From the NCBI GenBank assembly GCA_041639835.1, contig JBEQBL010000001.1:1-30979 (forward strand): a DNA stretch of 30,979 nt. Reading direction: 5' to 3'. The stretch comes from Salinarchaeum sp. (GTDB lineage Archaea > Halobacteriota > Halobacteria > Halobacteriales > Salinarchaeaceae). This document shows positions 1 to 30,979 of the stretch, one piece after another (the first letter of the stretch is position 1; every line of letters begins with the position of its first letter). The translations under genes and the position numbers were made by a program. The notes under the pieces are model-generated. The model saw only the letters and a list, made by a program, of their open reading frames with translations. It had not been told where the DNA came from and did no database searches.

Positions 1-107
1 TCGGTGATTTCCTCGGTAAATCGACCCTTGGCGTCCCGAGCACGATGGCGACACGCGCGCTTGCCACGACCACGATCATGACCGTGCCGCTGCTCGCGTT
101 TTGACAT
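1..107 (-). CDS. 5' part of a hypothetical protein running off the left edge (MSKREQRHGHDRGRGKRACRHRARDAKGRFTEEIT...), divergent from the feo operon
   Basis: Manual translation: ATG at 107-105, open to base 1. A TATA-like TTATAT (136-131 on the minus strand) lies about 24 nt upstream, typical of a leaderless haloarchaeal gene. Confidence 0.55.
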   Translation of the reverse strand, partial: MSKREQRHGHDRGRGKRACRHRARDAKGRFTEEIT

Positions 108-241
108 GTACTAGCGTTGCTCTGATGATGATATAACCCTTTTGCTAGTACGCTACTGGGTCGATTACCCGGGGGGCCCTTGCAGTATAATCCCCTTTCC
201 CGTGGATGACAGCCCCGTAACCTACGCCGATCATAATCTTT

Positions 242-257
242 TTTAGGCACACCAAAA
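242..257. promoter_or_regulatory. DtxR/MntR-family-like operator box 1 (TTTAGG-CACA-CCAAAA)
   Basis: Near-perfect TTAGG-N4-CCTAA palindrome (one mismatch) directly upstream of feoA. Confidence 0.55.
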
Positions 258-271
258 GATCATGCGACTGA

Positions 272-287
272 ATTAGGTGACCCTAAT
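272..287. promoter_or_regulatory. DtxR/MntR-family-like operator box 2 (ATTAGG-TGAC-CCTAAT)
   Basis: Perfect 6-bp inverted arms with a 4-nt spacer. It overlaps the probable feoA ATG and lies 30 bp from box 1. Confidence 0.65.
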
Positions 288-576
288 GCTGCTTAATGGA
301 CTTCTTTCGGCGGTAACTTCTAGTGGGGCCGATCAGCAACCGGTCCCTGACTGTCGACCGGCGACGGAGCTTCAGGTCGGCCAGTCCGGAACGGTTGCCC
401 AGATTGATGAGCATGTCCGTGACCGGGCCATTGCGCGCGGCATTCGTCCAGGGCGTACTCTTGAGGTCCAGACAAAACAGCCATTTGATGGCCCGGTTGT
501 TGTTTCTGTTGACCGGTCTGTCACCTCAATTAGTCGTCGCTGTGCCCGGGGCATCGAAATCACCGTTGACCGATGA
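286..576 (+). CDS. feoA: FeoA family ferrous iron transport protein
   Basis: FeoA-like core (RAIARGIRPGRTLEV...PFDGPVVVSV...ISRRCARGIEI), immediately upstream of the FeoB GTPase. ATG 286 is preferred over GTG 277. Confidence 0.85.
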   Translation: MLLNGLLSAVTSSGADQQPVPDCRPATELQVGQSGTVAQIDEHVRDRAIARGIRPGRTLEVQTKQPFDGPVVVSVDRSVTSISRRCARGIEITVDR

Positions 577-1112
577 CAGAGCCGTCAACGATATTACTTG
601 TCGGGCATCCAAATGTTGGGAAAAGCGTCCTGTTTAATCAACTGGCTGGGGCTTCGATTACGGAGTCAAACTACCCTGGGACGACAGTGGATTACACTGA
701 GGGGAAACTAACACTGGGCGATCGGTCATTGATGATCATCGACACGCCAGGAACGTTCTCGCTTGACGCCCGCGATCGAGCTGAGGAAGTTACCGTCGAG
801 CTGTTAGAAGCAACTTCGGATGCGCTTATCATTGGGGTCATCGACGCAACACGTATTGAACGGGGGCTGCATCTCCTCTTGGAACTTGTTGAGCAGGAAC
901 ATGACCTGCTTGTGGCGCTGAACATGTGGGATCAAGCCCTTCAGGATGGTATTGATATTGACCTTGACCGGTTAGAGCAGATTCTTGCTGTCCCAGTTGT
1001 CCCAACGGTTGCCACCGAGGGCCGCGGCATCGCCCAGTTGGAAAACCGCATTGACGAGGCGACAACACCCTCAATTGATGGAATCCAGAAACGCGCACAG
1101 CAGACATCATAA
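573..1112 (+). CDS. feoB: FeoB N-terminal GTPase domain (split FeoB, part 1)
   Basis: G1 GHPNVGKS, G2 NYPGTTV, G3 DTPG, G4 NMWD. ATGA overlap with feoA. Confidence 0.9.
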   Translation: MTEPSTILLVGHPNVGKSVLFNQLAGASITESNYPGTTVDYTEGKLTLGDRSLMIIDTPGTFSLDARDRAEEVTVELLEATSDALIIGVIDATRIERGLHLLLELVEQEHDLLVALNMWDQALQDGIDIDLDRLEQILAVPVVPTVATEGRGIAQLENRIDEATTPSIDGIQKRAQQTS

Positions 1113-1130
1113 TTACACGAAGTGACCGTC

Positions 1131-2366
1131 ATGAGCACTGATATTGATCCATCTACTCGCTGGGATCTCGTTGATGCCATTACGGATCAAGCCGTTAATT
1201 ATGAGCCATCCGATCCGACCATTGCTGATGAACTTGGGCGATTGATGATCGCCCCGTGGACCGGATTTCCATTTGCGATTGCTGTTCTCTATGGTATCTG
1301 GGGCGTGTTCACCACTGTGGCCGGCTTTCTCACTGATGGATACTTTGTCCCCCTATTCGATGAGTACTGGCTGCCCTGGCTTCAATCGTCGTTCCCAGGG
1401 GAAGGCACATGGCTGTACTTTATTCTTGTTGGTGATCCAGTGGCGACAAACAGCTTTGAGGCATTTGGGATGCTTACAAGCGGCCTGTTTGTTGCCGTTG
1501 GCGTTGTGATTCCGGCCCTACTGGCCTTGTACCTTATTTTGGCAGTGCTTGAGGATTCAGGCTATATTCCTCGGCTGGCGGTCTTACTGGATACGTTCTT
1601 TCACCGCATTGGGTTGCATGGATTTGCCGTCGTCCCGATGGTGCTGTCCTTTGGATGTAATGTCCCCGGCGTTGAGGCAACCCGATCGCTTGAAGGTGAA
1701 AAACAGCGACTAATCATGATGACACTGCTGTCGGTGTTCATTCCCTGTGGTGCGCAACTCGGGGTGATGCTGTCGTTGATTCCCCAGTATACCGGATTTA
1801 TTCTGCTTTACCTTATTGCCGGCTTCTTTGTCTTTGGGGCAGTTATCAACCGACTTGTGCCGGGTTCTGCGCCGGAATTTATTGTTGATATTCCACCCCT
1901 TCGACGCCCTCGGGCTGGCCCGTTGTTAACCCGCCTTCACACCCGGATTCGTGGCTTTCTGACCACCGGCGTTCCATTTGTGCTCGCTGGTGTCGGGGTT
2001 ATTAACGTGCTGTATGTGACCGATCTGATGCGCTCGCTTGCAGCAAGCGTCCAACCGGTTTTAACAACCTGGTTTGGTGTGCCAGGAGATACCGTCCCGG
2101 CCCTGGTGGCCGGATTTATGCGGAAGGATCTCGCTGTCGCTCAATTGAGTGCTATTGAGTTGACAGCGTATGAGACGGTCATGTCGGTTATTATGATCAG
2201 CATCTATTTCCCCTGTGTTGCTACCTTCGCTATGCTGATCAAGGAAGGTCGTGAAACCGGAAGCGTTATTCGAGTACTTGGCGCCAGTCTTGCAACACTT
2301 GTTGTTGCACTGTTTGTCTGGGGCGGCTTATTCCATCTCTTTGGCATTGTGACGGGGGTGGCATAG
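1131..2366 (+). CDS. feoB: FeoB membrane (gate) domain (split FeoB, part 2)
   Basis: LEDSGYIPRLA, GCNVPG and YFPCVAT FeoB membrane motifs, many hydrophobic segments. Alternative start GTG 1122. Confidence 0.9.
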   Translation: MSTDIDPSTRWDLVDAITDQAVNYEPSDPTIADELGRLMIAPWTGFPFAIAVLYGIWGVFTTVAGFLTDGYFVPLFDEYWLPWLQSSFPGEGTWLYFILVGDPVATNSFEAFGMLTSGLFVAVGVVIPALLALYLILAVLEDSGYIPRLAVLLDTFFHRIGLHGFAVVPMVLSFGCNVPGVEATRSLEGEKQRLIMMTLLSVFIPCGAQLGVMLSLIPQYTGFILLYLIAGFFVFGAVINRLVPGSAPEFIVDIPPLRRPRAGPLLTRLHTRIRGFLTTGVPFVLAGVGVINVLYVTDLMRSLAASVQPVLTTWFGVPGDTVPALVAGFMRKDLAVAQLSAIELTAYETVMSVIMISIYFPCVATFAMLIKEGRETGSVIRVLGASLATLVVALFVWGGLFHLFGIVTGVA

Positions 2367-2825
2367 ATGCGACTGACACCGATTTACTGGTTTGTTATTG
2401 GACTTGTCTTCCTGCTTGTTGGCGGTATTGAACTTGCAGTCGGCGTTCTTGGAACCGAGTGGACATTCGCTGGGATATCCGTTTCGGGTACATATCTCCC
2501 ATGGCGTGGGGTGATTGTTGCTGCAGCTGGTGCGATCTATGTCCGTGGCGTGCTTGCTGATCTACAGCAGACGCGTGCACAGGCAGTTATTCTCTTGGCA
2601 AGTCTAATGCTATGGATCGTGGCCGGACATGCACTCCTGGCGACAATCCTTGGTACCCTTCCTGGTGGTGAGGATGTCTGGATTGCAAGTGCAAGTCAGT
2701 TGCTTGTGGCACTTGGACCGCCGTATCCGCCTTCGCTTGCATTGCTCCCGGTAACGCTTCCGGCGCTTTTGTACCCGGATATTGATTGGCCAGTAGTTGG
2801 ATCCTTATCGGTGAAACAATCATGA
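2367..2825 (+). CDS. Hypothetical membrane protein in the feo operon (about 4 TM helices)
   Basis: 152-aa hydrophobic ORF abutting feoB, with an ATGA overlap to the next gene. Confidence 0.75.
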   Translation: MRLTPIYWFVIGLVFLLVGGIELAVGVLGTEWTFAGISVSGTYLPWRGVIVAAAGAIYVRGVLADLQQTRAQAVILLASLMLWIVAGHALLATILGTLPGGEDVWIASASQLLVALGPPYPPSLALLPVTLPALLYPDIDWPVVGSLSVKQS

Positions 2826-3112
2826 GCATGTATCAAGAGACATTAGCGCTAATTGCACGGAACCGGTCGGTGCCGGAGATTGCGGCAGAACTTGATACCC
2901 GCGAGGATGCTGTTCGTGGAATGATCCAGTCAATGGTTCGTGCCGGGCATCTCCAGGAAATAGGGTGTGAGACAACGGGGTGTTCGGCTTGTCCGATGAG
3001 CGAGGCCTGTGGGATGGATAATGATCATGCTATCAGCTATCTTCTTACCGCAGATGGACAGGCCGTGCTTGAGACCGCTGAGGGGCCTCCTGATCTTGAT
3101 CTCACAGCATGA
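2822..3112 (+). CDS. feoC: FeoC-like winged-helix protein with Cys cluster
   Basis: HTH-like N-terminus (SVPEIAAEL...VRGMIQSMVRAGHL) followed by CETTGCSACPMSEAC, last gene of the feo operon. Confidence 0.65.
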   Translation: MSMYQETLALIARNRSVPEIAAELDTREDAVRGMIQSMVRAGHLQEIGCETTGCSACPMSEACGMDNDHAISYLLTADGQAVLETAEGPPDLDLTA

Positions 3113-3220
3113 CGCGTACACAGCCGCGTGCGCTTAGCGGCCGTAAGCTAGCCATACCAACAGGGAACAGAGTATGTGGGGTGGCGATCAATTCAAGTCT
3201 CTGTCGTTGTAATGACGTAT

Positions 3221-3430
3221 ATGGCTCAAATCGAAGGGATAATCAAGGAGCGATACACCAGCGACGAAATCAGTGAAACACTCAGCGAGCTTGAGGAGGC
3301 TGGTCTGACAGATCTTGACGATCGTGAGGCCGTTGAACGGTTAGTCAAGGAGTTTTATTTCCGTGGCCTCGTCCATGGCCGTGCCGAGGAGGACAAAGTG
3401 CAGGCTGTTCGTGAAGAGATTGGATACTGA
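3221..3430 (+). CDS. Small acidic hypothetical protein (69 aa; alternative start 3212)
   Basis: Strongly acidic, haloarchaeal-type composition. Confidence 0.6.
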   Translation: MAQIEGIIKERYTSDEISETLSELEEAGLTDLDDREAVERLVKEFYFRGLVHGRAEEDKVQAVREEIGY

Positions 3431-3459
3431 TACGACAGGCAACGCCGAGTGTCGGGTGC

Positions 3460-4077
3460 TTACTCGAATGGGTCCTGTGCGGTTCCCTGACCAGCGTCCC
3501 GCGAGCGGAGGTACGCGAGAACAACCACAGCCACAAAGACCACAAGTACTACGCCACCGAGCAATCCGACTGGGATTCCTGACTCGGCATCCGCAGAAAC
3601 AGTGACAGTCTCCTGTCCAACAACTGGGGACGTTGTCTCCGCTGTGCTGATATCCCCCGTGATCTGGAGTTGATCACCACTAGACATCTCCGGTGACAGT
3701 GTCACAGTATACTGGACGGTGAGTGTCTCCCCCTCTTCGATAGGTGACTCGTCAAACTGGATTGTCAAGCCCTGTGTTGTTGCAGACTGTGCAGTTGGAA
3801 ATTCCTGAGTTCCATCAACATTGACGGCCTGTAAACTCGCACTTTCAACTGCTGGCGTGAACGTTTCTTCAAGCACCAGTGGTCCGGATAACGTCTCATT
3901 GACAGTTGTTTCGACTGTGACAGCAACCGTTCCATTTGGCGGTGCCTGATTAGGCAGCGTTCGGTCAGATGACACAACCGGTTGTGCGAGGGCCCCCCCG
4001 GTAATACCGCCGACGCTAACCAGCACGACACCAAGGAGAAGAACCAACTGTGCCCTCCGTATGTCCCAATCCCCCAT
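3460..4077 (-). CDS. Secreted, C-terminally membrane-anchored surface protein
   Basis: N-terminal basic plus hydrophobic signal (RRAQLVLLLGVVLVSVGG...ALA), Thr/Val-rich beta-type domain, and a C-terminal TM helix followed by RSR. Confidence 0.75.
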   Translation of the reverse strand: MGDWDIRRAQLVLLLGVVLVSVGGITGGALAQPVVSSDRTLPNQAPPNGTVAVTVETTVNETLSGPLVLEETFTPAVESASLQAVNVDGTQEFPTAQSATTQGLTIQFDESPIEEGETLTVQYTVTLSPEMSSGDQLQITGDISTAETTSPVVGQETVTVSADAESGIPVGLLGGVVLVVFVAVVVLAYLRSRDAGQGTAQDPFE

Positions 4078-4446
4078 GCTATGTACTATGACTGCTATAT
4101 GATTTCACATTACATGAATCCCCTGGCCGCCTTCGACACTAATGTATACTTCAACGTATGCATAAAATATATTAATTATGTCATAAACAGAGGATATTGG
4201 AACAGACATATGAACAAAAGAAAGTTGTATAATAATAAAAACTAATTAAGAAAACAACATCAGCGCACATTCCGGTGATAATTAATCTAAAAATGTGTAT
4301 ATCGCTGCTCGCAGTAAAGTGACTATTAGAAAAACAACTATTTTATTATACGATATCTATCTTTAAAAACGCGACGTGGCTTATCGGGTCCCAGTATTCA
4401 TGATCATCCGAACGCGTTATGTAAATCGGCTGGATCACCTTGTGGT

Positions 4447-5040
4447 ATGAGTTCGGATGAGCCAGCGTCGAACAAGCTCGGGCGGTTGATTCAGCGGCAT
4501 GGTCTTTCGGACTTACGAGAAGAGCTTATTACCCGCTGGACGGCGCCCCAAGACGAGCGATCAAGCCTTCGGGACCTGGCTGACTATGTTAATCAACAGT
4601 TGCTTGGAGCGCATCTTGAGGCTGCCAACGTTACTGTAACCGATTATGACCTTGTCCAGCGGTACCACCGGTTGACCAGTGATGAGGTGCCAACAAGCGA
4701 TCGGACTCGCGAACGTCGTACACTTGAACGGCAGGGAGTTGATGTTGATCAGTTATTTGATGAATTTGTTTCACACCAGACTGTTCATACCTACCTGACC
4801 GATGACTGTGATGTCGAGTATACAACTGCTAACACTAGTGCCCCAAGTGAGACCGTCGGTCAGTTGAAAGGCCGTGTCAGTGCTGTGACCGACTCGATTG
4901 TTGACCAACTGGAGGAAACCCCTCCCGAATACGACGTATTTGTCGATATAACAGTCTACTGTCATGGCTGTGAGCGCCGGTATACGATTGAAGAACTTAT
5001 TGAGGCTGATGGGTGTGCATGTGCTAGTCCCGCTGAGTGA
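4447..5040 (+). CDS. RdfA-family haloarchaeal protein
   Basis: KLGRLI..HGL...EELITRWT...RSSLRDLADY and FVSHQTVHTYL segments plus a C-terminal CxxC...CxC match the RdfA family as I recall it. Orthology to RdfA itself is not established. Confidence 0.7.
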   Translation: MSSDEPASNKLGRLIQRHGLSDLREELITRWTAPQDERSSLRDLADYVNQQLLGAHLEAANVTVTDYDLVQRYHRLTSDEVPTSDRTRERRTLERQGVDVDQLFDEFVSHQTVHTYLTDDCDVEYTTANTSAPSETVGQLKGRVSAVTDSIVDQLEETPPEYDVFVDITVYCHGCERRYTIEELIEADGCACASPAE

Positions 5041-5085
5041 CAATCGTCGAAAGCTATTTTATATAGAGGCATGGTTTGTTATACC

Positions 5086-5439
5086 ATGTCAGGCATACCG
5101 CAAACCGAAGCGTTAGATGTCCTTGCGGATTCACACGCTCGGTGTATTCTCCGCCGGACATCACAGACACCGATGTCGGCACAGGAGCTGGCTGCCGTCT
5201 GCGAGATGTCTGAGACGACTATTTATCGCCGACTTAACCAACTGCAGAATCTGGGGTTTCTGACCGAACATGTCGAACTTGACCGCTCTGGGGACCATCA
5301 GCGACGGTATGAGACGGCCATTGACTATATCGGGGTTTCCTTTACTGATGGAGAGCTTGCCGTTACCATTGAGCCAAGCGACGAGTCATCTGACCATCTC
5401 TCCACAACCACCGGTGGTCGCCATGGGGGTCGGTCCTGA
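5086..5439 (+). CDS. ArsR-like winged HTH transcriptional regulator
   Basis: LDVLADSHAR.IL...PMSAQELA..CEMSETTIYRRL pattern. TTTTATATA (5057-5065) lies about 25 nt before ATG 5086. Confidence 0.8.
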   Translation: MSGIPQTEALDVLADSHARCILRRTSQTPMSAQELAAVCEMSETTIYRRLNQLQNLGFLTEHVELDRSGDHQRRYETAIDYIGVSFTDGELAVTIEPSDESSDHLSTTTGGRHGGRS

Positions 5440-5663
5440 GCGCCGTTCCTGTGATTATTATTTATCCCCGTGCTGATTACCGCTTGTAAGCTTCCTCGTT
5501 CCCCCGTTGGCCATCGTCCTATGCCTATCCCAGCAGTACGATTCAAGCCAATGCACCTCGGAGTTTTGTAACTGTAAGCTCTCACTGAGCGACAGCCAGA
5601 CTGTATGGCCGGCTATGGCTTTCGGGACTCCCTCTCAAAACGACTCGTAGCAGGTGTGTGCAG

Positions 5664-5682
5664 GTTCCCCACGTTCGGGAAC
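5664..5682. promoter_or_regulatory. 19-bp palindromic operator A (GTTCCCC-ACGTT-CGGGAAC), 11 nt upstream of TATA-like TTTATGTA (5694-5701)
   Basis: Inverted repeat. A near-identical copy with identical spacing to a TATA box occurs at 9721. Confidence 0.65.
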
Positions 5683-5942
5683 TTATTCATATCTTTATGT
5701 AATTAATTGGTAGTATCATATGCTGTCCCCCGCTTATCGCTGGGGACGAGGTGCATCTCCATGTATGCAGAGAGCCCTATGTATCGACGTATCGACTGTC
5801 TCCACACGACATCATTGTTGATCCCGTTGGTAGCCGGTATGTTACGTATCGGTCTGATAGCACACACGCATGCTGATGCGGCAGTACAATCGCACTGCGA
5901 TCCGTGTGGTCATCAATCCGCTACCACTTCGGTGATTGGTTC

Positions 5943-6944
5943 ATGACCTGTGACTGTCACTCTACGCTCCCAGGCTCCTCGCGTCGTCGGGCCATCCAGG
6001 TTATCGGTGTTGGCACTCTTACTGGATTGGCTGGCTGTGGTACCCTGCTCGGAGAGAGTGTGGATCTTCGGATTTCCGGCGGGGTAGGCCCCCTACCAAT
6101 GGTGGAGGTCTGGGCAAGCCAATTTGAGGCGGACACCGGAACCGTGATTGACATCTCAGGCGGCGGTACCGGTGTTGGTGTGTCTGATCTACTTAACGGG
6201 CAGGTTGATCTTGCAATGATGGGTCGGGAGCCTGAACCAGAAGAGCGTGAGCAGGGCCTAGTGGCTGTCGCAATGCTTCGGGATACCGTTGTTGGAACCA
6301 TTCACCCTGATAATCCCGTTCGCGACGCCATCAGCCAGCAGGGACTCTCTCGACGAGATCTTGAAGCAATCTTTACAAAAGACGTCACAACATGGGGGGC
6401 TGTCGTTGATGCCGACAGTGATGCCGATATTATTGTCTATGGTCGCGCCGATGCCTCAGCGGCATACAAACAGTGGGGTGATTTTCTTGGTGGACCAAAC
6501 GACGCCTATACCGAAAGTGAACTTGAGAGCCTCTCCGATGGTAACTACGATGGTGACCAGGCCGTTGCTGAGGCTGTCGGCCGTGAGCCCAACGCAATCG
6601 CTTTTAACAATGTCAACTACGTCTGGGATTTCGAAACCGGCGAACTCTCCGGTAACGTTCGTCCTGTTCCGCTTGATCGTAATGATAATGATGTGATTGA
6701 TGAAGACGAAGACGTGTACGACTCTCGTGATGTCTTTCTCAATGCCGTTGAGGCTGGGATATACCCTGCTCCGCCTGCCCGAGAGATGTTTTTAGCTGCC
6801 GAGGAGCAGTTTACCGGTGCCGCGTATGAGTTTGTCCACTGGGTACTACACGAGGGCCAACAGATGGTCCGTGACAATGGATATGTTCCCCTGGAACCGG
6901 ATCGGCTGGAAGCGCAGCGTGAGAAACTTGCGGCTCATTCATAA
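5943..6944 (+). CDS. pstS: PstS-like oxyanion ABC transporter substrate-binding lipoprotein (Tat)
   Basis: SRRRAI twin-arginine signal plus LAGC lipobox. DISGGGTGVG, VDLAMMGRE and GYVPL segments are of PstS type, and pstCAB follow. Confidence 0.8.
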   Translation: MTCDCHSTLPGSSRRRAIQVIGVGTLTGLAGCGTLLGESVDLRISGGVGPLPMVEVWASQFEADTGTVIDISGGGTGVGVSDLLNGQVDLAMMGREPEPEEREQGLVAVAMLRDTVVGTIHPDNPVRDAISQQGLSRRDLEAIFTKDVTTWGAVVDADSDADIIVYGRADASAAYKQWGDFLGGPNDAYTESELESLSDGNYDGDQAVAEAVGREPNAIAFNNVNYVWDFETGELSGNVRPVPLDRNDNDVIDEDEDVYDSRDVFLNAVEAGIYPAPPAREMFLAAEEQFTGAAYEFVHWVLHEGQQMVRDNGYVPLEPDRLEAQREKLAAHS

Positions 6945-6946
6945 CC

Positions 6947-7885
6947 ATGGCCATGGAACCAAGTCAGTCTCAGCGGGACGTATCTGATGGACTACCACGA
7001 CGGGTTCTTATTGAGCAGGTGAGCAACCAGTGGTTTCGGCTCGCCGGCTATTTTGCAATTGTACTGTTTGTGGCGATTGTACTGACACTGCTGGCTCACT
7101 CATCTGATATTCTTATGTCATTTTCGGTGACCGATCTACTCCTCTCAACCAACTGGGACCCGGCACAGGATGCGTTTGGCTTTCTTCCGGCAGTCATTGG
7201 CACGTTATACGTTACCGGCATCGCGATGCTTCTGGGAACTCCGCTGGCCCTTCTTACCGGCATCTATCTCGCAGAGATGGCCAACGGCCGTCTCAAGGCC
7301 GTAACCGCCGCGTTTATCGATGTTTTGGCAGCCGTTCCTGGCGTTGTGTTTGGTATTGTTGGTCTACTTATTGTCGTGCCGATAATCAGTGATTCTCTTG
7401 CGCCGGCGGTCGGTGCTAGCAGTACTGGACTGAGTATCTTGGCCGCCGGGCTTGTGATGGCAATTGTCGTCACCCCATTTATGATTTCGCTGATCGTTGA
7501 ATCGATTGATGCATTACCGCGTGAACTGCGTGATGCGACCCTCTCGTTAGGGACGACACGCTGGGAAATGATCAAGCATGTGTTGTTGCGTGCTGCTGGC
7601 CCGGGTATTTTTTCCGCGATTTTACTGGGCTTTGGCCGGGTCTTTGGGGCGACTATTGTCCCGACAATGCTTATTGGAAGCCAGATGCAGATTCCTGTTA
7701 CGCCGTTTGATCCCGGTCAGACACTAACCTCAACGATTGTCAATGACTTTGGTGAGCTCATGTCCTTACCCCTGACACAGTCGGCACTGATCTTCGTTGG
7801 GTTGGTCCTCATGCTTGTTGTCGGTATGTTCAATCTCGTAGCGATGGTATTGCGCCGCCGGCTCAAACGGAGGTGGCAGTACTAA
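6947..7885 (+). CDS. pstC: PstC-like ABC permease
   Basis: FGFLPAVIGT, LAAVPGVVFG and the EAA-loop region (ALP.ELRDATLSLGTTRWE). Confidence 0.88.
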   Translation: MAMEPSQSQRDVSDGLPRRVLIEQVSNQWFRLAGYFAIVLFVAIVLTLLAHSSDILMSFSVTDLLLSTNWDPAQDAFGFLPAVIGTLYVTGIAMLLGTPLALLTGIYLAEMANGRLKAVTAAFIDVLAAVPGVVFGIVGLLIVVPIISDSLAPAVGASSTGLSILAAGLVMAIVVTPFMISLIVESIDALPRELRDATLSLGTTRWEMIKHVLLRAAGPGIFSAILLGFGRVFGATIVPTMLIGSQMQIPVTPFDPGQTLTSTIVNDFGELMSLPLTQSALIFVGLVLMLVVGMFNLVAMVLRRRLKRRWQY

Positions 7886-8745
7886 TGGACCGCTACCGCG
7901 AACAGCAGTTGATTGCTGTACTGGCCCGTTGGGGGACTGCTGTTGTCGTGACAGCACTGCTAGTGGTTATTGCAGCGACAATCTATCGCGGCGGGACCGT
8001 CCTGCTGTCAGATCCGCTAATACCGCTTACACCCCCCGGTAGCAGCTACATGCTTGATGGCTCCGGTGGCTTTCTGCACGCGGTTGTCGGCAGTGTGCTT
8101 ATTGTTGTCCCGGCTACGGGGGTTGCAACGATTTTAGCTCTCTCGACAGCGGTGTATCTTCAAAGTGACTACTCCAGCCAGCGTTTTGGCGAGTATGTCA
8201 ATATGTTCTTGAACATTCTCTGGGGTACCCCCCCAATCGTCTATGGTGTCTTTGTGCTCACAGCAATGATTGCTATTGGAAGCCGTGCAAGTATGTTAGC
8301 TGGAATCGTTGCAATCGGTATCTTCGAGTATCCGATCATTACCCGGTATGCTGATGAAGCATTACAAGCCGTTCCTGCGGCGGTCAAAACCTCAAGCTAC
8401 GGACTTGGTGCTACACGATTTGAAACTGCCTGGATAACGGTACGATCGGCACTGCCAGGTATTATAGCTGGAGTCATTATGGGTTTTGCTCGTGGTATCG
8501 GCGATGCTGCAACGGTGTTGTTCACCGCCGGTGGCAGCACACGCATGCCAGGCGGTCTGTTTGAACCGGCAACAACACTCCCAATCCTGATTTTTGATCA
8601 GGCGAACTCACATAGTGCCACGGTCAGGGCTCATGCTTATGCGGCGGCCTTTGTGCTGATTATTACCGTCTTGATCCTGATCGGCTGTTCAAAGGTACTA
8701 GCAGGCCGATGTGCCCGATTTACACCAGGAGGACAATGCAAATGA
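7885..8745 (+). CDS. pstA: PstA-like ABC permease
   Basis: LWGTPPIVYG, ALQAVP...SYGLGATRFE, ARGIGDAA. TAATG overlap with a GGAGGTG SD. Confidence 0.88.
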   Translation: MDRYREQQLIAVLARWGTAVVVTALLVVIAATIYRGGTVLLSDPLIPLTPPGSSYMLDGSGGFLHAVVGSVLIVVPATGVATILALSTAVYLQSDYSSQRFGEYVNMFLNILWGTPPIVYGVFVLTAMIAIGSRASMLAGIVAIGIFEYPIITRYADEALQAVPAAVKTSSYGLGATRFETAWITVRSALPGIIAGVIMGFARGIGDAATVLFTAGGSTRMPGGLFEPATTLPILIFDQANSHSATVRAHAYAAAFVLIITVLILIGCSKVLAGRCARFTPGGQCK

Positions 8746-9545
8746 CACAGAACACACAGCCACTCCTGCGGACTGACGATCTTGTTGTCAGATATACTGG
8801 TGACGATGGGGTACAGGCACTCAATAGCGTCTCGGTAAGTTTCAACGAGCATCGACTCACGGCACTACTTGGTCCTTCCGGGTCCGGAAAATCAACGCTC
8901 TTGAAATCGTTAAACCGACTTCATGCACCTCAGCCAAATGTTGAGATTGATGGGGAAGTGTATCTACGTGGGGAACCGCTATATGATACGGACCGTCCAC
9001 TCCCGGAGATCCGACGACGGATTGGTTATGTGCCTCAGACTCCAACCCCGTTGCCAATGTCAATCTATGATAACGTCGCCTATGGCGTGAAACTTCATCA
9101 TGATCCTTCGCCCAGTGAACTGGATACTATCGTTGAACAGCGACTCCGAGAAGTTAATCTCTGGACAGAAGTCAATGACCGGCTTGAGACACCTGGCGCG
9201 GAGTTGTCGACCGGACAGATTCAGCGCCTCTGTCTGGCTCGCTCACTGGCTGTTGAGCCGGATGTGTTGCTCTGCGATGAGGTTACCTCTTCTCTTGATC
9301 CGGTTTCCTCAGAGACCGTTGAGGAGACGCTCATGGCGCTCTGTGATGAGTACACGATCATTATGATCACCCACAGTATGCAGCAGGCACAACGACTAGC
9401 AGACGATGTCATTTTCCTCTATCTTGGCGATGTGCTTGAGACAACAGATGCGGCGTCGTTTTTCGAGGGTCCCGAGGCCAAGCGAGCACAACGGTTCGTT
9501 GGCACTACCGGGCAACAGTCCTCACACGCCTCAACGGTCGATTAA
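8742..9545 (+). CDS. pstB: PstB-like ABC ATPase
   Basis: Walker A GPSGSGKS, signature LSTGQIQR, Walker B LLCDE, ITHS H-loop. ATGA overlap and GGAGG SD. Confidence 0.9.
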   Translation: MTQNTQPLLRTDDLVVRYTGDDGVQALNSVSVSFNEHRLTALLGPSGSGKSTLLKSLNRLHAPQPNVEIDGEVYLRGEPLYDTDRPLPEIRRRIGYVPQTPTPLPMSIYDNVAYGVKLHHDPSPSELDTIVEQRLREVNLWTEVNDRLETPGAELSTGQIQRLCLARSLAVEPDVLLCDEVTSSLDPVSSETVEETLMALCDEYTIIMITHSMQQAQRLADDVIFLYLGDVLETTDAASFFEGPEAKRAQRFVGTTGQQSSHASTVD

Positions 9546-9720
9546 CGGGGGGTTGTGTCTGCTGTTCTGAGGGTTATAGAAGGTGCGAGGCGAAAACCCA
9601 TCCCCAGCCGTGGGCAGCTCAATCTCTCACCAGCATACTCAGCTTCGTACTGGTCACGAGACGTCTTGCCGGCAGTTTTGGAGCCTTGTGTTGTATTCAC
9701 TGCATTGCAAATATGTATCA

Positions 9721-9739
9721 GTTCCCCACAGATGGGAAC
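9721..9739. promoter_or_regulatory. 19-bp palindromic operator B (GTTCCCC-ACAGA-TGGGAAC), 11 nt upstream of TATA-like TTTACATT (9751-9758)
   Basis: Same motif and same spacing as the site at 5664. Confidence 0.65.
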
Positions 9740-9780
9740 GGCATTCAACGTTTACATTAGAAAGCAGTGTATAGTACGCT

Positions 9781-9799
9781 GTTTCCCGGCAGGGGAAAC
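9781..9799. promoter_or_regulatory. Second 19-bp palindrome (GTTTCCC-GGCAG-GGGAAAC) at the predicted transcription start of the dsrEFH-like operon
   Basis: Perfect 7-bp arms (8 with the flanking T/A), exactly 60 bp downstream of operator B. Confidence 0.5.
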
Positions 9800-9813
9800 A
9801 TGGAGGCGTGAGT

Positions 9814-10188
9814 ATGGAGCTGTTAATATACCTTACCGAACCACCACATTCCAGCAGCAAACCGGTATCGGCACTCAAACTCGGCGAACAGGCACACGAC
9901 CGCGGTCATGAGGTCAAATATTTTCTTATGGATGATGGCGTCTACTGTATCAACGGTGACGTTGCAGTCGGTCGCTCGGGTGTTGATGTGCCCAGTCGAT
10001 TTCGGTCACTCATTGCGGATGGGGTAGAGGTAGCCGCCTGTGAGACGGCAGCTGATGAACGTGGCGTCAGCAGTCGGGAGCGAATGATTTCCGATGTTGA
10101 TATTGAGGGTGTCCAGTCACGAAGCCAATACAAGTGCGCACAGATGATCGATGACTGTGACAAAGTCGTCTCGTTTATTGGTCGATAA
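9814..10188 (+). CDS. dsrE: DsrE/TusD-like sulfurtransferase
   Basis: TEPPH, FLMDDGVY and CETAADERG (conserved active-site Cys position). GGAGG SD upstream. Confidence 0.8.
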   Translation: MELLIYLTEPPHSSSKPVSALKLGEQAHDRGHEVKYFLMDDGVYCINGDVAVGRSGVDVPSRFRSLIADGVEVAACETAADERGVSSRERMISDVDIEGVQSRSQYKCAQMIDDCDKVVSFIGR

Positions 10189-10190
10189 GT

Positions 10191-10544
10191 ATGGCGCAGG
10201 TGACGTATCTCATCTCCGAACCCCCATATGGAACCGAAACGGCTAGTGAAGCGATGCGATCGGCTGTCGGGCAAACTGTTGAGAATGATATTACCGTTAT
10301 TTTCGTCGGCAGTGGCGTTGAGTCAGCGCGTGCGCTCCATGCTGGTCATGAGGCCATTGCTGACACCGCTGGTGTAAAGGAACTTACTGAATACGTCAGT
10401 ACACTCGCTGATCTTGGATCGATTTACTATGAGCAACGCGCCCTGCGACAACGCGCGATTGATCCACCCGGGATTGGAACGCCAGCAACAGTCGATGAAA
10501 TTAATCGGATCGTAACCCAATCAAAGGCGACAATTACCTTCTAA
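10191..10544 (+). CDS. dsrF: DsrF/TusC-like protein
   Basis: SEPPYGTE.A.EAMR N-terminus, between dsrE-like and dsrH-like genes. Confidence 0.7.
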   Translation: MAQVTYLISEPPYGTETASEAMRSAVGQTVENDITVIFVGSGVESARALHAGHEAIADTAGVKELTEYVSTLADLGSIYYEQRALRQRAIDPPGIGTPATVDEINRIVTQSKATITF

Positions 10545-10546
10545 CC

Positions 10547-10783
10547 ATGCTATATACAATTAAAGATCCCCATGTGGACGCTATTGTTCCGGAATTGATT
10601 GATGCCACGGACACCGTCCTGTTGATGAACGACGGCGTCTTAATCGAGCGATCCTTCGCCGGTGATGTCTATGCCATTGAGGAAGACTGCCGTCTCCGTG
10701 GTATCACGCAGCGACCAACGGTCGATTATACTGGAGCCGTTGATCTCATTGCCGATGCTGAGGCCGTAGTCAACTGGCGCTAG
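10547..10783 (+). CDS. dsrH: DsrH/TusB-like protein
   Basis: VLLMNDGV, VYAIEEDCRLRG and VDYTGAVDLI motifs, 78 aa. Confidence 0.75.
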   Translation: MLYTIKDPHVDAIVPELIDATDTVLLMNDGVLIERSFAGDVYAIEEDCRLRGITQRPTVDYTGAVDLIADAEAVVNWR

Positions 10784-10952
10784 ACTCACTGTTGGTCTGC
10801 TCTTCGGTTTTTGTGATCTCCAGCAGGTTGGCATCCTGTAACTAGTCCCCTGCTTTCAAGCAAAGACTGTCGACATACCAGTTGCTAGCATGTGATTTAG
10901 CGGTCCCCGGGTGCGGAATTAAGCCTCCCAGTGAACAGGTTCCACGCGGAGG

Positions 10953-13900
10953 TTAGTCGTTGTCAGTGTGGGCAGTTCGAGTTTCGGTATCCCATCGCTG
11001 TGGCCGTCCAACTGGTCCATCAACGTACCAGGCATCATCTTCACCTGGATCGGTTGTCGGCTTAATTGGGCGTTTGAGCCATTTCGGCCGTCGAAGTCCG
11101 TTTGGCCCGGGCGCTGGATTGGTCTTTTCAAGCCATTCGCGGTAGATCTCAAAGGACTGGTCGGTGTCAACAAAGACATCGCCATACGCGTCATCTTCCC
11201 GGGCCGGGGTCACCGTTACCTGCTGGTGCCAGCAGTGCATTCCGGAGATTGGATCTGGATGTGGAGCGTGGGTCAGGTTCTGCGGAACGCCGCCGCTTTC
11301 CCACCACACGCGTTCACTATCGGGATCGGTCTTACTTTCAAACGGCGTGATGCCCTCTGTCTGTCGGATGCCCCATTTATGCCCGTCACTCGTCAAGTCA
11401 ACGGAGACTTTTCCGTATGGATCGCCTCCCTCTTCAATTTCTGAGTCAGGGTCCTCATCACGGTCAATTTTCCACTGACCCATATGATGAGACATTGCCA
11501 CAATTCCGGGCTTGATTGATTCGGTGACCCATACTTCATTTACGAAATACCCAATTTCCGTCTCGACACGACAGAGATTGCCTGTGTCTAATCCAAGTCG
11601 CTTGGCGTCTTTTGTGTGAATCCACACCGGATTGTTATGTGAAATCTCCTCAAGATATTTTGCATTTGAGGACCGTGAGTGAATGTGTGTTGGCAACCGG
11701 AACGTCGGCACAAGAACCATCTCACCGTTCTCGTAATCGATATTTTCCGGATGGACGTGCGATTTAATATAGTGTGGCAGTGTATACTGCTCATCCTCCC
11801 AGCCCCACTCGGCCATGGTTTTGGAGTAAAACTGCTGTTTACCTGTTGGGGTTGGGAATCCACGTTTTGGTTCGCCGTCAACCATAACCCCAAGTACATC
11901 TGAGCCATCGGACTCGGAGTGCAACCGATTCTGCTGTGTTGTTCCCCCATCCTGTAATGCTGTGTCAACAGTCGGATCACCTCGAGTTGTGACTGAACGA
12001 TCTGTCCGCCGACGGATGGTCCCATACTCGTCGACAACGACATCCTCATCATCCAGAATTGATGGATCAAGCGACTCCTCATGGAGCGTGTAATCGTTCT
12101 TGGAGGCTTCGAAAGCCCCGTATCGTTTCATATACTCAAGTGGCTCCATGCCGGCATCAGCAGCGACCGCCTGGAGTTGCTCATCGTGCTCAAAGATGTA
12201 CCGGTAGTACTCATCAACTGACATTCGTCGTGGCGGTTCATCATCTTCCTGATATGGACTCTCGAAGTGCTCCCGAATGCCAAGACTACCATCCTCATCA
12301 AGCCGCCACGATAACTCAAGCCAGAATTCGTCCTCTTCCCAGACCTCGCCAGGATTAACCTCATACGTGTGATCGATATCCTCGCCTTCGCGTTCAGCAT
12401 ATCGACGATGGACCGGCTGTCGGAAGGTCACCCAGGTCCCAGCATGCGTTTCTGAACTTTGAAGATCGTGTCGTTCGGGACTATGGCCCATCGGCAGGAC
12501 ATAATCAGCGAAGTATGCTGTTTCGTTCCACGTCGGCGTCAACGCCACATGCAAGCCGACTTTGTCGGGGTCTTGGAGCACCTCAATCCACGAGAATCCA
12601 TCAGGGTATGTGTATACTGGATTAAACACACGCGTGAAATACACCGAAAGTTTTCCACGTCCTTCTTTGAGGAAATACGGCAGCAGCTGGCTCATCTCAT
12701 AGTGTGCAAACGGATATTCATCAGGCAGTTGCAGTTGATCCCAGAGTTTCTGTTGTGGCGGTTCACGCGGGACCTCGGGGTCGTACTTATGCCAGCTGTT
12801 GGGGGCAGTTCCCCCCTTTGTGCCCACGCTACCGGTAAGAACGGACAGGAAGTGTAACGTTCGAGAGACCTGCCAGCCGCCTTCATTCCCGGACGCAGCT
12901 GACCGCCAGATATGACTGGCGTATCTGGGTGCCGCATGGCCGATCTTTTTACCAACCTTCCGAATCGTTGACGCCTCGACACCACTTTCGGCGGCGGCAT
13001 ACTCCGGGGTAAACGTGCTGTAAATATCTTCCTGCAGGATATCGATATATGCCTCAAGATCGTGGCCAATATCAGGATATTCCTCGTCAAGGAACTGCTC
13101 CCAGTTTGTCCACTGGCGGATAAACTCAGCGTCATACAGCCCTTCATCAAGTAGCACCTTTGCCATGGCTAACAGCACAGCCGCCTCACTGCCAGGTTGG
13201 GTTGGCATCCAGTAATCAGCGACAGCAGCCGTATTCGAGAGTCGGGGATCCATTACTGCTAGTTCACCTCCCTCGTCCATGCTATCTAAGATCCGCTGGG
13301 CGTGTGGATTGAAGTAATGGCCCGACTCAAGTTGCGCTGACAACAGCAAAATAAAATCGGCATTGCTATAATCAGCACTTGGGCGATCATACTTATGCCA
13401 AAGCGCATAGCCAGCACGGGCCCCGGAACTACAAATATTGGTGTGTGAATTATGTCCATCAATGCCCCATCCATTGATTGTTCGGTCCATTGACCCATCA
13501 TAACCGGGACGACCAACATGATACGTGATCTCATTCTCACGTCCATCCTGAATTGTCTCGCGCATCTCTCCGGCGATTGCGTTTAATGCCTCATCCCAGG
13601 ACACACGTGTCCACTCACCACTCCCACGGGGTCCATCACGTTTGAGTGGGTATTTGATCCGCTTGGGGTCGTTGATTTGATTGATTGTAGCGACCCCTTT
13701 CGCACAGTTGCGTCCTCGACTTCCGGGGTGCTCGGGATTGCCCTCCAGTTTTTGAATCTCACCACTATCCTTGTCAATATATGCTAGTAATCCACAGCCA
13801 GCCTCACAGTTGAAACAGGCTGTAGGCACAACCGAGTATTCCGTCGGATCACCCGTCGCATCGTACTCAACCCAATGGTCCCACGCTGTTGGATCCGGAT

Positions 13901-14036
13901 ATGCATCCAGCGCACTCGCTGTGGTGTCGCCGTCGGTTCGACGCTGTTGGGTCGCTGTTTGGTCGGTGCGATTCGAGAGGATACCAAGACGTTCGGCAAG
14001 CCGTTCGATCCGGCTTGGTTCAAATTTGTTTCCCAT
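10953..14036 (-). CDS. Molybdopterin (DMSO-reductase family) oxidoreductase catalytic subunit, Psr/Phs/Sre/Soe-like, no Tat signal
   Basis: N-terminal 4Fe-4S motif CFNCEAGC...CAKG, SWDEAL, candidate Mo-ligand Cys in SHTNICSS, DPRLSNTA, and a C-terminal dinucleotide-binding domain (VWIHTKDAKRLGL). Confidence 0.9.
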   Translation of the reverse strand: MGNKFEPSRIERLAERLGILSNRTDQTATQQRRTDGDTTASALDAYPDPTAWDHWVEYDATGDPTEYSVVPTACFNCEAGCGLLAYIDKDSGEIQKLEGNPEHPGSRGRNCAKGVATINQINDPKRIKYPLKRDGPRGSGEWTRVSWDEALNAIAGEMRETIQDGRENEITYHVGRPGYDGSMDRTINGWGIDGHNSHTNICSSGARAGYALWHKYDRPSADYSNADFILLLSAQLESGHYFNPHAQRILDSMDEGGELAVMDPRLSNTAAVADYWMPTQPGSEAAVLLAMAKVLLDEGLYDAEFIRQWTNWEQFLDEEYPDIGHDLEAYIDILQEDIYSTFTPEYAAAESGVEASTIRKVGKKIGHAAPRYASHIWRSAASGNEGGWQVSRTLHFLSVLTGSVGTKGGTAPNSWHKYDPEVPREPPQQKLWDQLQLPDEYPFAHYEMSQLLPYFLKEGRGKLSVYFTRVFNPVYTYPDGFSWIEVLQDPDKVGLHVALTPTWNETAYFADYVLPMGHSPERHDLQSSETHAGTWVTFRQPVHRRYAEREGEDIDHTYEVNPGEVWEEDEFWLELSWRLDEDGSLGIREHFESPYQEDDEPPRRMSVDEYYRYIFEHDEQLQAVAADAGMEPLEYMKRYGAFEASKNDYTLHEESLDPSILDDEDVVVDEYGTIRRRTDRSVTTRGDPTVDTALQDGGTTQQNRLHSESDGSDVLGVMVDGEPKRGFPTPTGKQQFYSKTMAEWGWEDEQYTLPHYIKSHVHPENIDYENGEMVLVPTFRLPTHIHSRSSNAKYLEEISHNNPVWIHTKDAKRLGLDTGNLCRVETEIGYFVNEVWVTESIKPGIVAMSHHMGQWKIDRDEDPDSEIEEGGDPYGKVSVDLTSDGHKWGIRQTEGITPFESKTDPDSERVWWESGGVPQNLTHAPHPDPISGMHCWHQQVTVTPAREDDAYGDVFVDTDQSFEIYREWLEKTNPAPGPNGLRRPKWLKRPIKPTTDPGEDDAWYVDGPVGRPQRWDTETRTAHTDND

Positions 14037-14038
14037 AG

Positions 14039-15796
14039 TTAGGCCATGGAGATGGTTTGGGGGGCAATGATCAGACTATACTCGTAGGCGAATAGACCGA
14101 GTAACGCAAACACGCCGGCAGCAGCCACGGCGATCGCTGCACCGGTTCCGACCAGCATGACAATCGGCAAGACCATGCCGACAAGGACACCACCGCCCCA
14201 GAAGGCGGTTCGAAATCGACCACGAAGGATTCGCTGTGCAGCCTCCTCAGCATCCTCGGTCTGATGTGCTCCGGTCAACTCGGGCACGGCAAAGGCAGCA
14301 TGGCCAACTACCGCCCCAGCAAGCACAATCCGTGCTGGACCGGTGACTTCGGTAACGCCAAGACTGCCTGCAATGGCCAGCAGCGTCGCTCCGGCGAGTA
14401 CCGCTTGGACAAACAGATGGGCGGCCATCCCTGGGCTTTGCCAGAGATCACGGCCCTTGGCCTGTCCAAGCAGAAAGGCGGTATAGACGGCAGTTGCGGT
14501 TCCGAGACTGGCGCCACCGCCGAGGACTACCGGATGCGTGAGCGACTCAACGCCAAGTAGCCAGCCCAAGACAATTGCTCCTAAGGCGGCGCCGTAGGCA
14601 GAAATGACATATGCGCCTTTCGCGAGCCACGAACTCCAGTTTGGTCGGGTCATCACCCAGTGGAATCGAGTTGGCTTGGTGAGCTTCCCAATGAGCAAAC
14701 CACCGGTAATCCCCAAAAAGCCCAGCCCAACCAACGCACTGGCTCCAAGAAGCGTCTGATTGGGGGCAATACCAAGTGCTGACTCAGGAGCCACTAAGCC
14801 AATAAGCATCAACAACGCCGGGACAATCAACGCACCGGTCGCGATTGACTTTGTCCAGGTATACGTGTATACCTCCCAGCCCCAGCTTCTGGCATGATCC
14901 TGTCCAATATCGTAGACTCGCTCGGCCTCTGTGTGTAATAACTCATAGGCCCGCTTTGTAGCTGACTGTGTTGTTGATGTCGTCTCCTGCTCCGGGACCC
15001 CAGCTGTTGTGGCCCCGCCGGATCGCTGGTACCCACCATCTGAGCGGACTGGGTCGCTTGCTGCTGTTTCGCCGGTATCCGGAGTAACCGTTCCAAGATC
15101 CACATCGGAGTCAGCAAGTGACTCCGCAGCAGCATCCAAGTCAAAGTCGTCGACTGCTGGCCCATGTGTTTCGACCCGTGAGGGGGCGTCACTCCACAAA
15201 TAATGGTCCTGTCGTGCCGTTGATCCCGGAATTAGACTGGCTTCATCACCGTTGATGTATGAGAGACTAGGGTCAGTGCCCTTCTCCGGTTTTCGAACCT
15301 GTAGTTCATGCTCGCTCATGACCGTCGAAATTGTTGACTCCGGATCATCCATATCACCGGCGATGATCGCATCCTCCGGACACGCATTGACACATGCCGG
15401 TTGACGCCCCGAGTCGACACGGTGAGCGCAGTAATTGCACTTCGCTGCCGTCTCGGTCTCCGGATCGATATGGATGGAGTCGTACGGACAGGCCTGCATG
15501 CAGGATTTACATCCAATGCAGCGGTCCGGATCAAAGTCGACAATGCCATCCTCACGTTCAAACAGCGCGTTGACCGGGCAGATCTCGGTACACGGTGAAT
15601 CATTACAGTGATTACACCGGATGACCGAAAATTTCCGACTTGTGTGTGGGTAGTCTCCCTTTTCGATATACTTGACCCATGTCTTGTTCGTGCCCAGTGC
15701 ATCGTCATGCTCGGCTTTACAGGCGACGGTGCAGGAGTGACAGCCGATACACCTGCGGTTATCGATGACAAACCCGTAGTTTGTGATGCTCCACAC
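14039..15796 (-). CDS. Fused 4x[4Fe-4S] electron-transfer subunit plus NrfD/PsrC membrane anchor
   Basis: Four ferredoxin motifs (CIGCHSC, CNHCNDSPC, CIGCKSC, CNYC), a long acidic linker, then a hydrophobic NrfD domain starting WGWEVYTYTWTKSIATG. The start codon is ambiguous (see findings). Confidence 0.88.
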   Translation of the reverse strand: MWSITNYGFVIDNRRCIGCHSCTVACKAEHDDALGTNKTWVKYIEKGDYPHTSRKFSVIRCNHCNDSPCTEICPVNALFEREDGIVDFDPDRCIGCKSCMQACPYDSIHIDPETETAAKCNYCAHRVDSGRQPACVNACPEDAIIAGDMDDPESTISTVMSEHELQVRKPEKGTDPSLSYINGDEASLIPGSTARQDHYLWSDAPSRVETHGPAVDDFDLDAAAESLADSDVDLGTVTPDTGETAASDPVRSDGGYQRSGGATTAGVPEQETTSTTQSATKRAYELLHTEAERVYDIGQDHARSWGWEVYTYTWTKSIATGALIVPALLMLIGLVAPESALGIAPNQTLLGASALVGLGFLGITGGLLIGKLTKPTRFHWVMTRPNWSSWLAKGAYVISAYGAALGAIVLGWLLGVESLTHPVVLGGGASLGTATAVYTAFLLGQAKGRDLWQSPGMAAHLFVQAVLAGATLLAIAGSLGVTEVTGPARIVLAGAVVGHAAFAVPELTGAHQTEDAEEAAQRILRGRFRTAFWGGGVLVGMVLPIVMLVGTGAAIAVAAAGVFALLGLFAYEYSLIIAPQTISMA

Positions 15797-16013
15797 CTCC
15801 GTTTGGGGGTATGGACCAAATATTTCTATACTATCACTTAATGGTTAGGTGGGCGGAAAGAGCGACCTCAAGTTTCACCCTGTCCACAAGTCAGGTAACA
15901 ACAGGACGCTGGTGCTCGCCGGTTATCGTCGTTCTTTACAACACTAATGCTGTAAGCAACAACAACCGACACGGCGAGTAACTTTAGCCGCTTGGGATGT
16001 GGTAATAGTGTGT

Positions 16014-16478
16014 ATGGCTCATTCACCAGACCTGTGCCCGGAGGCCAGACACCTCTTTGACGGCTCCCCACAGGTAGTCCGGGTCGCACTGGCGATTGAA
16101 ACAACGATACACGATGTTTCCCCAACCGGTGATGAGGAACTTGCATTAGCACTTGGTCGTGTCCGAGTCGATGGGGCCCCACCGCCATCGGAGGTGCCAA
16201 CATTTGTGTCCGTAACTGATAGGACAATCACAACCGATAATCCACCGTACCTTCGAGGAGAATGGACTGTTGATCCTGGCGAGACACTGCAGGTGACGGG
16301 ACAGCTGGATTCCGAACTGGAGTTGTTAATCGACCCTCCCGTCACAGTCTCGTTTAGTGGCGCTCCATCGTCAGTTATCGAAACGATTGAACGCACACTT
16401 GCAGACATCTACCGCACTCGCGGACGATATCTTGAGCAGATCGATGCCGATGTTGCCACTCCACGCGTGGACGACTAA
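16014..16478 (+). CDS. Hypothetical protein (154 aa)
   Basis: Acidic ORF filling the gap between the Mo-enzyme and shdr operons; family not recognised. Confidence 0.6.
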   Translation: MAHSPDLCPEARHLFDGSPQVVRVALAIETTIHDVSPTGDEELALALGRVRVDGAPPPSEVPTFVSVTDRTITTDNPPYLRGEWTVDPGETLQVTGQLDSELELLIDPPVTVSFSGAPSSVIETIERTLADIYRTRGRYLEQIDADVATPRVDD

Positions 16479-16765
16479 TTGGCCCGTATTTCACTCAGGT
16501 GATACAGGAGCTGATCAAACGCAATCATGGTCAGTTCCTCTTCGTATGACTCAACAAGCCGGGCTGCATCTGCCTGTGGCCGTGTAATGTGTTCGCTAAA
16601 CTGCTCTTCTGCACACTCCGGGCAATTCAGTGTAAACTGTACCGCGTTGCCGGTGTCCGTGTCTATAATTGATAGTGTTAGTTCGGACCGATGGTCCTCG
16701 AACAGATGCTCATGCATCGCTTGCCGGGGCTTTTCCACTGGACAGTATGGGCACGACAGCGTCAT
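16475..16765 (-). CDS. Small zinc-finger-like protein (CPYC...HxxxxH...CPEC), last gene of the shdr operon
   Basis: Two CPxC motifs, His pair, C-terminal IAFDQLLYHL. 2-nt gap to the previous gene. Confidence 0.75.
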   Translation of the reverse strand: MTLSCPYCPVEKPRQAMHEHLFEDHRSELTLSIIDTDTGNAVQFTLNCPECAEEQFSEHITRPQADAARLVESYEEELTMIAFDQLLYHLSEIRAN

Positions 16766-16767
16766 GG

Positions 16768-17235
16768 TTAGAGCTTGAACTGATACTCAACCTCGTGTTT
16801 GTGTTCCGTGGCAAGTTCTTCAACTCCTGCCTGAAGTTCCTGGATGGCAAGTTGATGAGCACTGAGCCGTTCCCGAACTGTTTCAATATCGTCCTGTTGT
16901 TCTTGTGTGATTCGCTGAACTGTCGTCTGCACTCGTTCAAGCCTCTCCTCAAGTCGTTCGAACAACGTCGCAAGTGGCAGGGTTTCCCCATCAATAGTGA
17001 CCACCGGCTGCTCATCTTCGACCGTTACCGTTGGTCCCGTTGTTCCAGCCAAGTCGCCGATGGTCAGATCATGAACCGTCTCCGCGATGGCCATCTCGTA
17101 TGCATCCCCGATACAGTCCTGATGCTCCTGATCGTCGACAGCATCAATATGATCGCTGACAGCAGCAACTGTCGTAAACAGTCGGCCATCAGTGTCGGCA
17201 AACCGGCCACACAGTGGGCACGTATATACCTGCAT
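16768..17235 (-). CDS. CPxCG zinc-finger plus coiled-coil protein
   Basis: CPLCG...HI...D..H N-terminus and heptad-rich acidic C-terminus. 6 nt downstream of shdrB3. Confidence 0.7.
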   Translation of the reverse strand: MQVYTCPLCGRFADTDGRLFTTVAAVSDHIDAVDDQEHQDCIGDAYEMAIAETVHDLTIGDLAGTTGPTVTVEDEQPVVTIDGETLPLATLFERLEERLERVQTTVQRITQEQQDDIETVRERLSAHQLAIQELQAGVEELATEHKHEVEYQFKL

Positions 17236-17241
17236 CGTTGA

Positions 17242-18567
17242 TTAGTGTGGATCGGCCATTGCTTCGGCCACCAGTTCAATGATATCACGAACGTCCATAT
17301 CAGCATCCACAGTTTTCATGGCATCCTCAAATCGGGAGACCTCATACGGACAACAGACCGCAAGCGTATCTGCTGGTGTTTGTTTGGCTTCCCGGGCACG
17401 GTTGTCTGACATTCGTTCATCCTGATAGTCACCGGCAAAGCCATCAAGCCACATCCCCCCGCCACCGCCACCACAGCAATAACTATCCTGGCGGTTACGC
17501 GGCATTTCAACAAACTCAACGCCTGGAATTGCTGATAAAATTGTACGGGGAGCTTCATATTCGTCGTTGTGGCGACCAAGATAACATGGATCATGGAAGG
17601 TTACGGTGCGATCAAGCGACTGTCCCCATTCAATCTCATCGATTCGGTCGGCCAGTACTTGCGTATAATGTGATACCTCCTCATCCCAGCCATCAAGGAC
17701 CGTCTCGTACTCATGACTCAGGGCATTCAGCGCATGTGGCCCTGAAACCAGCAGTTGATCGTGCTCATACTGCGTGATTGCGGTAGCGTTTTCTTGGGCA
17801 ACCATCTCGAAGAGCCCGGCCTCTCCGGCAAGACGTTGGGAGTCACCATCGGTCTGTTCCTGATGTCCAAGAATGCCGTAGTCGATATCCAAAGCGGTGA
17901 GTACCTGCGCCATTGCTTTGGCAGCATCCTGGCCTCGGTCATGGTATGACCAGAAGTCCCCGACAATCCAGAGATATTCAACGGGGTCCGGGTCTGACTC
18001 ACGAGGAAGGATCGGAACATCGACATCGGCCTGACGCGTCCATTTGGCGCGTTTCTTGCTTGACTCTCCCATCGTATTGCCGTTCTGAAACACGTTTTCA
18101 AACATGTCCTGCAACTCATCGGGAATATCCCCGTCAGCAACCCGCTGTTCGCGCACCTTCGGAATAATATCGGTCATATCAACGCCTTTCGGACAGACCC
18201 GCACGCAGTTGCGACAGGTTGTACACAGCCATGCATCCGGACTATCCTCAAGATCGATGCCCAGTTCTGTCCGCCGGTATACCTTTCGGGGGCCATATGC
18301 CCCGCCGGCCTGATCAACCGGACAGACGCCTACGCATTGTGCACACTGATAGCACCGGCCAAGTGTTTCGCCGCCATCAAGATCCATCACCTCCTCAATT
18401 TTCCCTGGATTAAAACTCTCAATTACCCGTTCGCCGTACATCCGATTCCAGTGGCCGGAGACATCAAGACCCTCAACTTCAACCGTATCCTCTTGAGTAA
18501 CGTCGCCAGTACTACCGTACCGGCCTTCTACTTCGCGTCGTTTCTGTTGATCCTGTGAGTGTGACAT
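17242..18567 (-). CDS. shdrB3: sHdrB3-like HdrC2/HdrB2 fusion (2x[4Fe-4S] plus CCG domains)
   Basis: CYQCAQCVGVCP, CTTCRNCVRVCP, FHDPCYLGRHN, SYCCGGGGG, VCCPY. Position directly after shdrH. Confidence 0.78.
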   Translation of the reverse strand: MSHSQDQQKRREVEGRYGSTGDVTQEDTVEVEGLDVSGHWNRMYGERVIESFNPGKIEEVMDLDGGETLGRCYQCAQCVGVCPVDQAGGAYGPRKVYRRTELGIDLEDSPDAWLCTTCRNCVRVCPKGVDMTDIIPKVREQRVADGDIPDELQDMFENVFQNGNTMGESSKKRAKWTRQADVDVPILPRESDPDPVEYLWIVGDFWSYHDRGQDAAKAMAQVLTALDIDYGILGHQEQTDGDSQRLAGEAGLFEMVAQENATAITQYEHDQLLVSGPHALNALSHEYETVLDGWDEEVSHYTQVLADRIDEIEWGQSLDRTVTFHDPCYLGRHNDEYEAPRTILSAIPGVEFVEMPRNRQDSYCCGGGGGGMWLDGFAGDYQDERMSDNRAREAKQTPADTLAVCCPYEVSRFEDAMKTVDADMDVRDIIELVAEAMADPH

Positions 18568-19439
18568 TAGAATCCCTCCATTGGAAGCTGTTGTGGGTGC
18601 GTATCGGTCGTCTGCGTTGGAACCCCAAGGAGCCGACGCACGTACTCCTCATGATCCGGAATCGCATCCGTAAACTGCTTTGTCAGACGCATCGCTAACA
18701 CGAGATAAACATACGCCGCGTGGACGACCGCCATTGCCACTGTCGTCCCGTGGGGGCCGTCCAGAGCTGTCGTATCAAGGCCAAACTCGTCCTTTCGAGT
18801 AGCAACGCGGTCAACAGCATCACAAACGCTTGTATACATGGCCCCAGGTGTAGCGCCATCAAGATGGACATCATTCATCGTCATAAGGGGAACTACTCCT
18901 GTATACGTATCCGGGTGCCACATCCAGCGGGCCCATAGACTCCATTGTTGTGGGTCGACCTGATAGAGAAATTCAGCGGCCACGCTTCGGATAACCTGTG
19001 TGTCAGCACCTTCGACGCGCTCACAGAAGGTATTAAATCGCGTTTCAACCGATGCTGTCTCATTGAGTAGGTCGGCAGTAGCCTGCGCAAACGACTGGAG
19101 ACCGGTTGTCTGTAGAATCTCATCGACATGACGACGACTCGCAAAAACCTGTGTCAGCACCGTCTCAGCCTGTTCGCGTGTGAGATGAGGAGCCATTGTG
19201 AGTGTGTCCTGCATCGTCGATTGTTTGTCGGCCAGGGCCTCACGAATGGCTACAAGCGTGGCCGTGTCTAAATGGGTTTGCTCTCTGAGTTGTTCGATAA
19301 ATTCCCGGATAGTTTCGATATCAACAACATCCTCACCATCTGAGTGAAAACGCAATCCCTCCTTGCTCAGTGCTGCTGCCTTTTGAGCACTTGGCTGTCC
19401 GGCATCGACAATATCCGGCTCGCTGTTAACTGGATGCAT
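18567..19439 (-). CDS. shdrH: sHdrH ('Hyp') subunit of the sHdr complex
   Basis: Sits between shdrA and the C2/B2 gene. AEFLYQVDP..W.LWARWMW...TYTG segment resembles sHdrH as recalled. TAATG overlaps on both sides. Confidence 0.72.
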   Translation of the reverse strand: MHPVNSEPDIVDAGQPSAQKAAALSKEGLRFHSDGEDVVDIETIREFIEQLREQTHLDTATLVAIREALADKQSTMQDTLTMAPHLTREQAETVLTQVFASRRHVDEILQTTGLQSFAQATADLLNETASVETRFNTFCERVEGADTQVIRSVAAEFLYQVDPQQWSLWARWMWHPDTYTGVVPLMTMNDVHLDGATPGAMYTSVCDAVDRVATRKDEFGLDTTALDGPHGTTVAMAVVHAAYVYLVLAMRLTKQFTDAIPDHEEYVRRLLGVPTQTTDTHPQQLPMEGF

Positions 19440-20518
19440 TATTGTCCTCCGTCGGTTGCGGCTTTAGCCGGAATGGCTCGGACATCCGCAACAGCTTTCG
19501 CGGCTGCTGATCCGGCCATACTCACGGTTGTTTCAAGATCTTGCGGGCCGGCGGCTGCCCCAGCAACATACACTCCATCCCGCTCGGTCTCAACAGTTTC
19601 CAGGGGCATGCCGACGGTCTCAAGATAGCCATGCTCTTCAAGTGGGAGATCAAAGACCTCTGCCATCTGGAGTGTGCCAGTTGATGGCTCCATACCGGTT
19701 GAGAGTACCACAACATCCATGGGAATCTCATACGGACGTCCCATCGTTGTGTCCTCGCCTTTGACAAGGACTTGATCGCCCTGCTTGGTGATTTCGGAGG
19801 CAATACCGCGGACATATCGGACGTTGTGCTCCTCCTGTGCTTCCCAGTATAGTTCGTCCTCCCAGAACCCGTAGGTGCGGATGTCAATATAAAAGACCAT
19901 GATGGTTGCGTCGGGGTGCAGCTCCGCGATTTCTGTTGCCTCCTTTGAGGCAACCCCACAGCAGACCTTTGAACACCACTGATTGCCGATCTGTCGGTCC
20001 CGGGACCCCACGCATTGAATAAATCCGATCGTCTCTGGTGCTTCCCCGGTTGAGGGCCGGACAAACTGCCCATCACTGAGCATGTCCTCGGCATCAGGTA
20101 GTGTGATTACATCCTCAAACTGACTGTAATTGTACATTTGCGTCTCGTTTGTCGGGTCAAAATGGTCAAATCCGGTTGCAATGATCACCGACCCGGCGTC
20201 GACGGTTGTCTGCTCGTTCCCGCCATTTCTGGAGACTGTCAGCGTGAAATCACCAACACTGCCGGCTGCATCAACAACCTCGGCATCAGTGAGCAACTCG
20301 ATATGGTCGTGAGTGCGGAATTTCTCTAAGATCGGCTCCATCAACGCTTCTGTCTCCTTTCGCTCCGGTGTCAATGCAGCATAGTTGGCTTCATACGGTG
20401 TCCCACCGATTTCGGGTCGTTTTTCGATAACGATCGTTTCACTGCCGAGATCGGCGGCGCTGATTGCCGCCTTGAGTCCGGCAGGACCGGCTCCAATGAT
20501 TGCAATTGTGTCGTTCAT
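19439..20518 (-). CDS. shdrA: sHdrA, short FAD/[4Fe-4S] HdrA-like subunit
   Basis: GAGPAG Rossmann motif, IIATGF, QCVGSRD...WCSKVCC, DIRTYG. Only 359 aa, lacking the ferredoxin insert of methanogen HdrA. Confidence 0.9.
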   Translation of the reverse strand: MNDTIAIIGAGPAGLKAAISAADLGSETIVIEKRPEIGGTPYEANYAALTPERKETEALMEPILEKFRTHDHIELLTDAEVVDAAGSVGDFTLTVSRNGGNEQTTVDAGSVIIATGFDHFDPTNETQMYNYSQFEDVITLPDAEDMLSDGQFVRPSTGEAPETIGFIQCVGSRDRQIGNQWCSKVCCGVASKEATEIAELHPDATIMVFYIDIRTYGFWEDELYWEAQEEHNVRYVRGIASEITKQGDQVLVKGEDTTMGRPYEIPMDVVVLSTGMEPSTGTLQMAEVFDLPLEEHGYLETVGMPLETVETERDGVYVAGAAAGPQDLETTVSMAGSAAAKAVADVRAIPAKAATDGGQ

Positions 20519-20569
20519 AGTTTTGTGGATATCCTGATTGGATGGGTGGTTACTGTGCGATACATCGAG

Positions 20570-21733
20570 TTAGACATCATCCCATGTGATGTACTCCTTG
20601 TCACCATTCTCAATGGCATCAACGTCAGCTTCGAATTCAGCCCAGGCTTGTTCGTGATCGATCCCCATTTTCTCAAGCAGGGGTTCATAATCGGTCTTAT
20701 GCCAGTGTAACTGACAGACCTTGTACGGATGAGCCCCCATCGCCAGTGCCGCAAACTGCGCCTCGGACATTACCGGAATTCCCACGTCACGGTCATGAAC
20801 TTCGCCAGTTACCCACTGACTTGAATCAAGCGTCGTGACACAACCGGTATCATGAGTGATTGTCACATCCGGGTCAGCCTCATCTTTCATGCGCTCGATC
20901 TTTCGCTGGGTGGCGAATGACCGCGAGAAGTCACGTTCGACGAGGATATGCCGAAAGCCAAACCCACAGCAGTCATACCACGTTGAGTAATCAGCCACGT
21001 CGACACCGATTTCCTCAAGCAGTGCCGTGACGGTGGCCATCCGTTCGCCCCCATAAATCTCCGGATCATAAATGGCATCATCCTCGATAATTTTATGATA
21101 GTGACAGGCCGGATGGACGGTTGCTCTGATATCCGTCAGATCATATTCCAGATTGGCCGCAATCTCCTCACGAACAGCATGAGTCCATTCACTGTAATGG
21201 ACAATCTCCTCGGGGATGACAAGTTCATGCCCGAGTCGATCAAGGACCTCTCGGGCCTCCTCACGGACGGAGTCATGGCTCACAACCTGCTCGCGCACCT
21301 CCTTGTAGTGGCCAAAACTGGTGCCACAGTGAATCAGTGGATAATATCCGTCCTTTTTTGCTTGCCCGAAGTTCCGAAGGGCAACCCCAGCCTGGGCGGC
21401 TTCATTCGAAGTCGCACTGGCATAGAAGTTCCAGCCAGTACAGGAGGTCTGATCCTTGGGATCATAATAGTCATATCCAAGCTTGCGGTGCAACCAGAAA
21501 ATCGAGGTTGAGTAGCCGGGAATATGCCCACACTGTCCACAGGACTTGTGATGCCATGTACCCTCAAGTGGAATCTTCTTTGTTCGCCCGTCTTTGCGGG
21601 TCACTTCGCGGTACGGCTCTGGCACTTCAAGCATCTCAACTTCACCGGCAGCGTCTAACTCCCGAAGTTTTTCGCGTACATCGTGTTTGTGCTCTCCACG
21701 ATGCGATACCGTTGGTGGTGATGACTCTGACAT
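20570..21733 (-). CDS. shdrB1: sHdrB1, CCG-domain subunit
   Basis: WHHKSCGQCGHIPGY, DQTSCTGW, HCGTSFG, HPACHY, WYDCCGFGFRH, HDTGC. Confidence 0.9.
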   Translation of the reverse strand: MSESSPPTVSHRGEHKHDVREKLRELDAAGEVEMLEVPEPYREVTRKDGRTKKIPLEGTWHHKSCGQCGHIPGYSTSIFWLHRKLGYDYYDPKDQTSCTGWNFYASATSNEAAQAGVALRNFGQAKKDGYYPLIHCGTSFGHYKEVREQVVSHDSVREEAREVLDRLGHELVIPEEIVHYSEWTHAVREEIAANLEYDLTDIRATVHPACHYHKIIEDDAIYDPEIYGGERMATVTALLEEIGVDVADYSTWYDCCGFGFRHILVERDFSRSFATQRKIERMKDEADPDVTITHDTGCVTTLDSSQWVTGEVHDRDVGIPVMSEAQFAALAMGAHPYKVCQLHWHKTDYEPLLEKMGIDHEQAWAEFEADVDAIENGDKEYITWDDV

Positions 21734-21735
21734 AC

Positions 21736-22518
21736 TTAGTCACCTGCCTCAAATTCCGCTAATCGATCGTCGATCATGTCTGCAAGGATCATATGAATGC
21801 CCGGATCAATATCCTCGATTAGCTCCAAGACATCGGTTTCCTCCCAGATGACAAACAATTCTGTGACGGTGCGATCCGAGACATCCCATGCACGACCGGT
21901 GGTGTGTAATGTTTCCGGTGGGATTGCTCGGCGCCATTCCTCCATATTTTCAGCCTCCTTCCGGGCCTCCGGTCCCCAGTCCGGAAACGCATCCGGGGTG
22001 ATCATATCGGGAGATACCTGTGTCCCGGTCGACATGATCTTATAAATCACCCGTTCATACCCCTCAAGGGCATCCTGTGCACTATCAAGGCTTGCGTCAA
22101 CGGCCTTCTCACGCATGATCATAATCAATCCGCCAGGGGAGTTTTGCCGAGGGCAGCGCGTACAGGAATAACATTGCGAGCAGTTCCAGATGTCCTCATT
22201 GAGCTGTTCGAAAAAGAGGTCAACGTCCTCCCGGTAGATCGACTGGGCGATGCGGCGTGGGCTGAAGTCATAAAACCGCGCTGAGGGACAAGCCGATACA
22301 CAGACGCCACACCCATAGCAGGCGAAAATGGCCTCGTCGTGCCGGATATCCTCAGTCACCTCCTCGAATAACGCCTCCTTGTCTTCATGATCCCAGTCGT
22401 CGTAGGCCGTCTCATACATCGAGCCATGGGCCTTCCGCTGCTCCATCGCTTCCGGAGTGCGTGTGACCTCCGTCACTTGTTGTCGGTCCGCTGTCGGTAG
22501 TTCTTGTGCGTCTGACAT
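21736..22518 (-). CDS. shdrC1: sHdrC1, 2x[4Fe-4S] subunit
   Basis: CYGCGVCVSACP and CSQCYSCTRCP, FPDWGP. First gene of the operon, start trimmed to ATG 22518. Confidence 0.88.
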   Translation of the reverse strand: MSDAQELPTADRQQVTEVTRTPEAMEQRKAHGSMYETAYDDWDHEDKEALFEEVTEDIRHDEAIFACYGCGVCVSACPSARFYDFSPRRIAQSIYREDVDLFFEQLNEDIWNCSQCYSCTRCPRQNSPGGLIMIMREKAVDASLDSAQDALEGYERVIYKIMSTGTQVSPDMITPDAFPDWGPEARKEAENMEEWRRAIPPETLHTTGRAWDVSDRTVTELFVIWEETDVLELIEDIDPGIHMILADMIDDRLAEFEAGD

Positions 22519-22726
22519 TGCTACAGTCCGCGGAAATCGGTTTGCAAACGATGCACCAGGCTGTCGTGATTGTTGCCTGTCATATGGTCTATTCAACGAT
22601 GCGTATAAAGCTTCGCCTGGCGGAATACAAGCGTTTCATACTGTTTGGCCGCCTATTTATATTCGGTGTCCGGTTGACCGGTTACCCAAGTTATTTTACT
22701 TGTTACTAACAGAAACGCAACCTACA

Positions 22727-24877
22727 ATGCCTATCCCCAGTCGTATCGACGCGATTGTTCTTGAGACGGTAACGCGTGATGTCTTTGCCGAGTTGACTCC
22801 TCTGATGGAGGGTATTTTCTATCTCGCTGCCGCTGGCTCTATTCTTGCCTTTCTTATCGGTGTGCGACGACGAATTCAGCGATACCGCCGTGGGCAGGGA
22901 GATCCGGACCGGCTAACAGCCCTCCCATCACGGATCATCGCCGGCACACAATCCGTTCTCTCAGGACGTACCATCTTTAACAATAATCCCTACGCGGGTG
23001 TTATGCATATGCTGGTGCTTTGGGGGTTTTTAGCGCTGTTTGTTGCGACAACAATCCTGCTTATTGAGGTTGATATTCTGATGCCCGCGAGTGGTCCGAT
23101 CAAATATCTCTTCGAGGCGGTTGGGCTGACGGAACTGACCGCGGCCGAAGGCACGCGGGTGTTCTGGGAGGGATCATTCTACCTGCTCTATCAGCTTGCC
23201 GTGGATGTTTTTGGACTTTTGTTCGTCCTTGGTGTTGGCCTGGCATTGTTTCGACGCGTTGCTCTTGATGTGCCCCGTCTTGACCTCTCGCGGGTCGACG
23301 ATGTTGACGATGATCGCCGTCGCTGGCGGCTTGATGACTGGGCCTTTCTTGGCTTTCTACTGGCAATCGGTATCACTGGTTTCCTGATTGAGGGCATCCG
23401 GCTTGCGGTTGACCAGCCGGCATGGGCATGGCCATGGAATCCTGTTGGGGCACCCCTCGCAACAGCTCTTGAGACTGTATACTGGGGCTCACTTGCTGAG
23501 ACATATGCGACAGTCTGGTGGATCCATGCACTGATCGCGCTTGGCTTTGTGGCGTATCTCCCGTATTCAAAGGCCGTCCATATGCTCACAGGTGGTGTCA
23601 GTTTAGCCTTACATGATTCCGCTGCCGGCCGCCGACTCCCAACAGTCCCAGACGACACCGCGCCGGAGGCTCAGGGGTACACCGATGTTGAGGATTTCTC
23701 CTGGAAGCATTTGCTTGAGGCCGATGCCTGCACGAAATGTGGACGCTGTCATTCGGTGTGTCCCGCCCGTAATGCCGGCACAGACCTGTCACCTCGGGAT
23801 CTCATCCTTGACATGCGCAAGGAATTGGCGACTGATGGGGGCACAGTGACCAATGAGACAGTCAGTAGCGATCGACTATGGGCGTGTACGACCTGTCGAT
23901 CTTGTATCGAGGTGTGCCCGGTCGGGATCGAACATGTACCGCAGATTGTGCAGATGCGTCGCTCACTTATTGAGGATGGTGAGTTAGACAGCAATCTCCA
24001 AGGGACGTTAATGGATCTCATGCAGCGGGAGAACTCCTTCGGTGAATCAGGGAAGAAGCGTGCGATGTGGTCTCGCGAACTTGATTTCAAGCCGCCGGAT
24101 GCCCGCCGCGAGTCCGTCGAGTATCTGTGGTTTGTCGGCGACTATGCGTCCTATCATGATACTGGCAAGCCCCGTGCCCGGACTCTTGCTCGGCTGTTTG
24201 AGGCTGCTGATCTTGACTGGGGGATTCTGTATGAGGATGAGGTCAATGCGGGCAATGATGTACGACGCGTTGGTGAGGAAGGCCTCTTTGAGATGCTTGC
24301 TGAGAAAAATGTTGAGACGCTTGATCAGTGTGACTACGAACAGATTGTCACAACGGATCCACATGTATTGAATACCCTTCGGAACGAGTACCCGGATCTT
24401 GATTTTGAAGCTGATGTTATTCATTATACAACACTTCTGCGGGAGTTACTTGCGGAGGGGACCATTGAGCTTGCTGGTGAACTCGACGGCACTGTCACCT
24501 ACCATGATCCGTGTTATCTTGGTCGGTACAACCGTGTCTTTGAGGCGCCGCGTGAGCTTATCACCGCAACAGGTGTCGACCTCCAGGAGATGGACCGGAA
24601 CAAGGCTGACTCCTTCTGCTGTGGGGCCGGTGGCGGACGGATCTATATGGATACCTCCGATGTTGAGACCCGACCCAGTGTCATGCGTATTGACGAAGCG
24701 CTTGAGATCGATGATCTTGATTACTTTGTCGTCGCCTGCCCGAAGGATATGGCAATGTATACGGATGCTGTCAAGTCCTTCGACGAGGAACTTGCGGTTG
24801 TTGACATCCTTGACCTACTGGCGGCCGATATGACAACTCCAGATCTGGATGACAACGGAGTGATCCCTCGCTCCTGA
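22727..24877 (+). CDS. Membrane Fe-S/CCG oxidoreductase (EMO/HdrF/FadF-like; probable ETF:menaquinone oxidoreductase)
   Basis: NarI/HdrE-like TM region with His residues (MHMLV, WWIHAL, KAVHML), CTKCGRCHSVCP, CTTCRSCIEVCP, YHDPCYLGR, CCGAGGG. Start trimmed to ATG 22727. Confidence 0.85.
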   Translation: MPIPSRIDAIVLETVTRDVFAELTPLMEGIFYLAAAGSILAFLIGVRRRIQRYRRGQGDPDRLTALPSRIIAGTQSVLSGRTIFNNNPYAGVMHMLVLWGFLALFVATTILLIEVDILMPASGPIKYLFEAVGLTELTAAEGTRVFWEGSFYLLYQLAVDVFGLLFVLGVGLALFRRVALDVPRLDLSRVDDVDDDRRRWRLDDWAFLGFLLAIGITGFLIEGIRLAVDQPAWAWPWNPVGAPLATALETVYWGSLAETYATVWWIHALIALGFVAYLPYSKAVHMLTGGVSLALHDSAAGRRLPTVPDDTAPEAQGYTDVEDFSWKHLLEADACTKCGRCHSVCPARNAGTDLSPRDLILDMRKELATDGGTVTNETVSSDRLWACTTCRSCIEVCPVGIEHVPQIVQMRRSLIEDGELDSNLQGTLMDLMQRENSFGESGKKRAMWSRELDFKPPDARRESVEYLWFVGDYASYHDTGKPRARTLARLFEAADLDWGILYEDEVNAGNDVRRVGEEGLFEMLAEKNVETLDQCDYEQIVTTDPHVLNTLRNEYPDLDFEADVIHYTTLLRELLAEGTIELAGELDGTVTYHDPCYLGRYNRVFEAPRELITATGVDLQEMDRNKADSFCCGAGGGRIYMDTSDVETRPSVMRIDEALEIDDLDYFVVACPKDMAMYTDAVKSFDEELAVVDILDLLAADMTTPDLDDNGVIPRS

Positions 24878-24957
24878 TCTTGTCTTCGGGATCTCAGTTC
24901 GACATCCCCTGATTGTGAGGGAGAGTGCTTAGTCCCGTAGCGCCGGTATCACACAAT

Positions 24958-26028
24958 ATGCCAGCCGCACAGTTTATCGACTTTGGCCACACAGATCCGG
25001 CGACAAGCCAGGCGGTGTACCACGGACTTGCTGCGACGCTTGCCCCACCGGCCAACCCCATTGTCGATGTCGTAACGCCGACCGACCAGTATGTGTGCAT
25101 TGGAGCTCATCAAGACTTTGCCAAAGCCGTTGACCGGGAGGCAATCGATCGTCATGACCTACCGGTGTACCGTCGCCATGTCGGTGGGGGAACAGTCTTG
25201 CTGGATGCGGATCAACTGTTCTGGCATTTTATTCTTCCGGCATCGAAGTGCCCGGCCCCTAACACGTTGTTCCAACGCTATCTCCAGCCGGTCATTGACA
25301 CGTTTCAGGCCCTTGGAATCGACGCACAATACGATCCGGTTAATGATATCGTCGTTGGCGATCAAAAAATCGCCGGGACTGGGGCTGGTCGTATTGACGA
25401 TGCGATTATGATTGTTGGCTCATTCATGTTTGATTTCGATATTGAGACGATGGTCTCGGTGACTCCAACACCATCACCTGAGTTCGAACAAGCCTTTCGT
25501 CAGGGACTTCGGACGAATATGACGACAATTAGTGAGCAGTTGACTTCTGTCCCGGACCGTACAACTATCTTGCAGCAGTTTCAGGAGACGCTTGCCGACC
25601 AACTTGACTGGACTCTGACTCCAACCACCCCAACAGATGAACAGCAGTCGGCCATTGATACGTATCGTGACACATTAGCTGATCCTGACTGGCTTGCACG
25701 AACTGGCTTGGCCTCGGGACGGAGTCGTCGCAAACTCAAAGCGAAGACCCATCTCGCTGAGGGTCAATGTGAGACCCCCGGTGGAATAGTCAATGCAACG
25801 GTGCTCACAGCCGAGGAAGTCATTGATGATCTACTTCTCACAGGTGATTTGCAGGTGTTCCCCAAGTCAGGGCTTGCACAGCTTGCGACTGATCTCATTG
25901 GCTGTCCGGTTGTCCGTGAGCAGTTGGAAGCAATGATCGACGAGAGTCTTCAGCGTCATGAGATTGTCTGCCCGGGAGTCGAACCAGCAGATATCGCAAC
26001 GGCCATTCTTCGGGCTACCGCCGCGTAA
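24958..26028 (+). CDS. lplA: Lipoate-protein ligase with fused C-terminal domain (sLpl(AB)-like)
   Basis: VCIGAHQ, RRHVGGGTVLLD, PVNDI....KIAGTG, and a C-terminal LplB-like region (PGGIV...LTGD). Confidence 0.85.
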   Translation: MPAAQFIDFGHTDPATSQAVYHGLAATLAPPANPIVDVVTPTDQYVCIGAHQDFAKAVDREAIDRHDLPVYRRHVGGGTVLLDADQLFWHFILPASKCPAPNTLFQRYLQPVIDTFQALGIDAQYDPVNDIVVGDQKIAGTGAGRIDDAIMIVGSFMFDFDIETMVSVTPTPSPEFEQAFRQGLRTNMTTISEQLTSVPDRTTILQQFQETLADQLDWTLTPTTPTDEQQSAIDTYRDTLADPDWLARTGLASGRSRRKLKAKTHLAEGQCETPGGIVNATVLTAEEVIDDLLLTGDLQVFPKSGLAQLATDLIGCPVVREQLEAMIDESLQRHEIVCPGVEPADIATAILRATAA

Positions 26029-26052
26029 GTACACCCGGTTTAGGCGATCACA

Positions 26053-26604
26053 TTAATCGAGCCATGAGCCGTTCTGGGCATCGAGGTCGGTGTCAAACAC
26101 AATATTGAACGTATGATAACCACGCATAAGTGACACGAAATGAACAAGTTGGACGAGTGCTTGTTCATTAAGGCCATGCTCGCGGAGATGATGAATATCT
26201 GTCCTGGTAACCGCGTGTGGCGCCGTATTAACCGTGACCGCAAAGTCAATAATTGCCTGCCGTCGGGCGGTAAACTCATACTGGCGCCAGTCCTCGCGAA
26301 TCTGTGCGACCCCCTCAGTGGAGATTGTATGCTCTGCGAGTAACGCCGCATGATAGTGCTGACAGTACTCACACTCAATTTCAACAGCCAGCACAAGCGC
26401 GATAATCTCAAGCGTCTCAGGAGCGAGTTGACCGGCAAGCAGAATCCGGCGGTTAAGATCAAGGAGACTCCGTAGTAGTAACGGAAAGTGGGCCTCTAAG
26501 CGGTGCTGGTTTGGGACAAGTCCATGAATATCCGCAATCTGCTCGAATAAGTCCTCTACATCCGAGTCAATTGCCGATTCCGGGGGCGGATCAATTCGAC
26601 TCAT
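26053..26604 (-). CDS. AhpD/carboxymuconolactone decarboxylase family peroxidase-related protein
   Basis: CEYCQHYH (CxxCxxxH), G.L...T.E.IAL, and the LREHGL...LV.LV pattern. Confidence 0.82.
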   Translation of the reverse strand: MSRIDPPPESAIDSDVEDLFEQIADIHGLVPNQHRLEAHFPLLLRSLLDLNRRILLAGQLAPETLEIIALVLAVEIECEYCQHYHAALLAEHTISTEGVAQIREDWRQYEFTARRQAIIDFAVTVNTAPHAVTRTDIHHLREHGLNEQALVQLVHFVSLMRGYHTFNIVFDTDLDAQNGSWLD

Positions 26605-26667
26605 TGGCTAAGCCACCTCCGTGTAACCATCGTAGCGCACTAAGCAGCATCGCTTTTTATCGTCGTT

Positions 26668-27033
26668 TCAGACACGCGATTCAGGTGCGTCGGGGACCTC
26701 CTCCGTGATCGCCTCGCTGACACGTCCAGTGAGATCCTCAACAACGCCCAGATACCCCTCCGTTAGGACCGTTGCTTGGATACCATCTCCGTCTAGTGAT
26801 CTGGATAGTAGCCCCACTTGCACAAGGTCATTGACACGCTCGCTTAGCGTTGCCTTTGTTAGCCCGATGTCGGCCGCCAGGTCATCAATTGTCAGTGGTC
26901 CATCAGCATGCACAGTTTGGAGCAGCCAGTAATTAATCGGGTCCGCCCCCCGACGAATGACACGTAGGGTAAACTCTCGAACCGCCTCCTCACGCACGGT
27001 CTCGTCTTCAACAAGTTTGGCAGTCCACGTCAT
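26668..27033 (-). CDS. Winged-HTH protein (MarR/ArsR-like; possibly sHdrI-like)
   Basis: GPLTIDDLAADIGLTKATLSERVNDLVQVGLL helix-turn-helix. Start at ATG 27033 overlaps the upstream ORF stop. Confidence 0.75.
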   Translation of the reverse strand: MTWTAKLVEDETVREEAVREFTLRVIRRGADPINYWLLQTVHADGPLTIDDLAADIGLTKATLSERVNDLVQVGLLSRSLDGDGIQATVLTEGYLGVVEDLTGRVSEAITEEVPDAPESRV

Positions 27034-27227
27034 TGCTCGGGGTTCACACCACACTGGCTGGAATCCTGCATAACATTTGTCGGACGCTCAGCATCGACCT
27101 GCCAGACAACCGCATCGCGTCGGTCGACAGTACGGGCGATTTCAGTGAATCGGCGAACGATGCCCTCAGCCATCTTTGCATGATCTGTGGCTGCTGTCTG
27201 GTCGTGTGATTTCTCAGAGTCAGTCAT
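27030..27227 (-). CDS. Small hypothetical protein (65 aa)
   Basis: ATGA overlap with the HTH gene; no family recognised. Confidence 0.45.
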   Translation of the reverse strand: MTDSEKSHDQTAATDHAKMAEGIVRRFTEIARTVDRRDAVVWQVDAERPTNVMQDSSQCGVNPEQ

Positions 27228-27409
27228 GATAGCGTCTACACTATGGTAGGTCAGACCAAGGCATTAAATGGCAGTGTTTCGGTATTTTGGCCGCTACCGA
27301 TCATCCTGGGTCTGCTACTCATCTCGGATACTCGATGTTCATTCCACTCCGTCGGGTGCCGGGATGTTAGCGATACCTGCGGTATCCGGATGTTATCGAG
27401 CAACGGGCA

Positions 27410-28630
27410 TTAGACCCGTCGGAGGACCGTTGCAATTCCCTGTCCAAAGCCAATGCCCATTGTTGAAAGGGCATATGTCCCATGGCCACGATGTAACTCG
27501 TGTGCTAGCTTGCCGATCATCATCGCCCCTGTCGCACCAAGTGGATGGCCATGAGCAATCGCTCCGCCGAGTGTATTGACCCGTTCAATGGAAACTCCAG
27601 TTTCAACAAGCCACGCAGCAAGGACCGCTGCAAAGGCTTCATTGACCTCAAACAAGTCAATCTCAGCGAGATCGAGCTCCGTTGTTCCAAGGACCGACTC
27701 AGTTGCTGGGATTGGTCCTTTGCCCATGTCATTTGGATGGGTGCCGACAGTATCGGTCGCGATTATCTCTGCCATGGGCTCCCAGTTGTACTTCGCCGCG
27801 GTTCGACGCGTTGTGATAATCGTGGCCGCGGCCCCATCAACAATGCCTGAGGAGTTTCCGGCATGATGCACTCCATTGCCGGGATCACGAAACGCAAGCG
27901 GCAGTTCGCCAAGTGCCTCCACATCGGTTTCCGGACGTGGGTGCTCATCGGTCTCAAGATAAATATGCTCACCCTCAAGGGTCGTCTCAATGGGCACAAT
28001 CTGATCATCGTATCGGCCCATCTCCCAGGCCCGTTGCCAGCGTCGTTGAGAGCGAACCGCCAGTTGATCAAGTTCACGACGGGTAAAACCATACTCAGCC
28101 GCCAGTCGCTCAGCTGCCTCGCCTTGCTCGATGATTTCATCATAGTGGTTGAAATATGTCTCTGACACGGCATGCCGATCAAGATAGCCATCCTTGGCGG
28201 CTCCATCCGAGCCCATCGGGACACGGGTCATATGTTCCACCCCTCCAGCGATCACGATATCAGCCTCCCCGGCTGCAACTGTTCGGGTGGCCATCGCAAC
28301 AGCTTCCTGACCAGCACCACAGAGCCGATTGACGTGCACTCCGGGGACATGATCACCAAGTCCGGCGGTGAGTGCCGCCAACCGACCAATATTAAGCCCT
28401 TGATCGTCGACCGGGGTGACACAACCGTAGATCACATCATCGATATCCCGTGGTCTAAGCCCATTTCGCTCCGCAAGTGCCTGGAGGGGTATCGCAGCAA
28501 GATCCTGTGCATGTAACTCGCGTAAGCTTCCCTCAAAGGCACCAAATGGTGTTCGTGCTGCATCAACGATCACCGGCTGTCGAGGCATGCCATCCGACAC
28601 TGCCGTGTTTGCTGCCGTATGTTCTGACAT
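27410..28630 (-). CDS. Thiolase-family protein with a non-canonical C-terminal catalytic motif
   Basis: RTPFG, NRLCGAG (nucleophile Cys), NEAF and GHPLGATG are present. The C-terminal motif reads TMGIGFGQG instead of TMCIGxGQG. Confidence 0.88.
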   Translation of the reverse strand: MSEHTAANTAVSDGMPRQPVIVDAARTPFGAFEGSLRELHAQDLAAIPLQALAERNGLRPRDIDDVIYGCVTPVDDQGLNIGRLAALTAGLGDHVPGVHVNRLCGAGQEAVAMATRTVAAGEADIVIAGGVEHMTRVPMGSDGAAKDGYLDRHAVSETYFNHYDEIIEQGEAAERLAAEYGFTRRELDQLAVRSQRRWQRAWEMGRYDDQIVPIETTLEGEHIYLETDEHPRPETDVEALGELPLAFRDPGNGVHHAGNSSGIVDGAAATIITTRRTAAKYNWEPMAEIIATDTVGTHPNDMGKGPIPATESVLGTTELDLAEIDLFEVNEAFAAVLAAWLVETGVSIERVNTLGGAIAHGHPLGATGAMMIGKLAHELHRGHGTYALSTMGIGFGQGIATVLRRV

Positions 28631-28632
28631 GC

Positions 28633-29505
28633 TTATCGTCCTGTTGTCCCATCCGGGATTGCAAGCGGGGTTGGAACGCCCTTTGCCGTGATTGTTTCAC
28701 CAGTCATAAACGACGATGCCGGACTCGCAAGAAACTGCGCGATATCAGCGATCTCTGCTGGAGTGCCAATTCGCCGGTTGGGATCGGTTCGATCAAGATC
28801 CACAGTCACATCCATAACCTGCTCAATCCCGGGCGTGTCAACAAATCCCGGTGAGATACAGTTGACTCGAACCCCGCGCTCAGACCACTCCGTCGCCAAA
28901 CTGGTTGTGAGATTCATCACTCCAGCCTTGGCGGCGCCATAGGGGCTGATATATTCCGCTCCTACCTCGCCTGCTAGACTCGCGATGTTAATTACCGACC
29001 CCCCACCGGCGGCAAGGGACTCAGCGGCGGCCTGCGTTGGATGAAACACCCCATCAAGATTAATTTCAACAAGTGTTCGCCAGCCCTTGTAACTGAGATC
29101 CTCAAAGGCCTCTTGGAACATGCCACCAACATTGTTGACAAGCACATCAAGCCCGCCAAATTCGTCCATTGCGGTTGCAACCACACGGTCAACGGCTTCG
29201 CGGTTTCGAACATCACATTCGACGGCTACAGCGGTCCCCGGCGACTCGGTAGTGTTGATCGTCTCCGCAACCGGATCAATTCGATCTGCCGCTCGAGAAC
29301 AGATAACAACGTCAGCGCCTGCTGCAGTAAACCGTTCAGCGATTGTCCGGCCGATGCCACGTGAGGCACCGGTGATGATAGCGGTTTTACCGGCAATGCC
29401 AAACCGCTGGGCAGTTACACTCTCCGTGGATGGTGTGTTCTTGTGGTGGGGATGGTTCTCGGTCGATCCAAATGTCGTATCGTGGTGATCGCTCTCTGAG
29501 TTCAT
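28633..29505 (-). CDS. SDR family NAD(P)-dependent oxidoreductase (FabG-like)
   Basis: TGASRGIG, NNVGG, YGAAK (YxxxK), VNCISPG. Confidence 0.92.
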   Translation of the reverse strand: MNSESDHHDTTFGSTENHPHHKNTPSTESVTAQRFGIAGKTAIITGASRGIGRTIAERFTAAGADVVICSRAADRIDPVAETINTTESPGTAVAVECDVRNREAVDRVVATAMDEFGGLDVLVNNVGGMFQEAFEDLSYKGWRTLVEINLDGVFHPTQAAAESLAAGGGSVINIASLAGEVGAEYISPYGAAKAGVMNLTTSLATEWSERGVRVNCISPGFVDTPGIEQVMDVTVDLDRTDPNRRIGTPAEIADIAQFLASPASSFMTGETITAKGVPTPLAIPDGTTGR

Positions 29506-29587
29506 GACTCTCGATGCGAGACTGCTGATCTGAGTGAATTACACAACTAGTGTTGTAAAGTACTGGTGCCACGTGATGGGATGCGAG

Positions 29588-30169
29588 TCAGATGAGTAAC
29601 TGAATATCGGCATCAGCCATCTCATCAATGGCAGCGGCTGCGCCAACGCCGGTGGTGACCCCATCATAGAAGTCATCGTCCGCATATCCCATCAACTCCT
29701 GTGTCATCTGACAGGCCTGTATTTCTACGCCAGCCTCAAGACAGGTATCAACCAGTTCATTCACACTTGCCGTTCCGACATCGTCGATCTGCCGGTTCAT
29801 CATCCATGTGGTCATCCGATCCATCCCCGGCAGGATGGCGATGATATTGGGGACCGGCATGGCTGGCTGTCCGGTTGAACTCATTTTGAGATTATCCATT
29901 TTCTCTTCGTGCAAGATATCAAGCGCCCAGAACGTGTGAAAAAGCGTTACGTTCCAGCCAAAGGCTGCCGCCGTCGATGCGAGAATCAGTGGGGGATAGG
30001 CCATATCAAGGGTCCCCTTGGTCGCGATAATCGACATCTTTGATACATCGTTGTCGACGGTCTCCCGCAAGTCGGCAACCTCTTCACGGAGTTGCTTGAC
30101 CTCCGCCTCAAGATCGGCGATTTGCTGGGGACTGTACTCCGGGTCAGGGGTGGCTGTCTCTGAACTCAT
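29588..30169 (-). CDS. dsrE2: DsrE2-like sulfur-relay protein with N-terminal coiled coil
   Basis: TKGTLDMAYPPLILASTAAA, FHTFWAL, ACQMT (conserved Cys). Start trimmed to ATG 30169. Confidence 0.82.
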   Translation of the reverse strand: MSSETATPDPEYSPQQIADLEAEVKQLREEVADLRETVDNDVSKMSIIATKGTLDMAYPPLILASTAAAFGWNVTLFHTFWALDILHEEKMDNLKMSSTGQPAMPVPNIIAILPGMDRMTTWMMNRQIDDVGTASVNELVDTCLEAGVEIQACQMTQELMGYADDDFYDGVTTGVGAAAAIDEMADADIQLLI

Positions 30170-30368
30170 CGTTGGATGCGCTACCGGAGCGAGATTGACA
30201 TGACTCGCCCTGCAGTGTACCCTATCACCCACATACCAACGGTAAAAAGTTTGTGACATGAGAACATTTCTGGGGGTACCGGCTACCAAATCACCCGTCT
30301 AAGCCGGCGGAACCTCCGGTCGACGAAAGCTTGATTAGGGTTTGTGATTGTTAGACATGTGACGTACG

Positions 30369-30611
30369 ATGTCAGTTGAAGTCACAGCCGACCGTACGCT
30401 TGATGCAACCGGACTGACCTGTCCGATGCCCGTTGTACAGACAAAATCGGAGCTGGATGAGCTTAAAGACGGTGAGGTACTTGAGATTCTTGCAACAGAC
30501 CCCGGTGCTGAGGAGGATATTCCGGCGTTAGCATCCCGGACCGGAAATGAGTTTCTCGGTGTTGAAGATCGTGATGAGACATTGGCCTTGTACCTCCGAC
30601 GTACCGACTGA
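30369..30611 (+). CDS. tusA: TusA family sulfurtransferase
   Basis: LDATGLTCPMP (CPxP motif), LEILATDPG..EDI, 80 aa. Confidence 0.92.
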   Translation: MSVEVTADRTLDATGLTCPMPVVQTKSELDELKDGEVLEILATDPGAEEDIPALASRTGNEFLGVEDRDETLALYLRRTD

Positions 30612-30680
30612 GGCGTTGCTAGGGGACGGTTATGCGCTTATCAGCAATGAAGAGCTGTTAATCAGTACGTCCTGACAACC

Positions 30681-30698
30681 GGACACTACGCTGTGTCC
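30681..30698. terminator. Hairpin between convergent tusA and etfA (GGACAC-TACGCT-GTGTCC)
   Basis: 6-bp inverted repeat just past the etfA stop. No strong T-tract, so function is uncertain. Confidence 0.25.
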
Positions 30699-30700
30699 AG

Positions 30701-30979
30701 TCAGACCTTTTCTTGCATCGCCGGCAGCACCTCGAAGAGGTCATGCGGGATGCCATAGTCGGCATAGTCGAAAATCGGTGCCTCGGCGTCGTTGTTGATT
30801 GCGACGATCGTCTCCGCATCCTCCATTCCTTCAAGATGCTCCGGTGCGCCACTGATGCCAGCCGCAATATACAGTTCCGGATCGACCTTCTGTCCAGATT
30901 TACCGACCTGCCGACTCTTCGGCAACCAGCCGTTGTCGATCAGAGGCCGGGACATTGCAAGTTCTACGCCGATTGACTC
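30701..30979 (-). CDS. etfA: Electron transfer flavoprotein alpha subunit, 3' end (truncated by window edge)
   Basis: SRPLID.GW, RQVGKSGQKV.P.LYIA.GISGA..H..GM, AINND.EAPIF FAD-binding motifs. Confidence 0.93.
   Translation of the reverse strand, partial: ESIGVELAMSRPLIDNGWLPKSRQVGKSGQKVDPELYIAAGISGAPEHLEGMEDAETIVAINNDAEAPIFDYADYGIPHDLFEVLPAMQEKV

Follow-up and report, generated by a model that had tools for sequence, protein, structure and literature searches.

Two promoters of the halophilic archaeon Salinarchaeum sp. carry the same perfect palindrome in the same register with the TATA box, one upstream of a pst-like ABC transporter operon and one upstream of dsrEFH. One dimeric winged-helix (wHTH) factor probably co-controls both operons through this box, which recurs across the order, and the likeliest binder is the small regulator encoded at 5086–5439. 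Judged from sequence, co-control by a single regulator would be the most economical reading. Coordinates are those of the window, the 30,979-nt stretch of DNA that was analysed, and its relevant features are as follows.

5041–10952, no strand: 5.9-kb segment with the regulator, the pst-like operon and dsrEFH (comparison with congeners G001 and G003).
5057–5065, plus strand: TATA-like TTTTATATA of the regulator gene, with the ATG 29 nt later, leaderless type (sequence).
5086–5439, plus strand: 117-aa winged-helix regulator (HTH_20/ArsR-like), candidate box binder (profile search, hhalign).
5664–5682, plus strand: box 1, GTTCCCCACGTTCGGGAAC, a 6+7+6 palindrome (sequence, motif scans).
5694–5701, plus strand: TATA box TTTATGTA, 11 nt past box 1 (sequence).
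5719–5726, plus strand: TATGCTGT, common initiator-like element (sequence, promoter comparison).
5725–5747, plus strand: second repeat GTCCCCcGC-TTATC-GCtGGGGAC (GTCCCC-N11-GGGGAC; sequence; fold −15 kcal/mol, z −2.5).
5943–6944, plus strand: PstS-like Tat lipoprotein binding protein (profile and sequence comparison).
6947–7885, plus strand: PstC-type permease (TIGR02138, 222.8 bits, above cut-off).
7873–8745, plus strand: PstA-type permease (profile search).
8709–9545, plus strand: PstB-type ATPase (profile search).
9721–9739, plus strand: box 2, GTTCCCCACAGATGGGAAC (sequence, motif scans).
9751–9758, plus strand: TATA box TTTACATT, 11 nt past box 2 (sequence).
9775–9782, plus strand: TACGCTGT, common initiator-like element (sequence, promoter comparison).
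9781–9799, plus strand: second repeat GTTTCCC-GGCAG-GGGAAAC (GTTTCCC-N5-GGGAAAC; sequence; fold −16.6 kcal/mol, z −3.2).
9814–10188, plus strand: DsrE/TusD-like protein, active-site Cys motif (AACETAADERG) retained.
10191–10544, plus strand: DsrF/TusC-like protein (profile and sequence comparison).
10547–10783, plus strand: DsrH/TusB-like protein (profile and sequence comparison).

Sequence reading and uniqueness in the genome confirm the duplicated palindrome that an earlier note had described: GTTCCCCAC-N4-GGGAAC starts at 5664 and 9721, and the gap to the TTTA-type TATA box is exactly 11 nt at both copies (TTTA at 5694 and 9751). Chance is excluded as the origin of the pair. Boxes 1 and 2, both in register with TATA and perfect at all 15 positions, are the only zero-mismatch matches in the window, and the 1.98-Mb assembly as a whole holds no further perfect copy. 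At up to three mismatches the window holds five matches, against 0.95 expected from shuffles, none of which reached five. Perfect inverted repeats of the form G-T(1-3)-C(3-5) number seven genome-wide (arms of at least 6, loops of 3–13, perfect only), and four of the seven are boxes 1 and 2 and the two second repeats. The 4-nt core spacers of the two boxes are unrelated, and the 11-nt spacers between box and TATA agree at 2 of 11 positions; since the functional elements alone are common, the two promoters do not stem from a recent DNA duplication. A third near-site in this genome (G000; C49:554, TTCCC-N7-GGGAA) has a convincing TATA box on neither side.

The palindromes are promoter-coupled sites of one class, as the earlier note supposed, and scanning the genome and its relatives, which it had proposed, extends this class beyond the locus. 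Of 400 other Halobacteriales genomes, 23 have GTTCCC-N7-GGGAAC placed 10–12 nt before TTTA and none has the reversed control, with about one occurrence estimated from base composition; the spacing is imposed by the search pattern and is no unbiased measure, and among the genomes in support many are relatives of one another, not independent observations. Positions 7 and 13, unspecified in the search, are biased (A16 G6 C3 T0 and T16 C9), as expected of a real site. Both window copies are perfect palindromes lying 11 nt before TTTA, within this 10–12 nt range, and have C at position 7, a minority state (3/25) of which two are these same copies. Most matches lie 23–27 nt before a leaderless ATG. 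Boxes 1 and 2 would be instances of an order-wide GTTCCC(A/G)-N5-(T/C)GGGAAC site 10–12 nt before TATA (about −59 to −41).

Elsewhere the box precedes narG, nosL, halocyanin, Usp, radical-SAM and PFOR-like genes, and also genes for small wHTH regulators of the VNG_2414H family. The sulfur- or anion-specific regulon of the earlier note is therefore unsupported, with nitrate-respiration, copper-protein, Fe-S and stress genes behind the same box; in other genera it would mark anaerobic-respiration and cofactor-supply genes together with promoters of this regulator family. The box is not universal at nar promoters, being absent from that of a Natronococcus occultus plasmid. Sites in G099 were sorted by TATA-plus-ORF geometry, stop-to-stop frames and GC3 being unreliable in high-GC DNA. 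Perfect matches in G001 and G003 were rejected as regulatory; they sit inside a conserved coding stretch (MTYDQIEVPSGGEP..., beginning MTYDQIEVP), which we take to be isocitrate dehydrogenase. The perfect match in G002 also looks coding and was not counted. A literature search for the motif and for VNG2414H found no description, and the class is apparently undescribed.

The box is associated with the VNG_2414H family. In Halobacterium, promoters of the family, which were not selected for the box, carry one to three copies each, 10–11 nt before TTAA/TTTA. Among 80 family loci, mostly from Haloarculaceae, 20 have a box (up to one mismatch) within 200 nt upstream, compared with 1 of 80 stretches of control DNA. 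Across 19 other genomes, enrichment over control is about 7-fold with the family and about 1.6-fold without it. In genomes picked without regard to the box, box to reversed-control counts (up to one mismatch) where the orthologue is present are 10/1 (G006), 7/3 (G007), 5/1 (G008), 18/3 (G021), 13/3 (G028), 19/1 (G029) and 22/2 (G034); where it is absent they are 3/1, 4/5, 4/1 and 5/2 (G001–G004 in order), 3/3 (G005), 5/4 (G016) and 4/2 (G017). Within the same superfamily, further groups of paralogues have palindromes of their own, at about −62 relative to the genes that encode them and in the same geometry.

In the window, the regulator, both boxes and both operons all lie inside one indel. 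The 5.9-kb segment is missing from G001 and G003, which have the same rdfA / Mo-oxidoreductase junction; in G001 (C14) some 30 nt separate the rdfA stop from the convergent Mo-enzyme gene. The GC content of the segment equals that of its flanks, so composition shows no foreign origin and does not polarise insertion versus deletion. Within the genus, promoter-type boxes are restricted to this regulator-bearing segment, and the promoter of the Mo-oxidoreductase (15797–16140, minus strand) is box-free. The binding protein of the transporter scores below the PstS model thresholds, and the Ser/Thr of its phosphate-binding motifs are replaced. A word-indexed search with DsrE returned only itself and a DsrE pattern scan was empty. 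Contigs encoding the regulator come from the same population (99.9% identity), and no independent second copy of the cassette was found among them. The assembly is 82.6% complete, which leaves room for another binder in unassembled sequence.

The adjacent ArsR-like gene, one of two candidates in the earlier note, holds up as the best one, as a homologue of the box-carrying wHTH family that shares the indel with both boxes. Its product matches the VNG_2414H family at 98.3% in hhalign (30% identity over 96 columns), with homology over the full length (HTH_20 and C-terminal domain), and is the family's best match in this genome (33%). By sequence, its C-terminus aligns throughout with the VNG_2414H C-terminal domain, unlike the ArsR-type C-terminal helix. 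The protein has diverged: the position of the family's invariant Cys (DxxCR) holds Ala, its own Cys lying two residues away, and it lacks the C-terminal helix DERLETLWxEVxKET (LETLW). No close orthologue emerged from a word-indexed search, which returned the query only.

Several observations count against this protein as the binder and would fit a factor encoded elsewhere, in the unassembled 17% or as another wHTH paralogue, with the adjacent gene controlling something else. Identity to the box-linked family is that of a distant paralogue (27–33%), the regulator's own promoter (5000–5086) has no autoregulatory box, and none of its 29 closest relatives (38–46% identity) has such a box within 1.5 kb. 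Two further paralogues are encoded on C30 and C40, and the assembly is incomplete. Such an outside binder of genuine boxes is nonetheless unlikely, if well short of negligible: a true VNG_2414H orthologue (>45% identity, LETLW helix) is absent from five genus genomes and from the complete G005, and the genus's promoter-type boxes keep to the segment that carries the adjacent regulator.

We therefore favour the adjacent regulator. Boxes 1 and 2 would be binding sites of one dimeric winged-helix transcription factor co-regulating the pst-like operon and dsrEFH, and in a genus without a true VNG_2414H orthologue the divergent homologue on the same segment would be the likeliest to fill this role. 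A site that abuts BRE/TATA on the upstream side would suggest that the factor activates, by TFB/TBP recruitment, rather than represses. Ptr2, the GvpE UAS and the activating mode of SurR and TrmBL1 are archaeal examples of regulators acting just upstream of BRE/TATA. Likewise, the window palindrome ends about 4–5 nt before BRE, and a factor that both activates and represses would be compatible with a second site over the start; the protein families and motifs are unrelated. By sequence profile, Phr (2p4w, E 2.8e-4) and PH1932 (1uly, E 1.3e-3) are among the solved structures closest to the regulator family. Pyrococcus Phr is also an archaeal wHTH protein with a C-terminal dimerisation part and binds a promoter palindrome, but the similarity is weak and confined to the HTH, and Phr is a repressor over the transcription start.

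Downstream of TATA, the TA(T/C)GCTGT element reported in the earlier note is present in both promoters, although it starts 24–25 nt past the first T of the TATA box rather than about 30 nt. Given the usual archaeal TATA-to-start spacing, TATGCTGT would sit at the expected transcription start. The second CCC/GGG inverted repeats at 5725–5747 and 9781–9799 are likewise as described; their spacers are unlike each other, and the 23 other box-bearing promoters show no such second repeat. The repeat at 9781–9799 is a two-mismatch box variant directly 5′ of GGAGG at 9802, and can also form a 5′ hairpin by predicted folding; that at 5725–5747 may serve as a second operator or else form a 5′ RNA hairpin. 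A box-like repeat over the start may act as a lower-affinity operator for repression, or as a hairpin in the 5′ mRNA. All four repeats can fold and the two downstream ones would fall in 5′ leaders, as if they were nucleic-acid structures only (terminators of upstream genes, RNA hairpins). Such structures, or leftovers of promoter duplication, with no common regulator behind them, are improbable: boxes 1 and 2 precede TATA, have no T runs after them and keep the same register in 23 other genomes, and duplication is at odds with the unrelated spacers. Rfam covariance models gave no match across 5400–10000 at E up to 1, and the predicted fold of the 230-nt pst leader is no more stable than those of shuffles (z −1.0).

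The other candidate of the earlier note, the MarR-like wHTH protein at 26668–27054, lies within the sulfur-oxidation island, and its binding to the boxes would tie the cassette to the sHdr island. This is very improbable, as its orthologues (67–68% identity) occur in G001 and G003, which have neither the cassette nor a promoter-type box (their perfect matches being the coding ones above), and no box lies near 26668. An ordinary phosphate-regulon box, suggested by the copy before a Pst-family transporter, can be set aside almost entirely, with the box upstream of 0 of 25 orthologous pst-like operons, absent from the second copy in this genome (C184), and found elsewhere before nar, nos, halocyanin, Usp and regulator genes.

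Two known systems invite comparison. In Haloferax, the denitrification palindrome CGAAYATDKTYG lies upstream of TATA in nar/nir/nor/nos promoters and is attributed to Bat/NarO-type HTH_10 proteins (PMC10062603, PMC11218638). Both are short palindromes upstream of TATA with a putative binder, and the GTTCCC box too would define an anaerobic regulon, but it has another sequence and half-site spacing and is undescribed in those two papers. In the promoters of three narG genes and one Fe-S gene, CGAAYATDKTYG and the GTTCCC box are immediate neighbours; by eye, neither window promoter has a CGAA-N4-TTCG-like palindrome between box and TATA. The sulfane-sulfur-sensing repressors sHdrR, SoxR, SqrR and BigR are ArsR-type proteins beside sulfur-oxidation genes, and they sense through a pair of conserved Cys some 66 residues apart, Cys50/Cys116 in SoxR/SqrR (PMC10451225, PMC12423496). 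The window regulator is also a small ArsR-like wHTH protein encoded beside sulfur-oxidation and sulfur-relay genes, with predicted control of transporter and sulfur-transfer genes. Unlike them, it has Cys20 and Cys39, only 19 residues apart, and Cys20 is not conserved in homologues, which weakens the earlier argument from two Cys; its score with the ArsR/SmtB model NF033788 is 26 bits, where the cut-off is 55 (HTH_5: 19.5, cut-off 22), and its site position suggests activation.

For the control of anaerobic respiration in haloarchaea, the literature consulted names only NarO/DmsR-type proteins and one palindrome. Tentatively, the box and the VNG_2414H family, small winged-helix proteins uncharacterised so far, may form an undescribed Halobacteriales-wide regulon for anaerobic respiration (nar, nos, halocyanin) and for Mo, Fe-S and oxyanion supply. 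The cassette of this uncultured archaeon would then be a self-contained module, a diverged regulator with two box-bearing promoters, connecting a DsrEFH sulfur relay and an oxyanion importer to a sulfur-oxidation island. If true, this regulon could account for the 'distinct, unknown' control that Haloferax work noted at nar promoters, which are said there to require separate, unidentified control (PMC10062603). This second conserved box comes with a genetically tractable candidate binder, VNG_2414H of Halobacterium salinarum. In the window, the prediction is joint switching of a Pst-derived transporter, whose substrate is doubtful, and the DsrEFH relay beside sHdr and a Mo enzyme, and such co-switching would help in guessing the transporter's cargo and the wiring of the sulfur-oxidation island.

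The window, one entire contig of a haloarchaeal MAG (1.98 Mb in 294 contigs, 82.6% complete, 55% GC), contains two operons whose promoters share a set of elements, including a GTTCCC-N7-GGGAAC palindrome (the box). The relevant features are as follows.

4447–5040, rdfA
5086–5439, HTH_20/ArsR-like regulator of 117 aa; its gene follows a separate TATA box and begins at a leaderless ATG
5664–5682, box 1, GTTCCCCACGTTCGGGAAC, from sequence reading
5694, TTTA of the TATA box, exactly 11 nt past box 1
5719, TATGCTGT, 24–25 nt past the TATA box start
5725–5747, second inverted repeat, directly after TATGCTGT
5943–6944, PstS-like binding protein, a Tat lipoprotein scoring far under PstS models
6947–7885, PstC, scoring over its cut-off
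7873–8745, PstA, scoring under its cut-off
8709–9545, PstB, scoring under its cut-off
9721–9739, box 2, GTTCCCCACAGATGGGAAC, from sequence reading
9751, TTTA of the TATA box, exactly 11 nt past box 2
9775, TACGCTGT, 24–25 nt past the TATA box start
9781–9799, second inverted repeat, directly after TACGCTGT
9814–10783, dsrEFH/tusDCB-like genes, with the active-site Cys of DsrE retained

Relative to the TATA box, an archaeal transcript start is expected where TATGCTGT and TACGCTGT stand. The 15 specified positions of the box are matched perfectly in the window only at boxes 1 and 2, and the 1.98-Mb assembly holds no other perfect copies. When up to three mismatches are allowed, the window contains five matches against 0.95 expected from shuffles, a count that no shuffle attained. 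The genome has seven perfect inverted repeats with G-T(1–3)-C(3–5) arms, and the two boxes and two second repeats account for four. The sequence positions, the shuffle test and the sole perfect copies thus bear out the paired promoter architecture described in the earlier note. Apart from these elements the promoters are unrelated in sequence, so the shared sequence reflects constraint rather than recent copying. We consider it quite likely that one factor co-regulates the pst-like operon and dsrEFH. The box lies at about −59 to −41 and ends 4–5 nt ahead of the BRE, and a site just ahead of the BRE at this distance is an activator position among archaeal regulators; by this analogy, we give activation from the upstream site an even chance.

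The second repeat begins 26–27 nt past the TTTA in either promoter and would span the first 20-odd transcribed bases. At the dsrE promoter, GTTTCCC-N5-GGGAAAC is a variant of the box with two mismatches and the same 19-nt length, while the pst-promoter repeat has similar arms and a longer spacer. Folding predicts 5′ hairpins from both (−15 and −16.6 kcal/mol; z −2.5 and −3.2), and none of the 23 other box promoters described below carries a comparable repeat. The second repeat may be an RNA element, or it may be a second operator that serves for repression or for looping. Elsewhere in the same genome, GTTTCCCGGTGCTGGGAAAC (C42:5552–5571) is very similar to the dsrE-promoter repeat, GTTTCCCGGCAGGGGAAAC. 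A gap of ~220 nt from the predicted start at ~5722 to the PstS-like ATG at 5943 is mostly occupied by a 61-codon ORF (5761–5946, + strand; MYAESPMY...) that has no Pfam match and is uncalled in the public assembly; this region may be a long leader or encode a small protein.

The PstS-like protein lacks the Ser/Thr of the phosphate-binding motifs, with GGVGPLP in place of GSTSVGP of one solved PstS and RADASAA in place of its REDGSGT, and a non-phosphate oxyanion is a possible substrate. Among 23 loci related to the pst-like operon, 16, mostly in Natrialbaceae, have a PF03601 gene (YeiH-type, putative sulfate exporter family) directly before the orthologous operon. The genome also encodes a second pst-like binding protein (C184:3062–4015; 61% identity), which has no match in any of four congeners. 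The earlier note had allowed for an ordinary phosphate-regulon box; Pho box identity is ruled out, as the box is lacking upstream of 25 orthologous pst-like operons and of the C184 paralogue.

Scanning relatives for the motif, as the earlier note had suggested, recovered the box followed by N10–12 and TTTA in 23 of 400 other Halobacteriales genomes. The reversed pattern occurred in none, and ~1 chance match was estimated from base composition. Unspecified positions are also skewed (position 7, A16 G6 C3 T0; position 13, T16 C9). An ATG follows most box sites after 23–27 nt, which is the hallmark of leaderless haloarchaeal promoters. Downstream genes encode NarG (3), NosL (2, and a third found additionally), halocyanin, UspA (2), a TPP-binding PFOR-beta-like protein (2), a small membrane ORF then DsbD_2 (3), a radical-SAM enzyme (L037 and a second genus), a P-type ATPase, an SRPBCC protein and regulators of three kinds. 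In one complete genome (G099, C1:3174176–3192735), five box sites cluster around narG within 18 kb, preceding genes for a ModA-like (SBP_bac_11) oxyanion-binding protein, an Fe-S protein, NarG, halocyanin and an Mrp/NBP35 Fe-S carrier. This ModA-like gene near narG has a parallel in the window, where a putative oxyanion transporter preceded by the box neighbours a Mo enzyme. The published haloarchaeal denitrification palindrome, CGAACATGTTCG, is described in papers that do not describe the GTTCCC box (PMC10062603, PMC11218638). It directly adjoins the box in three narG promoters (L038–L040, ~20 nt 5′ of the box) and one Fe-S gene promoter (L221), which suggests two regulators at one promoter.

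Small wHTH genes of a single family lie downstream of two of the 23 box sites (Halobacterium bonnevillei and Haloarcula sediminis). The H. salinarum member of this family, VNG_2414H, has no annotation beyond that of an HTH protein and was not found in the literature searched. When GTTC(C/T)C and G(G/A)GAAC variants are allowed, Halobacterium species carry one to three boxes at the family gene, the proximal one 10–11 nt ahead of TTAA/TTTA. At 20 of 80 further family loci, mostly in Haloarculaceae, a box with no more than one mismatch lies within 200 nt upstream, against 1 of 80 control stretches. In genome sets selected blind to the box, counts of box over reversed control were 10/1, 7/3, 5/1, 18/3, 13/3, 19/1 and 22/2 with an orthologue, and 3/3, 5/4, 4/2, 3/1, 4/5, 4/1 and 5/2 without. 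Each of five genomes selected for a box+TATA site encodes the orthologue, with 24–31 boxes versus 1–5 for the control. Box counts track the presence of the family gene. Autoregulation is the standard reading of the boxes at these genes, though a different factor may control them.

A true VNG_2414H orthologue is absent from the window genus (five MAGs) and from a complete haloarchaeal genome (G005). The best family match in the window's genome is the regulator at 5086–5439 (33% identity), which is homologous to the family over its entire length (hhalign, 98.3%). Several features count against it as the binder: it lacks the family's invariant Cys and C-terminal helix, by similarity it groups with other paralogue groups (38–46% identity), near whose genes the GTTCCC box does not occur, and its own promoter has no box. 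A point for it is that in several of these groups (L062–L090) the leaderless regulator genes are each preceded by a palindrome particular to the group, at about −62 from the start codon and just ahead of the TATA box (for example GATTTGCTGAGTCAGCAAATC and TTTCCGGCCCGGAAA; TTTGCTG-N3-CAGCAAA and TTTCCG-N3-CGGAAA), so a palindrome in this place is a superfamily trait. The groups would thereby offer a series of candidate autoregulated regulators, each with a different operator.

In two congeners (G001 and G003), ~30 nt separate rdfA from the convergent Mo-oxidoreductase gene, and the window segment 5041–10952 (the cassette), which comprises the regulator together with the two operons and their boxes, is missing. 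The GC content of the cassette equals that of its flanks, which fits an insertion and a deletion alike. No promoter-type box occurs in the congeners; perfect matches in G001 and G003 sit within a conserved coding stretch, probably of isocitrate dehydrogenase. Downstream of the cassette and convergent toward it lies the Mo oxidoreductase with its fused Fe-S/NrfD subunit, and past this comes a sulfur-oxidation island (16768–26028 and 29588–30289). Its sHdr-like genes encode CCG and 4Fe-4S proteins and an HdrA-like flavoprotein, and it also contains genes for a lipoate-protein ligase and for DsrE_2. The island parts compared (within 1–20000) are common to G001 and G003 at 72–79% nucleotide identity, whereas the cassette is not.

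The earlier note proposed two possible binders. The MarR-like HTH protein at 26668 is an unlikely one: it has orthologues at 67–68% identity in G001 and G003, which have no promoter-type box, and the distribution of its gene follows the sHdr island instead of the box. For the adjacent regulator at 5086–5439 as the shared factor of both operons, we hold the odds to be level. The argument from its two Cys is weak: Cys39 occupies a conserved position in the wider family, Cys20 is not conserved, and their 19-residue spacing is unlike the sensing pair of SoxR/SqrR (Cys50/Cys116).

Literature text searches returned no other description of the box. A transcription-factor operator with its regulon is an already known kind of system; what appears to be new is the box, along with its connection to a family of uncharacterised regulators. 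As for the signal, the genes near the box in other genomes suggest one of oxygen or redox and respiration, and not one of sulfur or phosphate.

Follow-up and report, generated by a model that had tools for sequence, protein, structure and literature searches.

Toxic sulfite is the end product when sulfur is oxidised in the cytoplasm by sHdr, rDsr or persulfide dioxygenase, and to our knowledge many organisms with such pathways possess neither SoeABC, nor the APS reductase route, nor SUOX-type enzymes. SoeABC, a sulfite:quinone oxidoreductase that has been characterised in Allochromatium vinosum and Aquifex aeolicus, faces the cytoplasm; it has a cysteine ligand and FS0, and its other modules are a subunit with four clusters and an anchor of the NrfD type, expected to be inverted (PMC8076601). 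A second cytoplasmic complex, encoded by two genes in green sulfur bacteria, has been named PSRLC3 (polysulfide-reductase-like complex 3), and sulfite oxidation is the function deduced for it in the literature (PMC9324843, PMC6338057, PMC5473276). The sHdr system oxidises sulfane sulfur to sulfite (PMC11094781).

The window analysed here, a stretch of 30,979 nucleotides from Salinarchaeum sp., encodes a fused electron-transfer and anchor subunit (BC) followed by a catalytic subunit (A), which, judged by their predicted products, make up a PSRLC3-type complex iron-sulfur molybdoenzyme (Table 1). The BC stop codon lies 2 nt ahead of the ATG of A. Both open reading frames are intact and located exactly where the original prediction had placed them, and its description of a fused BC gene preceding a signal-less A with a candidate cysteine ligand was confirmed by ORF, Pfam and alignment analyses. 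A contains the Pfam domains Molybdop_Fe4S4 (residues 68-122), Molybdopterin (126-527) and Molydop_binding (778-874), all three above cut-offs; the features that define a complex iron-sulfur molybdoenzyme, i.e. the FS0 motif, Molybdopterin and Molydop_binding domains, a four-cluster ferredoxin and an NrfD anchor, are thus all present. The FS0 cysteines (Cys74, Cys77, Cys81 and Cys111) are invariant in a 12-sequence alignment. Cys202, within SHTNICSS (residues 197-204), aligns with the molybdenum-ligating cysteines of ArrA (6cz7) and PsrA (2vpw) and shows at least 90% conservation across the family, the single exception among the family rows being one Myxococcota member, compatible with the ligand role predicted earlier. 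The N-terminus of A displays neither an RRxFLK motif nor a hydrophobic stretch, and a hidden Tat signal is not possible, because the frame is open for just 13 further codons upstream of the start (open frame of 1040 aa), in agreement with the absence of an export signal claimed at the outset.

Table 1 Features of the molybdoenzyme locus and its surroundings, in window coordinates.
Feature	Position	Strand	Basis
DsrE/DsrE/DsrH-like sulfur-transferase trio, converging on the 3' end of A	9808..10783	+	Pfam DsrE x2, DsrH
Catalytic Mo/W-bisPGD subunit A, 1027 aa, without Tat signal	10953..14036	-	Pfam
Cys202 codon, candidate Mo ligand	13431..13433	-	Alignment; family signature DGHNSHTN[IV]CS
FS0 [4Fe-4S] motif of A, Cys74 + Cys77 + Cys81 + Cys111	13704..13817	-	Alignment; Pfam Molybdop_Fe4S4
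Fused electron-transfer and anchor subunit BC, 585 aa, GTG start	14039..15796	-	Pfam
NrfD-type membrane domain of BC, residues ~301-585	14042..14896	-	Pfam NrfD 302-581
Acidic Thr/Ser-rich linker of BC, residues ~186-300	14897..15241	-	Composition
Ferredoxin (PsrB/TtrB-like) domain of BC, residues 1-185, without signal peptide	15242..15796	-	NCBIfam, Cys positions
AT-rich TATA-like box, centre ~28 nt 5' of the BC GTG	15818..15830	-	Read from sequence
154-aa ORF without known family, between sHdr genes and BC	16014..16478	+	No Pfam match
sHdr core genes and two small ORFs (context)	16475..22596	-	Pfam
sHdr core genes (C1, B1, A, hypothetical, B3-like fusion), upstream of BC	17242-22596	-	Pfam CCG, Fer4, Pyr_redox_2

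In the ferredoxin domain of BC, Fer4_11 covers residues 59-148 (Pfam above cut-off) and 16 cysteines make up four cluster motifs, and the best-matching NCBIfam models, TtrB (190 bits, cut-off 416) and DsrO (166 bits, cut-off 200), stay below their cut-offs, as do all others. The linker, for which no Pfam match was detected, holds 22 Asp and Glu against 7 Lys and Arg, as well as 25 Thr and Ser. The anchor comprises eight hydrophobic helices, with Pfam NrfD above cut-off. Its loops 370-390, 446-460 and 509-536 contain 4, 2 and 4 Lys or Arg residues, respectively, and loop 337-350 none, a charge pattern that locates the Lys/Arg-rich loops on the ferredoxin-domain side of the membrane. The N-terminus of BC, too, reads as free of Tat and Sec signals. 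Based on the missing signal peptides and the positive-inside pattern of the anchor, both redox subunits are predicted to reside on the cytoplasmic face, inverted relative to PsrABC, as had been proposed for this enzyme. FS0 and the four clusters would then carry two electrons to menaquinone, bound in NrfD near the cytoplasmic side.

The pair is an ordinary member of the PSRLC3-type family, found in an unusual host and neighbourhood. Orthologues with a fused BC directly upstream of A are present in 21 of 40 FMO-positive genomes (green sulfur bacteria being recognised by the FMO protein alone; match threshold E <= 1e-230), with full-length identities of 55-57%. The layout is the same in the green sulfur bacterial loci L144-L149, the N-terminus of the green sulfur bacterial A orthologue has no RR, and its sequence nests inside the family in the maximum likelihood (ML) tree. 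Hence the hallmarks of PSRLC3, a fused FeS-NrfD gene preceding the gene of a signal-less catalytic subunit, no Tat or Sec signal and green sulfur orthology, are shared. Compared to the green sulfur complexes, the host is here a haloarchaeon and the proteins are acidic, A is extended by a ~50-aa insertion (~660-712) and a tail at the C-terminus, BC has a longer linker, and type II sHdr takes the place of dsr genes in the neighbourhood. At least 67 of 87 loci show the BC fusion immediately upstream of A; fusion and BC-then-A order represent the rule across the family and are no peculiarity of this locus. A species-genome scan recovered at least 586 relatives from many bacterial phyla and some haloarchaea, A orthologues being 70-81% identical in haloarchaea and 52-63% in bacteria, green sulfur bacteria included. 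Natrinema, Rhodococcus jostii RHA1, Thermomicrobium roseum and PSRLC3-bearing Chlorobium are among the holders. Database entries describe the family genes just as 'molybdopterin-dependent oxidoreductase'. The suggestion of a possibly unrecognised clade has to be abandoned, as the family, to which orthology and tree assign the pair, already carries the name PSRLC3 and a proposed sulfite oxidase function; the finding as such adds one more member to it.

With SoeABC the pair has in common the predicted orientation, the cofactor set, the cysteine ligand and FS0, and the reaction and physiological role proposed for the two coincide. Sulfite-producing genes also lie beside both families, as exemplified by xsc beside the Azospirillum SoeA-type copy. 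However, the SoeA-type proteins compared (Sulfobacillus acidophilus L140, Paraburkholderia L141 and Azospirillum L142, standing in for A. vinosum and Aquifex SoeA) come from loci with three separate genes in A-B-C order. Over the N-terminal 411 aa, A shares 27% identity with the SoeA-type protein of Sulfobacillus (131 bits), while Tat-exported Psr-like proteins match it better (240-370 bits). The phylogeny, which the original prediction had proposed as a check, places the green sulfur bacterial sequence inside the clade of the pair and the SoeA-type proteins in a separate one (SH-aLRT 98-100; ML trees with the SoeA-type references named above). Shared orientation and cofactors, along with the similar size of A (about 950-1030 aa), would be expected of a true SoeABC orthologue in which soeB and soeC have fused, and a sister placement of the two lineages survives the AU test, if narrowly (p 0.051). 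Yet the low identity, the separate clade, the different gene order and subunit layout, and the plasmid match sets of A and the SoeA-type protein, which do not overlap, render such an orthologue extremely unlikely. Canonical SoeABC was consequently rejected, and the earlier view that A is not a close SoeA orthologue stands.

PsrABC and PhsABC (Thermus 2vpw, Salmonella PhsA) likewise share the three-module design, the cysteine ligand and the NrfD anchor, and PsrA is found among the best PDB matches of A, PhsA among its best profile matches. These enzymes are, in contrast, Tat-exported and outward-facing, with B and C separate, and they were rejected considering the lack of a Tat motif on A and the score of the PhsA model NF012032 (188 bits, cut-off 694). 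TtrBCA agrees in the order B, C, A, and TtrB is the best NCBIfam match of the B domain, but Ttr is exported with unfused subunits; TtrA (110, cut-off 1750) as well as TtrB stay below cut-off, and with no Tat motif this candidate was also dismissed. The best profile matches of the pair, PhsA, DmsA/YnfE and TtrB, all remain below cut-off, and A reaches no NCBIfam equivalog cut-off. The conserved pocket residues GR, HxxxC and R207 are silent on the substrate, because they are also present in Psr/Phs/Arx-like relatives.

Profile matches of this kind, combined with the ttrBCA-like gene order, could alternatively indicate another cytoplasmic sulfur substrate, i.e. quinol-driven reduction or interconversion of thiosulfate, tetrathionate, polysulfide or persulfide. 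Rhodaneses and YeeE/YedE-type Sulf_transp proteins, handling thiosulfate or sulfane sulfur, are encoded near family members, and thiosulfate is, besides sulfite, a product of persulfide dioxygenase and rhodanese. The lineage also includes exported (Tat) sister enzymes, among them those of the sulfur bacterium Sulfurovum, and its members may accordingly differ in substrate. The Aquifex SoeABC complex was, moreover, originally described as a sulfur reductase. We nonetheless judge such a substrate to be quite unlikely, as no equivalog cut-off is reached, it is hard to see what a cell would gain energetically from an inward-facing, quinol-driven reductase of thiosulfate or polysulfide, the SulP association described below fits sulfate as the product, and the green sulfur holders are sulfur oxidisers for which the literature proposes sulfite oxidation.

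Instead, conserved neighbours elsewhere and the fact that no other candidate sulfite oxidiser was found in this genome make sulfite:menaquinone oxidoreductase the most likely function, in line with the sulfite oxidation originally proposed. Persulfide dioxygenase-rhodanese fusions are located near the pair in 28 of 80 species loci (16 of the 40 with full 9-kb flanks; in 52 of 80, persulfide dioxygenase is absent within reach), and SulP-STAS permeases in 14 of 80. Individual loci contribute SQR-like, YeeE/YedE-type Sulf_transp, DsrE and TusA genes, a Natrialbaceae locus has five rhodaneses, and the regulators encountered in single cases comprise one annotated as metal-sensitive, others of the ArsR type and a sigma-54 one. 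This genome, 82.6% complete, yielded no SUOX-type enzyme (PF00174), no AprA and no canonical SoeA. A non-sulfur substrate, either a different oxyanion (arsenite or selenite, for instance) or an organic compound, may be considered given that ArrA is the closest solved structure by sequence, that many loci have no sulfur genes nearby and that phosphate-type anion transporters are close to two haloarchaeal copies. It is, however, very improbable: the functional neighbours that recur from phylum to phylum are all sulfur genes, ars, arr and arx genes or regulators do not recur, and the Azoarcus plasmid relative beside arsenic genes is only 29% identical and falls outside the family in trees. Taken as a whole, an inward-facing PSRLC3-type complex that oxidises sulfite and passes the electrons to menaquinone is the interpretation that we consider reasonably probable.

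The adjacent sHdr, whose sHdrA shares 58% identity with the Sulfobacillus acidophilus protein, is presumed to be the source of cytoplasmic sulfite. Supply by this type II sHdr-LbpA system, a step to which we attach less weight, would allow the island to take sulfane sulfur completely to sulfate. The sHdr-BC-A layout recurs in one related, diverged MAG (A 81%, sHdrA 87% identical), but sHdr lies next to the pair in only 1 of 80 bacterial species loci (L058), and sHdrA was found in none of the 12 other haloarchaeal holders. The sHdr link is therefore local to this MAG and its relative. Thus, the original interpretation stood as regards an inward-facing, cysteine-ligated enzyme distinct from SoeA in a sulfite context, and was not supported as regards a new clade and general co-occurrence with sHdr. 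Nor is the pair probably part of the sHdr operon, as a conserved opposite-strand ORF and a separate TATA-like box intervene; the latter suggests a separate promoter and a leaderless transcript. A palindrome common to the pst-like and dsrE promoters was not found upstream of BC.

The same observations would suit a sulfite dehydrogenase for general detoxification, acting on sulfite from persulfide dioxygenase, cysteine or sulfonates, with the sHdr adjacency incidental, the more so as the family has a scattered distribution in Halobacteria (12 of 400 other genomes) and is often plasmid-borne. Against this, the arrangement has been kept in the second, diverged MAG, the one bacterial locus also joins sHdr and the pair, and sHdr needs a sulfite sink, of which no other was detected in this incomplete genome. 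We regard a purely incidental neighbourhood as unlikely. Given its apparent own promoter and its sHdr-free occurrence elsewhere in haloarchaea, we prefer to view the pair as a portable module for sulfite removal and not as a fixed subunit of sHdr.

We tentatively propose, with somewhat less than even confidence, that the pair and the type II sHdr-LbpA island together form a full cytoplasmic pathway that turns sulfane sulfur or thiosulfate into sulfate and delivers all electrons to the menaquinone pool. This would be the first such dissimilatory pathway in Halobacteria, completing a sulfur-to-sulfate conversion not described there before, and would make the lineage a suitable one in which to show that the sulfite dehydrogenase missing from organisms with sHdr or persulfide dioxygenase but no SoeABC is a PSRLC3-type enzyme. 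Should this family turn out to be the general sulfite:quinone oxidoreductase, sulfite oxidation is undercounted when sulfur-cycle genes are surveyed. The related MAG (locus L136) carries an equivalent of the 154-aa gene on the opposite strand at the same place, and the two cluster together.

Based on gene composition, orthology and phylogeny, we assign the gene pair BC-A, which encodes a fused ferredoxin-NrfD subunit (BC) and a catalytic molybdenum subunit (A), to a known family of which it is an ordinary member. It is the host, a haloarchaeal MAG (1.98 Mb in 294 contigs, 82.6% complete), and the neighbourhood that are unusual, and the value of the finding lies in the pathway that BC-A may complete in this archaeon. 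The two genes are co-directional with BC first, and the ATG of A lies 2 nt past the BC stop codon. In BC, an N-terminal ferredoxin domain (Pfam Fer4_11), whose 16 Cys form four cluster motifs, is joined through an acidic linker of ~115 residues rich in Thr and Ser to a C-terminal NrfD domain of eight hydrophobic helices, while A carries the Pfam domains Molybdop_Fe4S4, Molybdopterin and Molydop_binding. An AT-rich box centred ~28 nt 5' of the BC GTG is a putative promoter, and fits a leaderless haloarchaeal transcript.

Coordinates of the gene pair and associated features (window positions unless a locus or contig is named)
Feature	Position	Strand	Remarks
A	10953-14036	-	ATG start, 1027 aa
BC	14039-15796	-	GTG start, 585 aa
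AT-rich box	15818-15830		putative promoter
154-aa ORF	16014-16478; L136 (locus of related MAG GCA_041640095.1) 7648-8112	+ in window	without Pfam family
Palindrome copies	5664-5683; 9721-9740
Acidic insertion in A	~11900-12060		residues ~660-712
Acidic C-terminal tail of A	10953-11050
Mrp/NBP35 ATPase	L001 13027-14235; L020 11799-12968; L024, L025, L152, L153, L156-L158		loci in other genomes
soeABC and xsc	L142 (Azospirillum sp. TSH58 plasmid) 3866-10721
Weak persulfide dioxygenase-rhodanese matches	G000:C15:9507-10004; G000:C60:4557-4997		contigs of the MAG

The N-terminus of A contains neither a twin-arginine motif nor a hydrophobic stretch, and as the frame 5' of its start is open for 13 more codons and no longer, there is no room for a hidden signal. 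In the BC anchor, Lys/Arg-rich loops (370-390, 446-460 and 509-536) lie on the side of the ferredoxin domain and loop 337-350 holds no basic residue, a charge pattern which predicts that the complex should face the cytoplasm, i.e. inverted compared to PsrABC. The same inverted orientation has been proposed for SoeC (PMC8076601). The original prediction of a cytoplasm-facing enzyme thus agrees with both the missing Tat motif on A and the basic anchor loops on the ferredoxin side, and the ORF coordinates, the signal-less A, the Cys of the SHTNICSS motif and the BC-then-A order that it described were all confirmed in the sequence. The motif spans A residues 197-204, with Cys202 aligned to the Mo-ligand Cys of ArrA and PsrA. 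We note that A also has a lineage-variable acidic insertion, at which every alignment to bacterial orthologues breaks, and that haloarchaeal A proteins possess an additional acidic C-terminal tail.

Neither A nor the B domain reached a curated equivalog cut-off in NCBIfam; at its best matches, A scored 199 bits with the DmsA/YnfE model, 188 with PhsA (cut-off 694) and 110 with TtrA (cut-off 1750), and the B domain 190 with TtrB (cut-off 416). The solved structures nearest to A in sequence are ArrA and PsrA (E ~1e-35). The family is large, with at least 586 confirmed relatives in species genomes. In sequence searches, haloarchaeal proteins showed 70-81% identity to A and bacterial ones 52-63%, the latter drawn from Calditrichota, KSB1, Bacteroidota, Acidobacteriota, Chloroflexota, Actinomycetota, Gemmatimonadota, Planctomycetota, Binatia and other groups. 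Among cultured organisms, the enzyme is present in Thermomicrobium roseum (megaplasmid), Rhodococcus jostii RHA1 (pRHL3), Natrinema, Halomarina and Halomicrococcus. Of 87 loci, at least 67 have fused BC immediately before A, contig ends cutting most of the others; fusion and BC-A order are the norm in this PSRLC3-type family.

Assignment to PSRLC3 (polysulfide-reductase-like complex 3) follows from comparison with green sulfur bacteria, marked here by the FMO protein (PF02327; 98 of 401 genomes sampled from the phylum of one Bacteroidota locus). An orthologue of A at E <= 1e-230 is present in 21 of 40 FMO-positive genomes, with 55-57% identity over the full length, and the corresponding loci hold a continuous fused-BC frame ending ~20 nt 5' of the catalytic gene, i.e. 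a two-gene complex in the same order as in the window. The maximum-likelihood (ML) tree nests the green sulfur bacterial protein in the family, beside the Calditrichota and haloarchaeal branches. On each of these sequence measures, orthology, fused BC and tree nesting, the pair is of PSRLC3 type. PSRLC3 is described in PMC5473276 as a complex encoded by two genes and has been inferred to be a sulfite oxidase (PMC9324843); PMC6338057 likewise proposes sulfite oxidation. Hence, of the suggestion that the enzyme represents an uncharacterised clade, the separate clade apart from SoeA holds, but the family had already been named.

The relation to SoeABC (sulfite:quinone oxidoreductase) required references of another kind, with no SoeA model present in NCBIfam and only Psr-like paralogues recovered when SoeA was sought in a 300-genome phylum sample around locus L078. 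SoeA-type references, standing in for the SoeA of A. vinosum and Aquifex, were therefore taken from Sulfobacillus acidophilus DSM 10332, located via its sHdrA, and from plasmid relatives in Paraburkholderia and Azospirillum. TPY_0113-0115 of S. acidophilus have been called SoeABC (PMC5114278), and the best match to A in that genome lies at ~130 kb, where the same paper places these genes. There, three separate genes run in the order A (962 aa), B (220 aa), C (333 aa), an arrangement that recurs where replicons of Paraburkholderia, Burkholderia, Azospirillum and Rhizobium encode relatives with 49-53% identity to the SoeA-type protein, whereas in the window BC is fused and A comes last. The S. 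acidophilus protein shares 27% identity with A across 411 N-terminal residues (131 bits), below many Tat-exported Psr-like proteins (240-370 bits), and no plasmid match is shared between the two queries. Two quick ML trees place the fused family, with some Tat-bearing sisters, in a clade of its own (SH-aLRT 100, stem ~1.05-1.1) and the SoeA-type proteins elsewhere on a long branch. Forcing the fused lineage and SoeA into one clade lowered the log-likelihood by 21.7 (AU test p 0.051, quick tree, 25 rows), so a deep sister relation to SoeA is disfavoured rather than firmly excluded. These data uphold the expectation that A is not a close SoeA orthologue, and we classify the pair outside SoeABC, though it would work as SoeABC is thought to. 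At one SoeA-type locus, L142, canonical-type soeABC lies immediately 5' of xsc (sulfoacetaldehyde acetyltransferase), whose product releases sulfite, making a clear pair of sulfite sink and sulfite source.

Several more distant relatives were encountered. The Tat-bearing sister enzymes P0127, P0172 and P0147 (31-42% identity) have the NSHTNICS signature in common, and one of them groups with a signal-less fused member, which means that orientation changed within the lineage. On the Sulfurovum mangrovi plasmid, a separate nrfD precedes the catalytic region and a TorD-like chaperone is encoded after it. P0124, from a Myxococcota MAG (40% identity), retains fused BC and persulfide dioxygenase-rhodanese neighbours while its alignment contains neither the GR motif nor the HTNIC ligand Cys; it may represent a degenerate variant or one with a different ligand. 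In one haloarchaeal genus with small genomes, the enzyme exists in a second, more divergent version (G003 and G026; 53-62% identity over matched segments), suggesting either repeated entry into Halobacteria or rapid divergence. Among plasmid matches, that of Azoarcus KH32C (29% identity), adjoining arsenic genes and a sensor/sigma-54 regulator set, was set aside as Arx-like in appearance, and those of Pseudohalocynthiibacter and Thioclava as MopB enzymes unrelated to A.

The link to sHdr, whose core genes lie upstream of BC, is real but local. The related MAG GCA_041640095.1 shows the same order as the window, namely shdr genes, two small ORFs, the opposite-strand 154-aa ORF, BC and A (81% identity for A, 87% for sHdrA). 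The 154-aa ORF, at the same place between the sHdr genes and BC in both, could encode a regulator or an accessory protein of either unit. Elsewhere, shdr genes are near the enzyme in one of 80 bacterial loci (L058, Ktedonobacteraceae), and none of the 12 other haloarchaeal holders, 94-100% complete, has an sHdrA homologue (E <= 1e-15); the proposed co-occurrence with shdr thus stands for the window and its related MAG but not for the family. sHdrA was used for this scoring in place of the sHdrB3-like protein, which proved unspecific, matching 700-780-aa CCG proteins at unrelated haloarchaeal loci. Of 400 other Halobacteria genomes, 12 carry the enzyme itself (8 of 90 other sampled genera), and it is lacking in all three genomes from the organism's own family. 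The pair is often on plasmids, and haloarchaeal A is nested among bacterial sequences in the ML trees. Patchy occurrence, the local sHdr link and the promoter-like box of its own all favour the view that BC-A looks like a portable module, which has come to adjoin an acquired sHdr island in this lineage. The window sHdrA is 58% identical to P0361 (Chloroherpeton thalassium) and P0292 (Sulfobacillus acidophilus), both encoded in shdrC1-B1-A clusters, and among the labelled of its best 120 matches, none of them above 68% identity, the sole archaeal one is a Euryarchaeota MAG (60% identity). Regulation shared with the pst-like transporter and dsrE-like genes was also considered, as the palindrome GTTCCCCAC-N5-GGGAAC is found 5' of these, both copies with similar sequence downstream. 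It was rejected since the palindrome is missing upstream of BC, as it is upstream of shdrC1; a search allowing 3 mismatches gave two matches, not above chance, and neither was the short pattern by itself in shuffles.

Across 80 species loci, the enzyme is most often accompanied by a persulfide dioxygenase-type metallo-beta-lactamase-rhodanese fusion in 28 (16 of the 40 with full 9-kb flanks) and by SulP-STAS permeases in 14, followed by TorD/NarJ-like chaperones, rhodaneses and MoaD/MoaE. Single loci add a flavoprotein resembling SQR and split carriers of the YeeE/YedE type; the RHA1 locus has DsrE, TusA, thioredoxin and ArsR regulators, a Natrialbaceae strain five rhodaneses, and T. roseum a regulator annotated as metal-sensitive immediately upstream, which we read as CsoR/CstR-like. 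Persulfide dioxygenase releases sulfite in the cytoplasm. Release of sulfite in the cytoplasm is likewise described for sHdr (PMC11094781). No SUOX-type enzyme, AprA or canonical SoeA was found in the 82.6% complete MAG. Together, the sulfur-gene neighbours, these cytoplasmic sulfite sources and the lack of another oxidiser in the MAG make sulfite:menaquinone oxidoreduction on the cytoplasmic face the best-supported function, for which parts and orientation are read from the genes and we infer substrate, direction and quinone. Sulfite would then be oxidised at the cytoplasmic face, with electrons passed to menaquinone. Pocket residues were dropped as a substrate clue: R176, H198, T199, C202 and R207 of A were set against the ArrA oxyanion site, which we take to be R165, H189, S190, C193 and K198, and the comparison is mute on substrate because Psr/Phs/Arx-like relatives in the multiple alignment share GR and HxxxC. 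The MAG has no more than two weak matches to the persulfide dioxygenase-rhodanese fusions that go with the enzyme in bacteria (33% and 30%, within the metallo-beta-lactamase domain), and persulfide dioxygenase is probably not its sulfite source. An Mrp/NBP35-like (ParA/CbiA-like) ATPase of ~400 aa, missing 3' of A in the window and L136, is encoded directly after A in RHA1 and at 7 of the 11 haloarchaeal loci, a position that suggests a dedicated Fe-S maturation factor.

Follow-up and report, generated by a model that had tools for sequence, protein, structure and literature searches.

The window analysed here, a 30,979-nt stretch of contig C1 from the MAG of an uncultured haloarchaeon related to Salinarchaeum, carries part of an island, about 22 kb long, that probably represents a complete type II sHdr-LbpA system acquired horizontally, retained under purifying selection and oxidising sulfane sulfur. 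All island genes named in the initial annotation were found in the window (Table 1). It read them as a haloarchaeal type II sHdr island, and this interpretation draws support from the syntenic arrangement of shdrC1B1AHB3 and etfAB, accompanied by EMO, two LbpA, LipS1/LipS2-like enzymes, sLpl, TusA, DsrE2 and a DsrE3A-like protein.

Table 1. Predicted genes of the island within the window and the adjacent Mo enzyme
Feature	Position	Strand	Basis or remark
Mo-bisPGD enzyme (1027 aa) and fused FeS-NrfD subunit (585 aa)	10953..15796	-	domain matches
orf96, small Zn-ribbon protein (2 x CxxC)	16475..16765	-	last shdr operon gene
orf155, coiled-coil protein, N-terminal CxxC	16768..17235	-	6 nt past shdrB3
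sHdrB3, fusion of sHdrC2 and sHdrB2	17242..18567	-	Pfam Fer4_8 (two 4Fe-4S motifs) and one CCG domain
sHdrH	18567..19439	-	position; 23-37% identity to the equivalently placed gene of 62 bacterial type II clusters
sHdrA, short FAD/[4Fe-4S] flavoprotein, 359 aa	19439..20518	-	full-length match to 6TJR
sHdrB1, proposed catalytic subunit	20570..21733	-	CCG domain, HdrB-like
sHdrC1, 2 x [4Fe-4S] ferredoxin-like subunit	21736..22518	-	HdrC-like
EMO-like membrane protein (ETF:menaquinone oxidoreductase type)	22727..24877	+	QmoC-like membrane part, 2 x 4Fe-4S, CCG domain
Lipoate:protein ligase-like protein	24958..26028	+	PF21948 LplA-B_cat, E 3.8e-33
AhpD/CMD-family protein with CxxC motif	26053..26604	-	PF02627
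Winged-helix (MarR/ArsR-like) regulator	26668..27033	-	HTH families
Thiolase and SDR genes	27410..29505	-	Pfam matches
DsrE2-type sulfur carrier	29588..30169	-	PF13686, E 1.3e-44
TusA sulfur carrier	30369..30611	+	TusA family, CPxP motif
EtfA, C-terminal 92 residues, truncated by contig end	30701..30979	-	PF00766

The shdr operon has the gene set and order first described, C1-B1-A-H followed by the C2B2 fusion, but orf155 and orf96 are also members, the latter beginning 2 nt past the former. Overlapping stop and start codons, claimed for the whole operon, occur at the A/H and H/B3 junctions (1 nt each), whereas spacers of 2 and 51 nt separate C1 from B1 and B1 from A. The sHdrC1 start is an ATG at 22518, which yields 260 aa, the same as in the sister island L004. 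Identities to bacterial type II orthologues are about 62-71% for sHdrB1, 49-59% for sHdrA, 48-62% for sHdrC1, 48-55% for sHdrB3 and 33-52% for EMO, while sHdrH has no match in Pfam or NCBIfam. The best solved relative of sHdrA is 6TJR, which we take to be the Hyphomicrobium denitrificans sHdrA structure; the full-length match (E 4.7e-82) outscores the core-only match to methanogen HdrA. NCBIfam Hdr equivalog scores of the island proteins are all far under the cut-offs. The EMO gene is divergent from shdrC1, and its product has four N-terminal TM helices predicted by a hydropathy scan and a fifth hydrophobic stretch seen by eye near residues 265-285. For DsrE2, no TM helices are predicted and the NCBIfam DsrE2 score of 153.9 bits falls short of the cut-off, 210.

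The listed genes do lie within the originally proposed span of 16475-30979, but the island does not end there: it runs on into contig C49 of the same MAG. The contiguity of C1 and C49 is shown through an independent assembly, the public contig L171 (99.8-99.9% identical), which spans both with an 8-bp gap between them. Contig C49 carries the EtfA N-terminus, EtfB, two LbpA, a DsrE3A-like protein, LipS1/LipS2-like enzymes and two Lpl ligases; the genome thus contains LbpA and LipS-like proteins, whose absence had been named initially as grounds for rejecting the sHdr assignment. LipS1 and LipS2 score under the NCBIfam equivalog cut-offs, and 3MC3, a protein that a published paper names DsrE3A, is the closest match to the DsrE3 protein. 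Because the two contigs join, the island falls within the operational definition of type II, namely shdrC1B1AHB3 and etfAB in one syntenic cluster (PMC11582611). The meaning first given to the term (sHdrB3, EtfAB, EMO) agrees with PMC11094781.

Bacterial type II clusters, known from Sulfobacillus, Chloroflexota, Actinomycetota and Marinisomatota, have the order shdrC1B1AHB3-etfAB-emo (Justice 2014; Tanabe et al. 2024, PMC11094781), and their sHdrB3 is described with a single CCG domain (PMC11094781). The haloarchaeal island shares with them the subunits, the core order, the single-CCG B3 fusion, EtfAB, EMO, LbpA, LipS1/S2, sLpl and the TusA, DsrE2 and DsrE3A-like carriers, as well as an HTH regulator and a small Zn-ribbon ORF after B3. 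Across 80 bacterial type II loci, gene-by-gene identity is 23-70% and synteny extends over the whole cluster. Homologues of orf96 (25-37% identity), which retains all four conserved Cys, lie downstream of shdrB3 in at least 23 bacterial type II clusters, and those of the winged-helix regulator, whose called 121-aa product has no Cys, occur in 16 of the 80 loci (27-41% identity; 68% in L004). In contrast, the haloarchaeal island has a haloarchaeal host, acid-shifted proteins and two additional genes. One of these, the AhpD/CMD protein, is present in all haloarchaeal islands and none of the 80 bacterial loci and appears to be an accessory specific to haloarchaeal islands. The same specificity is suggested for orf155, which was seen in L004 and L173 (39-55% identity) and was not found in the 80 bacterial loci scanned. 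Further differences are the adjoining native Mo enzyme, the thiolase and SDR genes inserted in this species and, for some haloarchaeal variants, no EMO found at the usual site. Type II clusters of Thermoplasmatota likewise combine an archaeal host with a bacterial-type cluster, but in a different phylum, and with DsrE3B as the only linked transferase (PMC11094781), whereas TusA, DsrE2 and a DsrE3A-like protein are linked here. Methanogen HdrABC belongs to the same fold families in its A core, B (CCG) and C subunits; however, its A subunit is about 650 aa long with extra ferredoxin- and Mvh-binding domains, and the system lacks LbpA, TusA/DsrE and EtfAB/EMO.

The type I sHdr-LbpA system of Hyphomicrobium denitrificans is reportedly a genetically proven pathway of sulfane-sulfur oxidation (Koch & Dahl 2018; Cao 2018). 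It has in common with the haloarchaeal island the C1, B1 and H subunits, lipoylated LbpA, a TusA/DsrE relay and an sHdrA homologous over its full length, but has separate sHdrC2 and sHdrB2 and lacks EtfAB/EMO. No type II system has been characterised genetically or biochemically, in agreement with the initial annotation on the biochemistry (PMC11094781), so the function proposed below rests on homology to type I, together with the published type II model. Sulfane sulfur would be mobilised, for instance by the rhodaneses of the genome, and passed as persulfide through the DsrE3A-like protein or DsrE2 and TusA to lipoylated LbpA and the sHdrC1B1A-H-B3 complex, which would oxidise it to sulfite in the cytoplasm. 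Electrons would flow through EtfAB and the membrane-bound EMO to menaquinone and the respiratory chain. Three Lpl-type ligases, including the one encoded in the window, which is kept in L004, L173 and L175, would mature both LbpA together with LipS1 and LipS2. We infer the substrate, the direction of electron flow and an auxiliary electron-donor role for a heterotroph from this model; as suggested earlier, it would amount to lithoheterotrophic sulfur oxidation.

The sulfite could then be oxidised by the adjacent Mo enzyme or exported via a single TauE. The N-terminus of the Mo enzyme, read directly, has no Tat signal, the enzyme is predicted to face the cytoplasm, and six TM helices are predicted in the NrfD part of the fused subunit. 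These traits make it a candidate sulfite dehydrogenase similar to SoeABC of Allochromatium and Aquifex, a cytoplasm-facing, quinone-reducing enzyme with FeS and NrfD-type modules. In contrast to SoeABC, the B and C subunits are fused, and haloarchaea that lack sHdr have the enzyme too. Orthologues (67-82% identity) were found across many haloarchaea and in 7 of 200 class genomes, and the gene adjoins the island in L004 and L175 too. The enzyme, initially read with the island as one route, is a patchily distributed gene native to haloarchaea and lies outside the transferred island; homologues are also found next to certain bacterial type II clusters. The part first given to a DsrEFH-like relay is likewise not supported as stated: in the sister species, neither the DsrE-like trio nor the ABC transporter (5.9-10.5 kb in the window) was seen at the corresponding site, from the Mo enzyme gene to rdfA.

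Among other explanations, the one with most in its favour, though still unlikely, is that the same genes serve cytoplasmic sulfane-sulfur handling, either persulfide or polysulfide detoxification or the processing of organosulfur compounds (DMS, methanethiol, DMSP products), with negligible energy gain and no lithotrophy. Many type II hosts are heterotrophs with no known sulfur oxidation, and the Hyphomicrobium pathway serves DMS degradation too (Koch & Dahl 2018, as summarised in a paper citing it). Consistent with such a role, haloarchaea have added the CxxC AhpD-like protein, and no Sox, DoxD or YeeE was found in the 82.6%-complete MAG. Searches of the MAG for YeeE/SoxT, DoxD and SUOX-type sulfite oxidase were negative, and no obvious sulfur entry route was seen there, which counts against the preferred model. 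However, respiratory electron input is a better fit than simple detoxification for two features: EtfAB and EMO as a dedicated connection to the quinone pool, and the strong purifying selection acting on some 20 genes. The island could serve both roles.

The flanking thiolase and SDR genes prompted a reductive reading, in which electrons from acyl-CoA oxidation would pass via EtfAB/EMO or the Hdr-like module to a disulfide, polysulfide or lipoyl disulfide, as sulfur or disulfide respiration or as bifurcation. Hdr-type enzymes are reversible in principle, and sulfur-reducing haloarchaea exist. Nevertheless, this direction seems improbable. The thiolase and SDR genes lie inside the island in this species and in the near-identical assemblies L171 and L172 but are absent from the sister islands L004, L173 and L175; they were therefore rejected as conserved partners and are best read as a species-specific insertion. 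Moreover, bifurcating HdrA has ferredoxin-binding domains that are missing from the short sHdrA, and it is sulfur carriers and LbpA that are conserved as partners, the pattern of oxidative systems. Oxidation of sulfane sulfur thus remains the preferred direction, while the exit of electrons may differ between islands, since no EMO gene was found between the ligase gene and shdrC1 in three more divergent haloarchaeal islands.

The island proteins appear intact. With Cys columns counted as conserved when 90% or more of the bacterial orthologues (18-80 sequences) share them, all are retained in sHdrC1 (8/8), sHdrB1 (8/8), sHdrA (4/4), sHdrB3 (12/12), EMO (12/12), TusA (1/1, Cys18 of CPxP), DsrE2 (1/1), DsrE3 (1/1), LipS1 (5/5) and LipS2 (6/6), as is the lipoyl Lys of both LbpA; the cofactor motifs first called intact are so by this comparison. 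The acidic halophilic composition also holds, with all 13 of the island proteins tested acid-shifted (pI 4.05-5.0 versus 4.5-7.0 in bacterial orthologues). Across three diverged lineages, core genes have dN of 0.05-0.12 and dS above 2 or saturated; dN/dS is below 0.1 wherever dS could be calculated, with synonymous sites at or near saturation. These values indicate that roughly 20 genes are under strong purifying selection. As the genes also contain neither frameshifts nor internal stops, a decaying transfer relic that has lost its function is very improbable, even though the island is missing from two of four congeneric MAGs, which are only 73-76% complete, and some variants show no EMO at the usual site.

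An artefact, in the form of a bacterial contig mis-binned into a haloarchaeal MAG or a chimeric assembly, is effectively refuted, although the MAG is fragmented (294 contigs) and the closest named sHdr homologues are bacterial: RdfA (188 bits) and the Mo enzyme, with all-haloarchaeal closest relatives, share the contig, every island protein has a halophile-type pI, the arrangement recurs in two congeneric MAGs and in contigs of 139 kb (JGI) and 90.5 kb (NCBI), and the DNA was recovered in at least two independent studies, from a hypersaline lake and sediment. The host belongs to Halobacteriales, its aEF-2 being 90-93% identical to those of 'Salinarchaeum sp.' MAGs.

A survey of Halobacteria, proposed at the outset, detected sHdrB1 in two of four congeners and in none of the 400 class and 400 phylum genomes sampled. 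The tree proposed to separate vertical descent from bacterial transfer (LG+C20 PMSF) indicates bacterial affinity: the nearest relatives are bacterial type II clusters, and the haloarchaeal clade (support 100/100) groups with marine Marinisomatota in a bipartition supported at 100/98, in an unrooted tree with compositionally biased halophile sequences. For these two reasons the nearest relatives should not be read as the donor. The marine euryarchaeal MAG L023 is nested in the Marinisomatota group, outside which the haloarchaeal clade lies. A bacterial-type lineage was apparently the source from which the island was horizontally transferred, and the recipient would have been the ancestor of a small uncultured haloarchaeal group related to Salinarchaeum; the nearest relatives sampled are marine Marinisomatota and that euryarchaeal MAG. 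The literature check called for at the outset found no report of sHdr in haloarchaea, and Thermoplasmatota is the only archaeal phylum listed with type II in a GTDB R207 survey (PMC11094781). A sulfur-oxidising system known mostly from bacteria is thus encountered here, complete and intact, in a haloarchaeon.

The sHdr island of the Salinarchaeum metagenome-assembled genome (MAG) contains a minus-strand run of seven closely packed genes, from shdrC1 to a small gene termed orf96, as delineated by ORF listing and Pfam/NCBIfam scans. The A/H and H/B3 gene pairs overlap by 1 nt each, and spacers of 2 nt and 51 nt separate C1 from B1 and B1 from A, respectively. The EMO-like protein (ETF:menaquinone oxidoreductase type) has four transmembrane (TM) helices by scan and a fifth recognized by eye. 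The source MAG comprises 1.98 Mb in 294 contigs (82.6% complete, 1.2% contaminated), and the window is its entire contig C1.

Features of the window that belong to the sHdr island or its flank
Feature	Position	Strand	Remarks
RdfA	4447-5040		rod-determining factor A, 188 bits
Pst-like ABC transporter and three DsrE-like genes	5904-10544		between RdfA and Mo enzyme
Mo-bisPGD enzyme and fused FeS-NrfD protein	10953-15796	-	Mo subunit 10953-14036
orf96	16475-16765	-	small Zn-ribbon, two CxxC motifs, 3' of shdrB3
orf155	16768-17235	-	
sHdrB3	17242-18567	-	441 aa, C2-B2 fusion, two CxxCxxCxxxC motifs and one CCG domain
sHdrH	18567-19439	-	
sHdrA	19439-20518	-	359 aa
sHdrB1	20570-21733	-	
sHdrC1	21736-22518	-	
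EMO-like membrane/FeS/CCG protein	22727-24877		716 aa, divergent from shdrC1
Lipoate ligase	24958-26028		beyond EMO
AhpD/CMD-family protein	26053-26604	-	CxxC motif
Winged-helix regulator	26668-27033	-	called product of 121 aa
Thiolase and SDR	27410-29505	-	between dsrE2 and regulator
DsrE2	29588-30169		PF13686
TusA	30369-30611		CPxP motif
EtfA, final 92 residues	30701-30979		truncated at contig end

The island continues on contig C49 of the same MAG, which encodes a lipoate-binding protein (LbpA, 153 aa), a LipS1-like radical SAM protein, an Lpl(AB)-type ligase, a LipS2-like radical SAM protein, a second ligase on the opposite strand, DsrE3, another LbpA (156 aa), EtfB and residues 1-223 of EtfA. 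Three GcvH-family genes were found in the MAG, the best match on contig C45 and two others on C49. The initial annotation had named the absence of an LbpA/LipS system from the genome as evidence that would speak against an sHdr pathway; two LbpA proteins together with LipS1- and LipS2-like genes are present on C49. A public contig of 90.5 kb, CAZEIP010000002.1 (locus L171), matches the window at 99.86% identity and C49 at 99.79%. The ends of the two contigs adjoin on this sequence with 8 bp missing between them, which gives a full island of ~22 kb reaching from orf96 as far as the distal lbpA; etfAB is contiguous on L171 and lies ~8 kb from shdrC1.

Every island protein was compared by tblastn with 80 loci from named genomes carrying the closest relatives of sHdrB1. 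Homologues span the whole cluster in this set, though some loci lack individual genes, and the shdrC1-B1-A-H-B3 genes, which lie in this order on one strand of the window, are homologous gene by gene to those of 72 named type II loci. Identities to the bacterial loci in these searches are 48-62% for C1, 62-70% for B1, 49-59% for A, 23-37% for H and 48-55% for B3. Among the remaining proteins they range over 33-52% for EMO, about 28-47% for EtfA/B, 32-49% for DsrE3, 31-50% for TusA, 30-42% for DsrE2 and 34-45% for LipS1/S2, and reach 53% for LbpA. sHdrA matches PDB entry 6TJR, which we take to be the Hyphomicrobium denitrificans sHdrA structure, over its full length (E = 4.7e-82); methanogenic HdrA scores lower and matches in the core only. 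The nearest structure to the DsrE3 protein is 3MC3, named as DsrE3A in the published sHdr literature.

Cofactor and active-site residues were assessed at alignment columns with Cys conserved in at least 90% of bacterial orthologues. All such Cys are kept in C1 (8/8), B1 (8/8), A (4/4, a four-Cys motif), B3 (12/12) and EMO (12/12), as are the active-site Cys of TusA, DsrE2 and DsrE3, the cluster Cys of LipS1/S2 and the lipoyl lysine of both LbpA proteins (Lys72 and Lys71 in the motif ES(S/A)K). The single CCG domain of sHdrB3 leaves room for one non-cubane cluster, which fits the published description of this subunit. The LipS1-like (196.8 bits versus a cut-off of 230) and LipS2-like (190.1 versus 270) assignments are the top NCBIfam matches at scores below the equivalog cut-offs, and the same holds for DsrE2. 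The island includes three LplA-type ligases, and its maturation genes are syntenic. Between the window and the island of a sister species (L004), dN of the core subunits is 0.05-0.12 with synonymous sites saturated or nearly so (dS > 2), and dN/dS equals 0.03-0.17 for the genes with calculable dS. A reading of the island genes as pseudogenes was considered and rejected.

Type II systems are defined by shdrC1-B1-A-H-B3 and etfAB in one syntenic cluster (PMC11582611). The island combines this synteny and etfAB linkage with the C2-B2 fusion in B3, EMO, a short sHdrA with FAD and one [4Fe-4S] cluster, LbpA with its lipoyl lysine, and linked TusA and DsrE transferases. In type I systems, shdrC2 and shdrB2 are separate genes and etfAB-emo is absent, whereas here C2 and B2 are fused and both EtfAB and EMO are encoded. 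A methanogenic HdrABC is ruled out by size and score, since HdrA of that complex has about 650 aa with ferredoxin domains and the sHdrA described here has 359 aa and scores 231-264 bits against equivalog cut-offs of 1100-1400. We are highly confident that the island represents a true type II sHdr system. Such systems are so far without experimental characterization (PMC11094781). The island would probably, with a fair margin of doubt, oxidize sulfane sulfur to sulfite and pass the electrons to menaquinone.

The alternative that a bacterial contig was mis-binned into a haloarchaeal MAG was weighed against host markers, protein composition and recurrence. The aEF-2 protein of the MAG is 93% and 90% identical to those of two MAGs labelled Salinarchaeum sp. 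and 81-85% identical to those of many cultured Halobacteriales. The window itself encodes RdfA, of a family described in Haloferax, and a Mo enzyme with haloarchaeal relatives. All 13 island proteins tested have a pI below the mean of their bacterial orthologues, for instance 5.0 versus 6.2 for B1, 4.5 versus 7.0 for EMO and 4.1 versus 5.9 for TusA. A matching arrangement was found in two congeneric MAGs, a 139-kb JGI contig and two NCBI assemblies, and island DNA occurs in sequencing runs of at least two independent studies, one of a hypersaline lake and one of sediment. None of the runs listed for the operon or for shdrB1 is an RNA run, which does not speak for silence of the genes. RdfA, the Mo enzyme, the acidic pI and the recurrence across assemblies and studies together exclude mis-binning for practical purposes. 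The initial annotation had proposed a type II sHdr island in a haloarchaeon. Its gene-level observations are borne out, with the named genes located, the cofactor Cys kept and the proteins acid-shifted, and the proposal itself is supported by the synteny, etfAB, EMO, the B3 fusion, LbpA and the haloarchaeal host markers.

The taxonomic distribution of the island is narrow. sHdrB1 is present in two of four congeners (MAGs 73-87% complete) and was not found in 36 other genomes of the order, in any of 400 sampled genomes of the class besides the window's own (E <= 1e-30) or in any of 400 sampled genomes of the phylum (E <= 1e-60). Within a collection of 5.8 billion proteins, all matches above 72% identity are metagenome proteins (79-92%), and the next matches are bacterial, from Anaerolineae, Acidimicrobiia, Armatimonadota and Methylomirabilota. 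The proteins at 79-81% sit in similar, rearranged islands on three more divergent haloarchaeal metagenome contigs (L173-L175), where the FeS-NrfD gene is accompanied by rhodaneses and by TrmB/HVO_A0114-like regulators of haloarchaeal type. No EMO gene was found at their ligase/shdrC1 interval; these islands instead carry a TrmB-type regulator, rhodanese genes or a ParA/Mrp-like gene for FeS assembly, and electrons may leave by different routes in different haloarchaeal lineages.

Trees were built from concatenated C1, B1, A and B3 (1322 columns), one of 72 taxa under LG+G4 and a second of 42 taxa under LG+C20+F+G4 PMSF with ultrafast bootstrap and SH-aLRT. The haloarchaeal sHdr proteins form a single clade (100/100) on a long stem, which joins four marine Marinisomatota MAGs, one uncultured bacterium and 'Methanobacteriota archaeon NP112' in a bipartition supported at 100/98 in the unrooted tree. 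We name no donor, because the tree lacks a type I outgroup as a root and the halophile sequences do not pass the composition test. The distribution, the tree and the dN/dS values together indicate that a bacterial-type cluster was acquired once, long ago, and then underwent amelioration and purifying selection in a small haloarchaeal group. The marine archaeal locus L023 (PCBV01000010.1, from the NP112 MAG) points to an independent transfer from bacteria to archaea in the marine water column; its type II sHdr genes sit inside the Marinisomatota clade.

Several accessory genes accompany the core. All haloarchaeal islands retain the AhpD/CMD-family CxxC protein (observed in L004, L173, L175 and L171), orf155 and a short ORF that lies upstream of the regulator, and no homologue of the CMD protein or orf155 was found in the 80 bacterial loci. 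Since proteins of the AhpD type are known to partner with lipoyl proteins, the CxxC protein may by analogy interact with LbpA. The small Zn-ribbon gene orf96 has homologues (25-37% identity, all four Cys kept) immediately 3' of shdrB3 in at least 23 bacterial type II clusters and looks like a so far nameless conserved member of these clusters. Homologues of the winged-helix regulator occur in 16 of the 80 bacterial loci (27-41%). Its 121-aa product contains no cysteine, in contrast to sHdrR and SoxR of type I organisms, which are Cys-based sulfane-sulfur sensors.

Two blocks of genes are specific to the window's species. The thiolase and SDR genes occur only there (L171 and L172, public assemblies near-identical to the window); since they are absent from L004, L173 and L175, an acyl-CoA link as a conserved part of the system was rejected, and the pair was probably inserted into the operon recently. 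The ABC transporter and the three DsrE-like genes are missing at the equivalent position of L004, where RdfA abuts the Mo gene, and this block is therefore a second species-specific insertion, again with sulfur-related genes.

The fate of sulfite depends in the initial proposal on the neighbouring Mo enzyme. Its N-terminus has no twin-arginine motif followed by a hydrophobic stretch (no Tat signal) and no TM segment was predicted, which resembles the cytoplasm-facing catalytic subunit of SoeABC. SoeABC has separate SoeB (FeS) and SoeC (NrfD-type) subunits, whereas here a single 585-aa fusion protein combines both modules; it has six predicted TM helices and precedes the Mo enzyme. By NCBIfam the enzyme could not be assigned to Psr, Phs, Ttr, Dms or Soe, giving generic DMSO-reductase-family matches far under cut-off, and ESM Atlas yielded nothing more specific than 'molybdopterin oxidoreductase' clusters. 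An AF2 model built on 32 aligned sequences (mean pLDDT 53.5) was too poor for fold comparison. The Mo enzyme also adjoins the island in L004, as does the FeS-NrfD gene in L175. Many haloarchaeal genera, among them Haladaptatus, Natrinema, Halovenus and Natronomonas, have orthologues that share 67-82% identity with it, and the closest relatives are all haloarchaeal; the gene was found in 7 of 200 sampled genomes of the class, from four families. Homologues at 51-54% lie beside some bacterial type II clusters (e.g., L044 from Oscillochloris, L051, L065 and L071). From these orthologues, the patchy spread and the homologues next to bacterial clusters, we conclude that the Mo enzyme gene is native to haloarchaea and patchily distributed, and that its product is a reasonable candidate cytoplasmic sulfite dehydrogenase.

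The rest of the genome encodes five rhodanese domains and one TauE; SUOX-type sulfite oxidase, YeeE/SoxT and DoxD were not found in the 82.6%-complete MAG. The missing SoxT agrees with the report that type II hosts are without it (PMC11582611). That the adjacent Mo enzyme completes the route to sulfate, as envisaged in the initial annotation, appears rather doubtful. Equally tentative is a scheme in which the Salinarchaeum-related lineage would be a sulfur-oxidizing lithoheterotroph living near or at salt saturation: the horizontally acquired sHdr-LbpA system would yield sulfite from sulfane sulfur, a native, cytoplasm-facing, fused-subunit archaeal counterpart of SoeABC would carry it on to sulfate, both would deliver electrons to menaquinone, and the AhpD-like CxxC protein would serve as a new lipoyl/dithiol redox partner of LbpA.

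Haloarchaea are viewed as aerobic or sulfur-reducing heterotrophs, and to our knowledge their sulfur oxidation does not go beyond an incomplete oxidation of thiosulfate to tetrathionate. A full-text literature search found no paper reporting sHdr in haloarchaea. A GTDB R207 survey places type II systems in 12 bacterial phyla and, among archaea, in the single phylum Thermoplasmatota (PMC11094781), and a 2026 study of hypersaline mats describes Hdr-like systems in bacterial MAGs only. What is new is the host lineage, reached by transfer between domains, together with a few haloarchaea-specific accessories. The Halobacteriota lineage becomes the second archaeal phylum to host a type II system, and the case represents a cross-domain transfer of ~20 genes followed by proteome-wide acidification of the transferred proteins. 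The protein set suits a genetically tractable group, and expression in Haloferax could open type II sHdr to experiment. If the island is functional, one haloarchaeal lineage gains a quinone-coupled cytoplasmic route from sulfane sulfur to sulfite, and the oxidative sulfur cycle would then reach the archaeal part of hypersaline communities.

Follow-up and report, generated by a model that had tools for sequence, protein, structure and literature searches.

The window analysed here is a stretch of 30,979 nucleotides from Salinarchaeum sp. (GCA_041639835.1, JBEQBL010000001.1:1-30979), in which Pfam and NCBIfam scans identified interleaved sulfur-relay, EMO and acyl-CoA-type genes at 22727-30979. 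The EMO gene (22727-24877, plus strand) encodes 716 amino acids, comprising a membrane domain at the N-terminus, a pair of 4Fe-4S motifs and a CCG domain, and it is followed by an LplA-like lipoate-protein ligase (24958-26028, plus strand; PF21948, TIGR00545). The minus strand then carries an AhpD/CMD-like CxxC protein (26053-26604; PF02627, TIGR01926), a MarR-like regulator (26668-27033; MarR/HTH matches) paired with a 65-aa ORF (27030-27227), a thiolase (27410-28630; Thiolase_N/C, and TIGR01930 with 420 bits) and a classical SDR (28633-29505; adh_short). A 20-nt palindrome with no strand (29539-29558, consensus TTACAACACTAGTGTTGTAA) lies between the SDR start and the stop of dsrE2, which encodes a DsrE2-type sulfur carrier (29588-30259, minus strand; PF13686, NF047629). 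The region ends with a TusA sulfur carrier (30369-30611, plus strand; PF01206, E 7e-26) and the C-terminal 92 amino acids of EtfA (30701-30979, minus strand; PF00766), whose gene is cut by the contig end. Directly left of EMO, outside this region, domain content identifies the shdrC1-B1-A-H-B3 core (17242-22596, minus strand), and a Soe-like Mo oxidoreductase with a fused FeS/NrfD subunit, also assigned by domains, is encoded at 10953-15796 (minus strand).

The interleaving of EMO-like, thiolase-like, SDR and etfA genes with sulfur-relay genes, already described in a sequence-only reading of this DNA, is real and not a misassembly, since the gene order of the window recurs unchanged in L100 (a 90.5-kb contig, 99.86% DNA identity) and L101, which come from independent assemblies of this species. 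The right flank beyond the contig end was recovered from contig C49, which carries etfB and the N-terminal part of EtfA at its end, 8 nt away from the window, and from L100, which spans the junction. Both contain etfB, two GcvH-like LbpAs, two radical-SAM LipS genes, slpl and a DsrE3-like gene, and neither has an acyl-CoA dehydrogenase, a CoA ligase or an enoyl-CoA hydratase in this flank. For its two acyl-CoA models, the sequence-only reading had predicted etfB, an acyl-CoA dehydrogenase and a CoA ligase there; the first is present, the other two are absent and a lipoate module stands in their place. Lacking all three of the enzymes of acyl-CoA metabolism searched for, the island of the window species does not qualify as an ETF-dependent beta-oxidation module.

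Type II sHdr systems have the composition shdrC1B1AHB3-etfAB-emo, etfAB in the cluster being a criterion (section 5.8 of PMC11094781, where the type II clusters of Cao 2018, Justice 2014 and Kümpel 2024 are summarised). In the window, shdrC1, B1, A, H and the fused B3 form one syntenic cluster with the expected domains and the same order as in Chloroflexota type II clusters, to which C1, B1, A and B3 are 51-68% identical at the protein level and H about 24-34%. This core order is common to the more complete loci among 22 from Chloroflexota, Thermomicrobiota and Bacillota. Both etf genes occupy the same locus and are contiguous in L100, EMO adjoins shdrC1 in divergent orientation, and LbpA, the lipoate-assembly genes (lipS1, slpl, lipS2) and TusA/DsrE follow in one contiguous locus across the window and C49/L100. 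Gene content and order identify the region 22727-30979 as the right-hand half of a canonical type II sHdr island. With the bacterial systems of Sulfobacillus, Chloroflexota and Actinobacteriota it shares the core genes and their order, etfBA and emo inside the cluster, LbpA, lipoate assembly, TusA/DsrE and a MarR-like gene, as well as, in several clusters, the Mo enzyme. It differs from them by its haloarchaeal host, which seems oxidase-less, by operons rearranged into divergent units, and by an AhpD-like protein, a third LplA paralogue, a pair of palindromes and a variable acyl-CoA cassette. Hyphomicrobium denitrificans has a type I sHdr, which shares sHdrA, B1, C1, LbpA and the sulfur-transferase logic with the island but carries sHdrC2 and B2 where the island has the fused B3, and is devoid of ETF/EMO.

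Among the accessory genes, an LplA-like gene is also found 3' of EMO in bacterial type II clusters (34-37% identity). The AhpD/CMD-like protein is kept in all five haloarchaeal island lineages, and DsrE2 orthologues of other haloarchaeal islands are 69-83% identical. The 65-aa ORF and the MarR-like gene are both called in L100, L113 and L114, and upstream of the pair lies a conserved TTTAAT promoter region of their own, which aligns with its counterpart in G401.

The island EMO has the five hydrophobic N-terminal segments (read from the sequence) and the Fer4 and CCG domains of the EMO architecture, and in sequence it matches PDB 9ojn_A, an 'iron-sulfur-binding reductase' (E 5.3e-75) that is probably the mycobacterial EMO given the title and length of the entry. 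Of 400 other Halobacteria genomes sampled, 353 contain EMO-like genes. A native paralogue on contig C189 of the window's own genome falls among 31 native haloarchaeal EMOs; the island copy lies outside them, in a clade with its counterparts from the islands of two Salinarchaeum MAGs. Similarly, a branch with 95% support sets the island EtfB, together with those linked to islands in G401 and in six bacteria, apart from the native EtfBs of contig C43 and genome G154. Acyl-CoA dehydrogenase is the ETF-reducing enzyme, and a PF00441 search recovered only two in the genome, both on C43, where an enoyl-CoA hydratase and a pair of etfBA genes are encoded beside them; none was present in the islands of L100, L106, L113 and L114. 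The separate paralogues are, like the gene identities and the contiguity of the island, direct observations, and phylogeny and context indicate that the island EtfBA and EMO are dedicated components, separate from the ETF and EMO of acyl-CoA oxidation. Native haloarchaeal etfBA/EMO loci (e.g., etfB-etfA-thiolase ... EMO in G154, and those of C43 and C189) resemble the window in that ETF and EMO have a same-family thiolase in their vicinity, but they consist of other paralogues, their thiolases keep the catalytic Cys and sulfur genes are absent. The Syntrophus aciditrophicus ETF/EMO and the mycobacterial EMO (PMC8805022; bioRxiv 10.64898/2026.08.18.745454; probably PDB 9ojn) likewise present an EMO of about 700 amino acids beside etfBA, built from a membrane domain of five helices, a domain with two cubanes and a CCG domain of the non-cubane type; their donors are the acyl-CoA dehydrogenases of beta-oxidation, whereas the neighbours of the window EMO are sHdr subunits, with no such dehydrogenase near.

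The Mo oxidoreductase beside the island gave sub-threshold DMSO-reductase family matches only in NCBIfam. Its N-terminus has no Tat motif and, with its FeS and NrfD partners, it shows a SoeABC-like cytoplasmic orientation. By domains and orientation it resembles the SoeABC/PSRLC3-type sulfite dehydrogenases (Mo subunit of about 1000 amino acids without Tat signal, four-cluster FeS subunit, NrfD-type anchor, sulfur-oxidation neighbours), although its FeS and NrfD subunits are fused. The enzyme keeps its synteny with shdr in L018 and L021, and L011, L022 and L023 have the Mo subunit as well; this company of shdr in several bacterial clusters and the missing Tat signal fit an oxidative disposal of sulfite. 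Sulfate/sulfite has a redox potential far lower than that of menaquinol, so that a Soe-like enzyme facing the cytoplasm would be sensible only for sulfite oxidation.

Among the electron routes previously proposed for this DNA, that from sHdr through ETF and EMO to the quinone emerges as the most likely, in line with the published type II model and the adjoining Soe-like enzyme. We consider it reasonably probable that the island is dedicated to this route, with menaquinone as acceptor and the SDR-thiolase cassette not a client of its ETF. For the direction in which electrons flow, and for the chemistry, we rely on the published model and the gene context. TusA and DsrE proteins would hand sulfur to lipoylated LbpA, and the sHdr complex would oxidise the protein-bound sulfane sulfur to sulfite. 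The electrons would pass to EtfBA, then through EMO to menaquinone, and the adjacent cytoplasm-facing Mo enzyme would next oxidise the sulfite. Acyl-CoA oxidation would use an ETF of its own, the one encoded beside the genome's two acyl-CoA dehydrogenases, and likewise a separate EMO.

The host seems to live without oxygen respiration. Searches of this MAG, of two sister MAGs and of a complete genome from the same family recovered neither haem-copper oxidase (PF00115) nor cytochrome bd (PF01654), the searched MAGs being incomplete (82.6% completeness for that of the window). The earlier caution over direction was justified, but for a different reason, namely this apparent lack of terminal oxidases, which leaves room for a reverse or disproportionating mode and for another final acceptor. 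Besides the oxidases not found in these four related genomes, the reversibility of ETF/EMO in Syntrophus (PMC8805022) and an SDR-hydratase-ligase set located in lineage G402 at the site of the cassette count against the sulfur-oxidising route.

In an anaerobe, menaquinol, supplied for example by formate dehydrogenase, could reduce ETF through EMO, and ETF would in turn feed sHdr for the reduction of a cytoplasmic sulfur compound, a sulfur analogue of enoyl-CoA respiration. Such a reversal would agree with the missing oxidases and the backward operation of the Syntrophus proteins, as well as with three FdhA-like fragments (formate dehydrogenases) in the genome and a Ttr/Psr-like reductase on C226, which has an NrfD subunit, a clear Tat signal (SRREFAK) and, in the complete but oxidase-less genome G154, an orthologue with 64% identity. 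We nevertheless judge it unlikely, as lipoate-LbpA and the lipoate-assembly genes, markers of the oxidative pathway, are kept, the Soe-like enzyme fits sulfite oxidation only, the island of one sister lineage includes a halocyanin-like copper protein, and the MAGs are incomplete.

The SDR and the thiolase form a translationally coupled pair, the stop of the former overlapping the start of the latter. The SDR, with intact TGASRGIG and YGAAK motifs, is probably a 3-hydroxyacyl-CoA dehydrogenase or a 3-oxoacyl-CoA reductase, and among 120 haloarchaeal SDRs it forms a clade with those of L102, L104 and G402 (SH-aLRT 100%). In the thiolase the nucleophile Cys (RLCGAG) is intact, as is the GHP motif, but Gly stands in place of the acid/base Cys of CxG, so that by sequence it is not a catalytically standard thiolase. 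The corresponding motif, STMGIGFGQG, is shared by the window, L100, L101, L102 (85% identity) and L104 (72%), whereas the other haloarchaeal homologues have Cys at that position in 27 out of 27 cases. Since this Gly-type subfamily is under purifying selection (192 synonymous versus 65 non-synonymous codon differences), the enzyme may have an unusual activity.

The presence or absence of the cassette was observed directly. It is missing from 20 bacterial type II clusters (a thiolase or SDR of such kind is present in none of the 22 Chloroflexota, Thermomicrobiota and Bacillota loci) and from three of the five haloarchaeal island lineages (G401, L113 and L114/L115), as established by an exact 127-nt contig overlap in G401 and an uninterrupted 139-kb contig in L113. 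At exactly the same site, the G402 lineage has a same-subfamily SDR followed by an enoyl-CoA hydratase and a CoA ligase, two genes found in the island in this lineage only. The expected synteny of acyl-CoA genes with shdr thus extends to G402 and fails in 20 bacterial clusters and three of the five haloarchaeal lineages. As the islands of G401 and G402, although 95.9% identical, differ at this site, where both assemblies break, the cassette is dispensable. Its close homologues in L102 and L104 lie among acyl-CoA genes, without sulfur genes and without the palindrome. The pair is a variable two-gene acyl-CoA cassette at a hot spot and not a client of the island ETF; thiolases and SDRs, likewise hydratases and CoA ligases, are not electron donors to ETF. 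The proposal of an ETF/EMO hub shared with acyl-CoA genes therefore finds no support, since etfBA and emo are canonical to type II islands, acyl-CoA oxidation has a separate ETF (C43) and the genome a native EMO (C189), and the cassette is variable.

At up to three mismatches, the palindrome occurs twice in the whole genome, for a chance expectation of zero: at 29539-29558, 33 nt upstream of the SDR start (2 nt in G402), and at 15936-15955, upstream of the Mo-enzyme operon. Both positions are kept in G401 and G402, and the copy near dsrE2 also in L113. The cassette may thus be co-regulated with the island.

The SDR-led cassettes might process an organosulfur or otherwise special acyl-CoA, the sulfur, or an octanoyl product for LbpA lipoylation, then serving the island. 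One SDR subfamily with differing acyl-CoA partners at the same site in two lineages, the position directly downstream of an island-specific palindrome, the conserved Gly-type thiolase, and the three LplA paralogues and two LbpAs encoded by the island would suit such a role, which we hold to be improbable given the many islands without cassette, the near-identical G401 and G402 islands that differ there, the ordinary acyl-CoA context of the close homologues and no evident desulfurising enzyme. Neutral hitch-hiking, in which the palindrome region would be a recombination hot spot and the cassettes functionally untied to the island, would account for the same polymorphism, for the assembly breaks and for contents varying by lineage; random cargo is, however, unlikely, because both cassettes begin with an SDR of one small clade, and we give this explanation an equally low probability. 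A flow of acyl-CoA electrons through the island ETF to sHdr, possibly bifurcating, is very improbable as first formulated: acyl-CoA genes do lie within the island in two of five haloarchaeal lineages, and the island EtfB motif (GVQSAEDRDGQLAP, at the second-FAD versus AMP site) is intermediate between bifurcating and non-bifurcating types, with Q-L-A-P where the bifurcating 5ol2 ETF has Q-V-G-P, but no island seen carries an acyl-CoA dehydrogenase, the cassette enzymes cannot reduce ETF, the dehydrogenases of the genome have their own ETF on C43, and the best solved EtfB match is the non-bifurcating Methylophilus ETF (1o94, E 9.5e-24; 5ol2, E 1.3e-14).

Thermoplasmatota are the only archaeal phylum listed with type II sHdr (PMC11094781). 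The island described here is of a kind known from bacteria, and it was probably acquired horizontally by a Salinarchaeum-like haloarchaeon.

The window belongs to a MAG of 294 contigs (1.98 Mb, 54.7% GC, 82.6% completeness) and constitutes one entire contig of 30,979 bp, whose genes were assigned by Pfam and NCBIfam scans. The description of the genes made from the sequence alone proved correct; for 22727-30979, the scans gave an EMO-like protein (22727-24877, + strand), an LplA-like ligase (24958-26028, +), an AhpD/CMD-like protein (26053-26604, -), a MarR-like regulator (26668-27033, -), a thiolase (27410-28630, -), an SDR (28633-29505, -) with a stop codon running into the start of the thiolase gene, DsrE2 (29588-30259, -), TusA (30369-30611, +) and the last 92 residues of EtfA (30701-30979, -), the gene being cut by the contig end. 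A conserved 65-aa ORF (27030-27227) precedes the MarR-like regulator. Directly to the left lie shdrC1-B1-A-H-B3 (17242-22596, -), with two small zinc-ribbon ORFs of 96 and 155 aa downstream of shdrB3 (16475-17235), then the genes of a Mo oxidoreductase, the FeS and NrfD parts of which are fused in one subunit (10953-15796, -). The combination of shdrC1B1AH, a fused C2/B2-like B3, etfAB and emo is that of the "type II" sHdr cluster already described (PMC11094781). The stretch is a haloarchaeal member of this known kind, hereafter the island, with a dedicated ETF and EMO.

The window contig terminates inside etfA, and another contig of the same genome, C49, has at its end etfB together with the part of etfA that encodes the N-terminal 223 residues. 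A join by overlapping contig ends was ruled out, sequence overlap between the two being absent; both EtfA halves are contiguous in the sister MAG G401, and a contig of 90.5 kb assembled separately for the species (L100), 99.86% identical to the window, places the gap at only 8 nt. The right flank consists of an SMC-like gene, then lbpA-lipS1-slpl-lipS2, the third of the lplA paralogues and dsrE3-lbpA2-etfB-etfA. The etfB predicted for this flank is present in C49 and L100; an acyl-CoA dehydrogenase and a CoA ligase, expected there if acyl-CoA electrons passed through ETF to sHdr or if an organosulfur acyl-CoA fed sHdr, are both absent from it.

Several accessory proteins of the island deserve mention. 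The 96-aa zinc-ribbon protein may be an unrecognised conserved component of the island, since most type II clusters of Chloroflexota have a counterpart (28-33% identity) behind their MarR gene. Besides two copies of lbpA, the island has three paralogous genes for LplA-like ligases (24958-26028; locus L031:4441-5478, 6621-7610), more ligases than the published slpl/lipS1/lipS2 scheme needs. The AhpD/CMD-like CxxC protein (26053-26604) is kept in all five haloarchaeal islands and was undetected in the bacterial clusters. Since lipoamide is the known working partner of AhpD-type proteins, LbpA could, by analogy, be its substrate.

The sequence-only reading had regarded ETF and EMO as a hub shared between sHdr and acyl-CoA genes, a premise that finds no support because the acyl-CoA dehydrogenases have an ETF of their own, a separate EMO exists, the trees are distinct and neither thiolase nor SDR is an ETF donor. 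Indeed, the genome carries three etfBA pairs. One, on contig C43, adjoins both acyl-CoA dehydrogenases of the genome together with an enoyl-CoA hydratase and a methylmalonyl-CoA mutase; another, on contig C57 (L098:844-5135), directly follows a dimethylglycine/sarcosine-dehydrogenase-like gene and looks like a dedicated ETF for betaine catabolism; the third is that of the island. The second EMO lies on contig C189, beside an IclR regulator and a CoA ligase. In the EtfB tree, a branch supported at 95% has the island-linked proteins of the window, G401 and six bacteria all to one side, and the EtfB of C43 pairs at 100% support with its native counterpart in G154, a complete genome of the same family. 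In the EMO tree, the island proteins of the window and two MAGs make up a separate clade, to which none of 31 native haloarchaeal EMOs, that of C189 included, belongs. A thiolase catalyses no redox reaction and a classical SDR works with NAD(P); neither passes electrons to ETF. Among solved structures the best match of the island ETF is the non-bifurcating Methylophilus ETF, yet the motif in the island EtfB is intermediate between the bifurcating and non-bifurcating types. A native locus of G154 (C1:1936000-1955999) presents the order etfB-etfA-thiolase, the latter with the catalytic Cys, with an EMO further on. EMO-like genes occur in 353 of 400 other sampled Halobacteria genomes, and EMO therefore seems to be the usual ETF:quinone link of haloarchaea.

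The thiolase-SDR pair occupies a site that varies between the five haloarchaeal island lineages compared. In the window species, the order is dsrE2, a 20-nt palindrome, SDR, thiolase, 65-aa ORF, MarR and CMD. In the sister MAG G402, dsrE2 and the palindrome are followed by an SDR (67% identical), an enoyl-CoA hydratase on the opposite strand, a CoA ligase, a 62-aa ORF, MarR and CMD, an order established by exact 55-nt overlaps linking contigs C131, L106 and L008 and by two more independent assemblies; an occupied site unique to the window species is thereby ruled out. G401, which shares 95.9% identity with G402 across the island, passes from dsrE2 and the palindrome to the 65-aa ORF and MarR without a cassette (exact 127-nt overlap). 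The cassette is also missing from the uninterrupted 139-kb contig of L113, and from the L114/L115 lineage, where the arrangement differs. In the latter, a halocyanin-like blue copper protein (L114:7979-8590) is inserted between lplA and CMD within the island, which hints at an oxidative electron chain in that lineage. An acyl-CoA dehydrogenase was never found among the acyl-CoA genes at this site in the five lineages. Given this pattern of presence and absence, the acyl-CoA genes are variable accessories at one hot spot, and the island can do without them. The thiolase-SDR pair is thus an optional cassette; it is no client of the ETF. Purely random cargo is argued against, because both occupied sites start with an SDR of one small clade.

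Thiolase and SDR are both of haloarchaeal type, and the GC profile displays no compositional break at the cassette. Homologues of the thiolase were found in 28 of 150 other sampled genomes (up to 65% identity), and the family of the SDR is very widespread in haloarchaea. At the position of the catalytic acid/base Cys, conserved in 27 homologues, the window thiolase has a Gly (motif STMGIGFGQG), as have two other assemblies of the species and the thiolases of two loci devoid of the island, L102 (85% identity) and L104 (72%). The window and L102 genes differ by 192 synonymous versus 65 non-synonymous codons, which places the Gly-variant subfamily under purifying selection; kept in this way across three lineages, the Gly is neither a sequencing error nor a fresh loss of function. 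The Gly-variant thiolases (27410-28630; L102:10873-12099; L104:7149-8324) are always paired with the same SDR subfamily: in a tree of 120 SDR homologues, the window, L102, L104 and G402 proteins share a single clade supported at 100%. Where other thiolase homologues occur in haloarchaea (G154 and 24 more loci), no co-directional SDR-thiolase pair was seen; seven of these loci have only a divergent SDR on the opposite strand, of about 31% identity. The L102 pair adjoins a CoA ligase, an enoyl-CoA hydratase and a FAS-II-like gene set (L102:1839-6534), and the L104 pair a CoA ligase, a thioesterase and 2-hydroxyacyl-CoA-dehydratase-like genes; no sulfur genes were found in either neighbourhood. 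This FAS-II-like set, of bacterial type in a haloarchaeon and also present on contigs C240 and C266 of the window's genome, comprises a ketoacyl synthase, ACP, acyltransferase, phosphopantetheinyl transferase, ketoreductase and a Zn-ADH-type reductase.

The palindrome (consensus TTACAACACTAGTGTTGTAA) has only two copies in the whole genome, none being expected by chance: one at 15936-15955, which precedes the Mo-enzyme operon by 140 nt, and one at 29539-29558, in the interval separating dsrE2 from the SDR, 33 nt ahead of the start of the latter. Both positions are kept in G401 and G402, and the dsrE2 copy in L113. It is absent upstream of the SDR in L102 and L104, which makes it a feature of the island rather than of the cassette. 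It is a likely operator for the MarR-like or another regulator of the island. Downstream of the cassette, the 65-aa ORF/MarR/CMD unit retains its own conserved TTTAAT promoter region; with the palindrome so positioned, co-regulation of the cassette with the island is possible.

A search of one genome per species recovered 24 loci encoding relatives of the window EMO, two in Salinarchaeum sp. MAGs (76-77% identity) and 22 in Chloroflexota, Thermomicrobiota or Bacillota (34-49%). The more complete bacterial loci follow the order tusA-dsrE2 ... shdrC1-B1-A-H-B3-etfB-etfA-emo-MarR-small ORF ... lplA; genes for the FeS/NrfD and Mo subunits are also present in two of them (L018, L021), and that for the Mo subunit is found in L011, L022 and L023. 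No thiolase or SDR of the cassette kind was found in the bacterial type II loci compared. Among 400 other sampled Halobacteria genomes, no true sHdrB3 orthologue was detected, the best matches, at 38-45% identity, being EMO-like ORFs that mostly measure about 700 aa. Haloarchaea thus rarely carry the island, which was probably gained by horizontal acquisition.

Transfer of electrons from sHdr through ETF and EMO to quinone is favoured by the homology to, and the gene order shared with, the clusters of established sulfur oxidisers, by the lipoate-LbpA machinery of the island, and by the Mo enzyme of the window, which has no Tat signal and therefore faces the cytoplasm, as do SoeABC-type sulfite dehydrogenases. 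The sequence-only reading had left the direction open. Such caution is warranted by the host and not by the acyl-CoA genes: neither haem-copper oxidase subunit I (PF00115) nor cytochrome bd (PF01654) was detected in the window's genome, G401, G402 or the complete G154, the same search being positive in the control Haloferax and finding bd in G161 of the same family. The result suggests an anaerobic lineage bearing a sulfur-oxidation island. On balance, we consider the oxidative model, with no shared hub, the probable one. Reverse operation of sHdr, ETF and EMO appears unlikely in view of the oxidative signature of the cluster, even with ETF/EMO known to operate in both directions in Syntrophus (PMC8805022). 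Each model linking sHdr to acyl-CoA, suggested by the neighbouring thiolase and SDR, is very improbable.

Also at odds with a simple aerobic picture, the window's genome contains three formate-dehydrogenase-like fragments and a Ttr/Psr-like Mo subunit, encoded on contig C226 (L112:224-3432) behind an NrfD-like gene. The Mo subunit bears a clear Tat signal (SRREFAK), and its reading frame is broken by a stop near 2820; the G154 orthologue, 64% identical, has an unbroken frame of about 1200 aa. A speculative scheme, to which we assign a low probability as a whole, would make sHdr/ETF/EMO and the Soe-like enzyme the oxidising branch in oxidase-less haloarchaea of sulfur-respiring type, with menaquinol reoxidised by the outward-facing Ttr/Psr-like reductase, the net process being an sHdr-dependent oxidation or disproportionation of sulfur compounds under anaerobic conditions, and the SDR-led cassettes under the palindromic operator an accessory substrate-supply module.

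Literature searches on haloarchaea with sHdr found no paper linking the two, and in the searchable papers type II sHdr is listed, within the archaea, for the phylum Thermoplasmatota alone (PMC11094781), a range that is here widened to haloarchaea. The ETF and EMO beside sHdr probably represent a dedicated, co-inherited output wire of type II sulfur oxidation, with no junction to fatty-acid oxidation, and annotation of such islands should therefore not infer coupling to beta-oxidation. The puzzle raised is that of a sulfur-oxidation island in organisms seemingly unable to respire oxygen.
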